Virus record (IMG/VR): IMGVR_UViG_3300032117_000008
Direction: 5' to 3' (one strand)
DNA from: an uncultured virus (IMG/VR IMGVR_UViG_3300032117_000008)
Taxonomy: Duplodnaviria; Heunggongvirae; Uroviricota; Caudoviricetes
Length of the DNA: 62,865 nucleotides
Shown here: one piece after another, positions 1 to 62,865 of the stretch
Numbering within the stretch: position 1 is the first letter of the stretch
How the letters are laid out: each line of letters starts with the position of its first letter
Notes under the pieces: generated by a model
Told to the model about the DNA's origin: nothing
The model's database searches: none
Seen by the model: the letters and a program-made list of their open reading frames with translations, nothing else
Position numbers and translations under genes: made by a program

Positions 1-59
1 TCTTTTACCACAATCTTTTTTATCATCATCAAAACAAACAAAACAACCCCGATCTTGAC

Positions 60-1373
60 TCATCCAAAAAAATCCTCCAACGTTGATCTTTGTTCTGCTT
101 CCCAACCAATAACATCGGTTATAGACTTCAATGGTTCCAAAAACGATTTATTGAATTGCATATCACGATCTATATAATTATCAAGGTTAAATTGTTCGGG
201 TAATAGATCAGAAGTCGCGATAACTGTGTCTTGAACGGGATTAGGTATCTTCAAATATGCAAATCTAATTTTATCTCCATCAGAAAGAGGAGGTATATTC
301 GTAATATTATGCTTTTTGAGCATATTATTGAATAATAGAGCTCCCTTAACCTGAATTGGAGTTCCTTTCTTGTAGATATCAGCGGAATCTTTATACTTGT
401 TTATTCCTTTCAATCCTCTTGGAAAAGCTACATCCTGAAACGGTAAAGAAGCAAATTCATTTCTAAATTCCTCAATGAATTTTTGTAGAGAAGCTTGATC
501 CTCGTTCATTATTATACTAAGAGCTTTCTTAATATTTTCGCGGCAAGCATGTGGTGTTGAAGAACGAACAGCTTCAATACCAGACAATTTCAACTTGGGC
601 TTATCATATTGAACACCTTCAACATTCCAAGCGTTAAGAATATACATCTTCTTACCACGCCAAATACCTTTGTTGGCAATGGTTTCACGCTTCATCTGCA
701 TCTTCTGCTGATAAGCATTCATCATTCCAGCAAGTTCGTCATAACAAATATCAAGATATGGTTGAATCTTTTTTTCGCAGAATTGATCGATCAACTTAAC
801 AGCTTTAAGCTCATCGCTGCCTTCAGGAATCAGTCGTTCAAATGTAACATAGATAGAATCAGTATCAGAAGCGATAACGTAATCAACATTTTCAGTCTTA
901 CAAATCTTATTCATAAACTGATTCATCTTATTGATAATAAATTTAATTGTTAATTGACCTGACGAAGTAATAGATTCTGCATTATCAAAGTTAAACCAAC
1001 GAAAATACATATTAGACAAGGCTCCATAAAAGCTGTTGAGTTGAATTTTTTTGGCCATTTGGAGATTATTATATCTAGAAACTAATTTTTCATCTTCCTT
1101 GCTTTTGGTTTTTTCATATCTTTTTTTAGTCTCAATCATCAATTTTTTATATTTCGACCTGTCATCGAACATTTTTTGCATAAGCGCCGTTGCAAAACCA
1201 TGAGAATCATTTTTATATAAACAACCGTTTGCAGTCAAAGAATAACCTTCTATTTTTGGCGTCGTTTTATTTTTAAATATAAAAGAGTTATCATAAGATT
1301 CAGGTCGAATGTCATCTAACATTTTTTCCAGAGTATACAATTCTTCATCAGTTAAATTTTCTAAAATGTTCAT
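60..1373 (-). CDS. 43: Family B DNA polymerase, C-terminal half (gp43B)
   Basis: Motif B KKIQLNSFYG, motif C ASDTDS, KKMY, GIEAVRSSTP, and a C-terminal clamp-binding peptide LEDFFG. Confidence 0.95.
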   Translation of the reverse strand: MNILENLTDEELYTLEKMLDDIRPESYDNSFIFKNKTTPKIEGYSLTANGCLYKNDSHGFATALMQKMFDDRSKYKKLMIETKKRYEKTKSKEDEKLVSRYNNLQMAKKIQLNSFYGALSNMYFRWFNFDNAESITSSGQLTIKFIINKMNQFMNKICKTENVDYVIASDTDSIYVTFERLIPEGSDELKAVKLIDQFCEKKIQPYLDICYDELAGMMNAYQQKMQMKRETIANKGIWRGKKMYILNAWNVEGVQYDKPKLKLSGIEAVRSSTPHACRENIKKALSIIMNEDQASLQKFIEEFRNEFASLPFQDVAFPRGLKGINKYKDSADIYKKGTPIQVKGALLFNNMLKKHNITNIPPLSDGDKIRFAYLKIPNPVQDTVIATSDLLPEQFNLDNYIDRDMQFNKSFLEPLKSITDVIGWEAEQRSTLEDFFG

Positions 1374-2016
1374 TTCTCCACCTAATTGCTCTAGTTACAT
1401 TAGAATTTATTCGACCATCTTTAGCGTAATAATTCTGTTTAGATAACCAATTATTAAATTCTTCTTCGCTCATATTGATATATTTGTATTTGGTCTTTTT
1501 TCTTTGTTCAGATATTTTTTCTAACTTTTCTTTTGAACATGGTGCAGATAATCTATTTTTGGGATAATTTATTTTCATACCCGTCTTTTTTTCTCTCATT
1601 TTTTCTATACCTTTTAGTATAGTTTTTCTATCTGCACCGAAATAAGCCTTTCCAATCATATCAACTCGTTTTTTACCTTTTTTAGATTCAACGACTGCAG
1701 TTCTAGCCGATTCATATAGATAAGAATTATTGAAAATTTTTTGTCTATACGTATCACCTTTTCCATAAATCATCCAATGAAAAGCCATGGCCATTTTCCT
1801 AGTTTTTTCGTCTTCTGATCCATAACGTTTACGAAATATTTTCCATAAAAGTTTATGAGAAATGTAATGTTCTCTTAAAGTTAAAGGAACTACGAAATCA
1901 TTTGGACCATAAATTGACACGGGAAAAACATGATGATATTCGTATAATTTTCTGTCTATTTCTTTTCTATTTTTCGCTCTTCTTATAATTAAAATATATT
2001 TCTTTAAATAATTCAT
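1348..2016 (-). mobile_element. Free-standing HNH homing endonuclease inserted between the two polymerase halves
   Basis: YEYHHVFPVS...LTLREHYISHKLL HNH signature, basic C-terminal region, AT-rich, own late promoter. Confidence 0.85.
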
Positions 2017-2044
2017 AAATTTACTCCATTTAAAGAGTATTTAG
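2017..2044 (-). promoter_or_regulatory. Late promoter (CTAAATA) plus hairpin hiding the SD of the HNH gene
   Basis: CTAAATA at 2044-2038; TACTCT-ttaaat-GGAGTA stem covers GGAG. Confidence 0.6.
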
Positions 2045-3306
2045 GTCAAACCGCGTCTTTTCTTCTCTCTTTCAATCATTTCTTTTAATGTTTTTTTGTT
2101 TATCATTTTTTCGGGGCTAATATTATATTGTTGAATTAAACTTGGGTATAGAGATGTTAAATCAAAAGAAACAACCCACCTACTCAAACCAATCTTTGGT
2201 TCCTTGACGTATCCACCAACCAAACTATCAAAATTAGATTGTTTCTTGAACTGAGGAATAACAATACCTTGATCAAGTAGATAATTATGAATAATAACAT
2301 CCCAAGGACGCACAGTTGTCATTGTATCATTGTAATTTACCTTGGCGTCATATGCCAAAGCCATTACTTGTTCAAGAAACTTCATTTTATCGTCAAGACG
2401 TTCAACCAGAACGCAGTCATGAATATTATATTCAATAAACTTTTGAAAGTCGTCTCTATAGAATGTTAGGAAGTTTTTATGTTCTGAGTGATCAATTTTC
2501 TTTTCGCCCAATTCAATCTGAGCAATATAATCGAGTTTATAAGATTCCTGATTACCAAATGTAAATTTACGATACAATTGATAATAATCAAGAACAGCTA
2601 TGCCAGCGGGAGTGAAACTTTGATTTTCCTTACCACGAAATTCGACGGTCTTTTCATCAAGAATAAACCAAGGCGAAAGACGCTTTGCTTCCTTTTCATT
2701 GAACAGAACACGAATACGATTAACCAAATATGGAATGTCGAAAAATTCTATATTCCAACCAGTAACAATATCTAGGTCAAGAGACATCCAACAAGACAAA
2801 AACTTCTGAAGTAATTCGTGTTCGTCTTGACATTGAATATAGAAAGTTTTATTGTCCTTCGGAGTAAACTTACCACAGCCAAAGACAAAGTTTTTATTAT
2901 TAAATCTCACTGTTATGGCTGTGATTTCTTTGTCCGCTTTTTGAATATCAGGAAATCCTTCATCAGCGGCGCACTCGATATCAAGAATGCCAATCTTAAC
3001 CAGATTAGGATCGTAATCAATATCACCTTTGAACGTGTCGTAGATGAAAGTATAAACGAATGAATTAAGCCCGTATATTTCCATATTCGCTACATCTTCA
3101 TAACGATTAACGAAATCACGAGCATCTGAAATATCATCGAACATCATCTTCTCAACGGGTCTACCATCAAGAGTTTTATATTTACCATTACTTTTTTGAA
3201 TAAACATATAAGGTTTGTAGTTGACGACTTCTTTAACTCTCAAACCTTTATCGTAACCTTGGTAATAAATTCTATTACCACGCTGAAAAACACTAGTGTA
3301 AAACAT
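2041..3306 (-). CDS. 43: Family B DNA polymerase, N-terminal half (gp43A: exonuclease + motif A)
   Basis: ExoI LDIEC, ExoII GWNIEFFDIPY, ExoIII YNIHD, motif A SFDLTSLYPS..YNISPE; similarity ends there and a short basic tail follows. Confidence 0.95.
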   Translation of the reverse strand: MFYTSVFQRGNRIYYQGYDKGLRVKEVVNYKPYMFIQKSNGKYKTLDGRPVEKMMFDDISDARDFVNRYEDVANMEIYGLNSFVYTFIYDTFKGDIDYDPNLVKIGILDIECAADEGFPDIQKADKEITAITVRFNNKNFVFGCGKFTPKDNKTFYIQCQDEHELLQKFLSCWMSLDLDIVTGWNIEFFDIPYLVNRIRVLFNEKEAKRLSPWFILDEKTVEFRGKENQSFTPAGIAVLDYYQLYRKFTFGNQESYKLDYIAQIELGEKKIDHSEHKNFLTFYRDDFQKFIEYNIHDCVLVERLDDKMKFLEQVMALAYDAKVNYNDTMTTVRPWDVIIHNYLLDQGIVIPQFKKQSNFDSLVGGYVKEPKIGLSRWVVSFDLTSLYPSLIQQYNISPEKMINKKTLKEMIEREKKRRGLT

Positions 3307-3358
3307 CAAATCTCCTTTTGCAATCCGGCCAAAATTAGCCCACAGATGCTAATAATAT

Positions 3359-3386
3359 AGTATACTATAGATTATGTATTAGTCAA
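3359..3386 (-). promoter_or_regulatory. Sigma70-type promoter for DNA polymerase
   Basis: TTGACT-N16-TATACT; the -35 overlaps the upstream stop codon. Confidence 0.55.
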
Positions 3387-3829
3387 GCTTCTTGTTTTAC
3401 TTCTGTATTAAAATAGAAAAACCAATTTTGCGCTTTTTTTCCTCTATACTGTTGTTGTGTAGCGGAAGCGGGTCTTTCGTAATATTTACATGCAATAGCA
3501 CCAGCATCATATGGAGTTGTTGCTGTTTTAATTTCTACCAACGCGCGATGTTCTGAATGTTGTAATTCCCACCAGACACCATTCAATTGATCTTCCAAAG
3601 AAGGCAATTTAGTAATATCAATACCACAACCTTTTTTAATTAATTCGCATCTATCAGCATGTAATTGATGAAGTCCAAAGGCTTTACCTTTATCACCAAC
3701 TGCCGATGGATTTAGTGAACTTTCCGCATCAGCTTGAGCCAACATTCCACAAGCTTGTGGTTTAGTTAGACCAACTGAAAGCCAGAATTGATATATTTGT
3801 TTGGCGTTATCGTAATAATATTTTGACAT
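3383..3829 (-). CDS. Phage tail lysozyme-like muramidase
   Basis: QACGMLAQADAESSLNP..GD.G.AFGLHQ...YERP pattern of the Phage_lysozyme2 family. Confidence 0.75.
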   Translation of the reverse strand: MSKYYYDNAKQIYQFWLSVGLTKPQACGMLAQADAESSLNPSAVGDKGKAFGLHQLHADRCELIKKGCGIDITKLPSLEDQLNGVWWELQHSEHRALVEIKTATTPYDAGAIACKYYERPASATQQQYRGKKAQNWFFYFNTEVKQEA

Positions 3830-4332
3830 TATTTAATTCCATGAGCAACTTGATCTGCGTAAGGATCGTAATTCTTATCAGGATACCAAGTACCAGCAAA
3901 CAATGCATTCTGACGAAATACAGGAATACGTTGTACGTGGTCCCAATCATGAAATGAATGATGTTCGGCGGGTGTTCCCCAATCAAACCCAGAAATTAAT
4001 CCAACCTTACGACACATTTGTTGAAGAAATGTATAATGTTCGCCATTAGGATCAAATTTACCATTAATAAGCAATTGTAGATCAACGGCCACACCATATC
4101 CGTGACAACCCACCTTTTTAAGTTGTGTTGCGCCATTTCTATAACATTCTCCCTGTCTGGCTTGTGATCTAAACGTTTCGCCAACTCTTAATTCGTGACC
4201 GGCTTCGTGTGCTAAAACTATAAGTTTAGCAACAGCAACTCTAGTTCCGGGTTCAAGTAAAGAAATATCTTTAATTATGGCTGTAGAATTAAATCTTGGA
4301 TCTTTTTTGATAACATCGGTGTAAAATGACAT
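3829..4332 (-). CDS. M15-family peptidoglycan peptidase (endolysin)
   Basis: ETFRS..RQ, HGYGVAVD, GFDWG..DWDHVQ zinc motifs. Confidence 0.8.
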   Translation of the reverse strand: MSFYTDVIKKDPRFNSTAIIKDISLLEPGTRVAVAKLIVLAHEAGHELRVGETFRSQARQGECYRNGATQLKKVGCHGYGVAVDLQLLINGKFDPNGEHYTFLQQMCRKVGLISGFDWGTPAEHHSFHDWDHVQRIPVFRQNALFAGTWYPDKNYDPYADQVAHGIK

Positions 4333-4367
4333 AACAATCTCCTAGTAAAAATCTAAGAGTATTTATT
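4333..4367 (-). promoter_or_regulatory. Late promoter (AATAAATA) plus SD-sequestering hairpin of the endolysin
   Basis: AATAAATA at 4367-4360 followed by CTCTTAG-N7-CTAGGAG. Confidence 0.7.
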
Positions 4368-4536
4368 CACTTTCCTTCATCATTGATTTATGAACGATAT
4401 GATAAATTTCGTATCTATTGATACCCATATCAGCCAATTCTCTATCAGATAGATTATTAAGTTCAGATATGGCTCTATTAAATCTTACTATCTTTAATAA
4501 GTTTTCTACTATGTAATTAAAATAATTATAGAACAT
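4363..4536 (-). CDS. DUF1127 small protein
   Basis: ELNNLSDRELADMGINRYEI motif; ATG 4536 with AAAGGA SD. Confidence 0.8.
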   Translation of the reverse strand: MFYNYFNYIVENLLKIVRFNRAISELNNLSDRELADMGINRYEIYHIVHKSMMKESE

Positions 4537-4555
4537 TTGTTTTCCTTTCAAACGC

Positions 4556-4582
4556 AAAAAAGGGAGGGTTTGCCACCCTCCC
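4556..4582 (-). terminator. Rho-independent terminator after hsp20
   Basis: GGGAGGGT-ggcaa-ACCCTCCC followed by a T-tract on the minus strand. Confidence 0.75.
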
Positions 4583-4604
4583 AGAAGTAATATGTAATAT
4601 TCAA

Positions 4605-5045
4605 TCATTTTTCGATTGGAATATTCATAAGTTTCTTTGCTTCAATCATTGCGTCCAATGTAATTTGAAGCATACCGTTAATATACTTTGCATTATTAAC
4701 AGTAACGTTGTCGTTCAACGTAAACTTACGTTCAAAAGGCTTTTCGGAAATGCCCTTGTAAAGATAATCATCGGTTTTCTTATCATCTTGGTTCAATTTA
4801 CCTTTGACAATAAGCTGATTGTCTTCAAGAGTAACACTTAGTGCACTTTCAGGGAAACCAGCAACAGCGATTTCAATTTCGTACTTTTTTTCTGAAAGTT
4901 TCTTAATGTTGTATGGGGGATAACTTGTTGATATTGTATTCGCAATATCCTTATGAACCTTTTGTAGTGTGTCAAAAAGACGATCAGAACCTACAAAATA
5001 TTTGTCCATATCAACGAATTTAAAATTAGTCCATGGGTTAGTCAT
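4605..5045 (-). CDS. hsp20: Small heat shock protein (Hsp20/IbpA-like)
   Basis: SYPPYNI, IEIAVAGF, YLYKGIS..FERKFTL, NGMLQI alpha-crystallin motifs. Confidence 0.92.
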   Translation of the reverse strand: MTNPWTNFKFVDMDKYFVGSDRLFDTLQKVHKDIANTISTSYPPYNIKKLSEKKYEIEIAVAGFPESALSVTLEDNQLIVKGKLNQDDKKTDDYLYKGISEKPFERKFTLNDNVTVNNAKYINGMLQITLDAMIEAKKLMNIPIEK

Positions 5046-5131
5046 ATTTTTCTCCTTTTCAGCAAGATTAAATTTTTATGGACCCTCTCAGCATCCACAT
5101 ATTATATAGGTTACATTAATGAATTTTCAAC
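5046..5131 (-). promoter_or_regulatory. RpoH-type promoter and ROSE-like RNA thermometer of hsp20
   Basis: TTG-N17-CCTATAT (5130-5104); TCTTGCT-gaaa-AGGAGA hairpin with bulged G over the SD (5067-5051). Confidence 0.7.
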
Positions 5132-5134
5132 CCA

Positions 5135-5347
5135 TCAATGCAACTTTTTTCCATATGTTTCCTTACAAAAACAATAAAGAAGCATCTTATCATAATCATA
5201 AAGGAACATAGGTGTAAGATTGGCTGCTCTATACTCTTCAGATGTAGCCAACATTCTTTGAAATGAACTATTAGCTCCTGAATATTCAGCGGCTTTCGTT
5301 ACAACGTATTCAGGAACTTCGATTAACTTGTTGTCACTCAAGTCCAA
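5135..5347 (-). CDS. Hypothetical protein
   Basis: ORF overlapping its upstream neighbour, GGAGG SD. Confidence 0.6.
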   Translation of the reverse strand: MDLSDNKLIEVPEYVVTKAAEYSGANSSFQRMLATSEEYRAANLTPMFLYDYDKMLLYCFCKETYGKKLH

Positions 5348-5916
5348 AGACCTCCGTAATATTTACCGAAGAGCCTAAAGCCATTGTTGGCGCGATTATT
5401 TAACTCTTCGTATTTTTCTTTATTAAAGAAATTAGTTTCGTGATCATAATACTGATCACAGAAATCTTCATCAAGAACAGTTGAAAATGCATAAATCATT
5501 TCATCAACAACCCATTCCCAACGCCGATGATATAAATCATCAAAATCCGATTCGTTTTCTATTGGTTCCGCTAGCGGAACGTGTGGTTTCGCTGCGGTTG
5601 AGCGAAGATTCTCCGGAACATCTTCATCATCAACAAATCCAGAACTATGTTTATTATCACGAATATTAACAAGAATGGGATGAATGATCAAAGCCATAGT
5701 ATGATCAGCATTCCAAATATCATAATCGTCGATACGTATCTTGATCTTACGTTTTCTTTTTGAATAAATTTGGTTTAAAAACTTATTAACCCAAGTTTCG
5801 GCCAACCAATCGCCTATATCGTCGCATTTCTGCGCCGACACTCCAACATATTTAAGAAGGTCCACGATCTGATAAGGACCCCAAAAATTTTTATAAGGAC
5901 CAATATTCACTTTCAT
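5338..5916 (-). CDS. Conserved phage hypothetical protein
   Basis: IKIRIDDYDIWNADHTMALII...W..VVDEMIYAF...GFRLFGKYY.GLW pattern seen in large myophages. Confidence 0.7.
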   Translation of the reverse strand: MKVNIGPYKNFWGPYQIVDLLKYVGVSAQKCDDIGDWLAETWVNKFLNQIYSKRKRKIKIRIDDYDIWNADHTMALIIHPILVNIRDNKHSSGFVDDEDVPENLRSTAAKPHVPLAEPIENESDFDDLYHRRWEWVVDEMIYAFSTVLDEDFCDQYYDHETNFFNKEKYEELNNRANNGFRLFGKYYGGLWT

Positions 5917-5930
5917 AACAAAAACCTTTC

Positions 5931-6722
5931 TTAAGGAATTATAACTTTACGATCCGGATTAACAGGAGCAATTGTTCTTATGGTCCAGAAGTCTGAACAT
6001 AGATTTGGATCGGTAATATAATCATAAGGAAAATAACAATAACCTTTATCACCCCAATCTTTGGACCAACTATTTAAAACTGTAAATTTTCTTGTATTAT
6101 CATCATAACCAACGATAAGAATAGCATGACCGCCAGCCGATCTTGAGTTAGGAGTTGGCATTGGTACAATACCCGTTCTAGCCACTTCGTCTCCTTCAAA
6201 TTCCTGAAAGATATTAGCACCAAATACAACTGGATAACCTTCATGAAGGCACATCTTTATTTCATTTTCGGTTTGTTCAACAGTCATGTATTGGCTTGCT
6301 TCATCTTGTATAGCGTCTTTATAAGATTGTTCTGTTGGTTTATCTTTAAACTTACTTTCAACATAAGGCCAATCAGTTTCAATAGGAGCGCCATATGTTC
6401 CTAATACTTTAGCACCGTCTCTTATTTCAGCACCAGCATCTTCATCAACAGTGCCTTCCATTAATCTTTCATTATAATAAACAAAGAGCCTTGATAATTC
6501 CATATCAGGTAAGCCCTGTTTAATTCTTGCAATTCTGTTTGCCATTGTTAAAGCCTGAGCAGTACAAGAACCTAATTCGCCTTGATCCAAAACTTCCGGA
6601 ATAATAGGTCTTAGATCGACTGATGAAGGTAGAGACTTATAGACAACAGGATTAACTGTTTTAAGTCTAAAGTCTCTACTGTCTGGTTTAGATTGTTTCC
6701 AACCGTAATTTCTAGTAACCAT
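5931..6722 (-). CDS. Papain-like cysteine peptidase (C1A)
   Basis: LPSSVDLR, DQGELGSCTA, GGHAILIVGYDD, NSWSKDWGDKGY catalytic motifs. Confidence 0.9.
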   Translation of the reverse strand: MVTRNYGWKQSKPDSRDFRLKTVNPVVYKSLPSSVDLRPIIPEVLDQGELGSCTAQALTMANRIARIKQGLPDMELSRLFVYYNERLMEGTVDEDAGAEIRDGAKVLGTYGAPIETDWPYVESKFKDKPTEQSYKDAIQDEASQYMTVEQTENEIKMCLHEGYPVVFGANIFQEFEGDEVARTGIVPMPTPNSRSAGGHAILIVGYDDNTRKFTVLNSWSKDWGDKGYCYFPYDYITDPNLCSDFWTIRTIAPVNPDRKVIIP

Positions 6723-6759
6723 AGTGGTACTCCTTTAAAAAGAACTACCACTATTTATT
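6720..6759 (-). promoter_or_regulatory. Late promoter plus hairpin hiding the SD and start of the C1A peptidase
   Basis: AATAAATA at 6759-6752; ATAGTGGTA...TACCACTAT stem encloses AAAGGAG. Confidence 0.75.
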
Positions 6760-6764
6760 CTAAA

Positions 6765-7970
6765 TTATTTTGTAGGAACCGGAGAAGCAGGGGCCTTTGG
6801 TACGAGGTTAATCAAGCCCTCAATAATTCCCGGCGAGACAAACATAGGAAGACCGTGCTTATCCATACCGCTTGCCAATCCACGCTGAACATCAAGCTGT
6901 GCAGTGGCCTGAAGAGTTGCCATGACCGGACCAAGCTTGGCTGCTTCATAGAAGTTATTGACAGTACGCTGAACTTCACTGTCAAATTCAAAAGTATCGG
7001 CCCAACCAATAAAGTTGATAGTGATACCAAAGTTCTTGAAATATGCCCTAACGTTCTTCTCGATATCGTCCATCATTGGTACATAATCTTCGTTGGCTTT
7101 ATCGAAAGTACGACGACCAATTTCGTTACAAACCAGAGTCTGAACCTTCTTACGACCAACATCGTCCATTACACTCCAAAGGCTACGACCATAATAAACG
7201 CTCTGAAAGATAACCTGTGGATCGTTTGGATTGCCCTTTGGCTGCTGAACACCGAAGTTATAAAGAAACTTGGCTGCATCCTGCTCGGCAACACTGGCGG
7301 CAATACTAACGCCTGCAGTAATATTCAAACCTTCCTTGGACTGACAAGGAAAAGACTGATCAGTGTTTGAGCTGCCACGTTCCCTCGACTTAACCCATTC
7401 ATGAGAATAAGGAGTACGATCAACAATATACAAGCGACCCGTTGGAACATAATAATCCCATCCATAATAACCGCCTGTGTTGGCCAACTTCGCGTGAGGA
7501 ATTACGAAACGCTTTGAAGCAATCTTACGTTCGTTATAATACTCTTCACTTTCAAACTGAGCCTGACTGTCCTTATTGGCGCCGGCATCAGGAACCCAAA
7601 ACGCTGTCTGGTTGGGAAGAATTGTATACGCTTCGGTCTTATCAGTCGTATCAGCGTAAGCCCATGCTCGATCAGACTGATATGTAAACACCATAAAGGC
7701 TAGAGAGGCGCTAATCGCAGCTGTAATCAAATTCTTTGTTGGCTTGAACCAGATAGCCACCAAAACAATAATAAGAGCAATACTAAACAATGCATTCACA
7801 CCACTAAAAAACGAGAACGTGTAAACTGTCTGTAGATATGCCATATCGCTATTACCAAACTGATTGCTAGCAACTCGACCAGTTACAAGAGTGGCGATTG
7901 GAGTATAGAGATTCGTCAAGAAACTATAAAACGCCAAAACAACCAGTGAACCAAAAACTCGATTAAACAT
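6765..7970 (-). CDS. Membrane protein, SPFH/band-7-like
   Basis: N-terminal hydrophobic helices; SKEGLNITAGVSI and FGITINFIG segments resemble the SPFH domain. Confidence 0.55.
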   Translation of the reverse strand: MFNRVFGSLVVLAFYSFLTNLYTPIATLVTGRVASNQFGNSDMAYLQTVYTFSFFSGVNALFSIALIIVLVAIWFKPTKNLITAAISASLAFMVFTYQSDRAWAYADTTDKTEAYTILPNQTAFWVPDAGANKDSQAQFESEEYYNERKIASKRFVIPHAKLANTGGYYGWDYYVPTGRLYIVDRTPYSHEWVKSRERGSSNTDQSFPCQSKEGLNITAGVSIAASVAEQDAAKFLYNFGVQQPKGNPNDPQVIFQSVYYGRSLWSVMDDVGRKKVQTLVCNEIGRRTFDKANEDYVPMMDDIEKNVRAYFKNFGITINFIGWADTFEFDSEVQRTVNNFYEAAKLGPVMATLQATAQLDVQRGLASGMDKHGLPMFVSPGIIEGLINLVPKAPASPVPTK

Positions 7971-7995
7971 TTAATTTCCTTTCATATCATATCAA

Positions 7996-8334
7996 TTAGT
8001 CTTCAACGCGACGGAAGCCCTCCGGAGTATACTCGCGCTGGCGACGAACATGATAAGTTCCCTTATCGAACAAAATAGGCTCATGAGTGTCAGTCGAACG
8101 AAGATGTTCGAGAGTAGTAGGCTCATTGACAACCAAGAGGCAATCCATGATCGAATCAGGCAGACGATACATGGTAACCGTATCAGCATCCATTACGTGA
8201 TGGTGGCCGGTTTCGGAATGAGTGACAATGTTCTTACCGTTTTCAGGATCAACCTTGATCACATCAGCAGGGAGGGAATCGACACGACGAATGTAGATAT
8301 CACCCTGAGCACAAACATTCTTAAAAGTACGCAT
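7996..8334 (-). CDS. His-rich partner of the DUF6745 protein
   Basis: QGDI, HSETGHHH, LEH..H, YHVRRQREYTP motifs. Confidence 0.7.
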   Translation of the reverse strand: MRTFKNVCAQGDIYIRRVDSLPADVIKVDPENGKNIVTHSETGHHHVMDADTVTMYRLPDSIMDCLLVVNEPTTLEHLRSTDTHEPILFDKGTYHVRRQREYTPEGFRRVED

Positions 8335-8388
8335 TATAAGTTCTCCTTTTTAGGTACGTTTACATTATATACTTAGTTTGATTAAAAG

Positions 8389-9342
8389 TCAAGTACGAAT
8401 TTCCGGAGGAATAAAGCTCTTTTTATCCATTCCCCAAGTCCAAGCTTGTGCCTCAAGCGCAGTCTTCATTTCCGGAGGAACCGGAAGAGCAAACTCACGC
8501 TTGGTGCCGCAAAGAACATGAAGGAACTTTTCTTTGCCAATGTCCGGAATGTTGACCTCGATCAATTCGCCAATTTCAGGATCGCCGTCCTTGTCGATAA
8601 CCTTACCCTTCAACTGACGAATAACGTTAGCCCAACCAAGGATTTCCATCGCACAACGACGCTGCTCGATGTTGGCCCACTTGATGGCAATCGTCGGAGT
8701 AAGGCTAGCCTTATCCTCAATCCATTCAGAAGGAACGTGAACGCCATGCCAGCAATAGACCGAGAAACCATCACGATAACGGATCGAAGGACCGTCTTCA
8801 CAATGCAAACGGTTTTCGTTGTCACGCTTGAGAATTTCAGGACGATCAGTGATGATAGCAATGTCCTTATACGCCCAAAACCAACCAGCGGACTTGGTAA
8901 CACGAGTCAGAGGCTCAAGCTTCTTCGTACAATCAAGACCACAAACACGATCAAAGAAGTTGTAGAAAGAAATCCAACCAGCGTCATGCTGACCATAACC
9001 GGAAGCGTGGATATAGTTCTTAACAGTCTTCTTCTCTTTAAGAACTTCAACTTCGGCGTTAACAGCTTCGGTAAATTCCTTGGGCTCAAGGTTACCATAC
9101 TTCTTCATGAACTTCTTGTCATTAAGAACATTGGCAGCGATACAGCCCTCGTAAGGCGAAGCAAAATGGAAGATGATCTTCGGCGGATCAAGACCGACAA
9201 CAACATAAGCGTCGTTCAGACCTTCATCAGCAGTCTTCCAATCGGCGGGTTCAGTAGACAATCCGTAAGCGATAAACTCGTCACGAATAACAGGAATCAT
9301 GGCTTCCTGCTCAGGCGTAAGCTTCTCAATCTTGTCAGTCAT
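8389..9342 (-). CDS. DUF6745-domain protein
   Basis: GQHDAGW, GWFWAY..IAIITDRP, RLHCEDGPSIRYRDGF..Y.WHGV, NIEQRR. Confidence 0.8.
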   Translation of the reverse strand: MTDKIEKLTPEQEAMIPVIRDEFIAYGLSTEPADWKTADEGLNDAYVVVGLDPPKIIFHFASPYEGCIAANVLNDKKFMKKYGNLEPKEFTEAVNAEVEVLKEKKTVKNYIHASGYGQHDAGWISFYNFFDRVCGLDCTKKLEPLTRVTKSAGWFWAYKDIAIITDRPEILKRDNENRLHCEDGPSIRYRDGFSVYCWHGVHVPSEWIEDKASLTPTIAIKWANIEQRRCAMEILGWANVIRQLKGKVIDKDGDPEIGELIEVNIPDIGKEKFLHVLCGTKREFALPVPPEMKTALEAQAWTWGMDKKSFIPPEIRT

Positions 9343-9415
9343 ATTTTAGTTCTCTTTCACAGTTTCAATAATAAGATTATAGCTCGGGTTCATTTTAAAG
9401 TCAACTGATATTAGA

Positions 9416-9682
9416 TCACTCGAAACACTCCTGATCGTAAACAGGACGACCAAAGCGATCATAACCGATCAGACATTCGACTGGCGGTCGCTGGTTATTA
9501 AGAATAATTGCCCCAACGATACCAAGGCCAAGTAGACCGGCACCGATACCAATGTTACGACCGTAATGACGATCAAATTGGCGACCAACCGGATGACCAA
9601 CTCTTGGACCAAAGTGATGACCAGCATAAGAAGGCGAAATAGTGGCAAAAATAATTGCCGATGCGATAAGAATATTTTTCAT
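9416..9682 (-). CDS. Small secreted/membrane protein
   Basis: Signal peptide ending SYA and a Gly-rich hydrophobic segment. Confidence 0.6.
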   Translation of the reverse strand: MKNILIASAIIFATISPSYAGHHFGPRVGHPVGRQFDRHYGRNIGIGAGLLGLGIVGAIILNNQRPPVECLIGYDRFGRPVYDQECFE

Positions 9683-9909
9683 TTATTGACCCCGAACAAA
9701 ACCCAGTGAAAAAGCGAAATTCCTAGAAACATAAGAAAAATTATCACCATAGTTGCCGGAATCGCAAAAGCATAACTAAAAAAGTTATTCATGGGGTCTT
9801 TTCTATCTTGTTCATCTAAAAAAATAGTATATATAAATTTATGAACAAAATAGTAAACAAAGAACGGAACACAAGCAACAATAGCTCTCGCAAGAATGTC
9901 CATTATCAA
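9679..9909 (-). CDS. Two-TM membrane protein
   Basis: Two hydrophobic stretches; GAGGG SD. Confidence 0.55.
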   Translation of the reverse strand: MIMDILARAIVACVPFFVYYFVHKFIYTIFLDEQDRKDPMNNFFSYAFAIPATMVIIFLMFLGISLFHWVLFGVNK

Positions 9910-10011
9910 ACCCTCTCAAACAAGAATACACGAAATTCAGTATTGGTCAACCAGTAACCAACTTCCCAAAGATTGCTCAGAACATTATAACGCTTGATCA
10001 TTATTCTTCTG

Positions 10012-10206
10012 CTATGCTCGAACCACAGTCGGTGTTCCCACAACAGTTACGCCATTCTTTGAAGTCCCACGAATCTGACGTGCAAACTCAACCGCCTCAA
10101 GAAAGCTATCAAACGTAGACTTACGCTCGATAATCAATCCATAAAGCGAAGGTGTATTAACGTCAAGATGTTTGACGGTATAGAGTACCTTGTGTTTATC
10201 TTTCAT
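10012..10206 (-). CDS. Early hypothetical protein
   Basis: AAGGAG SD directly after an early promoter. Confidence 0.65.
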   Translation of the reverse strand: MKDKHKVLYTVKHLDVNTPSLYGLIIERKSTFDSFLEAVEFARQIRGTSKNGVTVVGTPTVVRA

Positions 10207-10253
10207 GTCAGACTCCTTTTATTTTATAATGATACCTTATTCATTTTTTAAAG

Positions 10254-10346
10254 TCAATCGAAAAATGCTCTAAAGAAAATAAAAACAAAAATGACAATAG
10301 GCAACCAGAAGATATATAAAAGAGCCTTTACGTCATCCTTGTTCAT
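10254..10346 (-). CDS. 30-aa single-TM micro-protein (not in ORF track)
   Basis: MNKDDVKALLYIFWLPIVIFVFIFFRAFFD; stop codon lies inside the next -35 element. Confidence 0.5.
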   Translation of the reverse strand: MNKDDVKALLYIFWLPIVIFVFIFFRAFFD

Positions 10347-10455
10347 CCTTCTTACCTTTTCTAGTATAAGAGCCTTTTCCCTTTTTGCTCTTGACGATCC
10401 TTTGTTTATATAGGCCAGAAGCAAGAACTTTGGCCATAGGATTATGTTTATGCAT
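10333..10455 (-). CDS. arfA: ArfA-like alternative ribosome-rescue peptide, 40 aa (not in ORF track)
   Basis: MHKHNPMAKVLASGLYKQRIVKSKKGKGSYTRKGKKDEQG matches the ArfA core L(F/Y)xQRxxxxKKGKGSYxRK; GGAG SD. Confidence 0.75.
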   Translation of the reverse strand: MHKHNPMAKVLASGLYKQRIVKSKKGKGSYTRKGKKDEQG

Positions 10456-10483
10456 CGACCTACTCTCCGACCTACGTTGTTAC

Positions 10484-10651
10484 CTACAGAATATCAACCA
10501 CTCGACCGCTCTGATCAACGGCGCGAACACGATAATTAGGATACCTTGAAGACAATTGCTTCATTGCCTGGACAATATACATAGAATTGTTCAGCGTCGT
10601 CTGATAGGTTACCCAATTACCAGTACCTTGCTGCAGCTGAATATTGATCAT
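10484..10651 (-). CDS. 55-aa hypothetical protein (not in ORF track)
   Basis: MINIQLQQGTGNW...RVRAVDQSGRVVDIL; ATGA overlap with the upstream ORF. Confidence 0.55.
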   Translation of the reverse strand: MINIQLQQGTGNWVTYQTTLNNSMYIVQAMKQLSSRYPNYRVRAVDQSGRVVDIL

Positions 10652-10809
10652 GATTCATTTCCATGATGTTGAAGTTTATCCAAACATTCTTGTTTAGTCT
10701 TAAATGGTCCTACTATCATTACGATATGACCGTCAACAGACTCCAAACCAAACCACATACCCCAAGTACTTGGGCTGTTATCATCAAAATCTTGCCATGT
10801 TCTTATCAT
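10648..10809 (-). CDS. 53-aa hypothetical protein (not in ORF track)
   Basis: MIRTWQDFDD...GPFKTKQEC; AGGAG SD. Confidence 0.5.
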   Translation of the reverse strand: MIRTWQDFDDNSPSTWGMWFGLESVDGHIVMIVGPFKTKQECLDKLQHHGNES

Positions 10810-10836
10810 GACCTATCTCCTGACCTAGCTATAGAC

Positions 10837-11142
10837 CTACTGTTCGTTAACAGAAAGATGAGCGAAGCAATCAGAAACTCGCTCATCACCATCAAAATAG
10901 AACACCCAATCACCAAGCTCTTGTCGGTATTCCTTATTGATATACTCAAAACCACCGTAATACTGAAGAGTACGATCGTTGCTTATGTCAACCACAATTG
11001 TTGTACGATCTTCATCAACGTACAAACAATAACCAGCTCTTGAATCCAATCCAAGATCAGAAGCCTTGACATGATCAAGCTTTTGAACGTACCTCTCAAC
11101 CTTATCGTTTATTGCTTCGACGAAATCGTAACCAGCCAACAT
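10837..11142 (-). CDS. Early hypothetical protein
   Basis: Own promoter and AAGGA SD; LQYYGGFEY motif. Confidence 0.65.
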   Translation of the reverse strand: MLAGYDFVEAINDKVERYVQKLDHVKASDLGLDSRAGYCLYVDEDRTTIVVDISNDRTLQYYGGFEYINKEYRQELGDWVFYFDGDERVSDCFAHLSVNEQ

Positions 11143-11209
11143 GCATGTTTTCCTTTATTTCACAGACCACATATTGATTATACCGGAGTTATTTTTAAAA
11201 GTCAAGCGG

Positions 11210-11503
11210 CTAGCCGAAGAAATTCTCATATTCCTCGTCGGTCATGAGCTTTTCGCAATACATCCAGAGATCACCATCCTGCCAAAGGTTCCAACGATTA
11301 CCTTTGCTGTCGACAAAGTAAATAGAATTCGTCACCGAATCCCAGGATTCCCAATACCATTCCGCATCGGGTCCCTCTAGAAGAGTTTCAATATCCGAGG
11401 GATTATAACCTTCCCAGGACTTACCAGCGTTAACAATTTCAGCGAAATCGCGAGGGATATAGACGCCACGATTATCAGAGAGGATAAGTTCGATACCAGA
11501 CAT
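11210..11503 (-). CDS. Early acidic hypothetical protein
   Basis: Own promoter and SD; RGVYIP..F, EWYWESW, QDGDLW. Confidence 0.7.
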   Translation of the reverse strand: MSGIELILSDNRGVYIPRDFAEIVNAGKSWEGYNPSDIETLLEGPDAEWYWESWDSVTNSIYFVDSKGNRWNLWQDGDLWMYCEKLMTDEEYENFFG

Positions 11504-11565
11504 TTGTTTGCTCCTTCATTTCAACTTATAACTCATTATAGCGCTGATTTGTTTTAAAAACAAAT

Positions 11566-11844
11566 TCAAAATTTGCGATGGCGAACAATGTCCCATTTCA
11601 CAACAGACCAAGAACCATCATCACGCTCATCAACGATTACGTGAGCAACGTTGCCTTTCACAAGAGCCAAGCGCGTCTCGCCAAGAGGGCCGACATAAAT
11701 CTTATGTGGGAATACTACGTTGCGTCCGCCATGAGCAGGCGGAGAAAGAATCATCTCATCGGCAGCAGCGTAATCAAAAACTTTTCCACAAGTTTTCTCT
11801 ATGAAGTAGCCAAGAGTCTTTTCGACGGCGGGCGCATTAGCCAT
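11566..11844 (-). CDS. Early hypothetical protein
   Basis: First leftward gene, with promoter cassette and AAGGAG SD. Confidence 0.7.
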   Translation of the reverse strand: MANAPAVEKTLGYFIEKTCGKVFDYAAADEMILSPPAHGGRNVVFPHKIYVGPLGETRLALVKGNVAHVIVDERDDGSWSVVKWDIVRHRKF

Positions 11845-11912
11845 TTTAGTTCTCCTTCAACCAACCTTATAAATCATTATAGCGCGGAAAAGTTTTAAAA
11901 ACAAGCGCCCTA

Positions 11913-11967
11913 ATTGACGGAAAAAAAGAGTGAAATGTGGTATTTGACGTAAAAATTAAGTGAAATA
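11913..11967. repeat. Two tandem dyad sites TTGAC-N11-GTGAAAT between divergent promoters
   Basis: Copies at 11914-11936 and 11944-11966 (30-bp period); further copies at 15746-15768 and, inverted, 18015-18037. Confidence 0.75.
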
Positions 11968-12030
11968 CGCCGCTTGTTTTTAAAACCATATGAGGGTATT
12001 ATTGGTTATAAGGTTGATAAGGGAAACGAA

Positions 12031-12555
12031 ATGATCAACGTCGAAAAGGAACTCGCATTCCTAGATCTCGCCACCGACATTCTCAAATACACGCGCTCGG
12101 AAAGAGCCTTTATTCGCGAATGGATCAATAAGGGACACGAATTCAGCGGTAGAATTTGGGAAGAGCTCATCGAAAAGCTCGCTCGCACCAAGTTTAATGA
12201 CACAGCCCACATGGATTTCACTGATGGGACTGAGGCCAAGACTGCGAGCACTCGTCTTTATAAAAAGAAAGAAGGGTCTACCGGAATTGTTGGCCAGATA
12301 ACCAATGTGGCCGGCAAGACCGGATACATTCGCGTCGCTTGCTATAACAACCATAGCAAGAAGATTGACTTCTTTGTTCTTCCTCCAAACCACGACGTAA
12401 CTATTCGTTTCGCTAAAAGTCAAGGTAATAAAGGCTGCATACAGTTTTCTTATAGTAGAAAAGATGACACTTATTCGGCTAACCTTGAGAAATATCGCGT
12501 TAAGAACATCAAGGAATGTTGTAAGCAGTTTAGATATCTGAAGCTGGTCGCTTGA
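12031..12555 (+). CDS. Early protein, possible PD-(D/E)xK nuclease fold
   Basis: E in GRIWEEL and DFTDGTEAK motif; own promoter. Confidence 0.5.
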   Translation: MINVEKELAFLDLATDILKYTRSERAFIREWINKGHEFSGRIWEELIEKLARTKFNDTAHMDFTDGTEAKTASTRLYKKKEGSTGIVGQITNVAGKTGYIRVACYNNHSKKIDFFVLPPNHDVTIRFAKSQGNKGCIQFSYSRKDDTYSANLEKYRVKNIKECCKQFRYLKLVA

Positions 12556-12631
12556 TTTTTTGGGCGACTCCGTTGATTTTAAAACGTTTCCGGGGTATTA
12601 TTGATTATAAGATTGGATGAAAGGAAACGAA

Positions 12632-12853
12632 ATGGCTAATATGTCTTATTGTCGGTTCGAAAACACTCTTCGCGATCTCCAAGATTGCTTGAACGTTCTC
12701 GACGAGGCTTGTGAGGACGATAAGTCTTTGGAAGATTTCGAGAAATCTCTTGGTTCCGATTACGAACGTCGGGCTTTCAAGAGCCTCTTGACAGTCGCCG
12801 AGGAACTTTTGATGATTGCCGATCGAATGGCGAACGCTGAAAACGAGGCTTGA
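12632..12853 (+). CDS. Early acidic hypothetical protein
   Basis: MANMSYCRFENTLRDLQDC N-terminus recurrent in phages. Confidence 0.7.
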   Translation: MANMSYCRFENTLRDLQDCLNVLDEACEDDKSLEDFEKSLGSDYERRAFKSLLTVAEELLMIADRMANAENEA

Positions 12854-12909
12854 TTTTAAAACGTTCCCGCGCTATAATGAGTTATAACTGAATCAAACAG
12901 GAGTTCAAT

Positions 12910-13761
12910 ATGCCCCGTGGTGTTTACGACCGTTCCGCCGCTCGCGCTGCTCGCACCGAGAAGTTCACGGCCATCAAGGTCAATTATGATAATCAGCCGC
13001 ACGAAACCGACGAGCAGATCGATGCGCGCATTTCCGAGCGTTTCGAGATTCTCGATGTTCTGACCGAAGCTTGTACGGTCGGCAACGCTCGCGCTCTTAT
13101 CGTTTCCGGCCCTGCCGGTCTTGGCAAGAGCTTCACTGTCGAGAAACGTTTGAACGAGTGGGACCCCAACGAGATCAACCACACGATCGTCAAGGGCTAT
13201 GTTCGCGCCACCGGTCTCGTCAAGCTTCTGTATCAATATCGCGAAGAGGGTCAGGTCATTGTTTTTGATGATGCCGACTCTATCTTCTATGATGATATCT
13301 CTCTCAATCTTCTCAAGGCGGTTTGCGACACGACCGAGCGTCGTCGTGTTTCTTGGTTGAGTGAGGGCAAGCTTATCGACGACGAGAGCGCCGATCTTAT
13401 CCCGCGTTCTTTCAACTTCAACGGCACGATCATCTTCATCACGAATATGGACTTTGACGCGATGATCGATCGTGGCCATAAGCTGGCGCCTCATCTTCAG
13501 GCTCTGGTTTCTCGTTCGCACTACATTGATCTTTCTATGAAGACGCGCCGCGATTATCTTGTTCGCATCAAGCAGGTCATCAAGCAGGGTTTGCTCAACC
13601 ATTTGAATGGCGTTGAACGTCATGAGGTTATTGAGTTCATTAACTCCAATCACGAGCGTCTCCGTGAGTTGTCGCTGCGCGTTGCTCTGAAGATTGGTGC
13701 TCTTCGCAAGCAAGGCGCTAACTGGCAGAAGATGGCTAAGATTACCTGCTGCCGCAATTAA
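12910..13761 (+). CDS. P-loop AAA-type ATPase
   Basis: Walker A GPAGLGKS, Walker B VIVFDDAD, sensor IFITN, SR finger. Confidence 0.85.
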   Translation: MPRGVYDRSAARAARTEKFTAIKVNYDNQPHETDEQIDARISERFEILDVLTEACTVGNARALIVSGPAGLGKSFTVEKRLNEWDPNEINHTIVKGYVRATGLVKLLYQYREEGQVIVFDDADSIFYDDISLNLLKAVCDTTERRRVSWLSEGKLIDDESADLIPRSFNFNGTIIFITNMDFDAMIDRGHKLAPHLQALVSRSHYIDLSMKTRRDYLVRIKQVIKQGLLNHLNGVERHEVIEFINSNHERLRELSLRVALKIGALRKQGANWQKMAKITCCRN

Positions 13762-13841
13762 ATTCAATCCCCGGAAGCGGTTTGCTTTTAAAACGTTTCC
13801 GGGGTATTATTGGTTATAAGGTTGGTTGAAGGAGAACTGAA

Positions 13842-13934
13842 ATGAGTTGGGCAGAAGCGTTTGAACATGTAGGCATCGCTGTTTGTATGTGCGTTGCTTT
13901 CTTGGGGTGTTTTCTTTTCCTATCAAGGCTCTGA
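13842..13934 (+). CDS. 30-aa single-TM micro-protein (not in ORF track)
   Basis: MSWAEAFEHVGIAVCMCVAFLGCFLFLSRL directly after a promoter and AAGGAG SD. Confidence 0.6.
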   Translation: MSWAEAFEHVGIAVCMCVAFLGCFLFLSRL

Positions 13935-13936
13935 AT

Positions 13937-14347
13937 ATGACTACTCTCACTGTTCGTATTCGCAACTCTATGTATCAATACCGCGACAGGTATTCTTACT
14001 TCATTCCAGAGTTTGTGGAGCATACAGGAGATGTAGTTCCTAATCCCCCATGGGTCAAGGCTGATTCATTTTGTCTTTCGACTGGCGATCCGTCTTGGCC
14101 TTTTCGTATTTTGTCCAAAGACGATATCGTTTGCGGTTGGAAACATTCGGGCTCTTCTCTCAAGAAAGAGTCAAAGGTTCAATCATATATCGTCAAAGGT
14201 TCAAAGTCAAGCTACGTCGTTACGATTGACGAGAAGAATAAGGCGTCTTGTAATTGTACGGGATTCGCTTATCGTAAGAATTGTTCTCATGTTAAAGAAG
14301 TTCTTTCGCGTCGGGACGCCGAGACAGAGCGTCGGGACGCCAGTTGA
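13937..14347 (+). CDS. SWIM zinc-finger protein
   Basis: YVV...CNCTGFAYRKNCSHV. Confidence 0.75.
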   Translation: MTTLTVRIRNSMYQYRDRYSYFIPEFVEHTGDVVPNPPWVKADSFCLSTGDPSWPFRILSKDDIVCGWKHSGSSLKKESKVQSYIVKGSKSSYVVTIDEKNKASCNCTGFAYRKNCSHVKEVLSRRDAETERRDAS

Positions 14348-14611
14348 TTTTAAAACGCATCCGCGTTATAGTAGGTTATAAGTTAAAGGGAAATGAAATG
14401 AACAACGAACACACTCAAAAGATCTAATACAGAAAGGTCAGTAACTTGTCTAAGGATATTCGTAATCTCCGTAAAGAGGCCAAGGGTCTTATTAAGAAGA
14501 TGAAGAAGAACGGAATTGAATATGATGTGCCGGATATTTCGTTCATGGATGTCTTTGAACTACGAGAGTTTATTAATGCGCTCTTGTTGACTCTCAAAGG
14601 ATATACTGCTC

Positions 14612-14833
14612 TTGTATAACATAAGTCGTGTTCAATATGAACTTAATACAGTAATAAAGTTTAAATATAAACCATTACCGAGTACAATAAATTATATCAG
14701 CGGATCATCTAGGATTGTGTTTGTTCCAATTTTAAATAATATTGGCAATGAAATACGCGACAATATTCGCGGTGGTTTGAAAGATATAGATATTACTGCT
14801 GCCAAAACACTGATGATTAATGGTGAATTGTGA
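14612..14833 (+). CDS. MY-family small paralog 1
   Basis: TTG start MYNIS; C-terminal I..EIRDNI periodicity. Confidence 0.5.
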   Translation: MYNISRVQYELNTVIKFKYKPLPSTINYISGSSRIVFVPILNNIGNEIRDNIRGGLKDIDITAAKTLMINGEL

Positions 14834-15048
14834 TGTACGATGTTGAGAGAATCGACAGAGCTTCTTTTTATCTAAAATTTTTAGAAAAAATAGACCTTAA
14901 AAATATTAATGATGCTATCCAAGGTGATATTATTAATACGATTGTTATTGGGCTTAATCCGATTCTTAATGGGATATATGAACGAATAGGTGATGAAATA
15001 AAAGATCAGCTTATTGATATAATTGAAGACAAACTAGAAAGCCGATAA
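14830..15048 (+). CDS. MY-family small paralog 2
   Basis: MYDVE...IGDEIKDQLIDIIEDKL. Confidence 0.6.
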   Translation: MMYDVERIDRASFYLKFLEKIDLKNINDAIQGDIINTIVIGLNPILNGIYERIGDEIKDQLIDIIEDKLESR

Positions 15049-15049
15049 C

Positions 15050-15310
15050 ATGTATCAAATTGAATTAGATCATGACAATGACGATATTCTTTGTATCTTA
15101 CATAAGATGTATGGGGAACTATTTAAAGAATTATATTACCCATTAGATAACCAAGCTGAAGACCAATTCCTCGACCAACTGTTTGACCCAATACGCGACC
15201 AATTCCTTGACCCACTGGTTGGCCAACTGTTTGACCCAATACGCGACCGACTCATCGACCAACTTGTTGACCAACTGTTCGACCTACGGAAAGACCAACA
15301 TAATGGCTAG
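15050..15310 (+). CDS. MY-family small paralog 3 with 4-aa DQLx repeats
   Basis: 12-bp-period GACC(A/C)A repeats at 15161-15292. Confidence 0.6.
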   Translation: MYQIELDHDNDDILCILHKMYGELFKELYYPLDNQAEDQFLDQLFDPIRDQFLDPLVGQLFDPIRDRLIDQLVDQLFDLRKDQHNG

Positions 15311-15569
15311 AATAACCAAACGCTCATTGTTTACTAATAAGGTTAGAACACTTGATATTCCTCAGTACACTCAGGAAGAGTTTGATAATAGATATAATGC
15401 TTATTTGAAACAAGGTAAACTCATACAAGATGTATTCCCTGATCTATCTTTATCAGCAAGAGAGTTTATAATGACTGGTATTACTGATGAAGAATGGTAT
15501 GAATTTATGAGTGACGCTGATACTAAACAAGAGAAAGCGTCGGGACGGTTGAATGATTGGTATGAATAG
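15303..15569 (+). CDS. Conserved phage hypothetical protein
   Basis: LIQDVFPDLS..AREFIMTGITDEEW motif. Confidence 0.7.
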   Translation: MARITKRSLFTNKVRTLDIPQYTQEEFDNRYNAYLKQGKLIQDVFPDLSLSAREFIMTGITDEEWYEFMSDADTKQEKASGRLNDWYE

Positions 15570-15630
15570 TTGATTGTTGATGAATATTCGTGGGTTCTTT
15601 GTGAATCCTTTGGTGTTTCTTTGGAGTTCT

Positions 15631-15663
15631 TCGTAGTTGTTCGTAGTTGTTCGTAGTTGTTCG
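15631..15663 (+). repeat. 10-bp tandem repeat (TCGTAGTTGT)x3 in a non-coding T/G-skewed tract
   Basis: Read directly from the sequence. Confidence 0.9.
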
Positions 15664-15947
15664 AGTTTCTTTGGTGAATTTCTTCTAAGTTGGTAAACGT
15701 TTACTAATTGATTTAAATCCCGTTTAATAAATGTTTTCTTAGTATTTGACTGAGAAATGTCGTGAAATACTGGGGCTCGCTGTTGCTCTGCGGCTCTCTT
15801 GGTTGAACTTTAAATTTGCGCTCAAAAAGTTTTAAAAGCAAGCCCAAAGATTCTTAGTTGTCGCTCGATAATCTTTGAGCGCCTCCTTTTTTTTAAAACG
15901 GAAGCGCGCTAATATTAATTATAAGGTTGAAACGAGGGAAACGAAAA

Positions 15948-16208
15948 ATGAGCGAACACCGCACGAACTATTCGGCCTCTGAGATTCTTCGCCTGATCGC
16001 GACGGCCAAATTTCGCCCGTTCGACGAGGCCGATTGGGACGCGTTCCCCGGTTGTGAGTCCGAGAATCCAATGATCGCTGAGTACGAATACAATGGTCGC
16101 ACTGGGGTTATCGTTCTTGACGGGGATCGCGGCGCCGCGATCCCCGATATCGTCGAATTCGTCGACGAATTCGGCGGCCAAATGTTTTCTCTCAGCCTCC
16201 TCGATTAA
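15948..16208 (+). CDS. Early hypothetical protein (paralog of 16644-16868)
   Basis: SASE..LIA..F.PF.E.DW.AF.GCE shared with 16644-16868. Confidence 0.75.
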   Translation: MSEHRTNYSASEILRLIATAKFRPFDEADWDAFPGCESENPMIAEYEYNGRTGVIVLDGDRGAAIPDIVEFVDEFGGQMFSLSLLD

Positions 16209-16268
16209 GGCTTGAAATTAAAAGCCAAACGGGTTATAGTAGGTTATAAGTTGATGAAACGGAGAAAA

Positions 16269-16580
16269 ATGATGAATATGGTTTCCTATACCTATATGGG
16301 CGTGAAGCGTTCTTATACTCCTGTGCCGCTGAATAAGCTTGACGTTGTTCGGCTTGAGCTTCGGGCTAAACTAGCTGAGCTGAAGGCCACTACTGGTGAT
16401 GAGTTTATTCTTCGTACCTTTTACCTTGGCCCTCGTAAGTATTATAACCACAATACTTTGAAAACTGACGCTCGCTGCGCTAAAATCGGTGTATATAAGG
16501 TAGAAAAGCGCGGAAAATACGTTTATCCTAACGGTGAATTTTACCGCTACGTGAATTCTGAGTTGAAATATTACGTTTAA
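16269..16580 (+). CDS. Early basic hypothetical protein
   Basis: Own promoter and GGAG SD. Confidence 0.65.
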   Translation: MMNMVSYTYMGVKRSYTPVPLNKLDVVRLELRAKLAELKATTGDEFILRTFYLGPRKYYNHNTLKTDARCAKIGVYKVEKRGKYVYPNGEFYRYVNSELKYYV

Positions 16581-16643
16581 GGGCTTGACTTTAATTCAAC
16601 TCGGGCGTAGAATGAATTATAGGTTGAAATAAGGAGCTGTCTG

Positions 16644-16868
16644 ATGGTTGTGAAATTGAGCGCGAGCGAGGCAATTGTTCTTATTGCTAAGACCCAGTTC
16701 TCCCCTTTTACTGAGTCCGACTGGTCTGCGTTTATGGGCTGTGAGGCGGACGAGCCGCTGATTGGTTACAACGGAGACTATTGCTTAGTTCTAGATGGCG
16801 AAACTATTAACATCATTCACGGCGAGGACGAGTACGGCGGACAATTGTTTAGTTTCAGTGAGATGTGA
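16644..16868 (+). CDS. Early hypothetical protein (paralog of 15948-16208)
   Basis: Flanked by identical 43-bp promoter repeats at 16585 and 16870. Confidence 0.75.
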   Translation: MVVKLSASEAIVLIAKTQFSPFTESDWSAFMGCEADEPLIGYNGDYCLVLDGETINIIHGEDEYGGQLFSFSEM

Positions 16869-16926
16869 TTTGACTTTAATTCAACTCGGGCGTAGAATGA
16901 ATTATAGGTTGATAGGAGAACTGAAA

Positions 16927-17094
16927 ATGCTGAAGCCCAACGCCTCTAAGATCGCGAAGCACGCAGCCGTCGACGAAGCGGTCGGCGAGTTCCTCTCTCG
17001 TGGGGGAGTAATCGTTCGACATAAAGACGCGGTCGCCAACAGCCTGAAGAAGCGTCGTTATATTAAGCGGGCGACAACTGTGAAGTCCGCTTAA
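16927..17094 (+). CDS. Early small basic protein
   Basis: AGGAG SD; EFLSRGGVI motif. Confidence 0.65.
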   Translation: MLKPNASKIAKHAAVDEAVGEFLSRGGVIVRHKDAVANSLKKRRYIKRATTVKSA

Positions 17095-17167
17095 TATTCA
17101 GAGCAGCGGTTGCTTTTAAAACGAATCCGAGTTAGAATGGTTTATAACGTTGGAATGGAGAACTCTC

Positions 17168-17332
17168 ATGCATAAGCTCAACATCGTCTATAAGATCCCC
17201 ACTGGCCGTCGTGGTCGTCCTGAACTCTTCACCAAGAGCGTGAAGCTGCCTGTTCGTCGTGGCCAGTGCACTGGCCGAATCAACGAGGCGCTCGATAAGT
17301 ATCTGCCCGTCAAGGCCGAATTGGTCGCCTAG
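17168..17332 (+). CDS. Early small basic protein
   Basis: GRRGRP AT-hook-like motif; own promoter. Confidence 0.6.
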   Translation: MHKLNIVYKIPTGRRGRPELFTKSVKLPVRRGQCTGRINEALDKYLPVKAELVA

Positions 17333-17425
17333 TAATCGAGCGATAATCTTCTAGGGCTCCTTGCCTTTAAAAGATGCTCGGGTTATAATACGTTATAACC
17401 TAAACGAAACGAAAGGAATTAACGC

Positions 17426-17962
17426 ATGACCGCTCTCAATAAGGCCGCGACTGCTCTCAAGCTCTATGCCGACGGCTTCAAGGATAAGGACTCGTTCAAC
17501 ACCGAGTTCATGAAGCTCTTTCCCGACTTCCCTCGCTCGACCGCTGGTTACTTCAGCGATGCGTTCCGTCATCACAATCCCGGCCAGTCTCAGCGCAAGG
17601 GTCGTGCTGCTTCTCCTCCGAAGGAACCGAAGGCTCCCAAGGAACCGAAGCCTGTCAAGGAGAAGGTTCTGAAGAAGAAGGCCGAGAAGGTCGTGAAGGA
17701 AAAGCCTTCGAAGGCTTCTGCGCCCGTGAAGAGCCTTGATGAGATCGCCAAGATCAAGGCCGCTAACCTTGCTCGCATGAAGGCTGTCTCTGAAAAGACC
17801 AAGAAGTACACGATGGTTGCTCGCGAAGAGGGCGCTGGTGTGCCGAACTTTGATCCCGAGAAGGCTCGGGCTGAGGTCGCTACATTCCTTGACACTGGGG
17901 ACATTGATTCCTTCGCTGCTCCGGAGAAGCTTTCTGCTGATCAGGTCAGAGCTCTGGTCTGA
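17426..17962 (+). CDS. Lys/Ala/Pro-rich early protein (possible nucleic-acid binding)
   Basis: PKEPKAPKEPKPVKEKV low-complexity core; strongly biased codons. Confidence 0.7.
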   Translation: MTALNKAATALKLYADGFKDKDSFNTEFMKLFPDFPRSTAGYFSDAFRHHNPGQSQRKGRAASPPKEPKAPKEPKPVKEKVLKKKAEKVVKEKPSKASAPVKSLDEIAKIKAANLARMKAVSEKTKKYTMVAREEGAGVPNFDPEKARAEVATFLDTGDIDSFAAPEKLSADQVRALV

Positions 17963-18091
17963 TCAACCAAACAACCATTATATATCGGGTGGGGTTTAAA
18001 AACAAGCCCCACCCATTTCACGTTTTGATTACGTCAAATACGATGAGAAAAGCGATCGGATTCTTGCGGCATCTTAAAAAACAGTGGCCTC

Positions 18092-18159
18092 TAAGTCATT
18101 GATATTATGTATGAAAATTTCAGGGCTTTTAGATTTCGAATTTCGCTAAGTCGTTGATT
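18092..18159 (-). promoter_or_regulatory. Two IHF-consensus sites
   Basis: TATCAA-TGAC-TTA (18104-18092) and AATCAA-CGAC-TTA (18159-18147) match WATCAANNNNTTR, 55 bp apart. Confidence 0.6.
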
Positions 18160-18242
18160 TTATTGGCATTCGTTCTAGACGCTTTGTTGAGAGTGAGAGA
18201 TGCTGGGTAACCGGGCACTCTGCGTCTCTCGGGCTGCATCTC

Positions 18243-18595
18243 TGTTCTAGAGCCTCCTTGCTTTTAAAATCGATCCGCGCTATGATTGGTTATAAGGTTG
18301 ATAGACGAGGCACGAGGCCTCTATAGGAGAACTGATATGACACATTCCGAGGCCGAATTCCAACGCTCCATGTTCGCGCTGTCGATGCTGCTGTTCGTTG
18401 GCGCACTGTTCCTTGTTGGCTTTCTTGGAGGTTGAGTCATGCGTAATTATGCTTTCTTTATCGCCATGATGGTGGCCGCGACCCTGATCATTCAGGCTGC
18501 TATGTTCTAGAGCCTCCTTGCTTTTAAAAGCAACTCGGGCTATAATGGGTTATAAGGTTGATAGACGAGGCACGAGGCCTCTATAGGAGAACTGA
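18243..18595 (+). repeat. Direct repeat of a 93-bp promoter/leader unit (260-bp period)
   Basis: 18243-18335 and 18503-18595 differ only in the spacer and -10 region. Confidence 0.9.
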
Positions 18596-18805
18596 AAATG
18601 CTGAAACCCAACGCCTCTAAGATCGCGCTGGCGATGCTGGCCATGATCGACGATCACCTCGCCCTCACCGCCGCCTTGGTGGTGGCCGCGACCCTGATCA
18701 TTGAGGCTGCTATATTCTTTATGTGAGGTATTGACATGATGGTAATGATCGGTTTTTTAATTTTCTTGCTTGGATTTTGTATTGGTAAGATGCTTTTACC
18801 CTGAT
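18337..18805 (+). CDS. Cluster of four hydrophobic micro-ORFs (18337-18435, 18439-18510, 18598-18726, 18737-18805)
   Basis: Each has an SD (AGGAG/GGAGG/GAGG) and one TM-like stretch. Confidence 0.55.
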
Positions 18806-18816
18806 GGAGATGTATT

Positions 18817-19014
18817 ATGATTGAAACGATTCTTATTGCCCTTGGTATCATGTTCATCCTGACGGCTACATTCCTGCTTGGGGTGTGGATTGGTGCATAC
18901 CGAGCCACTGATATAATCTATAACAGCCTGCAGAGCTCTGTGCACATTCTCGAAGAGAAGGCTGCGAAAGAAGCTGCTGCGACGTCAGCGGAGACCGAGG
19001 ATGAGCGACGATAA
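18817..19014 (+). CDS. Single-TM small protein
   Basis: N-terminal hydrophobic helix; GGAG SD. Confidence 0.6.
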   Translation: MIETILIALGIMFILTATFLLGVWIGAYRATDIIYNSLQSSVHILEEKAAKEAAATSAETEDERR

Positions 19015-19492
19015 CATACTCTTTGTATCCAGACAAGGCACAATCGCGATTGAATGGTTCGATGCTGTTGTTTGGGATGCTGGCCATTATGGCTCGGAAG
19101 GCAAACATGCGATAGTGTCGTATCCGGGCTCTAAGTGGCTTGTCGTGGATAGTGTGTATTCTGCATATGAGTCCAAGAAGCCGCAGACGCTGCTTTATGT
19201 GGGCATTCATTATGACGGCGATGATCTTAATGCAGTTCGCGTAGACCCCAAAGAGTTCGAGCCATTGGCAGATGGCCAGAAGTTGTCGGACGACCTTTAT
19301 CGTAGACACAAGAAATCCCATAGGATCGCATTGCGTAGATCGACTAACTCTGATCTTGAGAGCCAAATACGAGACGCCGAAGAAAGAGCCATGGCGTATT
19401 TGATGCTTGCGCGAGACATTAGAGCAAACCCTGATCAGAAAAGATTCGCTGCTTCGTATGGCTCATACGTTGTCGGGTATGTTCGTCCATAG
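19001..19492 (+). CDS. Hypothetical protein
   Basis: ORF overlapping the upstream gene; GGAG SD. Confidence 0.6.
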   Translation: MSDDNILFVSRQGTIAIEWFDAVVWDAGHYGSEGKHAIVSYPGSKWLVVDSVYSAYESKKPQTLLYVGIHYDGDDLNAVRVDPKEFEPLADGQKLSDDLYRRHKKSHRIALRRSTNSDLESQIRDAEERAMAYLMLARDIRANPDQKRFAASYGSYVVGYVRP

Positions 19493-19600
19493 CAGTTTGC
19501 TGTTAGAGCAACACCGTTGCTTTTAGGAACAACGTAGTTGTTTTTAAAATAATTTCAAGGTATACTAGGTTATAAACATTGAAGCAATAGGAGAATTGTT

Positions 19601-20083
19601 ATGGGTCTTGATATGTATCTGTCTGCCAAACGCGATATTTGGGGGTTCGATGCTGAAGACAAAAATCTTGGTAACTCCATTCAGAAATTGTTTCCGGAGC
19701 TTGATGATATTCAGGCCCGATTTAATTATACTATCGTTAATAGCGTCAAGATTGAAGTTGGTTATTGGCGCAAGGCCAATGCCATTCATCATTGGTTTGT
19801 TGAGAACGTTCAAGGCGGTGAGGACGTTCAAGGCGGTGAGGACGAATGTCATCGTCATGAAGTAACTCGTGATAAGCTTAAAGCCCTCAAATTGGTTTGT
19901 GAAGCTGTTTTGAGAGATCGCTCAAAATCTGTTGTTCTTTTGCCGACTCGTGATGATTTCTTCTTTAGTAGCACTGATTACGATGAAGGTTATTATCAGG
20001 ATATCACTGATACGATTGATATTATTGATCGTTGTTTGAAGCTTCCCGACAATTGGAGTTTTGAATATTGTAGCTCTTGGTGA
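19601..20083 (+). CDS. Conserved phage protein (YWRKANAIH family) with an 18-bp in-frame duplication
   Basis: MGLDMYL, YWRKANAIHHWF, Y.SSW end; VQGGED duplicated at 19806-19841. Confidence 0.8.
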   Translation: MGLDMYLSAKRDIWGFDAEDKNLGNSIQKLFPELDDIQARFNYTIVNSVKIEVGYWRKANAIHHWFVENVQGGEDVQGGEDECHRHEVTRDKLKALKLVCEAVLRDRSKSVVLLPTRDDFFFSSTDYDEGYYQDITDTIDIIDRCLKLPDNWSFEYCSSW

Positions 20084-20089
20084 GTAATC

Positions 20090-20287
20090 ATGTATAACAT
20101 GTCAGACCTTGAATATAAGTTGAATACGAAAATTCCCAACGAAACTCATGTTCGGGTTTTAAAACATTTATCTAATGAATTAATCGTTCACACTGCAAAT
20201 GAACTTGGTTGGAGAAATTCAGACTTTCAAGTTCAGGTTTTGTATCAAACTATTGCTGAAGTCAGAAAAAGTATGAAACATGTATGA
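20090..20287 (+). CDS. MY-family small paralog 4
   Basis: MYNMS start; overlaps the next paralog. Confidence 0.55.
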   Translation: MYNMSDLEYKLNTKIPNETHVRVLKHLSNELIVHTANELGWRNSDFQVQVLYQTIAEVRKSMKHV

Positions 20288-20477
20288 TACAACAGAAGTT
20301 CATGATCCGGCGGACCGAACATTCCAACAAGTAAACGATCAAGCTTGGTACCAAGTACAAAATCAGGTTTACTTTCATGTAAGCTATCAATTTTTGCGTC
20401 AGTCCAAAGATCAATTTGGGGATCATATACGTGACCAAATTGTTGATCAAATAAGAAATGAGTTAAAAAATGTATGA
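20280..20477 (+). CDS. MY-family small paralog 5
   Basis: MYDTT...IRDQIVDQIRNELK. Confidence 0.6.
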   Translation: MYDTTEVHDPADRTFQQVNDQAWYQVQNQVYFHVSYQFLRQSKDQFGDHIRDQIVDQIRNELKNV

Positions 20478-20647
20478 TACATTAGAAGTCGATATCAAAT
20501 ATCCTAACGCTCTTGTTATTGAAATTGATTCGCGATCATTATGTTGTTTATATGCATATGGCCTTATTGGCGCCTAGCAACGTTAAGGATAGATTGGTTA
20601 GACAGATTATTGACGAGCTTAAAACTAATATTTCATATTCACACTAA
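20470..20647 (+). pseudogene. Frameshifted MY-family paralog 6
   Basis: MYDTLEV frame stops at 20577; the +1 frame from about 20531 gives the family-like end VKDRLVRQIIDELK. Confidence 0.5.
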
Positions 20648-20708
20648 TGATTATACCGACTATTGAATAAAAGGTCAAGCGTTATTTTGAACTACATTGG
20701 AGATTATT

Positions 20709-21230
20709 ATGAACGACAGTAAGTTACAGCGTATTATTTTTATTGATATTGATGGTCCTATTATCAATACTCCTTGTTTTTATATCGATCCGATGTGTTC
20801 GATGAACCGTTCGGTTATGAATACGCAGGCTATCGGTTACGTCAATCGTCTTGCTCAAATCGTCGACGCCAAAATTGTTACAAACTCAAGTCACAATTCT
20901 TATTTGGTTGAGAATATTTTGACGCCCGAGAAACGCGATTTGAGGCAAGACCTGATCAAATGGGGTATGAAAGAGGATTTGTTTCATACTGTTTGGCGTA
21001 CAGGATTTCCTGATAACGCAAAATTCAATGCCAATTGGCATAGAAGGATGGATGCAATCGAGGATTGGCAAGAGGCTAATGGCGAGTGTGATTGGATTTG
21101 TTTCGATGATGATAAATTTACTTCTAGAAAGAATTTAATTGTCATCGATTTTGAAACTGGTATTGATCATGCTGCGTATAGGAAGGCGGGGAAATTTTGG
21201 GGTATTAGAAAAGAGCCCATCATTTATTGA
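20709..21230 (+). CDS. HAD-superfamily protein (Swiss Army Knife RNA-repair-like)
   Basis: IIFIDIDGP, IVTNSS, WICFDDD motifs. Confidence 0.75.
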   Translation: MNDSKLQRIIFIDIDGPIINTPCFYIDPMCSMNRSVMNTQAIGYVNRLAQIVDAKIVTNSSHNSYLVENILTPEKRDLRQDLIKWGMKEDLFHTVWRTGFPDNAKFNANWHRRMDAIEDWQEANGECDWICFDDDKFTSRKNLIVIDFETGIDHAAYRKAGKFWGIRKEPIIY

Positions 21231-21282
21231 GTTGACTTTTAAACGTTTTGGGTTTATGATTGGTTATAAGATGGAGAGTTAG

Positions 21283-21501
21283 ATGAGCAGTCTTGTTGGT
21301 GATATCAGAGCGGTAAATTATTGGGATTGGTATGAACCGATTTGGGACGGGGTTACGCTCCCAAGACCAAAGAAAGAACTAGTGGTTAGTAGTTACGAGT
21401 TGCAAATTCGTAAGGTTGTCGTCTCGGATCAAGGGTTGCCAACGTTGTCTGATTGGATGCCTATCCAAGTAGTGGACATTTATCCTGAGGGAGCGAAATG
21501 A
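21283..21501 (+). CDS. Early hypothetical protein
   Basis: Own promoter and GGAG SD. Confidence 0.6.
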   Translation: MSSLVGDIRAVNYWDWYEPIWDGVTLPRPKKELVVSSYELQIRKVVVSDQGLPTLSDWMPIQVVDIYPEGAK

Positions 21502-21698
21502 AGCATCGTAAGTTGGAAGATTATAACCCTAATGGTCACGTCGTTTCCGTTTACGATAAATCAAGATTGATTGAGCGTAAGGAATATCCTACTTACGGTA
21601 AAGCGATGCATGGCATTCTAGCTTTAGAAGCTCAGTACCCGCATTTTAAGGTTGAATACCGAGATCAACGAGTTTTTAGGACCGACACTTATGAATGA
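21498..21698 (+). CDS. Hypothetical protein
   Basis: ATGA coupling, GGAG SD. Confidence 0.6.
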   Translation: MKHRKLEDYNPNGHVVSVYDKSRLIERKEYPTYGKAMHGILALEAQYPHFKVEYRDQRVFRTDTYE

Positions 21699-21948
21699 GC
21701 AAGGTAAAAATCTGATTGAAAACTTTAGATGGGAGGCCAAAGCGAAAAGGGTCGGTCCCACTAATATTAGTTATTCGTTCACTCCGGAGGAACTCGAAAA
21801 ATACTCTGAGATGATCATCAAAGAGTGTGTCGATATTATGTTGACGGAATTGAAGAATACTTCTATGCTTTTGTCTAATCCAGGCAAAAGTTCTGCAATT
21901 TGGGAAGCTAGAAATAAAATTAGCAAACGGTTTGGAGTTGATTTCTGA
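21691..21948 (+). CDS. Hypothetical protein
   Basis: LEKYSEMIIKEC...KRFGV pattern; overlapping starts and stops. Confidence 0.6.
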   Translation: MNEQGKNLIENFRWEAKAKRVGPTNISYSFTPEELEKYSEMIIKECVDIMLTELKNTSMLLSNPGKSSAIWEARNKISKRFGVDF

Positions 21949-22268
21949 TGCATAGAATCATTCAAAACGAAGTCAAATGTCTTAAGTGCGAAGAGATTAT
22001 TTGGTCAGCACATCGTCACGACTACAAGAGTTGTAAGTGTGGTTCTATCGCTGTCGATGGAGGAACAGACTATCTAAGACGCGTCGGAGATTTTTCAAAC
22101 GTCGAAGAGCGGTCAATGTCGATGGACGAGGAGGCGATTTATAAATGTATAGAGGCTGTTAAATGGGGTAAGAAATCTGGTCGTAACGAATACGGTATCT
22201 CTCTAGCTGTGATCAGAGCATTGAGGGATACGGGTTATCTTAACATGGAAAAATTCAAAGGAGAATAA
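21948..22268 (+). CDS. Zn-ribbon protein
   Basis: CLKC..I.S.HRHDY..CKCG.IAVDGG.DYLRR. Confidence 0.75.
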   Translation: MHRIIQNEVKCLKCEEIIWSAHRHDYKSCKCGSIAVDGGTDYLRRVGDFSNVEERSMSMDEEAIYKCIEAVKWGKKSGRNEYGISLAVIRALRDTGYLNMEKFKGE

Positions 22269-22269
22269 T

Positions 22270-22506
22270 ATGAGCGCAGAAATTATTGATTTTGTTTCTA
22301 AGAACGTTCCGGTTGATTTTGGGTTTGTCAAAGGCGAAAAGGTTAAGAAGCCCAAGACGCCTCAAGATTATCAAAATCTCTTGAAGAAGTTTTTGACGAC
22401 AGAGGATTATGAAGAAGTTCTGCTTTGTATTATGGATGATGAATATTACGATTCTGCGGACCCTGAAATTCAAAAAATTGTAGACGCTTACGATTCCTTT
22501 TGGTGA
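22270..22506 (+). CDS. Acidic hypothetical protein
   Basis: AAGGAG SD. Confidence 0.6.
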   Translation: MSAEIIDFVSKNVPVDFGFVKGEKVKKPKTPQDYQNLLKKFLTTEDYEEVLLCIMDDEYYDSADPEIQKIVDAYDSFW

Positions 22507-22533
22507 TATATAAATATTATCAAAACAGGAGTT
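22492..22533 (+). promoter_or_regulatory. Late promoter TATAAATA in the loop of an SD-sequestering hairpin
   Basis: TATAAATA at 22509-22516; ATTCCT/TTTGGTGATA pair with TATTATCAAA/AGGAGT. Confidence 0.7.
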
Positions 22534-22536
22534 AAA

Positions 22537-22923
22537 ATGGACTGTGTAGCAATAGGTGACGATATAGCGATAGGAGTTGCTGCTCCTCTTACTTGTGAAG
22601 TTAGAGCAGCAACAAACTTGACTAGTTCGCGTATTATTCAATATGCAAACGGTACGTATCACGCCTATTGTGTTTTGTCTGCGGGAACTTTTGATCCAAA
22701 CAGTAGTAAGCTATCGACAAATTTGATGAGTATTAGAAACGAATCAAATTGTAAGTTTTACGTTTGGATTTTACCTGTTAATTCAACAGCTTCTAAAGTT
22801 GTTAGTTCTGTGGCCGTAAAACATTCTGATTACACAGTATCTTTTACTCCAGGTATTGATGGTATAACGCCTTCTAGCTATAATGATCTAGCTGGCGCCA
22901 TACTCAATAAAACTAACAACTAA
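22537..22923 (+). CDS. Degenerate SGNH-hydrolase-like protein
   Basis: IGDDIAIG, LSAGTFD and DGITP occupy the GDS, GxND and DxxH blocks. Confidence 0.5.
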   Translation: MDCVAIGDDIAIGVAAPLTCEVRAATNLTSSRIIQYANGTYHAYCVLSAGTFDPNSSKLSTNLMSIRNESNCKFYVWILPVNSTASKVVSSVAVKHSDYTVSFTPGIDGITPSSYNDLAGAILNKTNN

Positions 22924-23018
22924 ATAAAAAGTATTCTTCTTTACAGTTAGGGCGATCTGTGTTGAAGTATTTGTTTTTGTTAAAATCGCTAAACTCAATA
23001 TATTGAAAGGAAATTAAA

Positions 23019-23405
23019 ATGGCTCCATTTGTTGTTGTGGCCCTTGTGGCTGCAGGTTTGTTTGGTACTGGTACGGTTGTTCGTGAGCAGCAGCCTGTAA
23101 TTGGTACGGTTCTTCAGGGCGCTGGTGTTGGTACTCTCGTTGGTGGCGGTATTGGCGCTGCTGTGGGCGTTCCTTCCGCTCTTGCCACTGGTTTTGGTGC
23201 TACCACTACCGCTGGTCTTGTTACTGGCACTGCTATCGTCGGTGCTGGTGCCGGCGCTGCAGGCGGTTATGTTCTTCAGAATCGCGCTCCTGCGGTTATT
23301 GCTCCGTTCGAGAATAGCCTTCAGAACGATGTTAATGTTCTCAAGCAGGACGTTGCTTCTCTTAAGGCAAAGCGCCATAAGAAGAAGGTTGTTGCTTCTA
23401 AGTAA
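23019..23405 (+). CDS. Gly-zipper membrane protein with coiled-coil/basic tail
   Basis: GxxxG repeats; upstream CTAAATA; downstream terminator. Confidence 0.65.
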   Translation: MAPFVVVALVAAGLFGTGTVVREQQPVIGTVLQGAGVGTLVGGGIGAAVGVPSALATGFGATTTAGLVTGTAIVGAGAGAAGGYVLQNRAPAVIAPFENSLQNDVNVLKQDVASLKAKRHKKKVVASK

Positions 23406-23412
23406 CATATTA

Positions 23413-23440
23413 GAGGGAGCTTCGGCTCCCTTTTTTATTT
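23413..23440 (+). terminator. Rho-independent terminator
   Basis: GGGAGC-TTCG-GCTCCC-TTTTTT. Confidence 0.9.
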
Positions 23441-23532
23441 CATAATTGCGCTTGCTTTTAAAACAAATCCGTATTATAATAAGTTATAAATTGGTTGAGC
23501 GGTTCGGCCAATAAAGAATGAGGATCTATATT

Positions 23533-24495
23533 ATGGCACACGAAATTGAATTTGTTGACGGTAAAGCTCAGATGGCCTATGTTGGTCAGGTTCCCTGGCA
23601 CGGTCTTGGTACACGAGTTCCGGCCGATCTCACTCCCAATCAGATGCTTGATGCGGCTGGTCTTAATTGGACCGTGCGTAAGGTTGAGGCTACTGCTTAC
23701 GATTTCGAGACCGATCGTCTTTATACTCTTGATCGGGCGGCTTTGATCCGTAACAATGATGGTAAGCTTCTCGATGTCGTTTCGAACGATTGGAATCCCG
23801 TTCAGAATGAGGAAGCCTTTGAGTTCTTTAACGAATTCGTGGCGGCTGGTGATATGGAAATGCATACCGCTGGTTCTCTGAAGGATGGTCAGATCGTTTG
23901 GGGTCTTGCTAAGATCAAGGAATCTTTCGAACTCTTTAAGGGCGATCGTATTGATTCTTATCTTCTTTTCTCTAACTTTCATAAGTACGGATTTTCAACG
24001 GACGTCCGATTCACCCCTATTCGTGTTGTTTGTAACAACACTCTTTCGCTTTCGCTTTCTTCGAAGGTTGAGCGAATGGTTAAGATTTCTCACCGTAAGG
24101 TTTTCGATCCTTCGAACGTCAAGGATATGCTCGGTATTGCTACCGACAAGCTTGTAAAGTATAAGGATATGGCTTCTTTCCTTGGTTCTAAGAAGGCCAA
24201 GAACGAAGATATCGTTGAATATTTCAAGCGTATTTTCCCTGTTTCGGGTTCTGGTGATAAGAAGAAGGAAGTTTCTAAAAATGCGCAGACTGCTCTCGGT
24301 ATTCTTCATACTCAACCTGGCGCTGAATATGCCGAAGGGACTTGGTGGCAGCCTTTTAACGCTGTTACGTATTTGACCGATCATCTCGCGGGTCGTTCGC
24401 CCGATTCGCGTTTGGCTTCGGCTTGGTACGGTCAGAATAAGAACCTCAAGACTAAGGCTCTTGAACTTGCTGTTGAAATGGCCGAAGCGGCTTGA
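23533..24495 (+). CDS. DUF932 (TIGR03299-like) protein
   Basis: PWHGLG, AGLNWTV, PVQNEEAF, TAGSL..G, TPIRVVCNNTL. Confidence 0.85.
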   Translation: MAHEIEFVDGKAQMAYVGQVPWHGLGTRVPADLTPNQMLDAAGLNWTVRKVEATAYDFETDRLYTLDRAALIRNNDGKLLDVVSNDWNPVQNEEAFEFFNEFVAAGDMEMHTAGSLKDGQIVWGLAKIKESFELFKGDRIDSYLLFSNFHKYGFSTDVRFTPIRVVCNNTLSLSLSSKVERMVKISHRKVFDPSNVKDMLGIATDKLVKYKDMASFLGSKKAKNEDIVEYFKRIFPVSGSGDKKKEVSKNAQTALGILHTQPGAEYAEGTWWQPFNAVTYLTDHLAGRSPDSRLASAWYGQNKNLKTKALELAVEMAEAA

Positions 24496-24543
24496 TTTTA
24501 AAAAGGATCTAAGCTATAATACAATATAACTTGGAGAACAGTA

Positions 24544-25668
24544 ATGGCTCGTCGTCAACCACTTATCGCTAATCGCAAACAGAAAGCTCCTCGCGTTTCT
24601 CGTTCGGAGCAGTACATCGTCAACTATAAGTATCTCGGCGACGAGCCCCTTTTCGATAAGGTTCCGTCAATTTCGGAATATTCTCAGGCTTTGACTTGGT
24701 ACAATTATATGTGTACCAACGACGAAGCTCGCGGTTATCTTAAAGATTACCTTAAGAGCAAGTCGCGAACCGAGGAATTGAAGAAGCTTAATCGCGTATC
24801 TGATACTTGGGTTTCAACGACCGCTTGTTGGGTCGCGCGTATGATCACTCGTGGTTCTAAGATGCCAGAAACAGCGGGAACTTTCCTTGAAACTAAGATC
24901 AAGGAGATGCTTTCTCGCGCGAAGGTTGAAGAACCTGTTGTTGAAACCGAAGTCAAGAAGCCTACGGTTAAAGAGCGTATTCAGGACAAAGCTTCTGACA
25001 TTATCGGCGATATCGAGGAAATGATTGATTCTGACGTTAAGTTTTCGCTTTACGATTGGATGAAGTCGAAATATATTCCCGCTGTTTACGCTTCTATGAT
25101 TGTAGAGAAGTATACACCATGGCTCGACGAGTTGCTTGAGGCTCTCGAAGGCAACGATAATCAACTTAAAGAGGCTTATCGTTATCTTTCTAAGAAACAA
25201 CTCAAGGAACGAGTTTTGTTCTTTAACTCGTTGATCGAGGACGCCGAACGTTATGGCGCTGTGACTAAAAAGACGCGTAAACCACGTAAGCCTCGCGCTG
25301 TTTCGGTCGAGAAGAAGCTCAAGAACCTTAAGTATCAAAAGGAAGATAAAGAGTTCAAGATCGCTTCGGTCAATCCAGAAAAGATTATTGGCGCTCAAGA
25401 ACTTTGGACGTTCAACACCAAATATAAGACGTTGACCGTACTAAGAGCTCTTGATCGCGGTGGTCTACAAATCAAGGGTACGAGCGTTTTGGGGTACGAT
25501 GAAAACAACTCCGTAACCAAACGTACTGGTCGCAAGCCAGAAGAATACATTAAGAAGGTTTTGGAAGGTGGTAAGATCGTATTGCGTAAGCTTATGGATG
25601 AGTTGAAGAAAGAAGCTTCTTTGGCTTATCGTATAAACGAAAATACTATTCTGCTAAAAATCACTTGA
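24544..25668 (+). CDS. Conserved T4-like hypothetical protein
   Basis: ALTWYNY, SVNPEKIIGAQELWTFNTK.K.L, RINENTILL. Confidence 0.75.
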   Translation: MARRQPLIANRKQKAPRVSRSEQYIVNYKYLGDEPLFDKVPSISEYSQALTWYNYMCTNDEARGYLKDYLKSKSRTEELKKLNRVSDTWVSTTACWVARMITRGSKMPETAGTFLETKIKEMLSRAKVEEPVVETEVKKPTVKERIQDKASDIIGDIEEMIDSDVKFSLYDWMKSKYIPAVYASMIVEKYTPWLDELLEALEGNDNQLKEAYRYLSKKQLKERVLFFNSLIEDAERYGAVTKKTRKPRKPRAVSVEKKLKNLKYQKEDKEFKIASVNPEKIIGAQELWTFNTKYKTLTVLRALDRGGLQIKGTSVLGYDENNSVTKRTGRKPEEYIKKVLEGGKIVLRKLMDELKKEASLAYRINENTILLKIT

Positions 25669-25698
25669 CCTTTTCAGCAGAATAGGGTAATATAAATA
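25665..25698 (+). promoter_or_regulatory. Overlapping sigma70 and late promoters of the RNA operon
   Basis: TTGACC-N17-TAATAT plus TATAAATA at 25691-25698. Confidence 0.7.
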
Positions 25699-25699
25699 T

Positions 25700-25976
25700 G
25701 TTGCTTGGTCGTTGAGGCGTAAAGAATAGATGCTTTGGACGTGGGTGCGAATCCCACCTGGTCCACCACAGATACACCGGGACCGACTCGAAAGAGACTC
25801 CTTAGAAGATGAGGGATTAGGTGTATCTTTGATGGGCCAGAATAGGTTCGACAAGGTATGTCAAGGTTACGAGTAGACTAAGTAAAAACGTTAAATGCAA
25901 ACGATAACAATGCATCTGGTTTCGCCCTAGCGGCGTAACATGAGTCCGGCAGGAACTTGGAAACAGAATCCTGCCA
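25700..25976 (+). ncRNA. ssrA: Circularly permuted two-piece tmRNA
   Basis: T-arm and CTGGTCC-ACCA end at 25768; GGGCCAG-AATAGGTTCGAC starts at 25834; G3:U70 pair; tag ORF 25897-25938 = ANDNNASGFALAA*; terminal GGCAGGA...TCCTGCC stem. Confidence 0.93.
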
Positions 25977-25985
25977 TCTTTTCAT

Positions 25986-26062
25986 GGCTCCTTAGCTCAG
26001 CTGGACAGAGCACCGGATTTCTACTCCGGGCGTCGAGGGTTCGAATCCTTCAGGGGCCGCCA
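25986..26062 (+). tRNA. tRNA-Arg(UCU)
   Basis: Complete cloverleaf, anticodon TCT at 26020-26022, A20, encoded CCA. Confidence 0.92.
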
Positions 26063-26066
26063 TTTT

Positions 26067-26159
26067 GCTTCTGTAGTGTAACGGTCAGCACCCGGTCCTT
26101 ATAAGTCCGTATCGCCAGATTAGCGAGGAGTCTTGGTTCGAATCCAAGCAGAAGCACCA
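26067..26159 (+). tRNA. tRNA with UAU anticodon (Ile) and a long variable arm
   Basis: GCTTCTG/CAGAAGC acceptor, loop CT-TAT-AA, V-arm TCGC-cagatta-GCGA, TTCGAAT T-loop, ACCA. Confidence 0.85.
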
Positions 26160-26180
26160 ATTTTTAAGGGTATGATATTA

Positions 26181-26408
26181 ATGGAAGCATTAGCGAATAG
26201 TAATTCTTTTATAGAAGATATAGAAAAGTTATGTCGAACTAAAAACATAGAATACATAGACGCTGTTGTGCTTTGGTGTGAAAAAAACAATCTCGAAGTT
26301 GAAACAGCAGCGTATTGGATACGTAAAGATCCAACGATGAAATCAAAAATTCAAGCTGAAGCGGAAGTCCTTAACATACTTAAAAGATCGGCACGCCTTC
26401 CTATTTGA
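26181..26408 (+). CDS. 33: Late transcription co-activator gp33
   Basis: F..IE......YIDAVV..CE.N.LE.E...K.KIQ.EA..LN.L pattern; upstream of 59 and 32. Confidence 0.85.
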   Translation: MEALANSNSFIEDIEKLCRTKNIEYIDAVVLWCEKNNLEVETAAYWIRKDPTMKSKIQAEAEVLNILKRSARLPI

Positions 26409-26445
26409 TAAATATAAGATGGAATCAAATAGGGAGAGTACCATG
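26397..26445 (+). promoter_or_regulatory. Late promoter (GATAAATA) plus 13-bp SD-sequestering hairpin
   Basis: CTTCCTATTTGAT (26397-26409) pairs with ATCAAATAGGGAG (26424-26436). Confidence 0.75.
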
Positions 26446-26919
26446 TATCTCAGAACTATAGGGAAACCATCCAAAATACAATTAAAACTTTGCAAAGAAG
26501 CTGTGAAGTTTTATGGTAAATTTCTTTTAGGCGAAAATTTATATAATAAAGTATCAATAAAATTAAAATTTGACGAAACTATAATCAAATCTAAAGATTT
26601 TGCGTATTGTGGTTGGGACGATAATAATCACCGATCTAGAGAATTTACGATAGTAATATCGCCTGTTCTTAATAGAAAACTTATGCTTAAGACCCTTGCT
26701 CACGAAATGGTTCACGTCAAACAATACGCGAAAGGCGAGCTTAAAGATTATCTAATATCAAACAAATCAAAATGGAAGGGCGAAGTATTCATTCATGATG
26801 AAGTAGAATACTGGTTTCAACCTTGGGAAATAGAAGCCCATGGTATGGAAATGGGATTATATTTAAAATTTGTTGAACATATGAGAGGAAAAAAAGATGA
26901 GCGTAAAAGCTTATGTTGA
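26443..26919 (+). CDS. HExxH zinc metallopeptidase-like protein
   Basis: TLAHEMVHVKQY...PWEIEA. Confidence 0.8.
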   Translation: MYLRTIGKPSKIQLKLCKEAVKFYGKFLLGENLYNKVSIKLKFDETIIKSKDFAYCGWDDNNHRSREFTIVISPVLNRKLMLKTLAHEMVHVKQYAKGELKDYLISNKSKWKGEVFIHDEVEYWFQPWEIEAHGMEMGLYLKFVEHMRGKKDERKSLC

Positions 26920-27124
26920 AACTGTAGTTGATGTTGTCCTTGATGATATCGCCGAAGAAGATTTGATTGATTATCTCGAGGATAAAGGATATGTGATCAA
27001 AGAAGGCGAATCCGTAAGCGAAATAGAAAATCTATATTACGATTGGCTTTCTCTTCCACCAGATGCTTTTAATAAAGTTCTCAAGAAATTTTTCAGCGAA
27101 CAATTAGACAAGATTGTTGTATGA
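26897..27124 (+). CDS. Acidic hypothetical protein
   Basis: Overlaps both neighbours; GAGG SD. Confidence 0.6.
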   Translation: MSVKAYVETVVDVVLDDIAEEDLIDYLEDKGYVIKEGESVSEIENLYYDWLSLPPDAFNKVLKKFFSEQLDKIVV

Positions 27125-27702
27125 CCACAGCAATAGAAGCGTATAAAGAATATCTGGCTCTTAAAAATCATTTTACCAAAACATCCTATAATTATTTTAA
27201 GTACAATGGTAAGGCTAGAGTAAATCAATCAACGTTTGAAGCAAGAAAAGATAAACTGTTTTTTCAAAAGCTAGCGAAACATCCGGACGTAAAGAACTTT
27301 TTGGTCGCCAATTTTTCAATTAACGAGAAAACCTGGATCAAAGAATTAGCATATTCAGAAGAAGCTGAGAATAATTATAAGGACTGGCTGAAACGACAGC
27401 AGTCCTTATCTTACGTTTTCAAACAAGATTTGTCAAAATTAGACGACAATTTCAACGATAACTTTATTTGTCGTGATAATGAACATCCGATTTTATTAAA
27501 GAAATATCTAGGAAAAGAAATTTCCCTAGAAACTTTATGTTTGCTTTTAGATATCACTGGCGCTAAAAAGCATTGGGATACTAAAATGCAATACGATTTG
27601 GTTTGGGATAATCTACGAACCAGAGTGGAGAAATATACTCCTTTTATTAATGTTGATAAAGAAAAGATCAAAAAATTGATAGTTGACTTTTTCATTGAAT
27701 AG
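27121..27702 (+). CDS. 59: Helicase loader gp59
   Basis: YLALKNHF..YNYFKYNGK, RKDK.FF.KL, ISLETL, KYTPF. Confidence 0.9.
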   Translation: MTTAIEAYKEYLALKNHFTKTSYNYFKYNGKARVNQSTFEARKDKLFFQKLAKHPDVKNFLVANFSINEKTWIKELAYSEEAENNYKDWLKRQQSLSYVFKQDLSKLDDNFNDNFICRDNEHPILLKKYLGKEISLETLCLLLDITGAKKHWDTKMQYDLVWDNLRTRVEKYTPFINVDKEKIKKLIVDFFIE

Positions 27703-27782
27703 GTTATACTAAATAATGTTGGACGCTATACGTGGTCCAATGCAAAACATACATTGCTATACAAAACATACGGAGAATATAT

Positions 27783-28685
27783 ATGGTAGATTTTAAAAAA
27801 CTTAAGTCGATGTCTGGTAAGAAGTCTCTCGAAGCACTTAACGCAGAACTTTCAAAGATTTCTGGTGGACAAGAAGGTAAAAAGGGCGATGATCGTTTGT
27901 GGTCGCCAACAGTAGATAAGGCTGGTAACGGTTATGCCGTTATTCGTTTCCTTCCTCCTCCCGCTAATGAAGATGTTCCTTTTGTTCGTCTTTTCGATCA
28001 CGGATTTCAAGGACCGGGCGGTTGGTACATCGAAAACTCACTAACCACAATTGGTAAGGATGATCCAGTTTCTGAGTATAATACCAAGCTTTGGAACAGC
28101 GGTATTGAAGCTAATAAGGAAATTGCTCGTAAACAGAAGCGTCGTTTACATTTCATTTCAAATATTTACGTCGTAACAGATTCAGGTAATCCCGCCAATG
28201 AAGGCAAGGTTTTCTTGTTCAAGTATGGCAAGAAGATTTTTGATAAGCTCAACGAAGCTATGAATCCTCAGTTTGAAGATGAAGATGCAGTTAACCCATT
28301 TGATCTTTGGGCTGGCGCAAACTTCAAGCTTAAGATTCGTCAGGTTGAAGGCTATCGTAATTATGATAAGTCAGAATTTGACAAGGTTAAGCCATTGCTT
28401 GATGATGACGAAGAACTTGAAAAGGTTTGGAAGTCAGAACATTCGCTACAAGAATTTCTTGATCACAAAAATTTCAAGAGCTATGATGAACTCAAGGCTA
28501 AATTGTCGAAGGTTCTCAATGAAGCCGCGTCGACTGTTGCTCGCGCGGAAGAGGAAGATATTCCTTGGGCACGTACAGAAGCTCCACCAAAGCAGAAGTC
28601 GGCTCCGGAGCCAAAGATCCAGGCTATGGAAGACGATGACGATGAATCTTTGGAGTTTTTTAATAAGCTTGCAAAAGGTAATTGA
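27783..28685 (+). CDS. 32: Single-stranded DNA-binding protein gp32
   Basis: DKAGNGYAVIRFLP, WYIENSLTT, YGKKIFDK, GANFKLK, acidic tail. Confidence 0.97.
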   Translation: MVDFKKLKSMSGKKSLEALNAELSKISGGQEGKKGDDRLWSPTVDKAGNGYAVIRFLPPPANEDVPFVRLFDHGFQGPGGWYIENSLTTIGKDDPVSEYNTKLWNSGIEANKEIARKQKRRLHFISNIYVVTDSGNPANEGKVFLFKYGKKIFDKLNEAMNPQFEDEDAVNPFDLWAGANFKLKIRQVEGYRNYDKSEFDKVKPLLDDDEELEKVWKSEHSLQEFLDHKNFKSYDELKAKLSKVLNEAASTVARAEEEDIPWARTEAPPKQKSAPEPKIQAMEDDDDESLEFFNKLAKGN

Positions 28686-28689
28686 GATT

Positions 28690-28714
28690 AAGGAGCCTTC
28701 GGGCTCCTTTTTTA
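28690..28714. terminator. Terminator between convergent genes
   Basis: AAGGAGCC-TTCG-GGCTCCTT-TTTT. Confidence 0.9.
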
Positions 28715-30805
28715 TGAGATTTGTGAATAACGCGTAGCAAATCTAGGCGCTAATCCTGCTATTTCGTGGGCCCAATCTGGGCTAGAATTTTTAGTATGTT
28801 CTGGTATACCTTCTCTATTAATAGCCGATTGAGATTTAGGATTTATAGAAGGAGCGGCGGTCATTTGCGTGGGAGTTGATGATTGTTGTGCGTTCATTGG
28901 TCTAGGTTGCGGTATTGGGCCAGGTGCAGGGGAAGAAATTACGCTTAATATGTTTCCTGCTAAACCACCAAGAGCCGCTCCTCTTTTTCCCCCTAAAACT
29001 CCGCCTAATAAATTACCTATCGACGCCATAGGACTATCGGATAACCTACTAGGTGTATTTGTTGTTATATCTTGTTGTAATGAATTTGATTTAGAATCAA
29101 CGGCACCAGGTATTTCGCTGTTATTAAAATTTTTATTATCAGCGCCTCCGCCTCTTCTTATCATAGTTTTCCCATCAACAGGCACAAAATATTTTTTTAC
29201 TTTACCGCTAGTGTTGCCGGCTATCATTTCAACTTTGCCGTTTTCATAAACCCCTGTGGCTATTCCAACGTGACCACCTGTTTGGTTTGGACCTTTTCCT
29301 CGAGTTAATAAAACAACGTCTCCTGATTTTACTTGTTCAGGATTTACGGGAGTCCCCCAATTTTGAAAACTGTTGGCTACAGCCGAACCTGTACCTGAAA
29401 TTCCAGTTTGTTTTAAGGATGAATTGACAAATTCAGCGCACCAAGCTTCCCCTTTATTATCAAAGCCGCCTTTTGATAAAAAGCTCAAAGAATCTTGTCT
29501 ACTTTTCCCTATCATTGAACTTGCAATTTTTGAAGCATCGCCGCCTTTTTCGTTTGACATATTATTGTCTGAATTTTTAGGAATAACAGAAAAAGGCGCT
29601 GCGCTTTGTTTTCTTATTTGTTTATTTTCTGAAGAAATTTCTTGTGTCGAAAAATTATCTGACTGATTTAAATATTTTTTATATTCTCCATTAGAATATT
29701 TCGACCAAGCATTAAATCCTTTTTGTCTTAAAATTTTCACTGCTGCTTTAGCGTTGTTTTGTGGGTCGAATAAATCGTCAGGACTTTGTAAACCAAATTC
29801 TTTAACTCTACCCGCCAATTTTCCATATAGATTAATTTGCCACAATCCGTAAGAATTATCTCTACCTTTAGTATTATGAGAATTAGGATTGCCGCTTGAT
29901 TCCGCCATAGCAATAGCGCCAAGTGTCTTAGCTTCTTCTGGAGTTGCGCCAGCTTGGCTTGCTAATTGGGCGGCGGAAGAAGCTGAATATGTTCCGTTGG
30001 ATTTATGATTTAACGAAATTTTCGATATACTGCCGGTTTCATTTTTTTGGTTTGTTTCCGGAACATTATTTCCTTTGTCATCGAGAGTATAATTTTTGCC
30101 CGTCCAAAATTCGTTATCTCTATATTTGTTTGGAGATTCAGATTTAGGGTTATCGGCAGTATTCCCGCCCATACCTTTATTTTTAGCGTTTTCTCTTTCT
30201 TGTCTTTTCAGGGCTTCTAATTCTTCTTGAGATTGAGTTAATTTATAATATATAAAATATCCTATAGAAGTTATGGCCGCTAGACCAGCAACCACCGCCG
30301 CGCCCGTCGCGAGCACCGGGGCGAGCTCGACCGCTAGACCAGCGGCCGCCACGGCGGCCAGGCGCCCGCCTATTTTCTTCAATGCTTCTTTAGCCCCTAA
30401 AGCCCCTAAAGAAGATACAGCATCTCCAAGTAAACTGTTCCCGCCCTCTTTTTTACCTTTTTCTTCGGTCAACAAATCGTTTAAAGTTCCGCTAACGCTT
30501 GTTAATTCTCCAAGCATTTGTCTTTGAATGTTTATGGAATTTTGTAGAAGTTGATTGGTGTTGTCTATTTTACGAGCAACGTTTTCGGTTTCAGTAACGC
30601 TAGTTTCTATGGCGTCTGTTAAATTTTGAAGGTCGTTTTTTTGTTTAGAAAAATAAGAATTCAAATCCTTGGCAAAATTGGCCATGGATTGTGTATTATC
30701 ATTCGCAGCTTGTTTGAAAGACGTGACAGATTCTTCAGAAACTCGCTTATTGTCGTTAGCGACGCTCTTAATTTGTTCTGTTAAATGTCCAAGATCATCT
30801 GCCAT
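28712..30805 (-). CDS. Tape-measure/hub-like protein with lytic transglycosylase and CHAP-like domains
   Basis: Coiled-coil N-terminus, TM segment, AIAMAESSGN..SYGLWQIN, AWCAEFVN..GDVV..GHVG; follows 26 and 51. Confidence 0.7.
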   Translation of the reverse strand: MADDLGHLTEQIKSVANDNKRVSEESVTSFKQAANDNTQSMANFAKDLNSYFSKQKNDLQNLTDAIETSVTETENVARKIDNTNQLLQNSINIQRQMLGELTSVSGTLNDLLTEEKGKKEGGNSLLGDAVSSLGALGAKEALKKIGGRLAAVAAAGLAVELAPVLATGAAVVAGLAAITSIGYFIYYKLTQSQEELEALKRQERENAKNKGMGGNTADNPKSESPNKYRDNEFWTGKNYTLDDKGNNVPETNQKNETGSISKISLNHKSNGTYSASSAAQLASQAGATPEEAKTLGAIAMAESSGNPNSHNTKGRDNSYGLWQINLYGKLAGRVKEFGLQSPDDLFDPQNNAKAAVKILRQKGFNAWSKYSNGEYKKYLNQSDNFSTQEISSENKQIRKQSAAPFSVIPKNSDNNMSNEKGGDASKIASSMIGKSRQDSLSFLSKGGFDNKGEAWCAEFVNSSLKQTGISGTGSAVANSFQNWGTPVNPEQVKSGDVVLLTRGKGPNQTGGHVGIATGVYENGKVEMIAGNTSGKVKKYFVPVDGKTMIRRGGGADNKNFNNSEIPGAVDSKSNSLQQDITTNTPSRLSDSPMASIGNLLGGVLGGKRGAALGGLAGNILSVISSPAPGPIPQPRPMNAQQSSTPTQMTAAPSINPKSQSAINREGIPEHTKNSSPDWAHEIAGLAPRFATRYSQIS

Positions 30806-30979
30806 TTATTGTCCGTTGTTTTGTTTTTCTTCTAGTTCTTTGAGGTATACAATTAACATTTGTACATAGATATCGCGTTCAAAAGGCGTTAAATTTTCAA
30901 CATCAGATAACGAGTATTTATGGTGTTGAACCAAAGAGAAAACTGTTTTGTAATAGTTTTCCAGAGTATTATGGCTCAA
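30806..30979 (-). CDS. 51: gp51-like baseplate hub assembly protein (not in ORF track; no ATG at its 5' end)
   Basis: LSHNTLENYYKTVFSLVQHHKYSLSDVENLTPFERDIYV; lies in the -1 frame of gp26. Confidence 0.8.
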   Translation of the reverse strand: MSHNTLENYYKTVFSLVQHHKYSLSDVENLTPFERDIYVQMLIVYLKELEEKQNNGQ

Positions 30980-31686
30980 CGCAACGTAAAAAAATCGTCA
31001 AGAGAACTCAACTCAATTTTTCTATCATGACCCAAAGAATTTTTATACTCAATCACATGTTTAATTTTAGGTGTGTTTGTTAGGAACTCTTGAATAGAAC
31101 TAAAGGTTTTGCTATCCAAATTTTCTAGAAATTCACCGATTTCTTTGGGTTTGTATTCTTTGGCTTCGTAAACATTATCACCGTCGTAAATTTTATCAAT
31201 ACATCTGATAATCAATTCGAATAGATAATCTTTTTTCAAATTAAGAAAATCTTTATCATCATAAAGAGTTGAAGATGGATATTTCATAACAATACCAGTC
31301 TTGTTTGTTATCTTAATATTATTATCAATTTTTTCCGGGAACTCAACTTCGACATTGTTTAGATCTATCTCAAAATCGTAAGTTTTTTCATCTTCAGCAT
31401 CTTTGTAAGAAACTTTACAAACGTTATCTACTGAAAAAGCTCTTAACTTTAAGAACAAATATTCAAGATCAAAGATAGCCAATTTATTAACGTCAAACCC
31501 TCTATCGGAACAGCAGTTGTTAACAACTTGTTTAATCGCAGTCAAGATATCAGAAGCTGTTTCTGATTCTTTGGCCATTAACAAAAGCTTTTCTTCTTTA
31601 ACCAAAAATGGTCTGAATTTAAAGGCTTTTTTCAAAGAAGGTATATTGATATTATATGTTGGATAAGAAATTTTAGGTAAAGACAT
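30976..31686 (-). CDS. 26: Baseplate hub assembly protein gp26
   Basis: MSLPKI..P.Y, FRPFLVKEEKLLLMA, FDLEYLFLKLRA.SV. Confidence 0.88.
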   Translation of the reverse strand: MSLPKISYPTYNINIPSLKKAFKFRPFLVKEEKLLLMAKESETASDILTAIKQVVNNCCSDRGFDVNKLAIFDLEYLFLKLRAFSVDNVCKVSYKDAEDEKTYDFEIDLNNVEVEFPEKIDNNIKITNKTGIVMKYPSSTLYDDKDFLNLKKDYLFELIIRCIDKIYDGDNVYEAKEYKPKEIGEFLENLDSKTFSSIQEFLTNTPKIKHVIEYKNSLGHDRKIELSSLDDFFTLR

Positions 31687-31701
31687 AATGTACTCCATTA
31701 A

Positions 31702-32388
31702 TTATTTAAAAAGCGACGCGCCTGCGCCAACTGATGAATTTTGAATCATGAAATCTGTGAAAGCAATGGCGACGTTTATTTTCAATAGTTGGTTCGAATC
31801 GTTCCAGTTCAATTGAACGTCGTTTACTGCGTATGGGTATGCTTGAGTGTAATCTATTATTTGTACGGCGTTACCGTAATTATCGTATATGATTAGAGAA
31901 ATAGTTGTGCTATAATCGTCTTTATAACGTAAAGAATAATTGCCTGAATTGTTATAAAAACTAGCCTGGTTACCTTGTCCTGTTGAACTATCGTTTCCGG
32001 AAAATTGAAATACCGATTGCATCCATTGATACCAAAACTGCCAAATTTCTCCATAACCATCGGATATAAATGTGGCGTTAAGAGTATTGAAAGAAGCATT
32101 AAATGGTTGTTTTTGTGCTATACCAACACCGTATCTATTAACGTCCTGAACTGCTAAAGTCACCGAAGGAACATTAATAGCGTCCGCGCGAAACATTAAT
32201 CTTTGTGATATATCTTGAGTTGATACTGGATTTGGTAAAGGATTAGATGAACTTGACCCAACGCTTGGAACAGATAAGCTAGAACCTCTAAGTATTGGCG
32301 GAGGTGTTACGTATATCTGATACTTGTTGGTTTGTAAATAACCATAATTAGCTATTTCAGTTTTGAATGTGCTGATATTAAATGGCAT
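31702..32388 (-). CDS. Tail tube-fold protein (gp54-like tube initiator)
   Basis: FNISTFK, F..W.Q, AYP..V....L.W pattern; position in the module. Confidence 0.65.
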   Translation of the reverse strand: MPFNISTFKTEIANYGYLQTNKYQIYVTPPPILRGSSLSVPSVGSSSSNPLPNPVSTQDISQRLMFRADAINVPSVTLAVQDVNRYGVGIAQKQPFNASFNTLNATFISDGYGEIWQFWYQWMQSVFQFSGNDSSTGQGNQASFYNNSGNYSLRYKDDYSTTISLIIYDNYGNAVQIIDYTQAYPYAVNDVQLNWNDSNQLLKINVAIAFTDFMIQNSSVGAGASLFK

Positions 32389-32396
32389 TTTGATTC

Positions 32397-32954
32397 CTAA
32401 TAAGGCGGTGAATCGGCGTATCTTTTATCACTGTTCACAACCCATTTTTGTAACGGCATCATTACAACTTTATTCCAATCGGTCGGATTCACATAATGAA
32501 ACGAACTTCTTACATGACCGTACAAATAACGTTTCACACAATTTTGATATCCAGAAAAACGTATAGAATAAGATTTTAACATTTTATAAGAAATATTCAG
32601 TTTTGTAGTTTCGTCATATTTATCATTGTTAGCCAAAGCTGTTAGAGCATCAAGCAAAGCCGCTCTACCCATTGGCGGTAGATAATGTAAGTTTAGACCA
32701 AGAAATCCATCACTGTAATATTCAATAGGAATAACTAAAGGATATGCGTCGTAGAAAGGTAAAGTCGCTTTGAGTTTTGGATCATAAACGAATAGATACA
32801 TATTACCGATTTTAGGGAAACTGTTTTTTTTGAAAAGATTATTAGGATTCTTTGTTATATCTTTTACTTGTTGACCAAACCATTGAGCGGCCTGTTTGGC
32901 TTGAGATAAAATACTCGTACCAGCTTGTCTAAGTAATGCGTAAAAATCCGCCAT
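32397..32954 (-). CDS. 2: DNA end protector gp2
   Basis: MYLFVYDPK.K.TLPFYD.YPL, GFLGLNLHYLP. Confidence 0.9.
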   Translation of the reverse strand: MADFYALLRQAGTSILSQAKQAAQWFGQQVKDITKNPNNLFKKNSFPKIGNMYLFVYDPKLKATLPFYDAYPLVIPIEYYSDGFLGLNLHYLPPMGRAALLDALTALANNDKYDETTKLNISYKMLKSYSIRFSGYQNCVKRYLYGHVRSSFHYVNPTDWNKVVMMPLQKWVVNSDKRYADSPPY

Positions 32955-33397
32955 TAATATTTAATCCCAAGTTCTGTTTCTGTGAACACGTGAAAAGACC
33001 ATCCTCTATCTTTACAATACTCTAGAGCAGCCTTCCATTTAGCCTCGTTAACGCCCCAAGTCGTTACTTCGTTAAGATATCTTTTTGTCATTTTTTGTTG
33101 CTTTTTTGGCGGTTGAGTTTGACTTTTGGGTTTTACTTCTATCAAAGCTGTTTCTTTAAGACCTTTGTTATTTATTTTGGTAACAATGAAATCTACGAAA
33201 TAACGATGTATTTTACCGTCAATTGGCGATCTGTAAGGGATTATTATTTCTTCAGAACCCCAAGAAATAATTTCTTTATGATCGTCTAGATAATTCATCA
33301 TCTTCAATTCCCAAGAACTCCTATAAATAATATTAGTGGGATCGCCACGATATTTTTGTGGATTCTTAGGCTTGAATTTCCCTTTATAAGTTGCCAT
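32954..33397 (-). CDS. 4: Head completion nuclease gp4
   Basis: YKGKFKPKNP.KY.GD..IIYRSSWE, HRYFVDF, IEVKP, NEAKW. Confidence 0.92.
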   Translation of the reverse strand: MATYKGKFKPKNPQKYRGDPTNIIYRSSWELKMMNYLDDHKEIISWGSEEIIIPYRSPIDGKIHRYFVDFIVTKINNKGLKETALIEVKPKSQTQPPKKQQKMTKRYLNEVTTWGVNEAKWKAALEYCKDRGWSFHVFTETELGIKY

Positions 33398-33408
33398 CTT
33401 AATTCCAT

Positions 33409-33434
33409 AATAAATACAATAAATAATATTTATT
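33409..33434. promoter_or_regulatory. Divergent late promoters
   Basis: AATAAATA at 33409 and 33418 (+) and at 33434-33427 (-). Confidence 0.65.
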
Positions 33435-33453
33435 AAACGATAAAGGTTTACTA

Positions 33454-34242
33454 ATGGCCACATTAACTGCTAATGGAGCTAATTTTTATAACGGTCAAAA
33501 CGGTTTCTCTCCTAGATACCCAACACCGCCACAAAGCGCAAGTATTGGTAATTTATGTTTTCCAACAGATTTGGTAAATAATAATAGAAATTTTTATATC
33601 ACTCTACAATTAGCAAATTATAACCGTTTTGGAGTTTCTGCTCCAGCAAGTTTAATACCAGAGGGATCTTTAACTTTACCAATACCGTTAAAAATTAACG
33701 AAACGCAAACAGTAGAATGGGATCAAGTAAGTTTAACCGCTCAAGGTCTCGGTGTTTTGCAAAAATTGGGCGCATCTATTGCTCCTAAATTAACTAAAAT
33801 ACTTGGCGGAGCTATATCCGCGTCAGATGACGCGCTTTCTGTTTCTAGCGGAATTCAAGTTAATCCTTTTTTAGTTATGCTCTTCAAAACTCAAAATTTT
33901 AAGCAACATAATTTGCAATGGATTTTAGCACCAAATAATTCTGCAGATCAAAATAGCCTTCAAAATATAGTCAATACTTTGAAAAACGCAATGCTCCCAA
34001 CTTCTATAGGAGGAGGAACAGGTTTGGGATATCCTATGATAGTCATACCTTATTTAAGTGTCGGTGCTTACACTTATAATTTTAAACCTTGCGCCATAGA
34101 TTCTTTATCGGTCGATTGGTCAGCTGGAGAAACGCCAGCGTTTTTCAAAGATCAATCGCCTGCTCTTGTGAGTTTGACTATGCAATTAAAAGAAATTGAA
34201 CTTTGGTACCAAGGTGATATTACGAATTCTTCAATCCTTTAA
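33454..34242 (+). CDS. 48: Baseplate tail-tube cap gp48-like
   Basis: LPIP, VNPFLVMLF...F....W.LAP, LTMQLKEIE; precedes 53. Confidence 0.7.
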   Translation: MATLTANGANFYNGQNGFSPRYPTPPQSASIGNLCFPTDLVNNNRNFYITLQLANYNRFGVSAPASLIPEGSLTLPIPLKINETQTVEWDQVSLTAQGLGVLQKLGASIAPKLTKILGGAISASDDALSVSSGIQVNPFLVMLFKTQNFKQHNLQWILAPNNSADQNSLQNIVNTLKNAMLPTSIGGGTGLGYPMIVIPYLSVGAYTYNFKPCAIDSLSVDWSAGETPAFFKDQSPALVSLTMQLKEIELWYQGDITNSSIL

Positions 34243-34257
34243 TTTTTTGGAAAATAA

Positions 34258-35148
34258 ATGGCGCAGTCAAGATATTTCACTAATTTCCCGACGATAACAT
34301 ATCAAGGAACTCAAGCTCTTGATATAACAGAACGCGTAGTTTTTCTTAACAACGCTTTGAAAAATCCATATTTGTTTTATCCGTACAATATTGCTGATGA
34401 TGAAAGAGCAGACCAATTTTGTAATCGTTATTACAACGATTCTTATAAAAGTTGGATTCTTTATCTAAGCAATCAAATTACTGACCCTTATTATGAATGG
34501 TATATGCCTCAAGAAACATTTAATGAATTTTTAAACGTAAAATATAAAAGCGTTAATGTTGATTGCCCAATACAAGGCTATCAATTAGCCCAACAAAAAA
34601 TCAAAAATTATGAAAACAATTGGTACAATTCTCAAAACATTTCAGTGAGTCAATATAATTCTTTACCAGCAACAGTTCTTAAATATTGGCAACCTATATA
34701 TGGATTTAACAACGCTGTAATTGCCTACGAAAGAACAAAGAATAGTATAACTATTAATACGAACGGTATTAGATCTTATTATGTGTCGAACACAAGTTTT
34801 ATTAAAGACGAAGTTTGTAACGTTGTTTTTTCCGATAGTTCTTCGGGTAGCGGACAAGTTTTATCTATAATAAACAACACTTTGTATTTACAACATGTTT
34901 CCGGTTCAACAGTTTCTAATACAAATTTAGGAGGATATATTTACGGACAAGAAAGCTCGGTAAATACAATATTTTCTAATTCTAGTTTGATAGTTGATAA
35001 TTTATTACCTGAAGAAGTAACTTATTGGTCTCCAGTTTATTGTTATGATTACGAAAACGCAAAAAATGAATATAATAATACTATCAAAGTTCTTGACTCG
35101 GCTTATTCGGCAAACGTGGCAAATGGATTAAAGGCTCTATTGAAATAA
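34258..35148 (+). CDS. 53: Baseplate wedge gp53
   Basis: YF.NFP.I.Y, ERAD...YY...W.L..N.I.DPYYEW, YDYE..NE..IKVL. Confidence 0.85.
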   Translation: MAQSRYFTNFPTITYQGTQALDITERVVFLNNALKNPYLFYPYNIADDERADQFCNRYYNDSYKSWILYLSNQITDPYYEWYMPQETFNEFLNVKYKSVNVDCPIQGYQLAQQKIKNYENNWYNSQNISVSQYNSLPATVLKYWQPIYGFNNAVIAYERTKNSITINTNGIRSYYVSNTSFIKDEVCNVVFSDSSSGSGQVLSIINNTLYLQHVSGSTVSNTNLGGYIYGQESSVNTIFSNSSLIVDNLLPEEVTYWSPVYCYDYENAKNEYNNTIKVLDSAYSANVANGLKALLK

Positions 35149-36374
35149 TGACAGCTGTACCTGGTGATATATCGATCGACACTTTTACTATTGGCGGATT
35201 GGATTTGACAGATCCTTCTCAGGCCACTTTTAATACGTTGGATATTTACGAAGATATTCTTAATCCGGTGTTTATCGCCGAAGTTGAAGTATTGGATTAT
35301 AATGATGCTTTAGGAACAAATAAGCTTGACGGTAGTCAAGAAGTTAATTTGAGTTTCAGTGTTCCGGGTGCAGGTTCTTGTACTTTTAAATTTGCTCTTC
35401 TTGCAAACAAAAATTTAGACGATAAGACGTTTGAAAAATCAGGCTCGATGAAACACAAAACTTATAAACTGAGAATGATTTCAAAAGACGCTTTGAAGAA
35501 TCAATCCAATCATTTGGCCAAAAGCTTCAATCAACCAACACATCAAACGGTTCAAGACGCTTTAAAAACAATTACTGATGCTCAAATAAATGTTCCGGAT
35601 CCTTGTAAGGGTAATCAGAGATTAATAGCAAATCATGAAAAAGTTTACGATTTCTTAAAAAATATACATGGCAGACACGTATCTCAACAAAATCAATCTT
35701 CCCTTTATACTTTATTCGCCGGAAGAAATGGTAGTCAAGAAAATAGAACGTTTTGCACCTTTGAACACTTGATGTCCCAAGGTTCCGTATTTGATTTGAA
35801 ACAAGACAACACTATCGGCGGAAGAACAACAACAGAATCAGACGGTATGAATAATATGCTTTGGTTACATGTTCCTGATTCTTTTTATACGCCAGTAACT
35901 TATAACGCTGGTTCTTCTAAAAGTGTTTATGATGTAGGCACAGGAAAATCTAAAGTTGAACAGAATCCTTCTACTAATATAGTTCTTCCAACAGCGGCTT
36001 CTTCAGCAACAGCTTCTTATCAATCTGACGCGAACTCAGCGAAAAATCTTCCATTGAGACATTATCATAACGATCAATTTAATGATAAAACAAGAACTGA
36101 TATTGATAAAGCGAAAGTTAAAAGAGCCGATTACCTTAAAGAAATAGCCCAAAATTCCGCTAAGTTTGAGATCAATGGCAACCCAAATATTGCCGTTGGT
36201 AATATTGTCACAATGAATATACCCAAGAAAGCCGACGCGGATCATGACTCCGGCGAAACACAAATGAATGATAAAGTTTTGATTACAAAATTAAGACATA
36301 GAATTAAACCAGCAGGAACTAGACCAAGATATACGATGGTTATTGAAGCGATCAAGGGAGGCTATAGTCAATGA
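35148..36374 (+). CDS. Baseplate hub protein (gp27-like)
   Basis: IYEDI, INGN..I.VG..V...IP, LIT.LRH; lies between 53 and 5. Confidence 0.6.
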   Translation: MTAVPGDISIDTFTIGGLDLTDPSQATFNTLDIYEDILNPVFIAEVEVLDYNDALGTNKLDGSQEVNLSFSVPGAGSCTFKFALLANKNLDDKTFEKSGSMKHKTYKLRMISKDALKNQSNHLAKSFNQPTHQTVQDALKTITDAQINVPDPCKGNQRLIANHEKVYDFLKNIHGRHVSQQNQSSLYTLFAGRNGSQENRTFCTFEHLMSQGSVFDLKQDNTIGGRTTTESDGMNNMLWLHVPDSFYTPVTYNAGSSKSVYDVGTGKSKVEQNPSTNIVLPTAASSATASYQSDANSAKNLPLRHYHNDQFNDKTRTDIDKAKVKRADYLKEIAQNSAKFEINGNPNIAVGNIVTMNIPKKADADHDSGETQMNDKVLITKLRHRIKPAGTRPRYTMVIEAIKGGYSQ

Positions 36375-38203
36375 TTAATAATAATAATGTTTTTATCGCC
36401 GAAGTTAGAAATATCAAAGATCCTTGGAAAGCCGGCAGAGTACAAATTCGTGTTTATGGTAATCACGATAACGAACAAGATATCAAAGACGACGATTTAC
36501 CTTGGGCTACTCCTTTACAACCGATAACATCAGCTGCAACCGGTAAAGTTGGTATAATTCCAGTTGGTATGGTTGTTGGTTCGAGAGTTTTTGGTTTATT
36601 CAACGATGATGCTAGACAACACCCTATTATCCTAGGCACTTTTGCCAGAGCGGCAAAATTAAACGGTTATGATAATTCTGGGGGGCAAGAAGGTTTAGAT
36701 AAAACAGGAAACGATGTCCCTTCTCCTGGTAGACCAAAAGAAACTCAAGGTAAAACGCCAAACAACGCAGCTGTTGGTGATTCTCAAATAGATCCAACAG
36801 GAGCAAAATATAATGAAGCGCCTTATAAAGAAGATGATAAAGGTCAAGATGGGTTTGATTATTCTAGAAAACAAAATGCGCCAAATGCTGACAAAGCAAC
36901 TATCGCCGCTTTGGATCCAAGCCTAAAATTACCAGATGCTATAGCACAGGTTGGAACTTCCGGCGAAGTTTTAAAAAATATGATGAGCTTACTTAATATA
37001 GTAAAGGGCATCATGGCCATGGCCAACAGCGGTAGCGGAAGTGGCGCTGCTGGCGGTGGAGGAACTGGTGTTGTTAAAACAGTAACCACAGCATTAACTG
37101 GTGCTCTTGCAATTATTGCGAACAAATATGGGTTTTTGAACGTAATTCAAATATTAACAAAAACTTTTTCCGGAGATGCTTTCTATCAATTAGAACAAGA
37201 TTATGACACTATTATGATAGAAGCGATAGTGTCATTGGTATCAAACGCGGCAAAATACGGAACAACAGATATACCTTATCCAACTACTCCGACAGTAATA
37301 TATCAATCTATTAATACTCCGGTTCCACAACCAATATATGGATTTGCACCAGATTTTTATGTTCAACAATATTACTCACCTGATTCTGATCCATGGCCAG
37401 GATTTGTTCAATGGCTTGGACCAAAAGGTGATTACATTTATACAGTAAGAGGCGCGCAGCAACCTAATTATTCAACACCACAACAAGCTGTTTACGATGC
37501 TGCGCAAACACAGTTGGCAAATTTACTTTCTCCATATTTCGAAAACGGAGTTATAACAGTTCAAGATTTTAACAAAATTTTGGATGAAGTTAGTACAACC
37601 ACTACAAATAATGGAACAAATGCTATCCTAGGTAACAACAGTAGCAGTAATATTATGGCCATGGCAATGCAACTTCTGGGTATTATTGGTTCAATGATTA
37701 ACCAAGCTCAAAATTCTCATTTGCCTTCTTCAGTTTTAAATGTAGGCTCGATGACTGAAACTCTTAATAAATTTACTAAAAATATCGCTTATTTACAACA
37801 GATGAAAAATATATCAAAACCTGCTTTTTCTTTGCCAAATGCATTGGGTGCATTGTCTTCATTAGGTTCTTTGGGCGGTGATTTAGGTAATGCGCTTTCT
37901 TCATTGGGGTCTTTGGGCGGTGTTGCAAGTACATTGGCACAAGCAACAGGGGCTTTGAATAACGTATTGAGTATATTGCCGAACGGCGGATTATCTCCAA
38001 GTTCTATTTCGAATTTATTAAATGCTGGTATTTCTCAAAGTTCTGTTTCTAATATCAACAGCATATCACAAAACAATGTAAATTTGTCTCAATATTCTAT
38101 TGCTACAATTGCTTCGGTTACAAATGTTTTGGAAAAGGCAAATATATCACAAAGTGAAATTAATCAAATTCAAATCCTTCTTTCAGAAATTATTTTAAAT
38201 TGA
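36371..38203 (+). CDS. 5: gp5 N-terminal OB-domain protein with a long low-complexity extension
   Basis: DP.KAGRVQIRVYG.H...DLPWA, G..V.G.F.D...Q.P.ILG. Confidence 0.75.
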   Translation: MINNNNVFIAEVRNIKDPWKAGRVQIRVYGNHDNEQDIKDDDLPWATPLQPITSAATGKVGIIPVGMVVGSRVFGLFNDDARQHPIILGTFARAAKLNGYDNSGGQEGLDKTGNDVPSPGRPKETQGKTPNNAAVGDSQIDPTGAKYNEAPYKEDDKGQDGFDYSRKQNAPNADKATIAALDPSLKLPDAIAQVGTSGEVLKNMMSLLNIVKGIMAMANSGSGSGAAGGGGTGVVKTVTTALTGALAIIANKYGFLNVIQILTKTFSGDAFYQLEQDYDTIMIEAIVSLVSNAAKYGTTDIPYPTTPTVIYQSINTPVPQPIYGFAPDFYVQQYYSPDSDPWPGFVQWLGPKGDYIYTVRGAQQPNYSTPQQAVYDAAQTQLANLLSPYFENGVITVQDFNKILDEVSTTTTNNGTNAILGNNSSSNIMAMAMQLLGIIGSMINQAQNSHLPSSVLNVGSMTETLNKFTKNIAYLQQMKNISKPAFSLPNALGALSSLGSLGGDLGNALSSLGSLGGVASTLAQATGALNNVLSILPNGGLSPSSISNLLNAGISQSSVSNINSISQNNVNLSQYSIATIASVTNVLEKANISQSEINQIQILLSEIILN

Positions 38204-38211
38204 GATAAAAA

Positions 38212-39177
38212 ATGTCTATTGATCCCTCTCTACCTCAAAGTTCTTTAACGCCGCCTTCTAATATTAACGTAAAGTTGCCGCCTCAACCAAATCCTTTGGC
38301 GGGTAGAGCAACTCATGATTATCCTATGATTTCAGGAGAAACTAAACCTAACGGTCATACTTCTTTTTGGTCTCAATTTGGCGACGCGGCTTCTCATTTT
38401 TCGGCCGAAATTGGTTTTACCGGTGCATATAAAGTTATCGAAAACGGCGCAAAAAAAATTGTTCATTCTTTAGAAAACGCTGTAGGTTACAACTACGGTA
38501 AAGGTCAATCAAACCATCAGGATGGGCACCAAGATAATAACTCAGAAGGTAACACAAACAACAATACAAAAAATGATCATGCATTAAAAGCCGGTGGCGA
38601 TTCTTATAAAGGTTCTGGAGGCGTTGAACAAAACGGTACAGGCGGCGATGGTAGTTTTAATAATAATACTGGTGGGTCTACGTTTGAAACGACAAGTGGA
38701 GATCACGTTAAACAGCACGATGGACATATTCATACGAATATCAAAGGCGATGAAGTTCATGCAGTTGTGGGGAATAAATATCATACCGTTAAAGGCGATC
38801 ACGGACATTACGTTCAATCTGGTAATTACGATATTAAAGTCGAAAGCGGAAAAACAAGATTTGATATTGCTCAAAATTTATCATTATTAAGTCGCGATCA
38901 AGTAAATATAACTGCGGATGGCGGTACTGGAAGTGTTAATATAAGCGGTACTGGAAGTGTTAATATAACAGCAGCAAATAAAATTATTTTACAGGTTGGT
39001 GAAAGTTCTATAACAATAACTTCCGGAAATATAATTATCAAAAGTGGTGGTACTGTCACTGTACAAGGCGGTAGTGATATTAATATCAACTCTGATGGCG
39101 GTGATATTACAACAAAAGGTCAATCTACAAAAATACAAGGCGGCGGAGTCAGCGCTCCTCCTACAACTTTCTCTTAA
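38212..39177 (+). CDS. gp5 C-terminal beta-helix spike-like protein
   Basis: 8-residue VxGN/IxGD repeats and LQVGESSITIT; precedes 25. Confidence 0.65.
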   Translation: MSIDPSLPQSSLTPPSNINVKLPPQPNPLAGRATHDYPMISGETKPNGHTSFWSQFGDAASHFSAEIGFTGAYKVIENGAKKIVHSLENAVGYNYGKGQSNHQDGHQDNNSEGNTNNNTKNDHALKAGGDSYKGSGGVEQNGTGGDGSFNNNTGGSTFETTSGDHVKQHDGHIHTNIKGDEVHAVVGNKYHTVKGDHGHYVQSGNYDIKVESGKTRFDIAQNLSLLSRDQVNITADGGTGSVNISGTGSVNITAANKIILQVGESSITITSGNIIIKSGGTVTVQGGSDININSDGGDITTKGQSTKIQGGGVSAPPTTFS

Positions 39178-39186
39178 GGAAAATAA

Positions 39187-39609
39187 ATGGCAGTTACAAG
39201 AGCGGATACTCTTACATCTACGATCAAAAAACAAGAATATTTCTCAGATTTTCTTGATAGTTTTGCCGTATCGCCTGTTGGTGGTGAACTTGGTAAAGTA
39301 GTCAACGAACGTTCTGTGTCCCAATCAATCAAAAATTTGATAATGACTTCTCTTGGAGAAAGATTGTTTCAACCAACGGTTGGTTCAAACATTTACAATT
39401 CTGTTTTTGAGTTTAATGACAATCTTACTAACGCTTCAATAGAATTTAATATAGCGAACACTTTAAAATATAATGAACCTAGATGCAATTTGATTTCTGT
39501 CAACGTCTCTTCGACAGACGATTATAGTTTACAAGTAACTATCACTTACGCTCTTATAAATAATCCTGAACCAATAACAATAAACTTCATGCTTCAAAGA
39601 GTGCGATAA
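39187..39609 (+). CDS. 25: Baseplate wedge gp25
   Basis: SIKNLIMT..GERLFQP..GS, EPR. Confidence 0.92.
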   Translation: MAVTRADTLTSTIKKQEYFSDFLDSFAVSPVGGELGKVVNERSVSQSIKNLIMTSLGERLFQPTVGSNIYNSVFEFNDNLTNASIEFNIANTLKYNEPRCNLISVNVSSTDDYSLQVTITYALINNPEPITINFMLQRVR

Positions 39610-41400
39610 ATGGCAGCAAATAGCAATCTAACTCTTACATCATTAGATTTTGATACTTTAAAAAACAATTTAATTACGTTCCTAAAAAGTCAACCTACCT
39701 TTAAGGATTATAATTTCACAGGATCTAATATGAACGTATTGTTGGACGTAATGTCTTACAATACGTTCCTTAATGCATTTTATCTTAATATGGTCGCTTC
39801 TGAAATGTTTCTAGATTCGGCTCAAAAATTAGATTCGGTTATTTCTCACGCCAAAGAATTGAATTATCTACCCAGATCAAATCGTTCCCCAGTTGCTACA
39901 ATAAGTTTTACCCTAAACACTGCCGACAATAGTAATAACAACACAATTACAAATCCTTTAGTTATACCAAAAGGGACAATTTTTAGTGGTTTAAACGCGA
40001 ATGGTGGATTTACTTACGTAACGAATGAAGAAACATCTTATCTTTCAACAAATACAGTATATACGATTTCTAATTTACAAATTTATGAAGGTTCTTATGT
40101 ACAAGATACTTTCGTTGTTGATTATTCTAATCCTTCACAAATATTCACTTTATCAAACCCTTCTATTGATACGACAAGCCTTACTGTTACTGTTAACGAA
40201 AACGGAACCAACACTGTATATACTTACGCGGAAAATCTTTTTGGTTTAAGTAATACTTCCAATGTTTATTTCTTGCAAGCGACGGCAAACCAACAATATC
40301 AGATATTATTCGGTGATAATGTGTTTGGTTACAACCCATTGAACGGCGATATAATTTACGCAAAATATAGAACAACTTTTGGTTCGGATGGAAACGGAAT
40401 AACATCTTTTATGATCGATCAAGATTTAGGTGCGATTAATGGTGGCGTCGGTGTGCCTAGCGTTATAACAACTGTAAGTCCTTCCGTTGGCGGAGCAAAC
40501 GCAGAAACTATTGAATCGATTAGATTCAACGCTCCTAGATATTTTCAAACTCAAGGAAGATGTGTTACGGCTTCGGATTACAAGTCAACAATACTTCAAA
40601 ATTTCCCCGAAGTAGAACACGTTAATGTTTTTTCTCTTGAAACTTCTAACAACGTTGTTGAATTTGGAACGGTTTTCGTTTCTATGAGTACGTATACGGG
40701 AAATATATTAACAAGTAATAGAAAACAAAATATACAATCTTTTGTCAACAATCTTTCCCCTATAGGAATAAACGTTCAAATTGTGGATCCGGATTACCTT
40801 TATATTACGCTGAATTCCACTGTGCACGTTAATTTTTCTAATACTATTTCTACTCCAGCTACAATTATATCCGAAGTGATCTCGACTATAAACGATTACA
40901 ATGTTTCTAATTTACAAGATTTTAACACGGCATTTAGAATGTCTAGATTAGAAAATCAAATCAATAACGCCGACGTCGGAATACTTAGTAACGAAACTAA
41001 AGCGCAATTATATAAAATATTTTCTCCTAATTTAAACGTTCCTAGCTCTATTTCTTGTAATTTTCAGAATTCTATTGAGCCTGGTTCTTTGACAAGTAGT
41101 TTGTTGGTTTTAAACGGTCAAAATTATATATTCACGGATTATATACCAGAAGTAGATATGGGTTCTGGTATAGTGTATGAATTGCTACAATCAAGTTCTT
41201 CGACCATAAGTTACAACAAAATAGGAACTGTGGATTATACTTCAGGAATTGTAAATATTCAACAAGTTTCTTTCAATAATATTGGAGGCGGTGTTAAAAT
41301 ATATGCAACTCCGACGAATCAAGACTTGTATTGTTATAACAATACAATTATAGAAATTGATACTATTTCTGGATTAACAATAAACACAGTCAGCGGATAA
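39610..41400 (+). CDS. 6: Baseplate wedge gp6
   Basis: LDFDTLK, DYNFTGS, EMFLDSA, FGD..FG, GGA..E.IESIRFNAP, R.VTASDY. Confidence 0.93.
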   Translation: MAANSNLTLTSLDFDTLKNNLITFLKSQPTFKDYNFTGSNMNVLLDVMSYNTFLNAFYLNMVASEMFLDSAQKLDSVISHAKELNYLPRSNRSPVATISFTLNTADNSNNNTITNPLVIPKGTIFSGLNANGGFTYVTNEETSYLSTNTVYTISNLQIYEGSYVQDTFVVDYSNPSQIFTLSNPSIDTTSLTVTVNENGTNTVYTYAENLFGLSNTSNVYFLQATANQQYQILFGDNVFGYNPLNGDIIYAKYRTTFGSDGNGITSFMIDQDLGAINGGVGVPSVITTVSPSVGGANAETIESIRFNAPRYFQTQGRCVTASDYKSTILQNFPEVEHVNVFSLETSNNVVEFGTVFVSMSTYTGNILTSNRKQNIQSFVNNLSPIGINVQIVDPDYLYITLNSTVHVNFSNTISTPATIISEVISTINDYNVSNLQDFNTAFRMSRLENQINNADVGILSNETKAQLYKIFSPNLNVPSSISCNFQNSIEPGSLTSSLLVLNGQNYIFTDYIPEVDMGSGIVYELLQSSSSTISYNKIGTVDYTSGIVNIQQVSFNNIGGGVKIYATPTNQDLYCYNNTIIEIDTISGLTINTVSG

Positions 41401-41401
41401 A

Positions 41402-43690
41402 ATGGAAATAGATAAATTTATTTCTCCATTCATTGCTTCGCAATTTCCAAACTTCTATCAAACAGAAGGAACGAATTTTATTGCCTTTATGAAGGCGTAT
41501 TACGAATGGATGGAATCGGAAAATAACGCAATATATCAAGTTAGATCTTTACTTGATTATAGAGATATTGATTCTACTCTTCCTCAATTTGTCAAATATT
41601 TTAAAGACAAATATATGGATTCTATTCCGGAAAATATCAAAGCGGATAAAAAACTTTTATTAAAACATATATTAGAATTGTATCGTTCAAAAGGTAGCAC
41701 AGAATCATACAAATTACTTTTTAGAATTTTATTCAATGAAGATATTGAAGTTTATATTCCCAATCAATATGTTTTCAAACTATCTGATAATAACTGGATA
41801 ACTCCGAAATACATAGAAGTTTCCGATAATCCTTATTTGGTAAATCTAATTGGTCAAAAAATTTACTCTTCTTCAACTTTATCAACGGCAGTAGTTGACA
41901 ATTACTTTACAAAATCTGTTAATAATAAAATTATTAACGTTTTATATTTGATTGGTTTAGAAGGTAATTTTCATTACGGAGAAAAAATTTTTTGTGAAGC
42001 GGTCCCTCAAATAACTATAGATACAGCGCCAGTTATATTTGGGTCATTATCTTCTGTTACTGTTGTTCAAGGCGGTATTAATTATAATATTGGCGATGTA
42101 TTAACCGTTGAGGGCAGCGGTTACGGAGCATTGGCTAAAGTTGCTGCGACTAGATCTAAAAACGGCGAAGTTACGTTTGAATTAATAGACGGCGGTTCCG
42201 GATTTTCTACCGGAGCTATAATAAGTGTTGACGGAGCAGCGTTTAATATAGTAAACGCCACAAATACAAATCCAGTCGTAATCACAACTTCGAACAATAA
42301 TACTATAACGAACGGCCAATCTATTAGGATAGATTACGTTGATGGAATGTTTCAACTTAATTCTAGCGTATATAATTATTACGCTAAATTGATTAATTCA
42401 ACTTCGTTTTCTGTATATAGCGACCCAACTTTGTCGACTCCGCTGAATGGAACTACGTTTAACGCGTATTCCCCAAATAGCGGATATGTATATATCAATA
42501 CTGGAGGTTCTGGGGCAACTTTTAATATTGGTAGTATAGTCAATAAACAAATATATAAATTAAATACTGATTACATTAACACCTATTATAATACTATACT
42601 CGATAGCACTATTTCGGGTTATAATATCGCGGTTTCTAGTATTAACGGTACTTTTTCAGCTAATAATAAAATTTATATGAGTAATGTTAGCGTAAGAGAA
42701 TTGGATTGTAATGTTATTTCTACTTCTTCAGTTTTGTCTGTTGGAGAAAATTTATCGAACTCTTCTCAAGGTATAGCCAATCTAACAGTTTGTATTTCGG
42801 ATAACACTTACGTTATGGTCAAAGGTTCTGACATAACGAACGCAAATCTAGCTAGTGGAGTAATATTAAAAAGTAATACAAGTAATACTTACGTATTATT
42901 AAACACAGTATTCCCAGTAGAAACAATAAATGCGACAGCGAACGTTGTTACTTCAAATTCTACGGTTTTAGGAATAAACGCTCAAAATGGTTATTTTTTA
43001 CAAGGCGAAAAAATATACAATTCTAATTCTACATCGAATGCGGTAATAAATTCTGTAACAAGAAACACCAACTGGGTATTTCAAGTTCCTTTACCGGCCA
43101 ATTTAGATCAATCGATTCAAAACATTTTAACCACGGTGAATAAAGAAGTTGGAACAATTGCTTCAATAACTGATATTAATCCGGGAACTGGTTACGCTTC
43201 CGATCCGGTCGTTTCTATTGTCGAACCTTTAATTTATGATTTAAGAATTTCTGATCCTGTTAATGGTGGTATAGAAGGTTTCAATGTTTACGTCAAAGCT
43301 CGTGCTGGATACGCGAACGGTATAGTAACTGCGATCACTATAGTCGATAGTGGATTTGGTTACGATAGAGACCAAGTAGTTAATTTGTTAAATTCTAATA
43401 ATAACTACGTGGTAACTGGAACAACGTTTGTTGATATTAATGGAATAGGACAAGGGTATTGGACTAATCATAAAAGTTTCGTTAGCGACGTTATGAAAAT
43501 TCAAGACAGTAATTTTTATCAAAATTATTCTTATCAAATAATAGCGGAAAGAATGATAGATACATATAAAGAATTAGTTTACGATTTGGTTCACCCTATT
43601 GGAATCAAATTGTTCGGTACTTTCGCGGTTAAAGATAATTTAATTTCTAATTATTCTCAATTAGCCAATTCATATTTTGTTCAGTCATAA
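41402..43690 (+). CDS. 7: Baseplate wedge initiator gp7-like
   Basis: F.KAYYEW, YRSKGS.ESYKLLFRILF, IQDSNFYQNYSY, VHPIG.K.FG. Confidence 0.8.
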   Translation: MEIDKFISPFIASQFPNFYQTEGTNFIAFMKAYYEWMESENNAIYQVRSLLDYRDIDSTLPQFVKYFKDKYMDSIPENIKADKKLLLKHILELYRSKGSTESYKLLFRILFNEDIEVYIPNQYVFKLSDNNWITPKYIEVSDNPYLVNLIGQKIYSSSTLSTAVVDNYFTKSVNNKIINVLYLIGLEGNFHYGEKIFCEAVPQITIDTAPVIFGSLSSVTVVQGGINYNIGDVLTVEGSGYGALAKVAATRSKNGEVTFELIDGGSGFSTGAIISVDGAAFNIVNATNTNPVVITTSNNNTITNGQSIRIDYVDGMFQLNSSVYNYYAKLINSTSFSVYSDPTLSTPLNGTTFNAYSPNSGYVYINTGGSGATFNIGSIVNKQIYKLNTDYINTYYNTILDSTISGYNIAVSSINGTFSANNKIYMSNVSVRELDCNVISTSSVLSVGENLSNSSQGIANLTVCISDNTYVMVKGSDITNANLASGVILKSNTSNTYVLLNTVFPVETINATANVVTSNSTVLGINAQNGYFLQGEKIYNSNSTSNAVINSVTRNTNWVFQVPLPANLDQSIQNILTTVNKEVGTIASITDINPGTGYASDPVVSIVEPLIYDLRISDPVNGGIEGFNVYVKARAGYANGIVTAITIVDSGFGYDRDQVVNLLNSNNNYVVTGTTFVDINGIGQGYWTNHKSFVSDVMKIQDSNFYQNYSYQIIAERMIDTYKELVYDLVHPIGIKLFGTFAVKDNLISNYSQLANSYFVQS

Positions 43691-43721
43691 ATACAATATT
43701 GGAACATTAAGAGATCATTAA

Positions 43722-46700
43722 ATGGCAATTTTAACTATCAATCACAACATTAATCTTGTTACTGATTTTATTAATGACGTCAGTAACGGCGAGAATTCTT
43801 ATTATTGTTTTGTATCTAAAGCTACACCTTGGACCGACGCCAATGGAAACATATACGACAGTAACGTTCCGGAAGCGAATAATTCAATTTTTCAGGTAGA
43901 ACAGGGAACATATCAAAACATCGTTTATGGAAAACGTTTAAGTAATTCCGATGTTGTTCCTATGGTAGTTAGAAATAATTGGTCAAACGGGACTGTTTAC
44001 GCTAGATATAACGATACAGACCCAAACCTTTACAATGAAAATTTTTACGTAATCACTGATCAAAACGCAGTTTACAAATGTATTGACAACGGATACTCTG
44101 TATTAACTCCGAACGGAGTTCCTTCTACTTACGAGCCAAGCTCAACAACAACAATTGGCAATTTTACGACTCCTGACGGTTATATTTGGAAGTATATGTT
44201 TACGGTGGACCCAACAACATATAATAATTTCCAATCGGCGAATTATATACCCGTTACTCCAAACAATGCGGTTCAAGGAAATGCCGTTCCTGGAACGATT
44301 GATAGTTTGGTTTTAACTAACGGAGGAACAAACTATCAAATTTACGAAGAAGGATTTTTACAGTCTGTAGTTAATAATTACGTTGTTCAGTTACCATCAA
44401 CTTCTTCGCCTTCCGACAACTATTATTCAGGTTCTTCAATTTATTTTAAAGCTGGTTTTGGTGCTGGCCAGCTGGCCAACATCGTAAATTACAGCGGAAC
44501 AACTAAGCTTATAACCGTAAATCCTCCGTTTAATTATTATGAAAATTTACAATTAAGTAATGTTAATGGTATTTTCAACATAGGCAATTTAATTTATCAA
44601 AATATTGCTTATATAACATATTATTATCAATCTGGTTATTTAAACACTGGCGACACTCTTATTCAATCTGACACTGGCGTCTACGGAACTATTAATTTCA
44701 GTAACTCTACTAATATCGTACTTAATGAACAATTTAAAGGATTGTCCCCAAATTACCCTATGTATGATACTTCATATTCAGCGGTTAAACGTAACGGTAA
44801 AGTATCGATCTCGAATAACTCTTCAAACGTTGTCGCTGTTTCAAATAATTATTTTTCTAATGATTTTTCGGTCGGTAGCTACATAAGAATCGGCGAAAAT
44901 GCAAACACAAATTTAAGAAGAGTTGTTTCAGTAAATTCTTCAATAATTACAGTGAATTATCCGTTCAATAACATATTGACTAGCGCGAATTGTTATTATG
45001 TTAACAACGCAATAAGTATTAACGGATTTAGCGAACAAACATATGAGGGGGCGGTAGTTTATACTAATCTTAACTCTACTGAATTATCTATTAGTAATAC
45101 TCAACCTTCTAATTCTTCTTTCTTTTTAGGAGAAACGGTTGTAATAGTTGACAGTAGCAACACTAGCCAAGGCGCTAATGGAACTGTTTCTTTTGCTAAT
45201 TCTTCTAATATGATTCTTAATAATGTTAATGGTAACGTAAATAACCTTGCTAATTTATACGCTTATGGTTTGTATTCTCAAGCTAAAGCCTATATCAACA
45301 ATAATATTTCTTATCCAAATATAACTGTGTCGACTATAGAAGGCGGTTTTCTTTCTGGTGTTCCCGTTGTATCTGCATACGCGAACGGCGTTCCTTCTGG
45401 TAACGCTCTAGTGGTTTCTTCTTATACTTCTCCAAACGAGTTAACGGAATATGTAATATCCCCAAAGGTTAATATTGAAGGAGACGGCAACGGAGCTCTA
45501 GCATATTGCACCGTTGATTTAAGCGGTAATAATCCTTCCAGATCAATTTCTTCGATTATATTAATTAATGGCGGCGAGAGTTATACACAAGCTAACATTT
45601 CAATTTCTTCAAACACATTATATGGAAGTGGCGCAATTGTACAACCTCAAATAAGCCCTGTAAACGGTCATGGCTATGACGCTTATACAGAACTTGGCGC
45701 TATTTACGCCGGATTATACACCAAATTTGACACTGCAGTAAACGAAAACTATAGTTTACCTTTATACGGTTCTTATAGAACCATAGGAATAATTAAAAAC
45801 CCTGCGATCAAAGATGCAATTATTAATCTAACTGATTTCGATAGAATTCAATTAGGCATTAGTAATACCAGCGGAACTTTTTCTATAGGAGAAATAGTTT
45901 ATCAACCTTCTTCAAACGCTGCTGGAGTAATTTCTACAAGTAATAGTAGCTCTATAGTATTAGATAATTATGGCGGAACGTTTAATTTTGATTCTTCTAA
46001 TTTAGCTAATTCTTCTACTCTATTATACGGTCTTATTTCTGGCGCAAACAGCCATTGTACTTCTTCTAATGTGGTTTATTTTATTTTACCCGCTAATACA
46101 GAAGCTCTAGTGGATAGCACAAGCGGTGGTACCGCTACTATGACTCAAGTGATTTCAAATACACAAATAAGAGTATCGAACGTAGTTGGAAAATTTTCAC
46201 AAAATGATTTGATTACGGAAAGTTTAAATGGTAATTACGCCAACATTGATTCTATATACACATCAAATGGAACGGTAAATTCAACAGTTAATTTCGGTAG
46301 TAGTTTCAATCAAACAGCGAGATTAACGTTATCATCAAATACAAATAACTACAATTTGTATGAGTATGTTACACAAAACACTACTTACGCAACAGGAAGA
46401 ATAATTAGTAAAACTGACGAGTTAGATTTAGTTTACAATGCCGCCGCCTCTTTCTCCGTCGGGGATATCTTAATAAACGCTAACACAGGTTCTAACGCTG
46501 TTGTTACTTACGCTAACAATTCATCGAACTATTTGAAATTATCTGCGGTGAATATGACGGGATTTAACGAAACTACACATAAACCGTTCAACGTTGGAGA
46601 TACTATTAAAAATCCTTCAGGAAGTAAAATTTCAACTATAAATAATGTTTATAGCGTTTTGGTTTTGGATGATGTTAGAAGTATCGTAAGTTCTAACACT

Positions 46701-46907
46701 ACACCATTTATAGGGGAATTCGGTGTTTATCAAATATCCGGATATGAAATTGTTGGTAATACTTCCGGTTCTGTTGGTATAATGAGCTTAGTGAAATTGC
46801 CTGATTTAGTTAGAGAATCTGGTCAAGTAATATATCTAGAAAATATGACCCCTTTTAATGTAAATGCAACATCAACTGAACAAGTTAACATAGTTATTAA
46901 ATTTTAG
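43722..46907 (+). CDS. 8: Baseplate wedge gp8-like (extended)
   Basis: R.NW..GTVY..Y, FYV....VYKCIDN, DGYIWKYMF, GHG.DA..ELG, SG.VIY.EN. Confidence 0.82.
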   Translation: MAILTINHNINLVTDFINDVSNGENSYYCFVSKATPWTDANGNIYDSNVPEANNSIFQVEQGTYQNIVYGKRLSNSDVVPMVVRNNWSNGTVYARYNDTDPNLYNENFYVITDQNAVYKCIDNGYSVLTPNGVPSTYEPSSTTTIGNFTTPDGYIWKYMFTVDPTTYNNFQSANYIPVTPNNAVQGNAVPGTIDSLVLTNGGTNYQIYEEGFLQSVVNNYVVQLPSTSSPSDNYYSGSSIYFKAGFGAGQLANIVNYSGTTKLITVNPPFNYYENLQLSNVNGIFNIGNLIYQNIAYITYYYQSGYLNTGDTLIQSDTGVYGTINFSNSTNIVLNEQFKGLSPNYPMYDTSYSAVKRNGKVSISNNSSNVVAVSNNYFSNDFSVGSYIRIGENANTNLRRVVSVNSSIITVNYPFNNILTSANCYYVNNAISINGFSEQTYEGAVVYTNLNSTELSISNTQPSNSSFFLGETVVIVDSSNTSQGANGTVSFANSSNMILNNVNGNVNNLANLYAYGLYSQAKAYINNNISYPNITVSTIEGGFLSGVPVVSAYANGVPSGNALVVSSYTSPNELTEYVISPKVNIEGDGNGALAYCTVDLSGNNPSRSISSIILINGGESYTQANISISSNTLYGSGAIVQPQISPVNGHGYDAYTELGAIYAGLYTKFDTAVNENYSLPLYGSYRTIGIIKNPAIKDAIINLTDFDRIQLGISNTSGTFSIGEIVYQPSSNAAGVISTSNSSSIVLDNYGGTFNFDSSNLANSSTLLYGLISGANSHCTSSNVVYFILPANTEALVDSTSGGTATMTQVISNTQIRVSNVVGKFSQNDLITESLNGNYANIDSIYTSNGTVNSTVNFGSSFNQTARLTLSSNTNNYNLYEYVTQNTTYATGRIISKTDELDLVYNAAASFSVGDILINANTGSNAVVTYANNSSNYLKLSAVNMTGFNETTHKPFNVGDTIKNPSGSKISTINNVYSVLVLDDVRSIVSSNTTPFIGEFGVYQISGYEIVGNTSGSVGIMSLVKLPDLVRESGQVIYLENMTPFNVNATSTEQVNIVIKF

Positions 46908-46915
46908 AGGAAATA

Positions 46916-49900
46916 ATGGCATCGAATACATCCCTTCTTGATACTAATTTGAATACAAGTCCTTATTTTGATGACTATGATCCAACAAAACAATATTATA
47001 AAGTATTGTTTAAGCCTGGTACGGCAGTTCAAGTAAGAGAATTAAATCAGCTTCAATCAATTTTACAGAACCAAATAACCTCGTTCGGTCAAAATATATT
47101 CAAAGAAGGTTCGGTAATTAAAGGTTGTACTTTCACGTTTGATAACAATTACAACTACGTCAAATTGAATGATACGTATGCGAATGGTACTTCTTTAACG
47201 GTTTCGGATTTGGTTGGATATAGCGTCACAAATCCCAACGGGTTGACTGCTACAGTTATTAACTCTTTACCAGGATTGTATTCTAATAATCCTGATCTAA
47301 ACACATTATATATTAAATATTTGAACACAGGAACTTACAGTAACGGCGCTCCTCAAACGCAATTCGCAAATAGCGAACTTCTAACTTTTATTTCTTCTGC
47401 TAATTTAGTTGTTGCAACTGTAGTGTCAGCAAACGTTGCTAATGTATCAGGAAAAGGTTACGCGTTTACTACAACTGAAGGTATTATTTTTAAAAAGGGG
47501 TATTTCATTTATGTTGATCCTCAAACCGCTGTAATCGACAAATACTCAAATCAGCCCGATGGTATTTCTGTTGGATTCGAGGCTACTGAAGAATTAATAA
47601 CTGCAAGTAATGATACAAGCCTTTATGATAACGCTGCTGGTGCCCCAAATTATTCTGCGCCGGGTGCTGATCGCCTTAAATTAATTCCTACACTTGTTAC
47701 AATACCAACAAACACAGCGAATACTACAACTTTCTTTTCTTTGGTTGATTTCAAACAAGGCGCGCCGATAACAATAAGACAGGATACCCAATTTAATTCT
47801 ATCGCTATAGAAGAAGCACGTAGATCGTACGAAACTAATGGAAACTTCGTAGTTAATCCTTTTATTGTTTCATCACAAAGTTTGGCAAATACATCTGATC
47901 CGGATTACGCCACTCATTATAATGCTTTGGTTAGCGCAGGAATAGGCTACGTTAACGGTTACAGAGTTCAGTTTATTAATAGTAATGCATTCAAAGCGAG
48001 AAGAGGAACAGATTATGCCAACGTTTCTCAACAAAATGTTTCTTTGAATTTTGGTTATTATGTGTTATTAGACGAATTGTCTGGCGAATTCGGCGATTCA
48101 AATAAAATCATTCAAGTTCAATTACACAGCGTTCCAAAAACTTCTGTAACTAATAGAACTTTCCTAGGTACCAGTTTTTCTCCAACAACGCAAATAGGAA
48201 CAGCGTACATAAGAGGATTTTCTTATAATAGCGGATCTCCAGGAGCAAATACAGCTCAGTATAGATTATATCTATTTGATATTTCGATGAATCCTGGTTC
48301 TAATTTTAATAATGTAAAAAGCGTAATTTATTATGATAGTTCTTTAAAAGGCGTTGCCGATATTGTTCTAGATTATAATATTTCTTCTAATAATTATATC
48401 GCTTCTATCAAATCACCATATTTGAATAGTATGATCTATCCATTTGGTCAAAATGCATTATCATCAAACGGATTTAATAATACAGAATTTGATTATAGAA
48501 AAATATCAAATACAAATTTTTCTAGTAGCGCAACTAATTCTATCGCGACTGTCGGGATAACAACTCCTCCTTCTGGTTCCGATAGTTTCCTTTATTTGGG
48601 AACTCTATCTTCTTCTCAAATGAATGATTTTATTGTTGTTCCAACGTCAAACGGTTATTCAACTAATAAAACTGGAACGGTTACAGTTTCAAGCTCAAGT
48701 AACGTTGTTACAGGTTCCGGCACTTCGTTCTTAACAGATTATGCCGTTGGCGATTTTATTCTTACAAACACATCAGATGTTAGAACTATAACTTCAATAT
48801 CTAATAATGTTTATTTGACTGTAGATAATACTTTTTCTTCTAGCGTAGGAAGTTTGACTCACCAGAAAGCGTTTATTACAGGAAACCCAATACCATTTTC
48901 AACAAGACCAAATAGATCAATGAATATTTCCGCAAATACGTTGACTATTTCTCTTGGCGAGGGTGCGAACGCAGCTTTTAACATTCAAGTAGCTTCTTCT
49001 ATTGCTAGATCAGGCGCTACGTCGATACAAAAAATTATTAACAAAAACGTTTTTGTTAAAATCGATTGTTCTAACAACATCAACAAAAACGTAGGTCCAT
49101 GGGAATTAGGTATACCTGATGTTTTCAATGTTGACGGTGTATATATTGATACGAGCGGGAATAAAACTTATACAAATACTTCAACAAATTACGCAAGTTA
49201 TTTCAGTTTAGATAACGGCCAAAGAGATGCTTACTATGACTTAGCAACTTTGAATGTTGTAACAAATTCTCCTGCAGACCGTATTAATGCAAATACAACG
49301 ATTTTAGTTCAGTTGTCGGCGTTTACTCATCAATCGGGTTCTGGATATTTTACTTGTAATTCTTATCCAATTGACGACGTAAATACATCAAACGTTAACG
49401 CGATAACAACTGCTGAAATACCAACTTATTCAAGTTCTGGTGGTTATTATTTCGATTTAAGAAATTGTATTGATTTTAGACCTGTTTCTTCAAACACTGC
49501 AAACGTGGCTACAAGCATAGCAACAGCGACTGTTAATCCTTCATCAACATTAAGTTTTAATGGAACTCCTATATTACCAGATCCTGATTCTATTTTTATT
49601 ACAGACCTTGCGTATTATCTTTCAAGAACAGATAGACTAGCTATCGATACTTCTGGTAATATTGTTATCACCGAAGGATTGCCCGCTGTTGCAAATCCTC
49701 CAGCGCCGTCCGAACAAAATGGTACGATGACTCTTTCATTGTTATCAATCCCGCCTTATCCTTCTTTGACAACCAACGAAGCCAAAGAGTACAACAGATA
49801 TGATTTGGCTATTCAATCAGCGACAAGTCAAAATAGAAGATATACTATGAAGGACATTAAGTCCTTGGATACAAGAATTACAAATCTTGAATACTATACT

Positions 49901-50572
49901 TCATTATCTCTTCTAGAACAATCAGCGGCTGCATTACAAATAAAAACCACAACGACAGGTCAGACAAGATTTCAGAACGGTATCTTTGTTGATCCGTTCA
50001 CTGGTTTTGATCTTTCTAATACACTAGATCCTAAGTATTATATGGCTATTGATCCAATGACAAACACATTAAGACCTGCGTTTGTCCAAATGCGTTCTGA
50101 TTTTGCCTTTGATTCTTCATTAAGTTCTGGTGTTCAGCAACATGGTGAACTTATTATGTTGCCGCATACAAGCAATAATGTTTATATTAAACAACAATAT
50201 GCTTCTAAGTATAGAAATTGTATTGAAGGTAACATTTATACTTGGATAGGAACAATAACTTTAACTCCTTCTGGTTCTATTTCGCCAGATACAACAACAA
50301 GTCCAAGCGTTGTTAATAATCTTGATCTAGCACAAAACTGGCTTAATCTTCAAAATGCTTGGGGAACTCAGTGGGGTAATTGGCAAACACTTTCAACAAC
50401 TTCATCAAATACATTGATTACAGCTTCTTCTACAGTAAGTCAGAGAATTGGTGATCCATTGACACCGCCTCCTTCATCTGATGATGGTGGTACACCACCT
50501 CCTGTATATCAATGGTCTGATAGTGGAGATGGTCTTGGTATAGTAGGAACTTCTCCTTATGGTGATAGTTAA
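46916..50572 (+). CDS. DUF4815/VrlC-like virion protein, part 1
   Basis: SPYFDDYD..K.YYKVLFKPG.AVQ.RELNQLQ, APGADRLK, RRYTMKDI, LEYYTSLSLLE, NGIFVDPF. Confidence 0.75.
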   Translation: MASNTSLLDTNLNTSPYFDDYDPTKQYYKVLFKPGTAVQVRELNQLQSILQNQITSFGQNIFKEGSVIKGCTFTFDNNYNYVKLNDTYANGTSLTVSDLVGYSVTNPNGLTATVINSLPGLYSNNPDLNTLYIKYLNTGTYSNGAPQTQFANSELLTFISSANLVVATVVSANVANVSGKGYAFTTTEGIIFKKGYFIYVDPQTAVIDKYSNQPDGISVGFEATEELITASNDTSLYDNAAGAPNYSAPGADRLKLIPTLVTIPTNTANTTTFFSLVDFKQGAPITIRQDTQFNSIAIEEARRSYETNGNFVVNPFIVSSQSLANTSDPDYATHYNALVSAGIGYVNGYRVQFINSNAFKARRGTDYANVSQQNVSLNFGYYVLLDELSGEFGDSNKIIQVQLHSVPKTSVTNRTFLGTSFSPTTQIGTAYIRGFSYNSGSPGANTAQYRLYLFDISMNPGSNFNNVKSVIYYDSSLKGVADIVLDYNISSNNYIASIKSPYLNSMIYPFGQNALSSNGFNNTEFDYRKISNTNFSSSATNSIATVGITTPPSGSDSFLYLGTLSSSQMNDFIVVPTSNGYSTNKTGTVTVSSSSNVVTGSGTSFLTDYAVGDFILTNTSDVRTITSISNNVYLTVDNTFSSSVGSLTHQKAFITGNPIPFSTRPNRSMNISANTLTISLGEGANAAFNIQVASSIARSGATSIQKIINKNVFVKIDCSNNINKNVGPWELGIPDVFNVDGVYIDTSGNKTYTNTSTNYASYFSLDNGQRDAYYDLATLNVVTNSPADRINANTTILVQLSAFTHQSGSGYFTCNSYPIDDVNTSNVNAITTAEIPTYSSSGGYYFDLRNCIDFRPVSSNTANVATSIATATVNPSSTLSFNGTPILPDPDSIFITDLAYYLSRTDRLAIDTSGNIVITEGLPAVANPPAPSEQNGTMTLSLLSIPPYPSLTTNEAKEYNRYDLAIQSATSQNRRYTMKDIKSLDTRITNLEYYTSLSLLEQSAAALQIKTTTTGQTRFQNGIFVDPFTGFDLSNTLDPKYYMAIDPMTNTLRPAFVQMRSDFAFDSSLSSGVQQHGELIMLPHTSNNVYIKQQYASKYRNCIEGNIYTWIGTITLTPSGSISPDTTTSPSVVNNLDLAQNWLNLQNAWGTQWGNWQTLSTTSSNTLITASSTVSQRIGDPLTPPPSSDDGGTPPPVYQWSDSGDGLGIVGTSPYGDS

Positions 50573-50610
50573 AGATAGTAGAATAAATAATCAATTTAAA
50601 GGTAAAATAA

Positions 50611-51759
50611 ATGGCAGGAACGCTAAACACAACTACTACACAAACATTAGCGGTAACTTCTTCGGTCCAGCAACAAATAGGTACACAGTTAACAAATAGT
50701 GTATCAAATCAATTGTTGAATTTGGGAAATTTTGTTACTAATGTTAGTATATTACCATTCATACCTTCAGCAACAATCCAATTTAATGCGGTTGGTATGA
50801 AACCTAATACTCGTCTATATGCTTATTTTAATAATGTTCCTGTTTCAGCTTGGTGTGCCCCAATATTGCCGGGGTATGACCCTTCCACTCTAGCTGGATC
50901 ACAATTATGTACACCTTTTGGAACTCCTTTGTATAGTGATTCTAATGGTAATGTTTCTGGTATATTTCGTATTCCAGCTAATACATTTCAATCACAACAA
51001 ATAACTTTTGAACTAAATGATATTTCTGATCTTTCACAAGGTTCTAGTGCCATAACAACACAAGCAGATGGTGTTTATTATGGTAGTACATTGTCTGTTG
51101 CTAGTGGGGCTAGTTTATTAAATACAAGACAAACTGTATTATCATCAACACAAGTTACACAACAACAAACAGTTCAAGGATTGGCAGTTGCAACAGCCGT
51201 AACACAGCAATACATTCCAGACCCAACACCACCAACAAGTGGTGGCGGTGATAACTGTGGGTGTGGATCAATTATTTGTACAAAATTGTATGAACTTGGT
51301 TTGATGGACGAAGACACATATAAAGCAGATCAAGAATTTGGTGAATATTTAAGATCATATGATCCTGATACATATTGGGGATATATAAAATGGGCTTCAA
51401 TAGTCGTTGACTGGATGTCTGGAAATACTCCAGATGTAATGTTCTGGATTAAAGATTTAGAAAAGCGTCGCGCCAAAGAATTGGAACTTACTCTTAAAAT
51501 AACACACAGAATTGCCACTCCTTGGGCTCAACATATGCAATTTTTAATGGGTAAAAGAGAAAAAGACAACAAAGTTGGAAAATTAATTATGAATGTTGGT
51601 AAACCTATTAGTAAAATTATATATAAATTGCCTTTCTTTAATAAAAAATCACCAAGCAAAGGAACAAAATATTTTATGCTTGGGTTATTTTTTGTTCTTT
51701 ATTCGATAAGCAAAGTATTTGGTGATAATTTTGGTTTTGAAAAATCAATAAATATTTAA
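50611..51759 (+). CDS. DUF4815-like virion protein, part 2, with an appended IICT domain and TM tail
   Basis: GMKPNTRLYAYF, SDSNG.VSG.F.IP, then GGG..IICTKLYELG..GY..WA. Confidence 0.65.
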   Translation: MAGTLNTTTTQTLAVTSSVQQQIGTQLTNSVSNQLLNLGNFVTNVSILPFIPSATIQFNAVGMKPNTRLYAYFNNVPVSAWCAPILPGYDPSTLAGSQLCTPFGTPLYSDSNGNVSGIFRIPANTFQSQQITFELNDISDLSQGSSAITTQADGVYYGSTLSVASGASLLNTRQTVLSSTQVTQQQTVQGLAVATAVTQQYIPDPTPPTSGGGDNCGCGSIICTKLYELGLMDEDTYKADQEFGEYLRSYDPDTYWGYIKWASIVVDWMSGNTPDVMFWIKDLEKRRAKELELTLKITHRIATPWAQHMQFLMGKREKDNKVGKLIMNVGKPISKIIYKLPFFNKKSPSKGTKYFMLGLFFVLYSISKVFGDNFGFEKSINI

Positions 51760-51783
51760 AATTAAAAGAGGTATAAGAAAAAT

Positions 51784-54255
51784 ATGAATCCAATTGGTCA
51801 AACATTTTACGTTAGTGAACCTTCAACCGGAGTTCCCGGTGTTTATATAACTCAAATTGACGTTTTCTTTCAGTCTGTAAGCCCTACTTATGGAATTGAA
51901 TTACAATTAAGAACAACTTTAAATGGCGTTCCAACACAAGAACGTTTGCCTTTTGCTAGTATAATTTTACTTCCAACAGATGTAAATCCTCCTGTTGCGT
52001 CTTCTGATGCTTCGGTTGCAACTTCGTTTGTTTTTGATACTCCTGTTTTTGTTCAGTCTGGTCTATCATATGCTATTGTCTTATTACCTCTTGGTGGTAA
52101 TCCGGACTATAATATATGGACTGCTGAAATTGGCGGCACTGATTCTGTTACAAATTCACCAATTTATACAAATAACGATACCGGTGATTTGTTTCTTTCA
52201 TCAAATGATAAAGATTGGACTCCAATAATTACCGAAGATATGAAATTTACAATATATATTGCTAATTTTACTTCTCTTTCGGGAACAGCTGTTTTTAGAA
52301 CACCCGATGAAGATTATGCAGAATTATATAATATAAACGGTTCTTTTGCCCTTGGAGAACCTCTTTATCCAACGAATACAGCGATGAATATAGCTGTTCT
52401 TAATGTAACAGGCGTTTTAGGTTCGTTCAATAACGGAGATCAAGTTTATCAATCAAACGGTTCGTCAAATACTGCTACAGGCGTTGTGTACAGCGCAAAT
52501 TCTTCTGTTATTAAACTTTCCAACACCACTGGCGGGTTTTCAAGCACATATTATACGACGTTATATAATTCTGCTTCAGTTTCTAATGCAGTAGTTACAG
52601 TGGTTTCACAAAACGCATCAATAACCACTTCTTCAAACACTTTCTCGGTTCCAGATAGTTCTGTATTTTCTAATGGAGATTTTATCTATATTTCTACGAA
52701 CACAGGATCTAAAACTAGATTATTTAAAGTTTCGGGTATACCAAATTCAACAACCGTTGCTTTTTCTAATGTGTTTGTTTCAAGTCTTGCTACTTCCGAT
52801 TTTACAGACACGAATTGTATTTACGGTAAAGTATTATACAACGGTACTTTACACGGTGGATTGGGATCTTTGAAAGTTTTCCCAGATTTCACAAGAATAA
52901 TTCTTGATAACGTTTCAAGTACAACATCTAATAATTTTAATGCTGCGATAGGTAATAAAATTGTGGGTATTTTCTCCGGAGCCAGTGCAACAGTTCATAA
53001 TGTAATTAATGTCCCATATAATCAAATATCTCCAAATATCACAAATATATCCCCGGCAAATACCGGTATTTCTTGGCAATTTACTGGCGTTCAAAACAAT
53101 CCTTCATTTACTCCCGACGCTTTTGGTATTAATATTAATGAAGGTCTTTCGAATGAACAATATGACTTTGAAAGAGTTGTTCTTTCAAGAAGTAATGAAT
53201 TGTCCGCAATGCCTGTTGGAAGAACTGGTGAAAGAACTGTTAAGATATCAGCATCTTTCAATTCTTCGAATAATAAAATCAGTCCTGTTATTGACACATT
53301 AAGTAAAGTTTCTAACTTCTCATTGAACCTTTGTAGCCCAAGTTACGATTTACAAGGTTATTATTTGAATGTGTCTAATTCTACTGGAACATTTGCTAAT
53401 GGTAATATTGTAACACAAAATGGTGCAGTTGCTACAGTTAGATTTGCGAATAGTTCATTTATCAGAATAACTGATGTAACTCAAGGTTCATATTTTCAAG
53501 CTAATTCGACACCATTGATTGATACAATTAGCGGCGCAAACGCTGTTATTACGACAGCTGAATTTTATAGTGAATTACATAATAACGGATTATTTTCCGC
53601 TTCGCGTTATATTTCTAAAACAGTTTCGCTTGCTCAAACTTCAGAAGATATTGTTGTTTACATTGGCGCTTGGAGACCAGCGCCGTCAAATATAAGAATG
53701 TACGTAAGAGCTAAAAACAATCAAGATTCAAGAGATTTTAATAATGTAGTTTATTCTAGATTAACTGAAACTTCGTCGCCAAGTTTAATAAGTAGTTCAG
53801 GAAATCCTAATGATTTGGTAGAATTGACATATGGATTCCCACAAAGTATTAATTTATATACAAACGGAGTTGTTTGTAACACTTCTTCTAATGTAGTTAA
53901 TTTATTCACAACTTCCGGATTGACTTCAGGTCAGATAGTTTACCTTTCGGATTCAGCGCAATCTAAGTTTAACGTGAGAGTTATTTCTTCAATTGTCAAC
54001 AGCAGCGCAATTACACTGACAAATAACACTTCATTCAATTCAACTAATTCCGCTTTCGGCACTATTCCTAGCTTACAATCTGTTAGTGGTATTTTCTTAA
54101 ACGATCAAAACAATAATATTGCTAGATACGTAACGATTGATGATTTAGTATTTGATGGTTTTGATCAATTCTCTGTTAAAATCGTACCCGTTTCAAATAC
54201 AACCGCTCTTGTTCCTCATGTTACGGACCTAAGAGTAATAGCGATGCAAGTGTAA
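51784..54255 (+). CDS. DUF4815-like virion protein, part 3
   Basis: NPIGQTF, YITQIDVFF, LFLSSN..WT....DMKF, SPVID, YISKTV.L, P.V.DLRVIA. Confidence 0.7.
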   Translation: MNPIGQTFYVSEPSTGVPGVYITQIDVFFQSVSPTYGIELQLRTTLNGVPTQERLPFASIILLPTDVNPPVASSDASVATSFVFDTPVFVQSGLSYAIVLLPLGGNPDYNIWTAEIGGTDSVTNSPIYTNNDTGDLFLSSNDKDWTPIITEDMKFTIYIANFTSLSGTAVFRTPDEDYAELYNINGSFALGEPLYPTNTAMNIAVLNVTGVLGSFNNGDQVYQSNGSSNTATGVVYSANSSVIKLSNTTGGFSSTYYTTLYNSASVSNAVVTVVSQNASITTSSNTFSVPDSSVFSNGDFIYISTNTGSKTRLFKVSGIPNSTTVAFSNVFVSSLATSDFTDTNCIYGKVLYNGTLHGGLGSLKVFPDFTRIILDNVSSTTSNNFNAAIGNKIVGIFSGASATVHNVINVPYNQISPNITNISPANTGISWQFTGVQNNPSFTPDAFGININEGLSNEQYDFERVVLSRSNELSAMPVGRTGERTVKISASFNSSNNKISPVIDTLSKVSNFSLNLCSPSYDLQGYYLNVSNSTGTFANGNIVTQNGAVATVRFANSSFIRITDVTQGSYFQANSTPLIDTISGANAVITTAEFYSELHNNGLFSASRYISKTVSLAQTSEDIVVYIGAWRPAPSNIRMYVRAKNNQDSRDFNNVVYSRLTETSSPSLISSSGNPNDLVELTYGFPQSINLYTNGVVCNTSSNVVNLFTTSGLTSGQIVYLSDSAQSKFNVRVISSIVNSSAITLTNNTSFNSTNSAFGTIPSLQSVSGIFLNDQNNNIARYVTIDDLVFDGFDQFSVKIVPVSNTTALVPHVTDLRVIAMQV

Positions 54256-54257
54256 AA

Positions 54258-54467
54258 ATGGAAGAAAATTATATTAAAGTAAAAGATCATCCAAATTTAG
54301 TTAGAGACAAAAGAAGTAGTGCTATATTGAATATAGATAACTCTGCTTATAATAAATATAAACAAGAACGTGATCAAAAGCTTCAAGAAAAAAAAGAATA
54401 TGAACAATTGAAAAAAGATGTTTCTGAGATCAAAGATTTACTTTTAAAAATATTGGAACAAAAATAA
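54258..54467 (+). CDS. Conserved small T4-like protein
   Basis: KVKDHPNLVRD..S.AILN, EIKDLL. Confidence 0.7.
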   Translation: MEENYIKVKDHPNLVRDKRSSAILNIDNSAYNKYKQERDQKLQEKKEYEQLKKDVSEIKDLLLKILEQK

Positions 54468-56906
54468 ATGTCAGTTACCTTAAGTCCAGTAGTAAATGCT
54501 CAATCTTTCGGAACTTGGTTGGCCAGAACTAACCAAGCATTGGCTGTTATTACCGCCAATGCGGTAACTACGGATACTAGTTCTCAAGGTGGTTTTACTA
54601 CCGGAAATGGAACTGTTAATGGCGTATTTGGTTCTACACAAACTATTTTTACTACTGGAAATTTAAGAGGCGGTAATGTAACGGCTTCTAATACATTATC
54701 AATTTCTTCAAACGCTCAATTTACTTACGGATCTAACAACCTTGTAATTGTTACTTCTAACGGTTCTTCTACAAATCTCTCTGTTACGGTAAATAGCGTT
54801 TCTATTTCTACAAATTTAAATACAACGATTATTTCTAATAATTTTGTTGTTAATTCTTCTGTAAATACAGTTTTCAACAGTTCGAATTTTTACGTTAACT
54901 CTAATTTTTACGTAACTGGCGTATCAAATTTCAACGCCAATTCTTCTTATACTATCTTTAATGTAAATTCTGCGGCTGTATCAATAACCGCAAACGCCGT
55001 TTCTACAACTATTAATTCTAACACAACTCTTAACGGCACTAATTTCGCAGTTAACGCCAACACATCTTTGAATAATAATTTATCTATTGTAGGTAATACA
55101 ACTTTATCTAATACTCTATCTGTTGTAGGTAATACAACTTTATCTAATACTCTATCTGTTGTAGGTAATACAACTTTATCTAATACTCTATCTGTTACCG
55201 GATTAATAACGGGAACTGGTGGTTCAACAATAACTGGAACATCAAACGTTTCTTCAGCGGTCAACGTGGGAGCAAACGTAAACATAACAACTGCTCTAAT
55301 AAACGTTGGTAATTCTACAGTTAATTCTGTCGTAACTTCTCAATCTTTTTCGGTGTCTAACAATAATTCAGTTGTAACTCAAAATACTTCAGGTTTATTC
55401 GTAGGATCTAACGTAACTGTTAATTCTTCTAGCGTTTTTATAGGTAATTCTACAGTAAATTCATTACATAATTCTACACAATTATCTATAAGTAATTCTT
55501 CTTCAATGTTTAGCATTTCTACTAATGCTTTAAACGTTGGAAACTCTTCTGTTAATACTTCTGTTACTATAAATTCTATAAGCGTTGGTTCCAATTCTTT
55601 TATCAACACAAACAATATAGGAATTTTAGGAAACAACACTGTCTCAACTATTACTTTAAATAATAGTGGTATTGTCGCAGGAAATTCATCAGTATCAAAT
55701 TCTCCTCAAATTATAATTGGAAATACTTCTGGTATAACAACAATCAACACAAATTCTATCGGTTCAAATTGGGGGCTTACATCTAACAGTTCAGGAATTT
55801 ATACTTCTGGAATTGTTAATGCAACTTCTCATATTGTTGGAACTTCTTTTATTGCAAACGCTTCGGGAGTATATACAACAGGAATAGTTAATGCGGCTAA
55901 TTTTTCGACTACTGGATCTGTCAATACTTCAACAGTGTATGCGTCCGGAACTATTAATGCTTCTTCGTTTACAGCTGGTAGTAATTTATCCGTAAATAAC
56001 ACGTTAATTACTATTGGAAACAATTCAGTTAATACACAAATTAATTCCAGCTCAATTAGTACATCTAGTTTTTCTGCGAACGCTCTATCAATTAACAACG
56101 TTGTTGGTTCAACAAATGTTATAACCGTATCAAATAATCTTATACTTATTGGTAATAGTTCAGTTAATACACAAATAACAACAAGTTCTTTACAAACAAA
56201 TACAATTACAGCAAACACAATAAGTGTATATAATATGAATGTTTCGGGCGTTCTTACTGGAACGTTTTCTGCGGGCGGTAATATTATACCGACGTCTAAC
56301 AATTTATACTATATCGGTAGTTCTTCAAACGTTTTTTCCCAATTCTTTTCTTCAAATGCAACCATATCTAATTTATATTCAATAGGTTCATCATTAAATA
56401 TAAATTCTAACACTATCTTTTCTTCAAATGTAACTATAAATGCTAACGTTTCTATTACCGGTAATGCAACTATTGGTAACGTAAGTACAAATGTTGTTAA
56501 CAGCAGCACTATTAATTCTAATACAATCAATACAAATACAATTAATTCTAATACTGTTTCTAGTAATTCTATAGCTTTTGTAGTTTCAAGTATTTTTACA
56601 AACACGTATTCTTTTGTAAATAATCAAGCTAATACAGTTGATAGTTTTCCAATAGGAACTTATCGTTCGGCCGAATATATTATACAAATTACGGACACTT
56701 CGTCGGGAAATAAATATCACATGTCTAAAATACATGTAATACAAGACGGAACTTCTACATATATGACCGAATACGGTTCGATTTATAATTCTGCAATTCT
56801 TGGCACATTTACTTCTTCTATATCAGGTGGTAATTTAAACCTAATTTGTACTCCATATTCGTCAAATAGCGTTGTAAAATTAACTAAAATTCTAACGGTA
56901 GTGTAA
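54468..56906 (+). CDS. Asn/Ser/Thr-rich tail fibre/appendage protein
   Basis: F..W..RTN start, GNSSVN repeats, YRSAEY.IQ..TEYG C-terminal domain. Confidence 0.7.
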   Translation: MSVTLSPVVNAQSFGTWLARTNQALAVITANAVTTDTSSQGGFTTGNGTVNGVFGSTQTIFTTGNLRGGNVTASNTLSISSNAQFTYGSNNLVIVTSNGSSTNLSVTVNSVSISTNLNTTIISNNFVVNSSVNTVFNSSNFYVNSNFYVTGVSNFNANSSYTIFNVNSAAVSITANAVSTTINSNTTLNGTNFAVNANTSLNNNLSIVGNTTLSNTLSVVGNTTLSNTLSVVGNTTLSNTLSVTGLITGTGGSTITGTSNVSSAVNVGANVNITTALINVGNSTVNSVVTSQSFSVSNNNSVVTQNTSGLFVGSNVTVNSSSVFIGNSTVNSLHNSTQLSISNSSSMFSISTNALNVGNSSVNTSVTINSISVGSNSFINTNNIGILGNNTVSTITLNNSGIVAGNSSVSNSPQIIIGNTSGITTINTNSIGSNWGLTSNSSGIYTSGIVNATSHIVGTSFIANASGVYTTGIVNAANFSTTGSVNTSTVYASGTINASSFTAGSNLSVNNTLITIGNNSVNTQINSSSISTSSFSANALSINNVVGSTNVITVSNNLILIGNSSVNTQITTSSLQTNTITANTISVYNMNVSGVLTGTFSAGGNIIPTSNNLYYIGSSSNVFSQFFSSNATISNLYSIGSSLNINSNTIFSSNVTINANVSITGNATIGNVSTNVVNSSTINSNTINTNTINSNTVSSNSIAFVVSSIFTNTYSFVNNQANTVDSFPIGTYRSAEYIIQITDTSSGNKYHMSKIHVIQDGTSTYMTEYGSIYNSAILGTFTSSISGGNLNLICTPYSSNSVVKLTKILTVV
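55087..55194 (+). repeat. 36-bp perfect tandem repeat x3 (VGNTTLSNTLSV)
   Basis: TTGTAGGTAATACAACTTTATCTAATACTCTATCTG three times, in frame. Confidence 0.92.
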
Positions 56907-57289
56907 TGGCAACAAAAGCAAATCTCGTTATTGATCAAGGAACAACGTTTTCCACAGATCTAAATTTAACTGACGATAATGGAGATCCTCTAAACCTTAA
57001 TGGGTTTGTGGCAAATTCAGTAATTAAAAAATGGTATACTTCTCAAACTTATGTCCCATTTAACGCTTCTATTAATACTTCTTCCGGAACTATAACTTTA
57101 GAACTAGATGCTTCTATATCGGCAAATCTTTATTCAGGAAGGTATGTTTATGATGTTAATATAACAGAAGTAGCGACTAATTCGGTTTCTAGAGTTGTCG
57201 AAGGTATTATAACTGTTACTCCCGCAGTGACAGGCGGAATTTATTCTACAAATAATACTTGGTGGGCGAACGGTTATACGGACGGTTAA
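56906..57289 (+). CDS. Virion structural/adaptor protein
   Basis: NLVIDQGTTF, GRYVYDV, RVVEGIITVTP. Confidence 0.75.
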   Translation: MATKANLVIDQGTTFSTDLNLTDDNGDPLNLNGFVANSVIKKWYTSQTYVPFNASINTSSGTITLELDASISANLYSGRYVYDVNITEVATNSVSRVVEGIITVTPAVTGGIYSTNNTWWANGYTDG

Positions 57290-57291
57290 AA

Positions 57292-57582
57292 ATGAGTAAC
57301 CTCAATGTAAACGTATTAGTTGCAAAAAAGAGAGCAGTACATGTCTCTACAAACGCCACTGCTGGTGTTATTGACACTACTGTACCAGTAACCATTAAAA
57401 CGATACCTGTATTATCTCAAATTGGTTCCGGACCCGGTACTTTAGAAAGTTTATCTGATGTTGTAGCGGTTAATGAGACAACAGGCGATACTCTAGTGTA
57501 CGATTCAACATCTAAAACATGGATTGCGCAACCTTTAGATATATCTAATATTACTGGCAACATTGATGGCGGAACTTTTTAA
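57292..57582 (+). CDS. Small fibre-associated protein
   Basis: LSDV, G.TLVYD...W, C-terminal DGGTF. Confidence 0.65.
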   Translation: MSNLNVNVLVAKKRAVHVSTNATAGVIDTTVPVTIKTIPVLSQIGSGPGTLESLSDVVAVNETTGDTLVYDSTSKTWIAQPLDISNITGNIDGGTF

Positions 57583-57618
57583 TTTATAAATATAATAAAA
57601 TAAAAAAAGGAACAATCA

Positions 57619-60051
57619 ATGGCTAATAATGTAATGCAAATTCTAAGAAGCCCAACAACAGCAACACCAGCTTCGTTGTTGCCGGGGCAATTAGCTTATT
57701 CTAATGCGGTAGGTGGTACTGGTGTACTTTATATTGGTTCTACCGATGGTGCAACAGTTGTTCCAATTGGTGGTGTTAGAAATCCAGGAACTCTTACTGC
57801 CAACCAATCGCTCGTAGCTAACTCTACTTCTGGCATCAATTCGATTCAGACTGGAAATCTTGTTCTTGTTGGTACTTCTGGTACCATCAATGCGAATGGA
57901 TCAACAGGTACTGCTGGTTACGTTCTATTTTCAGGTGGTACCACCAACGCTTACTGGGCTTCTACTGGATCACTAACTACAAACGTCGCCGCTCAGTATG
58001 CATGGACTAATACTCAGTCATTTTCGAACACAATAACATTTAATGGTCAGGTAAATTTTGCCAACGCTATAAGCGCAAATGGCGCCGTTGGAACTTCGGG
58101 TTACGTTCTTGTTTCCGGCGGTACGGGATCTAACGCCTATTGGGCTGCTCCCGGTTCAATGTCTATTAATACTGCATCCCAATTTACTTGGTCAAATACT
58201 CAAACATTCCAAAACACAATTACTTTCAGTACACAGATACTGGCTAACGCGATTAATGCGACTTCTTATACCGCTGGCGTTTTTGGTTCTGCAACTAGCG
58301 GATTTTTAGCTAATTCTACAGAAATTGCTGTTGGTAACTCGACAGTAAACGGTACAATAACATCTAATTCAACAGTAACATATTTTACCGGCACAGCTTA
58401 TACAGCAAATAACGCAACGAATCTTGGTGGTACCGCTGCGGCTTCTTATCAGTTAAATAGCACTTTAGGCGCAAATATTGCTTCTTACCTACCGACTTAT
58501 GCAGGTACAGTTAATGCTGCAGTTATAACTGATGGTAGTTACGGAACCGCATCAAATGGATTCGTAATCAACTCAACCGCAATGGCTTGGGGTAACTCAT
58601 CAGCCAACGTATACATCGGATGGGATTCGACAGGACAAGATCTATTATCGATCGGCGGAAACATTAATAACTACGTAGAAGCGGCTATCTGGAATAGTAA
58701 CGCCGGAACTTCTGCTTCTGCTGACTTCTCTATTAATGATAATCTTGGGCTTTACTCAAACAACTTCATTGATATTGGTATTAATGGTTCTAATTGGTCA
58801 AATTCTCAGTGGACAATCAACGGTCCATCTGACGCTTACATTTATACAGGTAATACAAATCTAGCGGTTGGTACGGGCGGTAACCAAGGTAATATAGTAT
58901 TCTTCACGGCTGGAACTCTCGCTGGAAATGAAAGAATGCGTATTACAACTTCTGGTAATGTTGGTATTGGTAACACCAATCCAACTGATAAGTTATCGGT
59001 TAACGGCTCAACGACTCTTGGTGGAACTGTAGTTACAGGAAATACAACCGTAACCGGTTTTGTAAACGCAACTTCTTCAGTAAACGCCTCTTCTCTTACA
59101 GTTGGTACTGGGTTTATTGCCAACACTACTGGCGTGTATGCTGGTGTTGTAAATGGTTCAACAATTTCCGTTGGTACTGCCTTTACTGCTAACTCGACTC
59201 TCGTAAATGCGGCTGCAATAAACGTAGTAAATCAGGTTAACACTGCTACTCTGTTTGCAACTACTTCTGCGAACATAGCTTCTGCAGTTCTTGCAAACTC
59301 AAGCGGTCTTTATACCACTGGTACTGTTAACGCCGTGTCACACACAGTAGGAACTAACTTCGTAGCGAACTCTTCTGCCATAACTTTGACCGGCACTTAT
59401 GCTATCAATGGTTCAACTACAGATCTTTCGGTAAGAAATGCTACCTTCTCTGGAAACGTTGTTGTATCAGGTAGCGTTGTAACGGTAAACAGCGCCACAC
59501 TTCAGGTTAACGATAACGTTATAGAAGTTGGTTTTAATAATGGTTCCCTATCAACAGATGCAATAGACGCAGGTATTTACACTCCGTCGAATACTTCCGG
59601 AACTCTACAGTATTCTGGTATCGCTCGTATCGCTGCATCTTCTACCAATGGTAATCCATGGTATAAGATTTTTAACACTACTGCAAATCCAAATAGCGGT
59701 CTAACTATCACTAGTTCGACGACTGGTATACTTCAAGCTTATCTGTATCCATACGGAACTGGCGGTGCTTTTGTTGCTAACTCTACAGCTGTTAATATTA
59801 CCGCAAATGGTACAGTTTCTTCGGCTATAGTTGCTAACAGCTTGACTTTGAGCACTGCATTGGCAGCTACGTACGGTGGTACTGGATTACTTGGTTCTTC
59901 TTATGCTGCTGGTGATTTGCTTTACGCAGCTATTTCATCTCCTTCAGCTTTAAGTAGATTATCAGTACCCGGTTCAGCGGCCAATGGTCAAGTGTTACAG
60001 ATTACTAACAACTTACCAGCTTACGGAACTCTTGACGGCGGAATTTTCTAA
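57619..60051 (+). CDS. Tail fibre protein
   Basis: L.PGQLAYS N-terminus, ERMRITTSGNVGIG, DGGIF end; TATAAATA at 57585. Confidence 0.75.
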   Translation: MANNVMQILRSPTTATPASLLPGQLAYSNAVGGTGVLYIGSTDGATVVPIGGVRNPGTLTANQSLVANSTSGINSIQTGNLVLVGTSGTINANGSTGTAGYVLFSGGTTNAYWASTGSLTTNVAAQYAWTNTQSFSNTITFNGQVNFANAISANGAVGTSGYVLVSGGTGSNAYWAAPGSMSINTASQFTWSNTQTFQNTITFSTQILANAINATSYTAGVFGSATSGFLANSTEIAVGNSTVNGTITSNSTVTYFTGTAYTANNATNLGGTAAASYQLNSTLGANIASYLPTYAGTVNAAVITDGSYGTASNGFVINSTAMAWGNSSANVYIGWDSTGQDLLSIGGNINNYVEAAIWNSNAGTSASADFSINDNLGLYSNNFIDIGINGSNWSNSQWTINGPSDAYIYTGNTNLAVGTGGNQGNIVFFTAGTLAGNERMRITTSGNVGIGNTNPTDKLSVNGSTTLGGTVVTGNTTVTGFVNATSSVNASSLTVGTGFIANTTGVYAGVVNGSTISVGTAFTANSTLVNAAAINVVNQVNTATLFATTSANIASAVLANSSGLYTTGTVNAVSHTVGTNFVANSSAITLTGTYAINGSTTDLSVRNATFSGNVVVSGSVVTVNSATLQVNDNVIEVGFNNGSLSTDAIDAGIYTPSNTSGTLQYSGIARIAASSTNGNPWYKIFNTTANPNSGLTITSSTTGILQAYLYPYGTGGAFVANSTAVNITANGTVSSAIVANSLTLSTALAATYGGTGLLGSSYAAGDLLYAAISSPSALSRLSVPGSAANGQVLQITNNLPAYGTLDGGIF

Positions 60052-60081
60052 TATCATCATAACCACAAAGTGATTATACCT

Positions 60082-60288
60082 ATGGAACAAGAATTAGTCA
60101 ATACATATATTGAAAAAATGTCAAATAGATTGGGGGATTTTTTAAAATCAGAAATCCTCCTTCAGACTCAATTAGAATTAGCACAAAGAGTCGTTAAGTC
60201 TTTAACTGACGAAAACAATGAATTAAAAGCACAGTTAGAAAAACTAAATAAGAAAAAGAAACCGGAAGTAGATACTTCTTCGTTTTAA
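60082..60288 (+). CDS. Small coiled-coil protein (possible fibre chaperone)
   Basis: Heptad pattern; lies between fibre genes. Confidence 0.55.
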   Translation: MEQELVNTYIEKMSNRLGDFLKSEILLQTQLELAQRVVKSLTDENNELKAQLEKLNKKKKPEVDTSSF

Positions 60289-60324
60289 TCCTCGGTATAT
60301 ACCGATTGAATAGGAGCGCCAAGA

Positions 60325-61692
60325 TTGGCCAATAATATTTTTCAGGTAAAGCGCACCAGCACTTCTGGAAGAACGCCTAACACTACCAGTTCGTCTAATA
60401 GTCAATACATCAACGCCGGTGAATTTGCTCTGAATATGACCGATCAGATTCTTTATACATCTGACGGAACGAATCTTATTACAGTTGGCGCTAATACAGT
60501 TAATCATAACGTGACTGGCAATTTAACTGTAAAAGCGATTGTAGCAAATAATTCGCTAGGTACAGCTAACCAAGTATTAACATCAAACGGATCTACAGTT
60601 TATTGGTCAACAGTTTCTGGTGGCGGAGGTGGTAGCGCATTACCTGCTCGTCAAATCTATACAGCCAATGGTTCGGTAAACACATTCACTGTAACTGGTG
60701 GTTACTACGCCAATAATCTTGACGTATATCTCAATGGCGTTAAGCTTGTTAATGGTACAGATGTTAATACAGCAAGTGGTTCTACTTTTACAATCCTTGG
60801 ATCTAATCCTCCCAATAATGCTGTTATCGAAGTTGTTGGTACATCAGCATTAACAACTACTGGCGTAAGTACAGTCGTAAATCAACAAATTACTGCTAAT
60901 GGTTCGGCAAACTCTTTTGCTATCACTGGTGGTTATATTCCAAATGGTATTCAGGTTTATCTTAATGGCGTTAAACAAATACCTGGAACAAACGTGTTTA
61001 TAACTTCTGGAGCTAACGTTGGATTCGCTGTTACACCTTCTAACAACTATATTATCGATGTTTATGGTTATCAAACGGCTGTTTCTTATGTTTCTAATAC
61101 TGTCGTTGTCGGCAATACAACTATTGGTTTAAATAGTATTACCACAAATGCAATTAGCGCCAATGGTTCCGTTGGTTCTAATGGACAGGTATTAACATCT
61201 AATGGTTCTGCAGTTTATTGGGGCGCTGGTAATGGACCTGCATTTAGTTGTTATCCAAATGCACAACAAACCATATCAAATTCAACATTTACACTTGTCG
61301 CAAACCAAGTAAAAGAATACGACACAAACACTTGTTATAATAATACAGGTTCAACAGTAACACTTAATGGCTTATCTGTTCCAGCCTATGCTTTTTGCCC
61401 TAATGTCGCTGGATATTATATGTTTACTGGCGCAATTCAATATGGAGCTAGTATTACAGATATTCTTGTGCAGCTTTCGAAAAATGGCGGAGCATATCAA
61501 AAAAGAGGTTCATTGATTACTGGAACATCGGCTGGCACAAGCGTAGCTGCTATGTTTTATTTAAATGGAACTGGTGATTATGTTCAACTTTATACATATC
61601 AAGGAAGTGGATCTTCTCAAAATACTGATGGGATATCTGGCGATTGGCCAATCGTGCAGTATTTTCAAGGTTGCATGATGAGAGGTGCTTAA
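60325..61692 (+). CDS. Tail fibre protein with C1q-like tip
   Basis: TTG start with AGGAG SD; GEFALN..D..LY, two VYLNGVK domains, GPAFS..P.VAGYY..YLNG.GDYV. Confidence 0.72.
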   Translation: MANNIFQVKRTSTSGRTPNTTSSSNSQYINAGEFALNMTDQILYTSDGTNLITVGANTVNHNVTGNLTVKAIVANNSLGTANQVLTSNGSTVYWSTVSGGGGGSALPARQIYTANGSVNTFTVTGGYYANNLDVYLNGVKLVNGTDVNTASGSTFTILGSNPPNNAVIEVVGTSALTTTGVSTVVNQQITANGSANSFAITGGYIPNGIQVYLNGVKQIPGTNVFITSGANVGFAVTPSNNYIIDVYGYQTAVSYVSNTVVVGNTTIGLNSITTNAISANGSVGSNGQVLTSNGSAVYWGAGNGPAFSCYPNAQQTISNSTFTLVANQVKEYDTNTCYNNTGSTVTLNGLSVPAYAFCPNVAGYYMFTGAIQYGASITDILVQLSKNGGAYQKRGSLITGTSAGTSVAAMFYLNGTGDYVQLYTYQGSGSSQNTDGISGDWPIVQYFQGCMMRGA

Positions 61693-61693
61693 T

Positions 61694-61867
61694 ATGTCTC
61701 TTTATGAAAAAATAATCAAACTTTATCCAACATTAACAATGGCAGATTTTGCTTTTGGTACGGGAACCATTGTTTTACAAAACGATGGTGAGGGTGATTA
61801 TATAAAATCTTGGAATCATCCTACTCTTGCTCAACCCACGGAACAACAACTTGCATCAGTACAATAA
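61694..61867 (+). CDS. XkdW-like fibre assembly protein
   Basis: LQNDG.GDYIKSWNHPTLAQPTEQQL. Confidence 0.65.
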   Translation: MSLYEKIIKLYPTLTMADFAFGTGTIVLQNDGEGDYIKSWNHPTLAQPTEQQLASVQ

Positions 61868-61878
61868 AGGCATAACAA

Positions 61879-62100
61879 ATGACAATAACTAATGATCTTG
61901 CTGTTCTTGCTGGTGGTGCTGGTAGTGGTGTAACATACCGTAATCGTCTCATCGATGGCGGATTTCAAGTTTGGCAACGCGGTACTTCTTTTGCAATGGC
62001 AAATGTTGCCAGTGCAGACATTTATACAGCCGATCGTTGGATAGGCGAAGCGAGCGGAGGCGGCGGTAACCAAACTGGCAGCACTGTAACATTTGCGTAG
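61879..62100 (+). pseudogene. Truncated tail fibre gene
   Basis: RNRLIDGGFQVWQRGTSF..YTADRW domain opening, cut by TAG after 73 aa. Confidence 0.55.
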
Positions 62101-62128
62101 CATCATAAATAATAATAAAAGGTAGAAA

Positions 62129-62865
62129 ATGACACAGGCATATCAATTAGGCGATCTTGGACAACTACTGACAGTTGATGCTGTCGGTAACAATATCACA
62201 TTGGCTGCCAATAGTGTTGTTGTTGGTAATGCTTCTGTTAATGCTACTATTAACTCGACTGCTTTTACAGGTACAGCTAACAATACATCTTTCGTAGGAA
62301 CTGTATCTGCAGCTAACGTAGTTTCGAATGCGCAGTTGACTGCCAACTTAGCAAACTACCAAACCACAGCAGGATTATCTGCTAACGTTGCGACATTATC
62401 TTCAAATAATGCATCATATCTTGGTGGAGTAGCAGCCGCATCATATGTTAATACTTCTGGTGCTTACACAAGAACTGGTGTCACAACATTCAGCGCAAAT
62501 CTTATAATTTCAACAACTGCTGGTATTTCTGCTAACGGATCTTTTGGCACAGCCAACCAAGTTCTTACTTCTAATGGTAGCACTGTTTATTGGTCGACAG
62601 TTTCTGGTGGTGGCGGTGGTTCAGTAAACGTTGCTGCTCAGTACACATGGACAAACACACAAACATTTACGAATACAATTACATTTAGTAGCACTATTAA
62701 CGGTACGGCTAATAATACTTCTTATGTTGGCTCTGTCACCGCTGCTAATGTTGTTTCCAACGCACAATTACAATCTAATTTAAGCAATTATCAAACTACC
62801 GCTGGGTTATCAGCCAACGTAGCAACATTAGCTGCAAATTCATCTACTTATGCAAATCAGTCAAT
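62129..62865 (+). CDS. Tail fibre protein, runs off the window end
   Basis: Open frame from ATG 62129 (MTQAYQLGDLG...); shares GTANQVLTSNGSTVYW and QYTWTNTQTF modules; CATAAATA upstream. Confidence 0.75.
   Translation, partial: MTQAYQLGDLGQLLTVDAVGNNITLAANSVVVGNASVNATINSTAFTGTANNTSFVGTVSAANVVSNAQLTANLANYQTTAGLSANVATLSSNNASYLGGVAAASYVNTSGAYTRTGVTTFSANLIISTTAGISANGSFGTANQVLTSNGSTVYWSTVSGGGGGSVNVAAQYTWTNTQTFTNTITFSSTINGTANNTSYVGSVTAANVVSNAQLQSNLSNYQTTAGLSANVATLAANSSTYANQS

Follow-up and report, generated by a model that had tools for sequence, protein, structure and literature searches.

A short ArfA-like gene, a two-piece tmRNA and tRNAs reading AUA and AGA at separate loci of a freshwater T4-like phage

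Phage T4 encodes tRNAs that read AGA (Arg) and AUA (Ile). In bacteria, the rescue factor ArfA of E. coli (YhdL; PF03889; PDB 5H5U, 5MDV, 5U4I and 5MGP) is a protein of 72 amino acids, and the basic tail of ArfA, KGKGSYxRK, sits in the empty mRNA channel in solved structures. Two published accounts (PMC10107115, PMC4131195) describe E. coli ArfA as the product of a non-stop mRNA that RNase III has truncated. ArfA is also known from phages: g10 of Citromicrobium phage RXM is annotated as ArfA (PMC8953757), and gp30 of Pelagibacter phage HTVC027P is an ArfA with high expression early and late in infection, according to an excerpt of its description (PMC12753301). A two-piece tmRNA (ssrA) is known from Methylophilales phage Melnitz and the pelagimyophages (Buchholz et al. 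2022, PMC9004378). In Melnitz this permuted, alpha-type tmRNA lies directly upstream of the gene for the late coactivator gp33, followed by gp59 and gp32, and tRNA-Arg(UCU) is reported from another part of the genome. Excerpts of the same description give the frequency of tmRNA of any type as 2.3% of all phage genomes. To these known elements the phage described here adds a short ArfA form with its own stop codon, a late-promoter motif at the tmRNA, a match between tRNAs and codon use, and a family of tRNA(UAU) with an extra arm.

The window, the whole stretch of 62,865 nucleotides that was analyzed, derives from lake water and belongs to a freshwater T4-like myophage whose kin are Melnitz and the pelagimyophages. 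No RNA sequencing run was found to contain this phage. Its relevant features are as follows.

10333-10455, minus strand: short arfA-like gene encoding 40 amino acids, MHKHNPMAKVLASGLYKQRIVKSKKGKGSYTRKGKKDEQG, with its own TGA stop (translation, Pfam, PDB alignment)
11177-11205, minus strand: sigma-70-like promoter motif TTGACT-17-TATAAT, 11/12 matches (consensus scan)
25665-25698, plus strand: overlapping promoter motifs, sigma-70 type TTGACC-17-TAATAT (25665-25693) and T4-type late TATAAATA (25691-25698) (consensus scan)
25700-25977, plus strand: permuted (two-piece type) tmRNA precursor (ARAGORN, Rfam)
25730-25768, plus strand: tmRNA acceptor piece with T-arm, 3' acceptor strand and encoded CCA (ARAGORN 3' tRNA domain)
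25834-25859, plus strand: start of the tmRNA coding piece, with 5' acceptor strand GGGCCAG and D-like region (ARAGORN 5' tRNA domain)
25897-25938, plus strand: tag frame with GCA resume codon, ANDNNASGFALAA and TAA stop (ARAGORN)
25946-25985, plus strand: terminal hairpin CCGGCAGGA...TCCTGCC, then a U-rich run (sequence, fold)
25986-26062, plus strand: tRNA-Arg(UCU), reading AGA (Rfam 62.1 bits, ARAGORN)
26067-26159, plus strand: tRNA(UAU), reading AUA, 93 nt (Rfam 55.1 bits, ARAGORN)
26172-26408, plus strand: gp33-like late-transcription coactivator (Pfam Trans_coact 60.7 bits, PHROG 254, Melnitz gene map)

An earlier note on this DNA had proposed that the ArfA-like peptide, the tmRNA and the two tRNAs form one translation-rescue suite. 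All four elements are present, and parts of both known routes of non-stop rescue are indeed encoded by one phage. We favor, at a probability of roughly 0.6, a reading in which mini-ArfA, tmRNA and tRNAs are three independent accessory modules that would support translation during infection.

The 40-amino acid frame is preceded by a GGAG ribosome-binding site 8-9 nt 5' of the gene and scores 43.3 bits (E 2.5e-11) against Pfam PF03889, for which the curated cut-off is 25.5 bits, over profile positions 10-43 of 44. It aligns without gaps to residues 12-49 of E. coli ArfA in structures such as 5H5U and 5MDV (E ~1e-6), with the phage tail KKGKGSYTRKGKK paired with E. coli KKGKGSYMRKGKH. The likeness lies in the KKGKGSYxRKGK tail and in the preceding L..LF.QR.V segment; some 11 residues at the N terminus and the hydrophobic extension at the C terminus are absent from the phage protein. 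Its N-terminal segment, aligned to E. coli residues 12-31, is shorter and divergent and has a lysine at the position of A18, but L, L/Y(F) and R are retained, with counterparts of E. coli L20, L24, F25 and R28, a segment that we take to be the RF2-contact region of the published structures. In an alignment of 40 representatives of the ArfA family, which comprises 54 representative proteins of mostly 35-60 amino acids, G26 and R32 never vary, and N5, A8, V21, K25, G28, Y30 and K33 are nearly invariant. Relatives of the phage peptide are encoded by at least 319 viral contigs, and by its sequence the peptide is a member of the ArfA family.

We considered and rejected regulation of the E. coli type, through a truncated non-stop mRNA, for the phage gene: the reading frame stops at TGA after 40 codons, a scan of the gene revealed no terminator-like site, and a hairpin at its 3' end is not significant in a fold test (z = -1.6). 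The stop codon of phage arfA falls approximately where active E. coli ArfA is truncated. Given this ordinary stop codon, mini-ArfA should be made with or without working trans-translation.

Among the 80 best bacterial loci, 33 encode a short ArfA form of 34-44 amino acids with its own stop, and every one of the 33 is from Pelagibacteraceae (SAR11). These loci include contigs of 1.2-1.36 Mb; the gene is flanked by housekeeping genes, and the encoded proteins (...NPMAKDLFTKKYKPKIVKPKKGKGSFKRKK) share 61-66% identity with the phage peptide across 29-35 residues. The SAR11 arfA is a cellular gene, whereas that of the window is a phage gene; the short form of the phage is the one native to Pelagibacteraceae. 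In Table 1 of a published survey, arfA is listed for 0 of 2,376 alphaproteobacterial genomes (PMC11633108). As in the window, short ArfA-family reading frames occur in phages of Alphaproteobacteria, namely RXM (g10), HTVC027P (gp30), Brevundimonas phages and Ochrobactrum phage vB_OspM_OC. RXM and HTVC027P have no permuted tmRNA, unlike the window phage, and the word tmRNA has 0 occurrences in PMC8953757 and in PMC12753301.

Long gammaproteobacterial ArfAs have GRGxIKDNALKAVVTS... in common, from which the N-terminal half of the phage peptide differs. This divergence, the missing N-terminal residues and the restriction of strong conservation to the tail motif would suit a peptide whose tail occupies the mRNA channel of free 30S or 70S ribosomes, biasing initiation or blocking host rescue with no recruitment of RF2. 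We regard such a take-over as very doubtful, because the short form of Pelagibacteraceae is chromosomal and its housekeeping context fits a normal cellular rescue role, and because the counterparts of the four presumed RF2-contact residues are retained.

The tmRNA identified in the earlier note is supported by ARAGORN, which labels it "Permuted", and by two Rfam models, RF04321 tmRNA_permuted (95.9 bits, gathering threshold 47) and RF01849 alpha_tmRNA (79.8 bits, gathering threshold 50). The 3' half is encoded upstream of the 5' half, and the precursor has a fold z score of -3.8, with the intervening loop placed inside the acceptor stem in the predicted fold. G3:U70 is retained in 12/12 ARAGORN-called phage tmRNAs, and acceptor pairs 4-7 of the window tmRNA are altered on both sides relative to those of related phages, a compensatory change. 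Of 11 tags in ARAGORN-called relatives, 10 begin with (G)ANDN and finish with ALAA, the exception being L092 (ATYASNDNVPYSAMKVAA); the middle of the tag varies, and most relatives keep its frame, its resume and stop codons and the ALAA end. SAR11 tmRNAs score 189-244 bits on the alpha model compared with 79.8 for the phage RNA, which may lack some of the usual helices, and SAR11 tags are short (ANDELALAA and similar), unlike that of the window phage. In blastn searches the phage tmRNA matched other phage tmRNAs and none of 33 SAR11 tmRNA loci at E < 1e-3, which points to an old phage lineage and not to recent capture.

The order of tmRNA and gp33 is that of Melnitz, as are the ANDN...ALAA type of tag and the TATAAATA motif before the RNA. 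The tRNA-Arg(UCU) genes of Melnitz are not placed beside the tmRNA in the excerpted description (PMC9004378); in the window, by contrast, tRNA-Arg(UCU) adjoins the tmRNA and, with tRNA(UAU), fills the gap to gp33, and no glutamine riboswitch scores above the Rfam threshold. Melnitz has no ArfA, unlike the window phage, and the term has 0 occurrences in the Melnitz paper (PMC9004378). The listed gp33 reading frame starts at 26133 and overlaps a tRNA, so that an ATG at 26172 or 26181 is the likelier start. The hairpin at 25946-25985 may act as a weak terminator or mark a site of processing ahead of the tRNAs.

The RNA cluster lies under overlapping sigma-70-type and late-type motifs, as had been noted before. 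Of 14 related loci, 12 have TATAAATA or NATAAATA a few bases 5' of the tmRNA, and the remaining two have ACTAAATA; a TTGACN -35 element is present in 6/14. Window-wide, TATAAATA is not enriched (6 matches, 8.9 expected). The conservation of its position at related loci places the tmRNA behind a conserved motif of the late-promoter type. The arfA gene is the last in a run of small reading frames from 11142 to 10333 that follows the sigma-70-like motif at 11177-11205, and no ATAAATA late motif occurs on either strand between 9000 and 12000. Based on this consensus match, early expression of the run is predicted.

In agreement with the earlier note, no SmpB match was found among the 83 window reading frames scanned; six-frame searches of four contigs of the window phage or a near-identical phage (G001, G002, G003 and G041) and of one relative (G058) also gave 0/5. 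The phage tmRNA would thus need host SmpB and, by analogy with E. coli, the phage ArfA would need host RF2. SAR11 genomes have both ArfA and tmRNA, and if the host has its own copies, as SAR11 does, it is not evident what additional ones would bring.

In another reading, the two genes would switch pathways instead of adding capacity: the divergent, reduced phage tmRNA would chiefly compete with that of the host for SmpB, or redirect tagging to amino acid recycling, with an always-on ArfA providing tag-free release that spares phage proteins. A tmRNA cut down to its tRNA-like domain strongly inhibits tmRNA, perhaps through SmpB titration, as stated in part of the report of Hudson et al. (2014, PMC4131195), and selective tagging for amino acid recycling was proposed by Buchholz et al. 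in the excerpted text (PMC9004378). The distance of the phage tmRNA from the alpha consensus and the stop codon of arfA, through which the gene would escape the tmRNA-dependent repression known in E. coli, also agree with such a switch. We nonetheless consider it unlikely, given that the tag frame, resume codon, stop and ALAA end are kept in most relatives and that most relatives have a tmRNA without ArfA; conserved tag ends around a variable middle argue for a translated tag and against a mere decoy RNA.

Both tRNA genes are present where the earlier note had placed them; the extra arm of the second is a new observation. tRNA(UAU) has a canonical anticodon loop (CUUAUAA), A73 and an encoded CCA, and its variable region of approximately 22 nt folds into a stem of 4 bp capped by a 7-nt loop, CAGAUUA. 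This length ruled out the short (4-5 nt) variable loop of a class I bacterial tRNA-Ile(UAU). AUA codons of the window fall on Ile at 51-62% of positions in relatives, like ATT/ATC and unlike Leu codons; AUA would accordingly be read as Ile in the window phage, and charging of tRNA(UAU) with Ile is predicted. The molecule belongs to a widespread phage family with a conserved extra arm and CAGAUUA loop, for which we found no published description.

ATA reaches 27.1 per 1000 codons in the late genes, where it makes up 37% of Ile codons, and AGA accounts for 77% of Arg codons there; the corresponding values in the 12-25.7 kb region are 8.4 per 1000 and 18%. Both tRNAs fit late-gene codon use. Like T4, the window phage supplies tRNAs for two codons frequent in late genes, and it differs from T4 in the long extra arm of the AUA tRNA. 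The earlier note had linked the four loci to stalling of AT-rich late genes in a GC-rich host; the late genes are indeed rich in AUA and AGA, but a GC-rich host finds no support, and the hosts of relatives are low-GC streamlined bacteria.

We infer the activities, host partners and benefit of the favored reading, three independent modules, from the identity and conservation of the parts, the promoter motifs, the codon match and the distribution of the genes. Mini-ArfA would be transcribed early; with its basic tail, KGKGSYxRK, it would sense that the mRNA channel is empty in a ribosome stalled at a 3' end, and its N-terminal part would recruit host RF2, leading to peptide release. The two-piece tmRNA, driven mainly from the late promoter and charged with alanine via G3:U70, would, together with the SmpB of the host, rescue ribosomes on non-stop mRNA and append the ...ALAA degradation tag. 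tRNA-Arg(UCU) and tRNA-Ile(UAU), co-transcribed with the tmRNA, would serve the AGA and AUA codons that dominate late genes. Together, the modules would allow ribosomes to go on cycling once host shut-off and mRNA decay have set in, similar to other phage auxiliary genes that replace labile host functions.

More tentatively, large phages of streamlined aquatic bacteria might rewire the rescue hierarchy of the host, with ArfA repressed by tmRNA, into two parallel, constitutive rescue routes. In this possible extension, an early stop-terminated mini-ArfA and a late tmRNA with rare-codon tRNAs would handle truncated mRNA from host shut-off or RNA-cutting defenses, and a wider remodeling of termination and rescue by the phage would also involve the extra-armed tRNA-Ile(UAU) and a mini RF2-domain protein.

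The arrangement of the loci does not bear out the single suite of the earlier note. The arfA gene is 15 kb from the RNA cluster, on the opposite strand and behind its own sigma-70-like promoter motif, which differs in type from that of the cluster; in other phages ArfA and tmRNA are 7-80 kb apart. Co-occurrence across related phages is also uneven, with tmRNA in 25 of 26 relatives, tRNA-Arg beside it in 23, tRNA(UAU) in 8, all in the closest subclade, and ArfA in 4. Components unlinked across phages had been named as evidence against the suite, and the counts for tRNA(UAU) and ArfA show them to be largely unlinked. Among relatives' contigs of at least 45 kb, 7/9 (48-147 kb) have tmRNA without ArfA; missing from most tmRNA-bearing relatives, ArfA is dispensable for this type of phage. 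Melnitz and DLP_6 likewise have tmRNA only; the reverse, ArfA and no permuted tmRNA, holds for Cr30, OC, RXM, HTVC027P, CRP-212 and Mwe-JY26.

A co-evolved four-locus suite that keeps ribosomes running despite cleavage of mRNAs or tRNAs by host toxins or defense nucleases, and despite stalling on AT-rich late genes in a GC-rich host, would nevertheless agree with several observations. Several phage lineages that are unrelated to one another carry both rescue routes (4/10 ArfA-bearing isolate phages and 4/39 ArfA-bearing viral contigs have a permuted tmRNA, compared with the published 2.3% of all phage genomes for tmRNA of any type), 5 of 80 ArfA loci have 5-23 tRNAs within 10 kb, an ArfA-like frame lies between RNA ligase genes in Caulobacter phage Cr30, and the window reading frame at 20697-21230 has an RNA-repair-type HAD domain. 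However, genome size and host clade both confound this enrichment, and neither the GC-rich host nor the link to defense finds support; in view of these points and of the arrangement above, we judge the suite quite unlikely, and a role against toxins or defenses is pure conjecture. Joint carriage of ArfA and tmRNA is recurrent but unlinked, and the four loci are separately inherited helper genes of kinds known from other phages, not one linked system.

Patchy distribution of ArfA among relatives could also indicate passenger genes that came from hosts and confer little if any selective advantage, and the genes lie in or beside a variable region, with three assemblies of the window phage ending at approximately 11.5-12.5 kb of the window. 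This is highly improbable for a tmRNA found in nearly all relatives, with compensatory changes and an old phage ancestry, and for an arfA frame that is intact and identical in four assemblies (the window and three other viral contigs) and 78% identical in one relative. G041, G002 and G003 are 100% identical to the window across the common stretch.

Elsewhere in its genome, the window phage encodes a mini RF2-domain protein with TGQ instead of GGQ.

We propose that the translation-related genes of this phage most likely work as three independent helper modules. The first would be an early, always-on mini-ArfA using host RF2; the second a mainly late tmRNA using host SmpB, AlaRS, and proteases; and the third a pair of tRNAs predicted to serve late-gene codons. 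The earlier note had combined the same parts into one translation-rescue suite, and its inventory holds, in that the ArfA-like peptide, the tmRNA, the tRNAs with UCU and UAU anticodons, and the overlapping promoter motifs before the RNAs are all present as described. Its observation that smpB is missing likewise stands, as neither a scan of 83 window ORFs nor a six-frame search of 5 related records found SmpB. The features discussed here are as follows.

60-3309 (-), gp43 DNA polymerase gene in two ORFs, interrupted by a 222-aa HNH homing endonuclease gene (1348-2016)
10333-10455 (-), arfA-like ORF of 40 residues (translation and Pfam ArfA)
11205-11177, promoter-like site TTGACT-17-TATAAT ahead of arfA (consensus scan)
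25661-26159 (+), tmRNA/tRNA cluster upstream of gp33
27.9-28.3 kb, gp32 gene (DNA match)

The notion of a single suite is not supported by a co-occurrence check across relatives. Only 4 of 26 related records contain ArfA, namely G041, a contig of the same phage, and G060-G062, a clade that is ~55% identical, and the distance between arfA and the tmRNA gene ranges from 7 to 80 kb with varying orientations. Seven contigs from relatives (48-147 kb) cover the corresponding region and carry a tmRNA without ArfA, with the proviso that viral contigs are fragments and a gene absent from a contig may still exist in the phage. A permuted tmRNA is found in 4/39 viral contigs of 12 kb or more that encode ArfA and in four of the ten isolate phages with a Pfam ArfA match (RsoM2USA, whose ArfA match lies below the Pfam cut-off, Bajun, L02, and Kikimora); Melnitz and DLP_6 have the tmRNA only. 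Compared with a published base rate of 2.3% of phage genomes carrying any tmRNA (PMC9004378), the pairing of ArfA and tmRNA appears enriched, in counts that ignore phylogeny and for which genome size and host clade are confounders. The idea that ArfA and tmRNA are either/or alternatives among the relatives was abandoned because Rfam detects a tmRNA in three loci (L106-L108) where ARAGORN had missed it. Published work mentions tmRNA and ArfA separately in phages; our literature search found no paper treating one phage with both. Should both be active, phages would offer a natural supply of minimal rescue factors that are always on, and ribosome rescue capacity would be shown to limit phage yield.

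Protein-family scans identify the window phage as a T4-like myophage with genes for gp43 DNA polymerase, the gp33 late coactivator, the gp59 helicase loader, and gp32, together with a long baseplate run. The best isolate matches of gp32 are Methylophilales phage Melnitz (53.7% identity), Pelagibacter phage Mosig, and cyanomyophages, and DNA-level comparison with isolate phages revealed none close to the window. The window DNA was found in 20 sequencing runs, all of them DNA metagenomes from lake water or freshwater, and the same search gave no RNA run containing it. Contigs G041, G002, and G003 are 100% identical to it across the shared parts. Nothing points to the GC-rich host that the earlier note had assumed. 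Three independent viral contigs of the same phage (G002, G003, and G004) all stop at window positions ~11.5-12.5 kb, and the 12-26 kb stretch has a higher GC content (37-49% compared with ~35%) and a different codon use, which suggests a mosaic, variable early region. Within this stretch, 17960-19000 is ~1 kb that lacks a long open frame on the + strand amid densely coding DNA and has no Rfam family above threshold. A 177-aa ORF at 20697-21230 (+) matches the HAD domain found in RNA-repair proteins of the "Swiss Army Knife" type (Pfam HAD_SAK_2, 41.1 bits; cut-off 27.5). Neither an RNA ligase nor a kinase turned up in the window ORFs that were scanned.

The arfA-like ORF scores 43.3 bits against Pfam ArfA (threshold 25.5), and its peptide gives an ungapped alignment with residues 12-49 of E. 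coli ArfA as taken from ribosome structures. It has a GGAG ribosome-binding site, and a search of window positions 9-12 kb found no late motif. E. coli ArfA is repressed by tmRNA by means of a non-stop-mRNA device (PMC10107115). The phage gene differs in lacking this device, given that it has an ordinary TGA stop, that neither sequence inspection nor a terminator scan found a terminator-like site inside the gene or before its stop codon, and that the fold of its 3' region is not significant. A small hydrophobic ORF at 10254-10346 (-), MNKDDVKALLYIFWLPIVIFVFIFFRAFFD, starts from an internal ATG and overlaps the final arfA codons in a different frame; it could encode a membrane peptide or have arisen by chance.

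A word-indexed protein search with the 40-aa peptide returned only the peptide itself; an exhaustive profile search yielded 54 representative proteins at E ≤ 0.001, most of 35-60 residues, and alignment of 40 of these gives the consensus M...RNP.AK.L....F..R.VK.KKGKGSY.RK. ArfA relatives are encoded in at least 319 viral contigs. Of the ten isolate phages, eight score above the Pfam cut-off, and several already carry an ArfA annotation. ArfA is mentioned for Citromicrobium phage RXM (PMC8953757), and high expression, both early and late, is reported for gp30 (ArfA) of pelagiphage HTVC027P (PMC12753301). In Caulobacter phage Cr30, an ArfA-like frame without annotation (record positions 11142-11240) is flanked by genes with GMP reductase and RNA ligase annotations.

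Among bacterial genomes, the best 80 loci comprise two ArfA forms. Pelagibacteraceae account for 33 of the 80 with a form of 34-44 residues that has its own stop codon and is 61-66% identical to the phage peptide, and gammaproteobacterial loci encode forms of 50-108 residues with an extra N-terminal GRGxIKDNALKAVVTS segment. The short SAR11 arfA has housekeeping genes on both sides in contigs that reach 1.36 Mb and is therefore a cellular gene. The chromosomal Pelagibacteraceae gene lies between response-regulator-like and pfkB kinase genes (L141, L173, and 31 other loci). Table 1 of a recent survey gives arfA in 0 of 2,376 alphaproteobacterial genomes (PMC11633108); the short ArfA of many Pelagibacteraceae genomes thus widens the known range of ArfA into the Alphaproteobacteria.

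ARAGORN and two Rfam models agree on a permuted tmRNA with the tag ANDNNASGFALAA, followed by a hairpin, tRNA-Arg(UCU), and a tRNA with anticodon UAU. In the 26 related viral loci gathered through phrog_11903, the gene immediately upstream of the tmRNA, a permuted tmRNA was called in 19 by ARAGORN and in 6 more by Rfam, and the lone locus without a match is 7.3 kb long. The tRNA-Arg(UCU) follows the tmRNA in 23/26 of these loci and tRNA(UAU) is present in 8/26, which are the eight closest. G3:U70 is kept in all 12 ARAGORN-called tmRNA sequences examined, and acceptor pairs 4-7 of the window tmRNA are altered on both strands. The tags of 10 of 11 relatives start with (G)ANDN and end with ALAA around a variable middle, the exception being locus L092 (ATYASNDNVPYSAMKVAA). 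The tmRNA is, judging from such sequence comparisons, old in this phage group and presumably functional. As in the window, Melnitz has the order tmRNA, gp33, gp59, gp32, and a published study describes its two-piece tmRNA and tRNA-Arg(UCU) genes (PMC9004378). Melnitz is also reported to have a glutamine riboswitch, which has no counterpart in the window at the Rfam threshold.

In 12 of 14 loci, whose flanks are otherwise unrelated, the conserved 5' stem is preceded at a distance of a few bases by either TATAAATA or NATAAATA, and a TTGACN -35 element is found in six of the 14. Of the 22 ATAAATA sites in the window, 12 are followed within 60 nt by the start of a gene or RNA on the same strand, which supports this motif as the putative late promoter of the phage. 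The 33 Pelagibacterales tmRNA loci encode unlike tags (e.g., ANDELALAA) and gave no match in a blastn search with the window tmRNA, yet other phage tmRNAs did match, which indicates that the phage tmRNA was not recently captured from SAR11. Host assignment through the tmRNA was rejected on the same missing matches and on the shortness and dissimilarity of the Pelagibacterales tags.

Both tRNAs fit late-gene codon demand, because they share the late promoter of the tmRNA and late genes are rich in the codons concerned: ATA reaches 27.1 per 1000 codons (37% of Ile) and AGA makes up 77% of Arg codons, compared with 8.4 per 1000 and 18% in the 12-25.7 kb region. The tRNA(UAU) at 26067-26159 has a canonical anticodon loop (CUUAUAA), A73, an encoded CCA, and an extra arm of 4 bp with the loop CAGAUUA. 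Two relatives share this design, as does Stenotrophomonas phage DLP_6, whose copy bears the annotation tRNA-Ile-TAT. The related tRNA(UAU) genes are as follows.

L092:10446-10539
L094:3435-3526
L127:1501-1592

A scan of viral contigs with a pattern that left the extra arm unconstrained gave at least 120 matches; a tRNA(UAU) 85 nt or longer is encoded at 62 of the 80 loci listed, and among the 59 unique sequences that these yield, 57 carry GAU in the extra arm. In a second, GAU-constrained sample, the loop is exactly CAGAUUA in 52/63, and stems and tRNA bodies are highly variable. The extra-armed tRNA(UAU) thus forms a large phage family of 88-96 nt with a 7-nt extra-arm loop, for which our literature search found no paper. 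The extra arm recalls class II tRNAs, and leucine charging has a precedent in the nematode nev-tRNAs (PMC3333845); this is disfavored as the window's AUA codons fall at Ile positions in alignments, like its ATT and ATC codons, and not at Leu positions, so that the likely role of tRNA(UAU) is to read AUA as Ile. Its GAU would allow the extra arm to be viewed as an alternative anticodon arm, which is unlikely given the non-canonical A33 and U37 of the loop. A widespread extra-armed tRNA-Ile(UAU) poses the question of how a U34 isoleucine tRNA is charged or modified.

Outside the window, ~24 kb beyond its left end, contig G002 encodes a 78-residue RF2-domain-like protein (L492:1030-1266). It matches the RF-1 domain at 25.6 bits, below the 35-bit Pfam cut-off, and phrog_20323 with an E value of 1.6e-8. 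When it is aligned with RF2 domain 3, TGQ stands where release factors have the catalytic GGQ. To our knowledge, RF2 domain 3 is not involved in the ArfA-RF2 interface. An HNH homing endonuclease gene adjoins the gene for this protein. Agrobacterium and Rhizobium phages have similar genes that carry an "RF-1 domain" annotation and the motif SGL, which the homologue in Agrobacterium phage OLIVR5 has at the GGQ position.

Follow-up and report, generated by a model that had tools for sequence, protein, structure and literature searches.

The DNA analysed here, a stretch of 62,865 nucleotides that we refer to as the window, encodes a 40-residue homologue of the ribosome-rescue factor ArfA, called mini-ArfA in the following. 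Its homology to ArfA is secure and far beyond chance, and to judge from its sequence a known factor is present here in a variant architecture: short, stop-terminated, N-terminally trimmed and carried by a phage. We lean towards the reading that mini-ArfA is a rescue factor that would depend on RF2 and be made independently of tmRNA.

An ArfA-like peptide of 40 residues with a stop codon of its own had been claimed in an earlier note on this DNA, and the corresponding frame was found at 10333..10455, with the translation MHKHNPMAKVLASGLYKQRIVKSKKGKGSYTRKGKKDEQG (40 aa, minus strand) and with the 31-residue string of that note inside it. A search with the ArfA family model, proposed there as a check, came out clearly in favour: Pfam PF03889 (ArfA) matches at 43.3 bits (gathering cut-off 25.5; E 2.5e-11), the match spans profile positions 10-43 of 44, and this is the sole Pfam family reported at E<=10. 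The 40 residues hold no RF-1 domain, ArfA being all that Pfam lists. PHROGs returned phrog_20887, annotated as function unknown (E 1.1e-7), the NCBIfam search gave zero matches, and among PDB chains phmmer found strong matches only to six distinct E. coli ArfA sequences (E 1.1e-6 to 2e-6). The alignment is indeed gapless, as had been claimed, pairing mini-ArfA residues 3-40 with E. coli ArfA 12-49 with 19 of 38 positions identical (counted by hand). In a profile-profile comparison of 34 short relatives with 9 long gammaproteobacterial ArfAs, a probability of 98.7% was obtained (E 3.2e-16), mini-ArfA residues 2-40 were aligned to Salmonella ArfA 11-49, and the short-family profile began at column 25 of the 69 in the long-ArfA profile. 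The parts of the gene lie in the window as follows.

10333..10455, minus strand: mini-ArfA open reading frame (ORF), 40 residues, ATG start and own TGA stop, from the ORF listing and the Pfam ArfA match
10463..10468, minus strand: Shine-Dalgarno-like GGAGAG, 7 nt 5' of the mini-ArfA ATG (ctctcc on the plus strand), read from the sequence
10390..10443, minus strand: front half N5-K22, aligned with ArfA N14-K31, with the helix, the hydrophobic positions and the RF2-pairing strand
10336..10398, minus strand: basic tail I20-G40 (IVKSKKGKGSYTRKGKKDEQG), aligned with ArfA V29-G49

The TGA stop is codon 41 of the frame (10333-10335, tca on the plus strand). An in-frame stop stands 8 codons before the ATG, with no alternative start codon in between, and the gene 5' of mini-ArfA ends 28 nt away, within a series of small minus-strand genes. 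The nearest upstream promoter-like site in a consensus scan of 9300-12100 is located at 11205-11177, although the 7 such sites in this interval, against 7.7 expected, represent no excess over chance. The DNA is real, since metagenome contigs from 4/4 freshwater runs agree with it over 10000-10900 with zero letter differences, three of the runs through one spanning contig each and the fourth through two pieces with a gap. As no microdiversity is present over 10000-10900 in the contigs of these 4 runs, no selection signal is readable there. The 20 runs with this stretch are DNA metagenomes from lake water or freshwater, and no RNA run with it was found among 23 runs. In another frame, the ATG of a strongly hydrophobic 30-codon ORF (MNKDDVKALLYIFWLPIVIFVFIFFRAFFD; 10254-10346, minus strand) overlaps the last codons of mini-ArfA; it has zero Pfam matches, and may encode a coupled small membrane protein.

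Comparison to structurally characterized ArfA indicates which parts have been kept. In the E. coli protein, L19, L24 and F25 contact RF2 at W319, V198 and F217, the RF2 sheet is extended by a strand formed by Q27-E30, and the basic C-terminus fills the mRNA channel (PMC8012679, PMC5378476). Mini-ArfA has V10, L15 and Y16 at the L19, L24 and F25 positions, thus keeping an aromatic residue at the last of these, and at the sequence level Q18-R19-I20-V21 aligns with the RF2-pairing strand. From K22 onwards, according to the alignment, it is the counterpart of the segment that occupies the empty mRNA channel, KKGKGSY.RKGK being identical in the two proteins. This portion, KSKKGKGSYTRKGKKDEQG, aligns to ArfA 31-49, so that at the sequence level it extends past the Asn47 equivalent, and the last residue falls at position 49. 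Demo et al. 2017, citing Chadani 2011, report that ArfA cut at Asn47 works and that cuts after Met40 fail (PMC5378476). The earlier claim that the peptide stops just after the active core consequently holds for the location of the stop, at the position-49 equivalent and past the functional Asn47 truncation. That the core is active is an assumption, because residues 1-11 are absent and a lysine occupies the Ala18-aligned position.

These two differences concern the part of ArfA linked to RF2 activation. Residues 1-14/16 are disordered as long as RF2 is closed and fold to a minidomain when RF2 opens, with residues 1-11 folding back onto the decoding centre and Ala18 packing against Ile11 and C1914; the A18T variant retains binding and RF2 recruitment and has lost activation and release (PMC8012679, PMC5378476). 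Mini-ArfA starts just two residues before the K12-aligned position, and thereby lacks the N-terminal minidomain (ArfA residues 2-16, with Ala18 packed on Ile11); the hydrophobic C-terminal tail is missing as well. Based on the alignment to E. coli ArfA, the parts for RF2 recruitment and ribosome docking thus appear to be present and the activating N-terminal segment absent. Among the 34 short relatives (alignment A3), A8, V21, K25, G26, G28, S29 and R32 do not vary, N5, L11 and R19 reach a conservation of 90% or more, and the RF2-contacting strand and the aromatic residue are likewise conserved. The L19- and L24-aligned positions are mostly Asp/Glu and Lys across these relatives, hence the hydrophobic patch of E. 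coli ArfA is not shared by the whole family. A complex prediction of the A3 peptide with Caulobacter RF2 (RF2_CAUVC) as a stand-in for the host protein gave, as a run without controls, a score of 0.22, below the mark of 0.32, which speaks neither for nor against the pairing.

The stop codon bears on how the peptide would be controlled. In bacteria, the arfA message is either cleaved within the ORF or ends there by termination, and tmRNA removes the product (PMC8012679). For mini-ArfA, the fold of 120 nt around the 3' end gives z +0.61 against shuffled sequences, i.e. no hairpin, and the fold of 251 nt at the gene (z -1.37) contains nothing comparable to the arfA hairpin, whereas the known long hairpin was recovered from the Salmonella arfA positive control (131 nt, z -4.03). 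No terminator-like site was called inside the mini-ArfA ORF in the scan of 9300-12100. Short copies elsewhere behave likewise (Cr30 z +0.96, one Pelagibacter copy z +1.28). In long phage ArfAs with hydrophobic tails, in contrast, the RKG codons lead straight into a hairpin within the ORF, in most cases with a U run behind it:

L040, 3090-3230: long-tailed ArfA, in-ORF hairpin, z -4.73
L004, 2585-2720: Citromicrobium phage RXM ArfA, in-ORF hairpin, z -1.94
L049, 3085-3225: long-tailed ArfA, in-ORF hairpin, z -1.57
L002, 2590-2720: Ochrobactrum phage OC ArfA, in-ORF hairpin, z -1.27, weak

With hairpins in the long-tailed copies and none in the short ones, phages hold both a non-stop and a stop-terminated design, and the stop codon of the latter stands about where the former would truncate its message. 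Escape from tmRNA-coupled control, as suggested in the earlier note, is therefore a reasonable inference from the own TGA and the lack of any sign of a non-stop design, and the production of mini-ArfA probably escapes the control that tmRNA usually exerts. The word constitutive, also used there, is apt in the sense of tmRNA independence, but too strong otherwise, as the gene would still be under the phage transcription programme.

The window belongs to a T4-like myovirus of lake or freshwater. It encodes gp32, the gp59 helicase loader, a late-transcription coactivator and a family-B DNA polymerase, together with gp5/gp6/gp25/gp53/gp8-like baseplate proteins. A 1218-residue tail protein is 40% identical to its counterpart in Caulobacter phage Cr30, the next-best matches being from phages of Ochrobactrum, Rhizobium and Sinorhizobium. 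Since related phages infect Alphaproteobacteria and the runs are freshwater metagenomes, the host is probably a freshwater alphaproteobacterium. When the phage tmRNA was compared by BLAST with 401 alphaproteobacterial genomes, the only matches were conserved stretches of 25-53 nt, in 34/401 genomes. This tmRNA is located as follows.

25661..25977, plus strand: two-piece (permuted, alpha-type) tmRNA, Rfam RF01849 at 79.8 bits and RF04321 at 95.9 bits

The tag read by ARAGORN is ANDNNASGFALAA, and two tRNAs are also found in the window. A fixed kit of tmRNA plus ArfA was considered and rejected, as alpha-type tmRNA occurs in 2/5 ArfA-bearing phage genomes, one of them above cut-off; the Cr30 genome has no alpha-type tmRNA match. 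SmpB was matched in 0/5 related viral records, which are fragments of 18-47% estimated completeness. A megablast of 9000-13000 against the phage collection gave no near-identical record, the nearest one (G001) being a 36-kb fragment without an ArfA match. The family-B DNA polymerase is spread over two minus-strand ORFs, 2041-3309 (exonuclease and start of the polymerase) and 60-1373 (the rest of the polymerase), with a 222-residue ORF without a Pfam family at 1348-2016 between them, so that the polymerase gene at 60-3309 looks split or interrupted. A HAD domain of the 'Swiss Army Knife' RNA-repair type is found at 20697-21230 on the plus strand (E 3e-10). Accessory genes among 4605-5045, 4363-4608 and 8389-9342, all on the minus strand, encode Hsp20 small heat-shock, DUF1127 and DUF6745 proteins.

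Mini-ArfA is one of many short ArfA-like peptides that end at a stop codon of their own and together form a large clade. In the phage collection, tblastn matched 27 records, many of them weakly (E 0.1-0.8) and mostly from phages of Alphaproteobacteria: eight Brevundimonas and seven Sinorhizobium matches, Cr30 twice, and single matches to Ochrobactrum, Roseobacter, Citromicrobium, Erythrobacter and Pelagibacter phages. The others comprise Ralstonia and Microcystis phages and three Salmonella records, at least two of which are bacterial contigs. A word-index protein search, insensitive for mini-ArfA, recovered one relative among three candidates. In IMG/VR, 307 of 534 matches to a pattern derived from a narrow 5-sequence alignment encode a relative, and the identical peptide is present on five contigs. 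At most 21 residues follow KGKGS[YF] in 57 of the best 80 viral loci, 22-50 in 3 and more than 50 in 20. A profile search of 1.84 billion cluster representatives gave 1039 matches at E<=0.001 and 113 at E<=1e-10; 91 of the best 150 of the 1039 are at most 55 residues long.

Some viral copies are built differently. In many marine viral contigs (L023, L032, L038, L042, L072-L078, L080-L089) the ArfA core sits inside proteins of 120-142 residues with a conserved C-terminal domain (...NYTKP.MRKRLF..IKAGGKGGAPGQWSARKAQ...) without a Pfam match, and pelagiphage-type copies bear an N-terminal MPGKWDGRSR... extension. In Cr30 (L001, KF301602.1, about 11142-11240), an unannotated ArfA-like ORF ends right after RKGK, overlapping the end of the upstream gene and lying between two annotated RNA ligase genes. 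To call the peptide hidden, as the earlier note does, is an overstatement, because phage ArfA genes already carry this annotation in several GenBank phage entries and appear by name in two papers. The paper on Citromicrobium phage RXM mentions ArfA at the level of annotation (PMC8953757), and gp30 of pelagiphage HTVC027P is reported to reach high expression both at early and at late times of infection (PMC12753301). The full-text literature outside subscription journals yielded no study of how a phage ArfA functions; two DRT2 papers that name ArfA (PMC11100668, PMC12039810) were set aside, since they are about host ArfA.

The same short build also occurs in cells. At least 415 relatives were found among the 600 pattern matches listed from a species-genome collection, and 66 of the best 80 are titled Pelagibacter-type genomes (L093-L171, e.g. 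L101:3001-3105, L122:2986-3105 and L103). Among 35 of these best 80 loci that were examined, the Pelagibacter-type frames have about 35-45 codons and mostly end 4-8 residues after the core; one SAR11 example scores 23.2 bits with PF03889, under the 25.5 cut-off. Two Pelagibacter-type loci that were compared have an identical ORF layout, and the Pfam neighbours at L122, the locus so analysed, are a response regulator, a PfkB kinase, an HhH-GPD glycosylase (nth) and DapB. The gene is thus chromosomal and does not belong to a prophage. The ArfB model was above cut-off in 0/5 small genomes with short ArfA, in which only release-factor-sized ORFs were matched. Given the syntenic housekeeping setting in SAR11 genomes without ArfB above cut-off, short ArfA looks like a working cellular factor in this one lineage, which phages carry to hosts mostly without it. 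In an even sample of 401 alphaproteobacterial genomes, PF03889 was found in 10 at E<=0.001, 8 of them above cut-off, and a nucleotide-HMM survey reports arfA in 0/2376 Alphaproteobacteria (PMC11633108). A separate observation concerns marine gammaproteobacterial ArfAs (Photobacterium, Paraglaciecola, Psychromonas, Bermanella and Carnimonas), which have their own stop after ...ESYSMAA, ...ESYLIAA, ...ECYQIAA or ...IALAA (L094, L105, L108, L126, L141, L147, L159 and L166; L097 ends ...ESYLILV). Such an ending resembles a gene-encoded version of the ssrA degradation tag, and that it serves as a degron is our guess.

On these grounds, we propose that mini-ArfA would operate as follows. The Lys/Arg/Gly-rich back half (KSKKGKGSYTRKGKK) would enter the empty mRNA channel when a host ribosome has stalled on reaching the 3' end of a broken, stop-less mRNA. 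The QRIV strand, in conjunction with the hydrophobic positions Y16, L15 and V10, would then recruit host RF2, which would hydrolyse the peptidyl-tRNA, so that the ribosome is recycled and the peptide left untagged. As the gene has its own stop two residues past the shortest E. coli truncation reported to be active and no internal hairpin, mini-ArfA would accumulate regardless of trans-translation, alongside the phage tmRNA. The benefit would be that ribosomes are kept available while host and phage mRNAs are cut by phage-induced decay or by RNA-cleaving host defences. Support for this RF2-dependent reading comes from the homology, the kept key residues, the reach of the C-terminus, the lack of a non-stop signal, the ribosome-binding site, the conservation in the family and its size (307 viral matches, 1039 protein clusters), the SAR11 genes and the transcription of gp30. 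We count against it the absence of residues 1-11, the lysine at the position where A18T kills activation, the lack of a family-wide L19/L24 patch and the fact that ArfA/RF2 pairs are reported to be species-specific (PMC8012679). Moreover, the rarity of ArfA in Alphaproteobacteria, both in our sample (10/401) and in the published survey (0/2376, PMC11633108), puts the RF2 responsiveness of such hosts in question.

A bolder version of this proposal, which we hold to be unlikely, is that stop-terminated mini-ArfAs form a distinct, always-on class of rescue factors that would activate a release factor without the N-terminal minidomain, imported by phages of mostly ArfA-less bacteria, often beside tmRNA, so that ribosomes keep turning over when mRNAs are cut, also by RNA-cleaving anti-phage defences, which would make it a counter-defence gene; or else that in this phage lineage mini-ArfA is paired with a 78-residue RF-1-domain protein of the phage as an ArfB-like system in two pieces.

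The same N-terminal differences could also mean that mini-ArfA is a decoy, which binds non-stop ribosomes and perhaps closed RF2 without release, and thereby blocks SmpB-tmRNA or holds stalled ribosomes. The missing residues 1-11 and the lysine at the Ala18-aligned position speak for this, with a precedent in A18T, where binding and RF2 recruitment occur without release, and in the ordering of the N-terminus together with the opening of RF2 (PMC8012679, PMC5378476). However, blocking trans-translation is hard to square with a phage that encodes its own tmRNA, an inhibitor of rescue is unlikely as a syntenic gene of streamlined Pelagibacter without ArfB above cut-off, and the RF2-contacting strand and the aromatic residue have been conserved. 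We thus judge an inhibitory role improbable.

Alternatively, mini-ArfA may descend from ArfA and yet be a basic peptide that binds ribosomes or RNA for a different purpose, for instance to tune translation or to occupy vacant ribosomes, or it may be functionless in the phage. Most of the profile score indeed stems from the short Lys/Gly-rich segment, and the 20/80 viral loci with more than 50 residues after the core, which have an unrelated C-terminal domain, indicate that the module is reused elsewhere. Yet the 35-residue core is conserved throughout, its non-basic part N-P-x-A...L...Y..R-I-V as well, and the match is specific to ArfA; we consider such a change of role distinctly improbable.

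Finally, mini-ArfA might sense the empty channel and work with a catalytic protein other than RF2, for example a small RF-1-domain protein encoded by related phages:

L186:2330-2566 (G407), outside the window: mini RF-1 ORF, 78 residues, about 34 kb from the ArfA ORF in near-identical phage relatives

PF00472 is matched in 2/5 related viral records (E 6e-7 to 1e-6, 24.5 bits, below the 35-bit cut-off), and the L186 ORF matches phrog_20323, 'RF-1 domain peptide chain release factor' (E 1.6e-8). Release factors carry a GGQ motif, at the position of which the mini RF-1 ORF reads TGQ. By translation-based names, this ORF lies between a split nrdA-like gene and a likely nrdB, and the ORF inserted in the former reads as homing-endonuclease-like. 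As the 74 window ORFs scanned contain no RF-1 match and 0/5 complete ArfA-bearing phage genomes have one at E<=0.01, the mini RF-1 protein was rejected as a general partner, and a non-RF2 partner is very improbable.

Returning to the RF2-dependent reading, ArfA is the textbook factor whose synthesis is tied to the failure of trans-translation, and in mini-ArfA this tie has been removed and the N-terminal activating segment is missing, a short build that recurs as a core-looking gene in SAR11 genomes without ArfB above cut-off. If the short form is active, it defines a minimal ArfA, revises the published view of ArfA-less Alphaproteobacteria and implies that phages supply ribosome-rescue capacity of their own along with tmRNA; an inactive short form would represent a naturally occurring rescue inhibitor. 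We rate the value of this one locus as moderate, since annotations of the gene class already exist for some phages.

Among known systems, BrfA of B. subtilis, ArfT and ArfB work in outline as proposed for mini-ArfA, in that they probe the empty mRNA channel with a basic tail; RF2 recruitment by strand addition is also known for BrfA (PMC8012679). None of the three is matched by mini-ArfA in Pfam, where ArfA alone is listed. BrfA, unlike mini-ArfA, is made from a non-stop mRNA, and ArfB (NF006718 / RF-1 domain) combines a basic tail with its own GGQ catalytic domain, which mini-ArfA lacks. The annotated phage ArfAs, i.e. Citromicrobium RXM g10, Ochrobactrum vB_OspM_OC p093, those of Brevundimonas phages (e.g. 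Kikimora 04590) and HTVC027P gp30, are from phages of Alphaproteobacteria and belong to the same family as mini-ArfA. The Kikimora and Bajun copies, of 36-38 residues, have their own stop as in mini-ArfA, whereas the RXM and OC copies have 60-65 residues, a hydrophobic tail and a hairpin after RKG, as in the non-stop design of bacteria, and gp30 differs through a 24-residue N-terminal extension. The SAR11 ORFs, with their own stop 4-8 residues after KGKGS[YF], are 58-70% identical to mini-ArfA; they are cellular and have Asp/Lys at the L19/L24-aligned positions, in contrast to the phage-borne mini-ArfA, which is hydrophobic there. E. coli/Salmonella ArfA (YhdL; PF03889; on the ribosome with RF2 in 5MDV, 5H5U, 5U4I and 5MGP) is homologous to mini-ArfA over residues 12-49. 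The two share the KKGKGSY.RKGK channel tail, the Q-R-V/I strand and an aromatic residue at F25, but E. coli ArfA has residues 1-11, Ala18, a hydrophobic tail and an in-ORF hairpin, none of which is found in mini-ArfA, and ArfA is a factor of beta- and gammaproteobacteria, whereas mini-ArfA is carried by a phage.

Follow-up and report, generated by a model that had tools for sequence, protein, structure and literature searches.

The stretch of DNA analysed here (the window, 62,865 nucleotides from an uncultured virus) carries a phage-encoded gene of the permuted tmRNA family at positions 25700-25977. The gene is alpha-derived, yet it falls outside the canonical alphaproteobacterial fold, as pseudoknot 1 (PK1) is missing. 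We consider it probable that the product is a working two-piece tmRNA, minimised and descended from an alphaproteobacterial form, which would rescue ribosomes and feed the host's ordinary proteases. ARAGORN and Rfam agreed on the gene. The RF04321 model (tmRNA_permuted) matched over its full length (model positions 1-213) with 95.9 bits against a cut-off of 47 (E 2.4e-17), RF01849 (alpha_tmRNA) gave 79.8 bits against a cut-off of 50 (E 5.2e-20), and ARAGORN called a permuted tmRNA with the tag ANDNNASGFALAA, its padded end at 26029 running into the neighbouring tRNA-Arg gene. A sequence-only reading of this DNA had proposed an alpha-type permuted tmRNA and named these two scans as the check; both were positive.

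Base-by-base inspection bore out the layout described in that reading (Table 1). The T-arm and the acceptor 3' strand with its CCA end (25758-25768) lie upstream of the acceptor 5' strand (25834-25840), and the 65-nt intervening segment between them has the expected closing stem. All seven acceptor pairs form, including the G3:U70 pair reported as intact, and the alanine identity set is complete (G1:C72, G2:C71, G3:U70, A73); positions 4 to 6 of this acceptor are C4:G69, C5:G68 and A6:U67. The tag frame reads ANDNNASGFALAA, as both that reading and ARAGORN had it. The two pieces are predicted to pair through the acceptor stem and through H2 helices of 10 bp and 8 bp. The fold of the precursor was better than that of 200/200 shuffles (z -4.05); the T-arm hairpin is absent from this minimum-energy fold, and that helix comes from the covariance model and covariation. 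The intervening segment folds with a z of -2.4 and holds no ORF, just one 3-codon ATG frame; the spacer of the near-identical contig L008 has only 16- and 15-codon frames. A 66-codon antisense frame at 25654-25854 was judged incidental. At the 3' hairpin, the terminator scan called no terminator.

Table 1. Features of the tmRNA gene and its surroundings (positions in the window)
Feature	Position	Strand	Basis or detail
Sigma70-like promoter, possible early promoter	25665..25693	+	-35 at 25665-25670, -10 at 25688-25693
Late promoter motif TATAAATA, T4-type, directly 5' of the RNA	25691..25698	+	
Acceptor piece, about 69 nt, predicted 5' end	25700..25768	+	Rfam, base-by-base check
H2 strands of acceptor piece	25701-25710 and 25730-25737	+	
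T-arm	25741-25757	+	
Block replaced in contig L008	25742..25842	+	Alignment
Acceptor 3' strand	25758-25764	+	
ACCA	25765-25768	+	
Intervening segment, 65 nt, predicted to be excised	25769..25833	+	
9-bp stem closing the intervening segment	25770-25778/25820-25828	+	
Coding piece, about 144 nt, with D-loop, without pseudoknot 1	25834..25977	+	Rfam, base-by-base check
Acceptor 5' strand	25834-25840	+	
H2 strands of coding piece	25852-25859 and 25876-25885	+	
Linker before resume codon, 11 nt	25886-25896	+	
Tag frame ANDNNASGFALAA-stop	25897..25938	+	ARAGORN, base-by-base check
3' hairpin with alpha-type GGAAACAGAA loop motif, then short U run	25948..25975	+	Rfam; fold z -2.7
tRNA-Arg(UCU), probably co-transcribed	25986..26062	+	ARAGORN, Rfam
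tRNA with anticodon UAU (called Ile), long variable arm	26067..26159	+	ARAGORN, Rfam
gp33 late-transcription coactivator, probable start at the ATG after the tRNA	26172..26408	+	
gp59	27121-27702	+	
gp32	27732-28685	+	

As judged from the alignments, the window clade is without pseudoknot 1. Model positions 134-149 are deleted from the window gene in the Rfam alignment, and 44 nt lie between the D-loop motif and the resume codon (42-45 in 23/23 clade genes), compared with 62 nt in the Methylophilales phage Melnitz and 60-65 nt in 127/127 matched loci from a set of 130 alphaproteobacterial loci, mostly Rhizobiaceae. When the class was sampled evenly, none of 391 alphaproteobacterial genomes matched the short form and 235 matched the long form (233/389 when two unpublished genomes are left out), a few of these matches being chance-like; a match had to contain AGGATCGAC and an ANDN tag, which leaves 156 of the 391 genomes uninformative and misses low-GC lineages. 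Among 80 matched viral loci, 11 had the short form. No pseudoknot was detected after the tag either, where the 47 nt past the stop codon hold only a 7-bp hairpin; the detector used has low sensitivity, as it found such a structure in only 5 of 25 Rhizobiaceae segments. Tagging in E. coli requires either PK1 or a stable hairpin that takes over its position (PMC3968760, in part), which counts against a working RNA here. In the window, 11 nt separate the end of the distal H2 helix (25701-25710 with 25876-25885) from the resume codon, which is also the length of the linker after PK1 in E. coli. Because a stable hairpin can replace PK1 in E. coli, the H2 end may by analogy stand in for it; this is the only candidate substitute here. 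We found no PK1-less alpha-type tmRNA in the open literature searched, subscription papers lying outside the search.

The loss of PK1 could also point to a decoy, an RNA that takes up its amino acid and SmpB but is poor at tagging, and that would in this way inhibit trans-translation in the host as the TLD-only RNA of phage DS6A does. RNAs of the DS6A type do inhibit tmRNA (PMC4131195 and PMC11915505, each in part). That type is without a tag frame, whereas the frame in the window is intact and conserved, and the gene is not a member. Moreover, the tag frame, the ALAA end, the stop codon and the resume context, all needless for a pure decoy, are kept across the clade, and we regard this explanation as very improbable.

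Conservation was assessed in 26 related viral loci found through the 374-aa gene directly upstream of the tmRNA, a gene with no assigned function. ARAGORN called a tmRNA in 19 of them, Rfam (with 13 of the 26 loci scanned) added L009 and L021, and the structural pattern gave 23/26; L025-L027 had no tmRNA within the examined flanks. Three of the loci (L002-L004) have the same sequence as the window (100% identity) and are perhaps not independent. With the gene as query, BLASTN in 50,697 phage records returned short tag or T-arm matches only, none covering more than 80% of the query. A wider viral scan, in which acceptor positions 4-6 were left free, matched at least 120 loci. Among the matches listed, the permuted tRNA-like domain was present in 97/120 viral loci, U70 stood opposite G3 in 97/97 of these genes, and 290 of the 291 cells at acceptor pairs 4-6 held a pair. 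Before the resume codon, U stands at -5 and A at -4, the same bases at the same positions as in E. coli tmRNA, where the frame signal is U85/A86 before the resume codon (PMC2481249, in part), and the linker is 11 nt in both. The putative function is thus well supported by the presence of the gene in 23 of 26 related loci and by compensatory changes in its pairs. The pattern appears to be that of a selected, working tmRNA, and the earlier claim that the RNA is functional is very probably right.

The tmRNA is absent from 3/5 cultivated relatives and 3/26 loci, and is therefore dispensable. One relative with no permuted tmRNA match, Ochrobactrum phage vB_OspM_OC (L031), carries near gp33 an ArfA-like ribosome-rescue gene (7317-7514; Pfam 27.4 bits against a cut-off of 25.5), a hint that selection acts on rescue itself. 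No smpB turned up on five related contigs, all partial, and host SmpB is therefore assumed.

The source is a T4-like phage. Window genes around the tmRNA include gp43 (DNA polymerase), gp33, gp59 and gp32 as well as baseplate, tail-tube and head-closure genes, and the tmRNA is followed in order by tRNA-Arg(UCU), the tRNA with anticodon UAU, gp33, gp59 and gp32. In 16 large ORFs, AGA accounts for 136 of 230 Arg codons and ATA for 235 of 711 Ile codons. The tRNA-UAU has a stem-forming long arm and A73, and its body is nearly that of the tRNA-Ile(TAT) of Stenotrophomonas phage DLP_6; long-arm versions also occur in L007 and L009. A long variable arm together with A73 is reminiscent of Leu or Tyr identity, and the amino acid on this tRNA may be Ile, going by the anticodon call, or follow the Leu/Tyr-like arm and A73. 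Directly upstream of the tmRNA lies TATAAATA, which we take to be the T4 late-promoter consensus (gp55 late promoter); ATAAATA is found upstream of 22/23 related tmRNA genes and in Melnitz. The sigma70-like site overlaps this motif and matches 9/12 consensus positions (1 site found versus 2.3 expected by chance), which is within chance and makes it weak by itself; there is a similar -35 in L007, L008, L009 and Melnitz.

This setting also bears on the suggestion that the gene is a non-functional relic acquired from a host chromosome, such as the remnant of an attachment site. tmRNA genes are indeed common integration sites. No integrase was found among the 79 window ORFs scanned, however, the best bacterial BLAST match was 32 nt (among the 120 bacterial loci listed), and the gene is complete, with compensatory changes and a conserved late-promoter motif. 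The covariation already goes most of the way to refuting a relic, and we give this explanation almost no credence.

Assignment of a host through gp43 and gp32 failed, as the best matches, Melnitz and marine cyanophages, are 50-60% identical in these proteins (best match of gp32, Melnitz at 53.7%). The alpha-type gene likewise leaves the host unfixed, since Melnitz infects OM43. The window gp43 (60-3309, minus strand) is split into ORFs 2041-3309 and 60-1373 with a homing endonuclease gene (1348-2016) between them, and Rfam gave no intron at the gathering threshold in this region. Elsewhere in the window, the PHROG profile phrog_358 (2056 positions) is spread over three consecutive ORFs (46916-54255, plus strand).

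Comparison with L008 revealed a replaced block of 101 nt that comprises the T-arm, both acceptor strands, the intervening segment and the start of the D-loop. Between 25185 and 26899, 29 of the 30 substitutions and 54 gap columns fall inside this block (P about 1e-31 for the clustering; alignment counts within the spacer are approximate), and the single substitution outside it is at 26031. Five of 12 T-stem and acceptor pairs are changed on both sides and none is broken, while the promoter, H2 and the tag are unchanged. The clade as a whole shows T-arm, acceptor and spacer types in varied combinations. The evidence for the swap is one assembled contig, since the 7385-base sequences of L008, L324 and L326 are one and the same. 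Apparently, the whole tRNA-like core was exchanged between phages as one block. Because the permutation places the acceptor strands and the T-arm side by side, one double crossover could swap the core unbroken, with its pairs intact, and L008 would be best read in this way. In L007, a free-standing GIY-YIG-like homing endonuclease gene (5410-6051, minus strand) stands right after the tag in place of the usual 3' hairpin region. Such an endonuclease is a possible driver of the block swap; its identity with the endonuclease in the window polymerase gene was rejected, the two being unrelated. A different phage (L073, 50-166, minus strand) has the same 65-nt spacer, about 80% identical, with a canonical acceptor and another T-arm.

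Exchange of this block could instead reflect counter-defence, in which the phage RNA replaces a host tmRNA under attack by a defence nuclease or toxin and the T-arm/acceptor block is shuffled by diversifying selection to escape. Among the matches listed, the 97 viral genes have 14 acceptor types and 41 T-arms, as against one acceptor in 38/41 alphaproteobacterial pattern matches, but the viral sample may mix many hosts and its acceptor diversity is therefore confounded. Within the clade there are two acceptors and 7 T-arms. In the literature, phage tRNAs counter tRNA-cleaving defences (PMC11555353, in part), engagement of tmRNA is predicted for CoCoNuT systems (PMC11090510, in part), and Cas12a3 engages the T-arm, acceptor and CCA but tolerates stem changes (PMC12851939, in part); no tmRNA-specific defence was found in the literature consulted. 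Neutral recombination or homing would yield the same block. Nor is the C4:G69 acceptor of the window confined to phages, as it is present in bacterial seed entries. We consider counter-defence unlikely. We dropped the notion of a unique C4:G69 acceptor, because 13 of the 97 viral genes carry it (among the matches listed); a paired acceptor of this type was found in 84/119 targeted matches. The C4 pattern matched 11 of 401 alphaproteobacterial genomes, and of 10 matches inspected, none was a tmRNA.

The sequence-only reading had further suggested that the tag could differ from the host tag in how it routes proteins to ClpXP. The last four residues of the tag, ALAA, are the conserved ClpX/ClpA signal (PMC3985003 and PMC3968760, each in part). 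A relaxed tag pattern matched at least 120 bacterial loci, nearly all of them Rhizobiaceae and kin among the 80 titles listed. All 120 of the bacterial matches listed read ANDNNA[K/Q/E]GYALAA, with ANDNNAKGYALAA in 108, ANDNNAQGYALAA in 11 and ANDNNAEGYALAA in 1, and the window tag differs from the commonest Rhizobiaceae tag among them at two positions (K/S and Y/F). The exact tag ANDNNASGFALAA was found neither in 401 sampled alphaproteobacterial genomes nor among the at least 120 bacterial loci listed; it is therefore the phage's own, but in its variable middle only. Close relatives have at least 7 different tags, with the variation confined to the middle, and among the 55 distinct tags of 193 viral loci, 45 have LAA as their last residues.

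Delivery of rescued proteins to a different adaptor or protease would be in keeping with a tag found in none of these bacteria, and adaptor binding depends on upstream tag residues (PMC3985003, in part). On the other side stand the canonical ALAA end, the close likeness to the Rhizobiaceae tag and a middle that drifts among relatives, as a low-constraint segment would. Special ClpXP routing by ANDNNASGFALAA is thus not supported, the tag looks ordinary, and we hold rerouting to be quite unlikely. ARAGORN reported tags of 24-31 residues in other viral permuted tmRNAs (L212, L222, L227, L239, L247, L295 and others). Two Neorhizobium loci, L107 and L124, contain three and two copies, respectively, of the stretch that codes for the tag, spaced by about 390 bases; these may be fragments displaced when islands inserted in tandem.

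For the preferred reading, a minimised tmRNA in ordinary rescue, we propose the following course. The tmRNA and the two tRNAs would form a small translation-support cassette of a lytic T4-like lineage, probably transcribed late in infection and perhaps early too. Host RNase P would cut at 25834 and 3' trimming would expose the encoded CCA at 25768, the spacer being discarded, and the two pieces would be held together by the acceptor stem and the two H2 helices. Host AlaRS would charge the RNA through G3:U70, and with host SmpB and EF-Tu it would free ribosomes stalled on broken mRNA and append (A)ANDNNASGFALAA, the tagged protein then being degraded by ClpXP/ClpAP, as is usual in the host. The phage would gain extra rescue capacity while host RNA is destroyed, with no new protease route. 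The lineage would have deleted PK1 cleanly and retained the 11-nt linker before the resume codon.

Phage two-piece tmRNAs with their own tag are already published and common. Buchholz et al. 2022 (PMC9004378), who described the Melnitz ssrA (MZ577097.1), count 53 of them, including those of Pelagibacter phages HTVC008M and Mosig and of phiCbK-like Caulobacter phages (ARAGORN calls, not all verified). Nawrocki et al. 2025 list 79 phage tmRNAs (PMC11915505, in part), and tmRNAs of Bradyrhizobium phages have been given the same putative rationale (PMC12656738, in part). In the open literature, with subscription papers outside the search, we found no experimental test of a phage two-piece tmRNA. 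We confirmed the Melnitz ssrA (RF04321, 113.4 bits) and its gene order. Like the window, Melnitz is a T4-like phage with an alpha-type permuted gene and an ANDN...ALAA tag, and its ssrA lies upstream of gp33, gp59 and gp32 with ATAAATA upstream. In contrast to the window, its 62-nt segment has room for PK1 (44 nt in the window), its spacer is 142 nt (65 nt), its acceptor is GGGGGCG (C4:G69 type), and a glutamine riboswitch lies downstream (two tRNAs and no riboswitch). With the Caulobacter-type two-piece tmRNA (RF01849, RF04321; PMC11915505 and PMC3985003, each in part) the window gene shares the permuted order, acceptor identity, D-loop motif, H2 pairing, tag type and 3' hairpin motif. It differs in having no PK1 and no detected PK2, where two pseudoknots are typical (PMC3985003, in part), in being about 20 nt shorter before the resume codon, and in acceptor pairs 4 to 6.

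Thus, the PK1-less form of this clade and its block-swapped core are a modest variant of published phage tmRNAs. The clade nevertheless offers a natural PK1 deletion and an allele pair differing only in the tRNA-like core, and bears on which tmRNA parts are needed for trans-translation and on a capacity versus a counter-defence role. A bolder proposal, to which we attach little weight, is that a natural pseudoknot-free tmRNA (about 213 mature nt) still tags, and that the permuted layout is a cassette exchanging T-arm/acceptor modules under pressure from host systems that attack the tRNA-like domain. If this were true, the window and L008, as two alleles of a single phage population, would make the questions of the minimal tmRNA and of why phages carry tmRNA directly testable.

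RF04321 also scored above its cut-off in 2/5 cultivated relatives, Stenotrophomonas phage DLP_6 (KU682439.2) and Rhizobium phage RHph_I1_18 (MN988519.1). Both are T4-like, with the upstream gene family in common and a permuted tmRNA, but in both the tmRNA lies inside a large tRNA cluster and not before gp33. DLP_6 differs further in a beta-type score and in keeping the hairpin before the resume site. Its permuted tmRNA (L328, 1501-1722; best subtype beta) is unannotated in the Stenotrophomonas maltophilia phage record.
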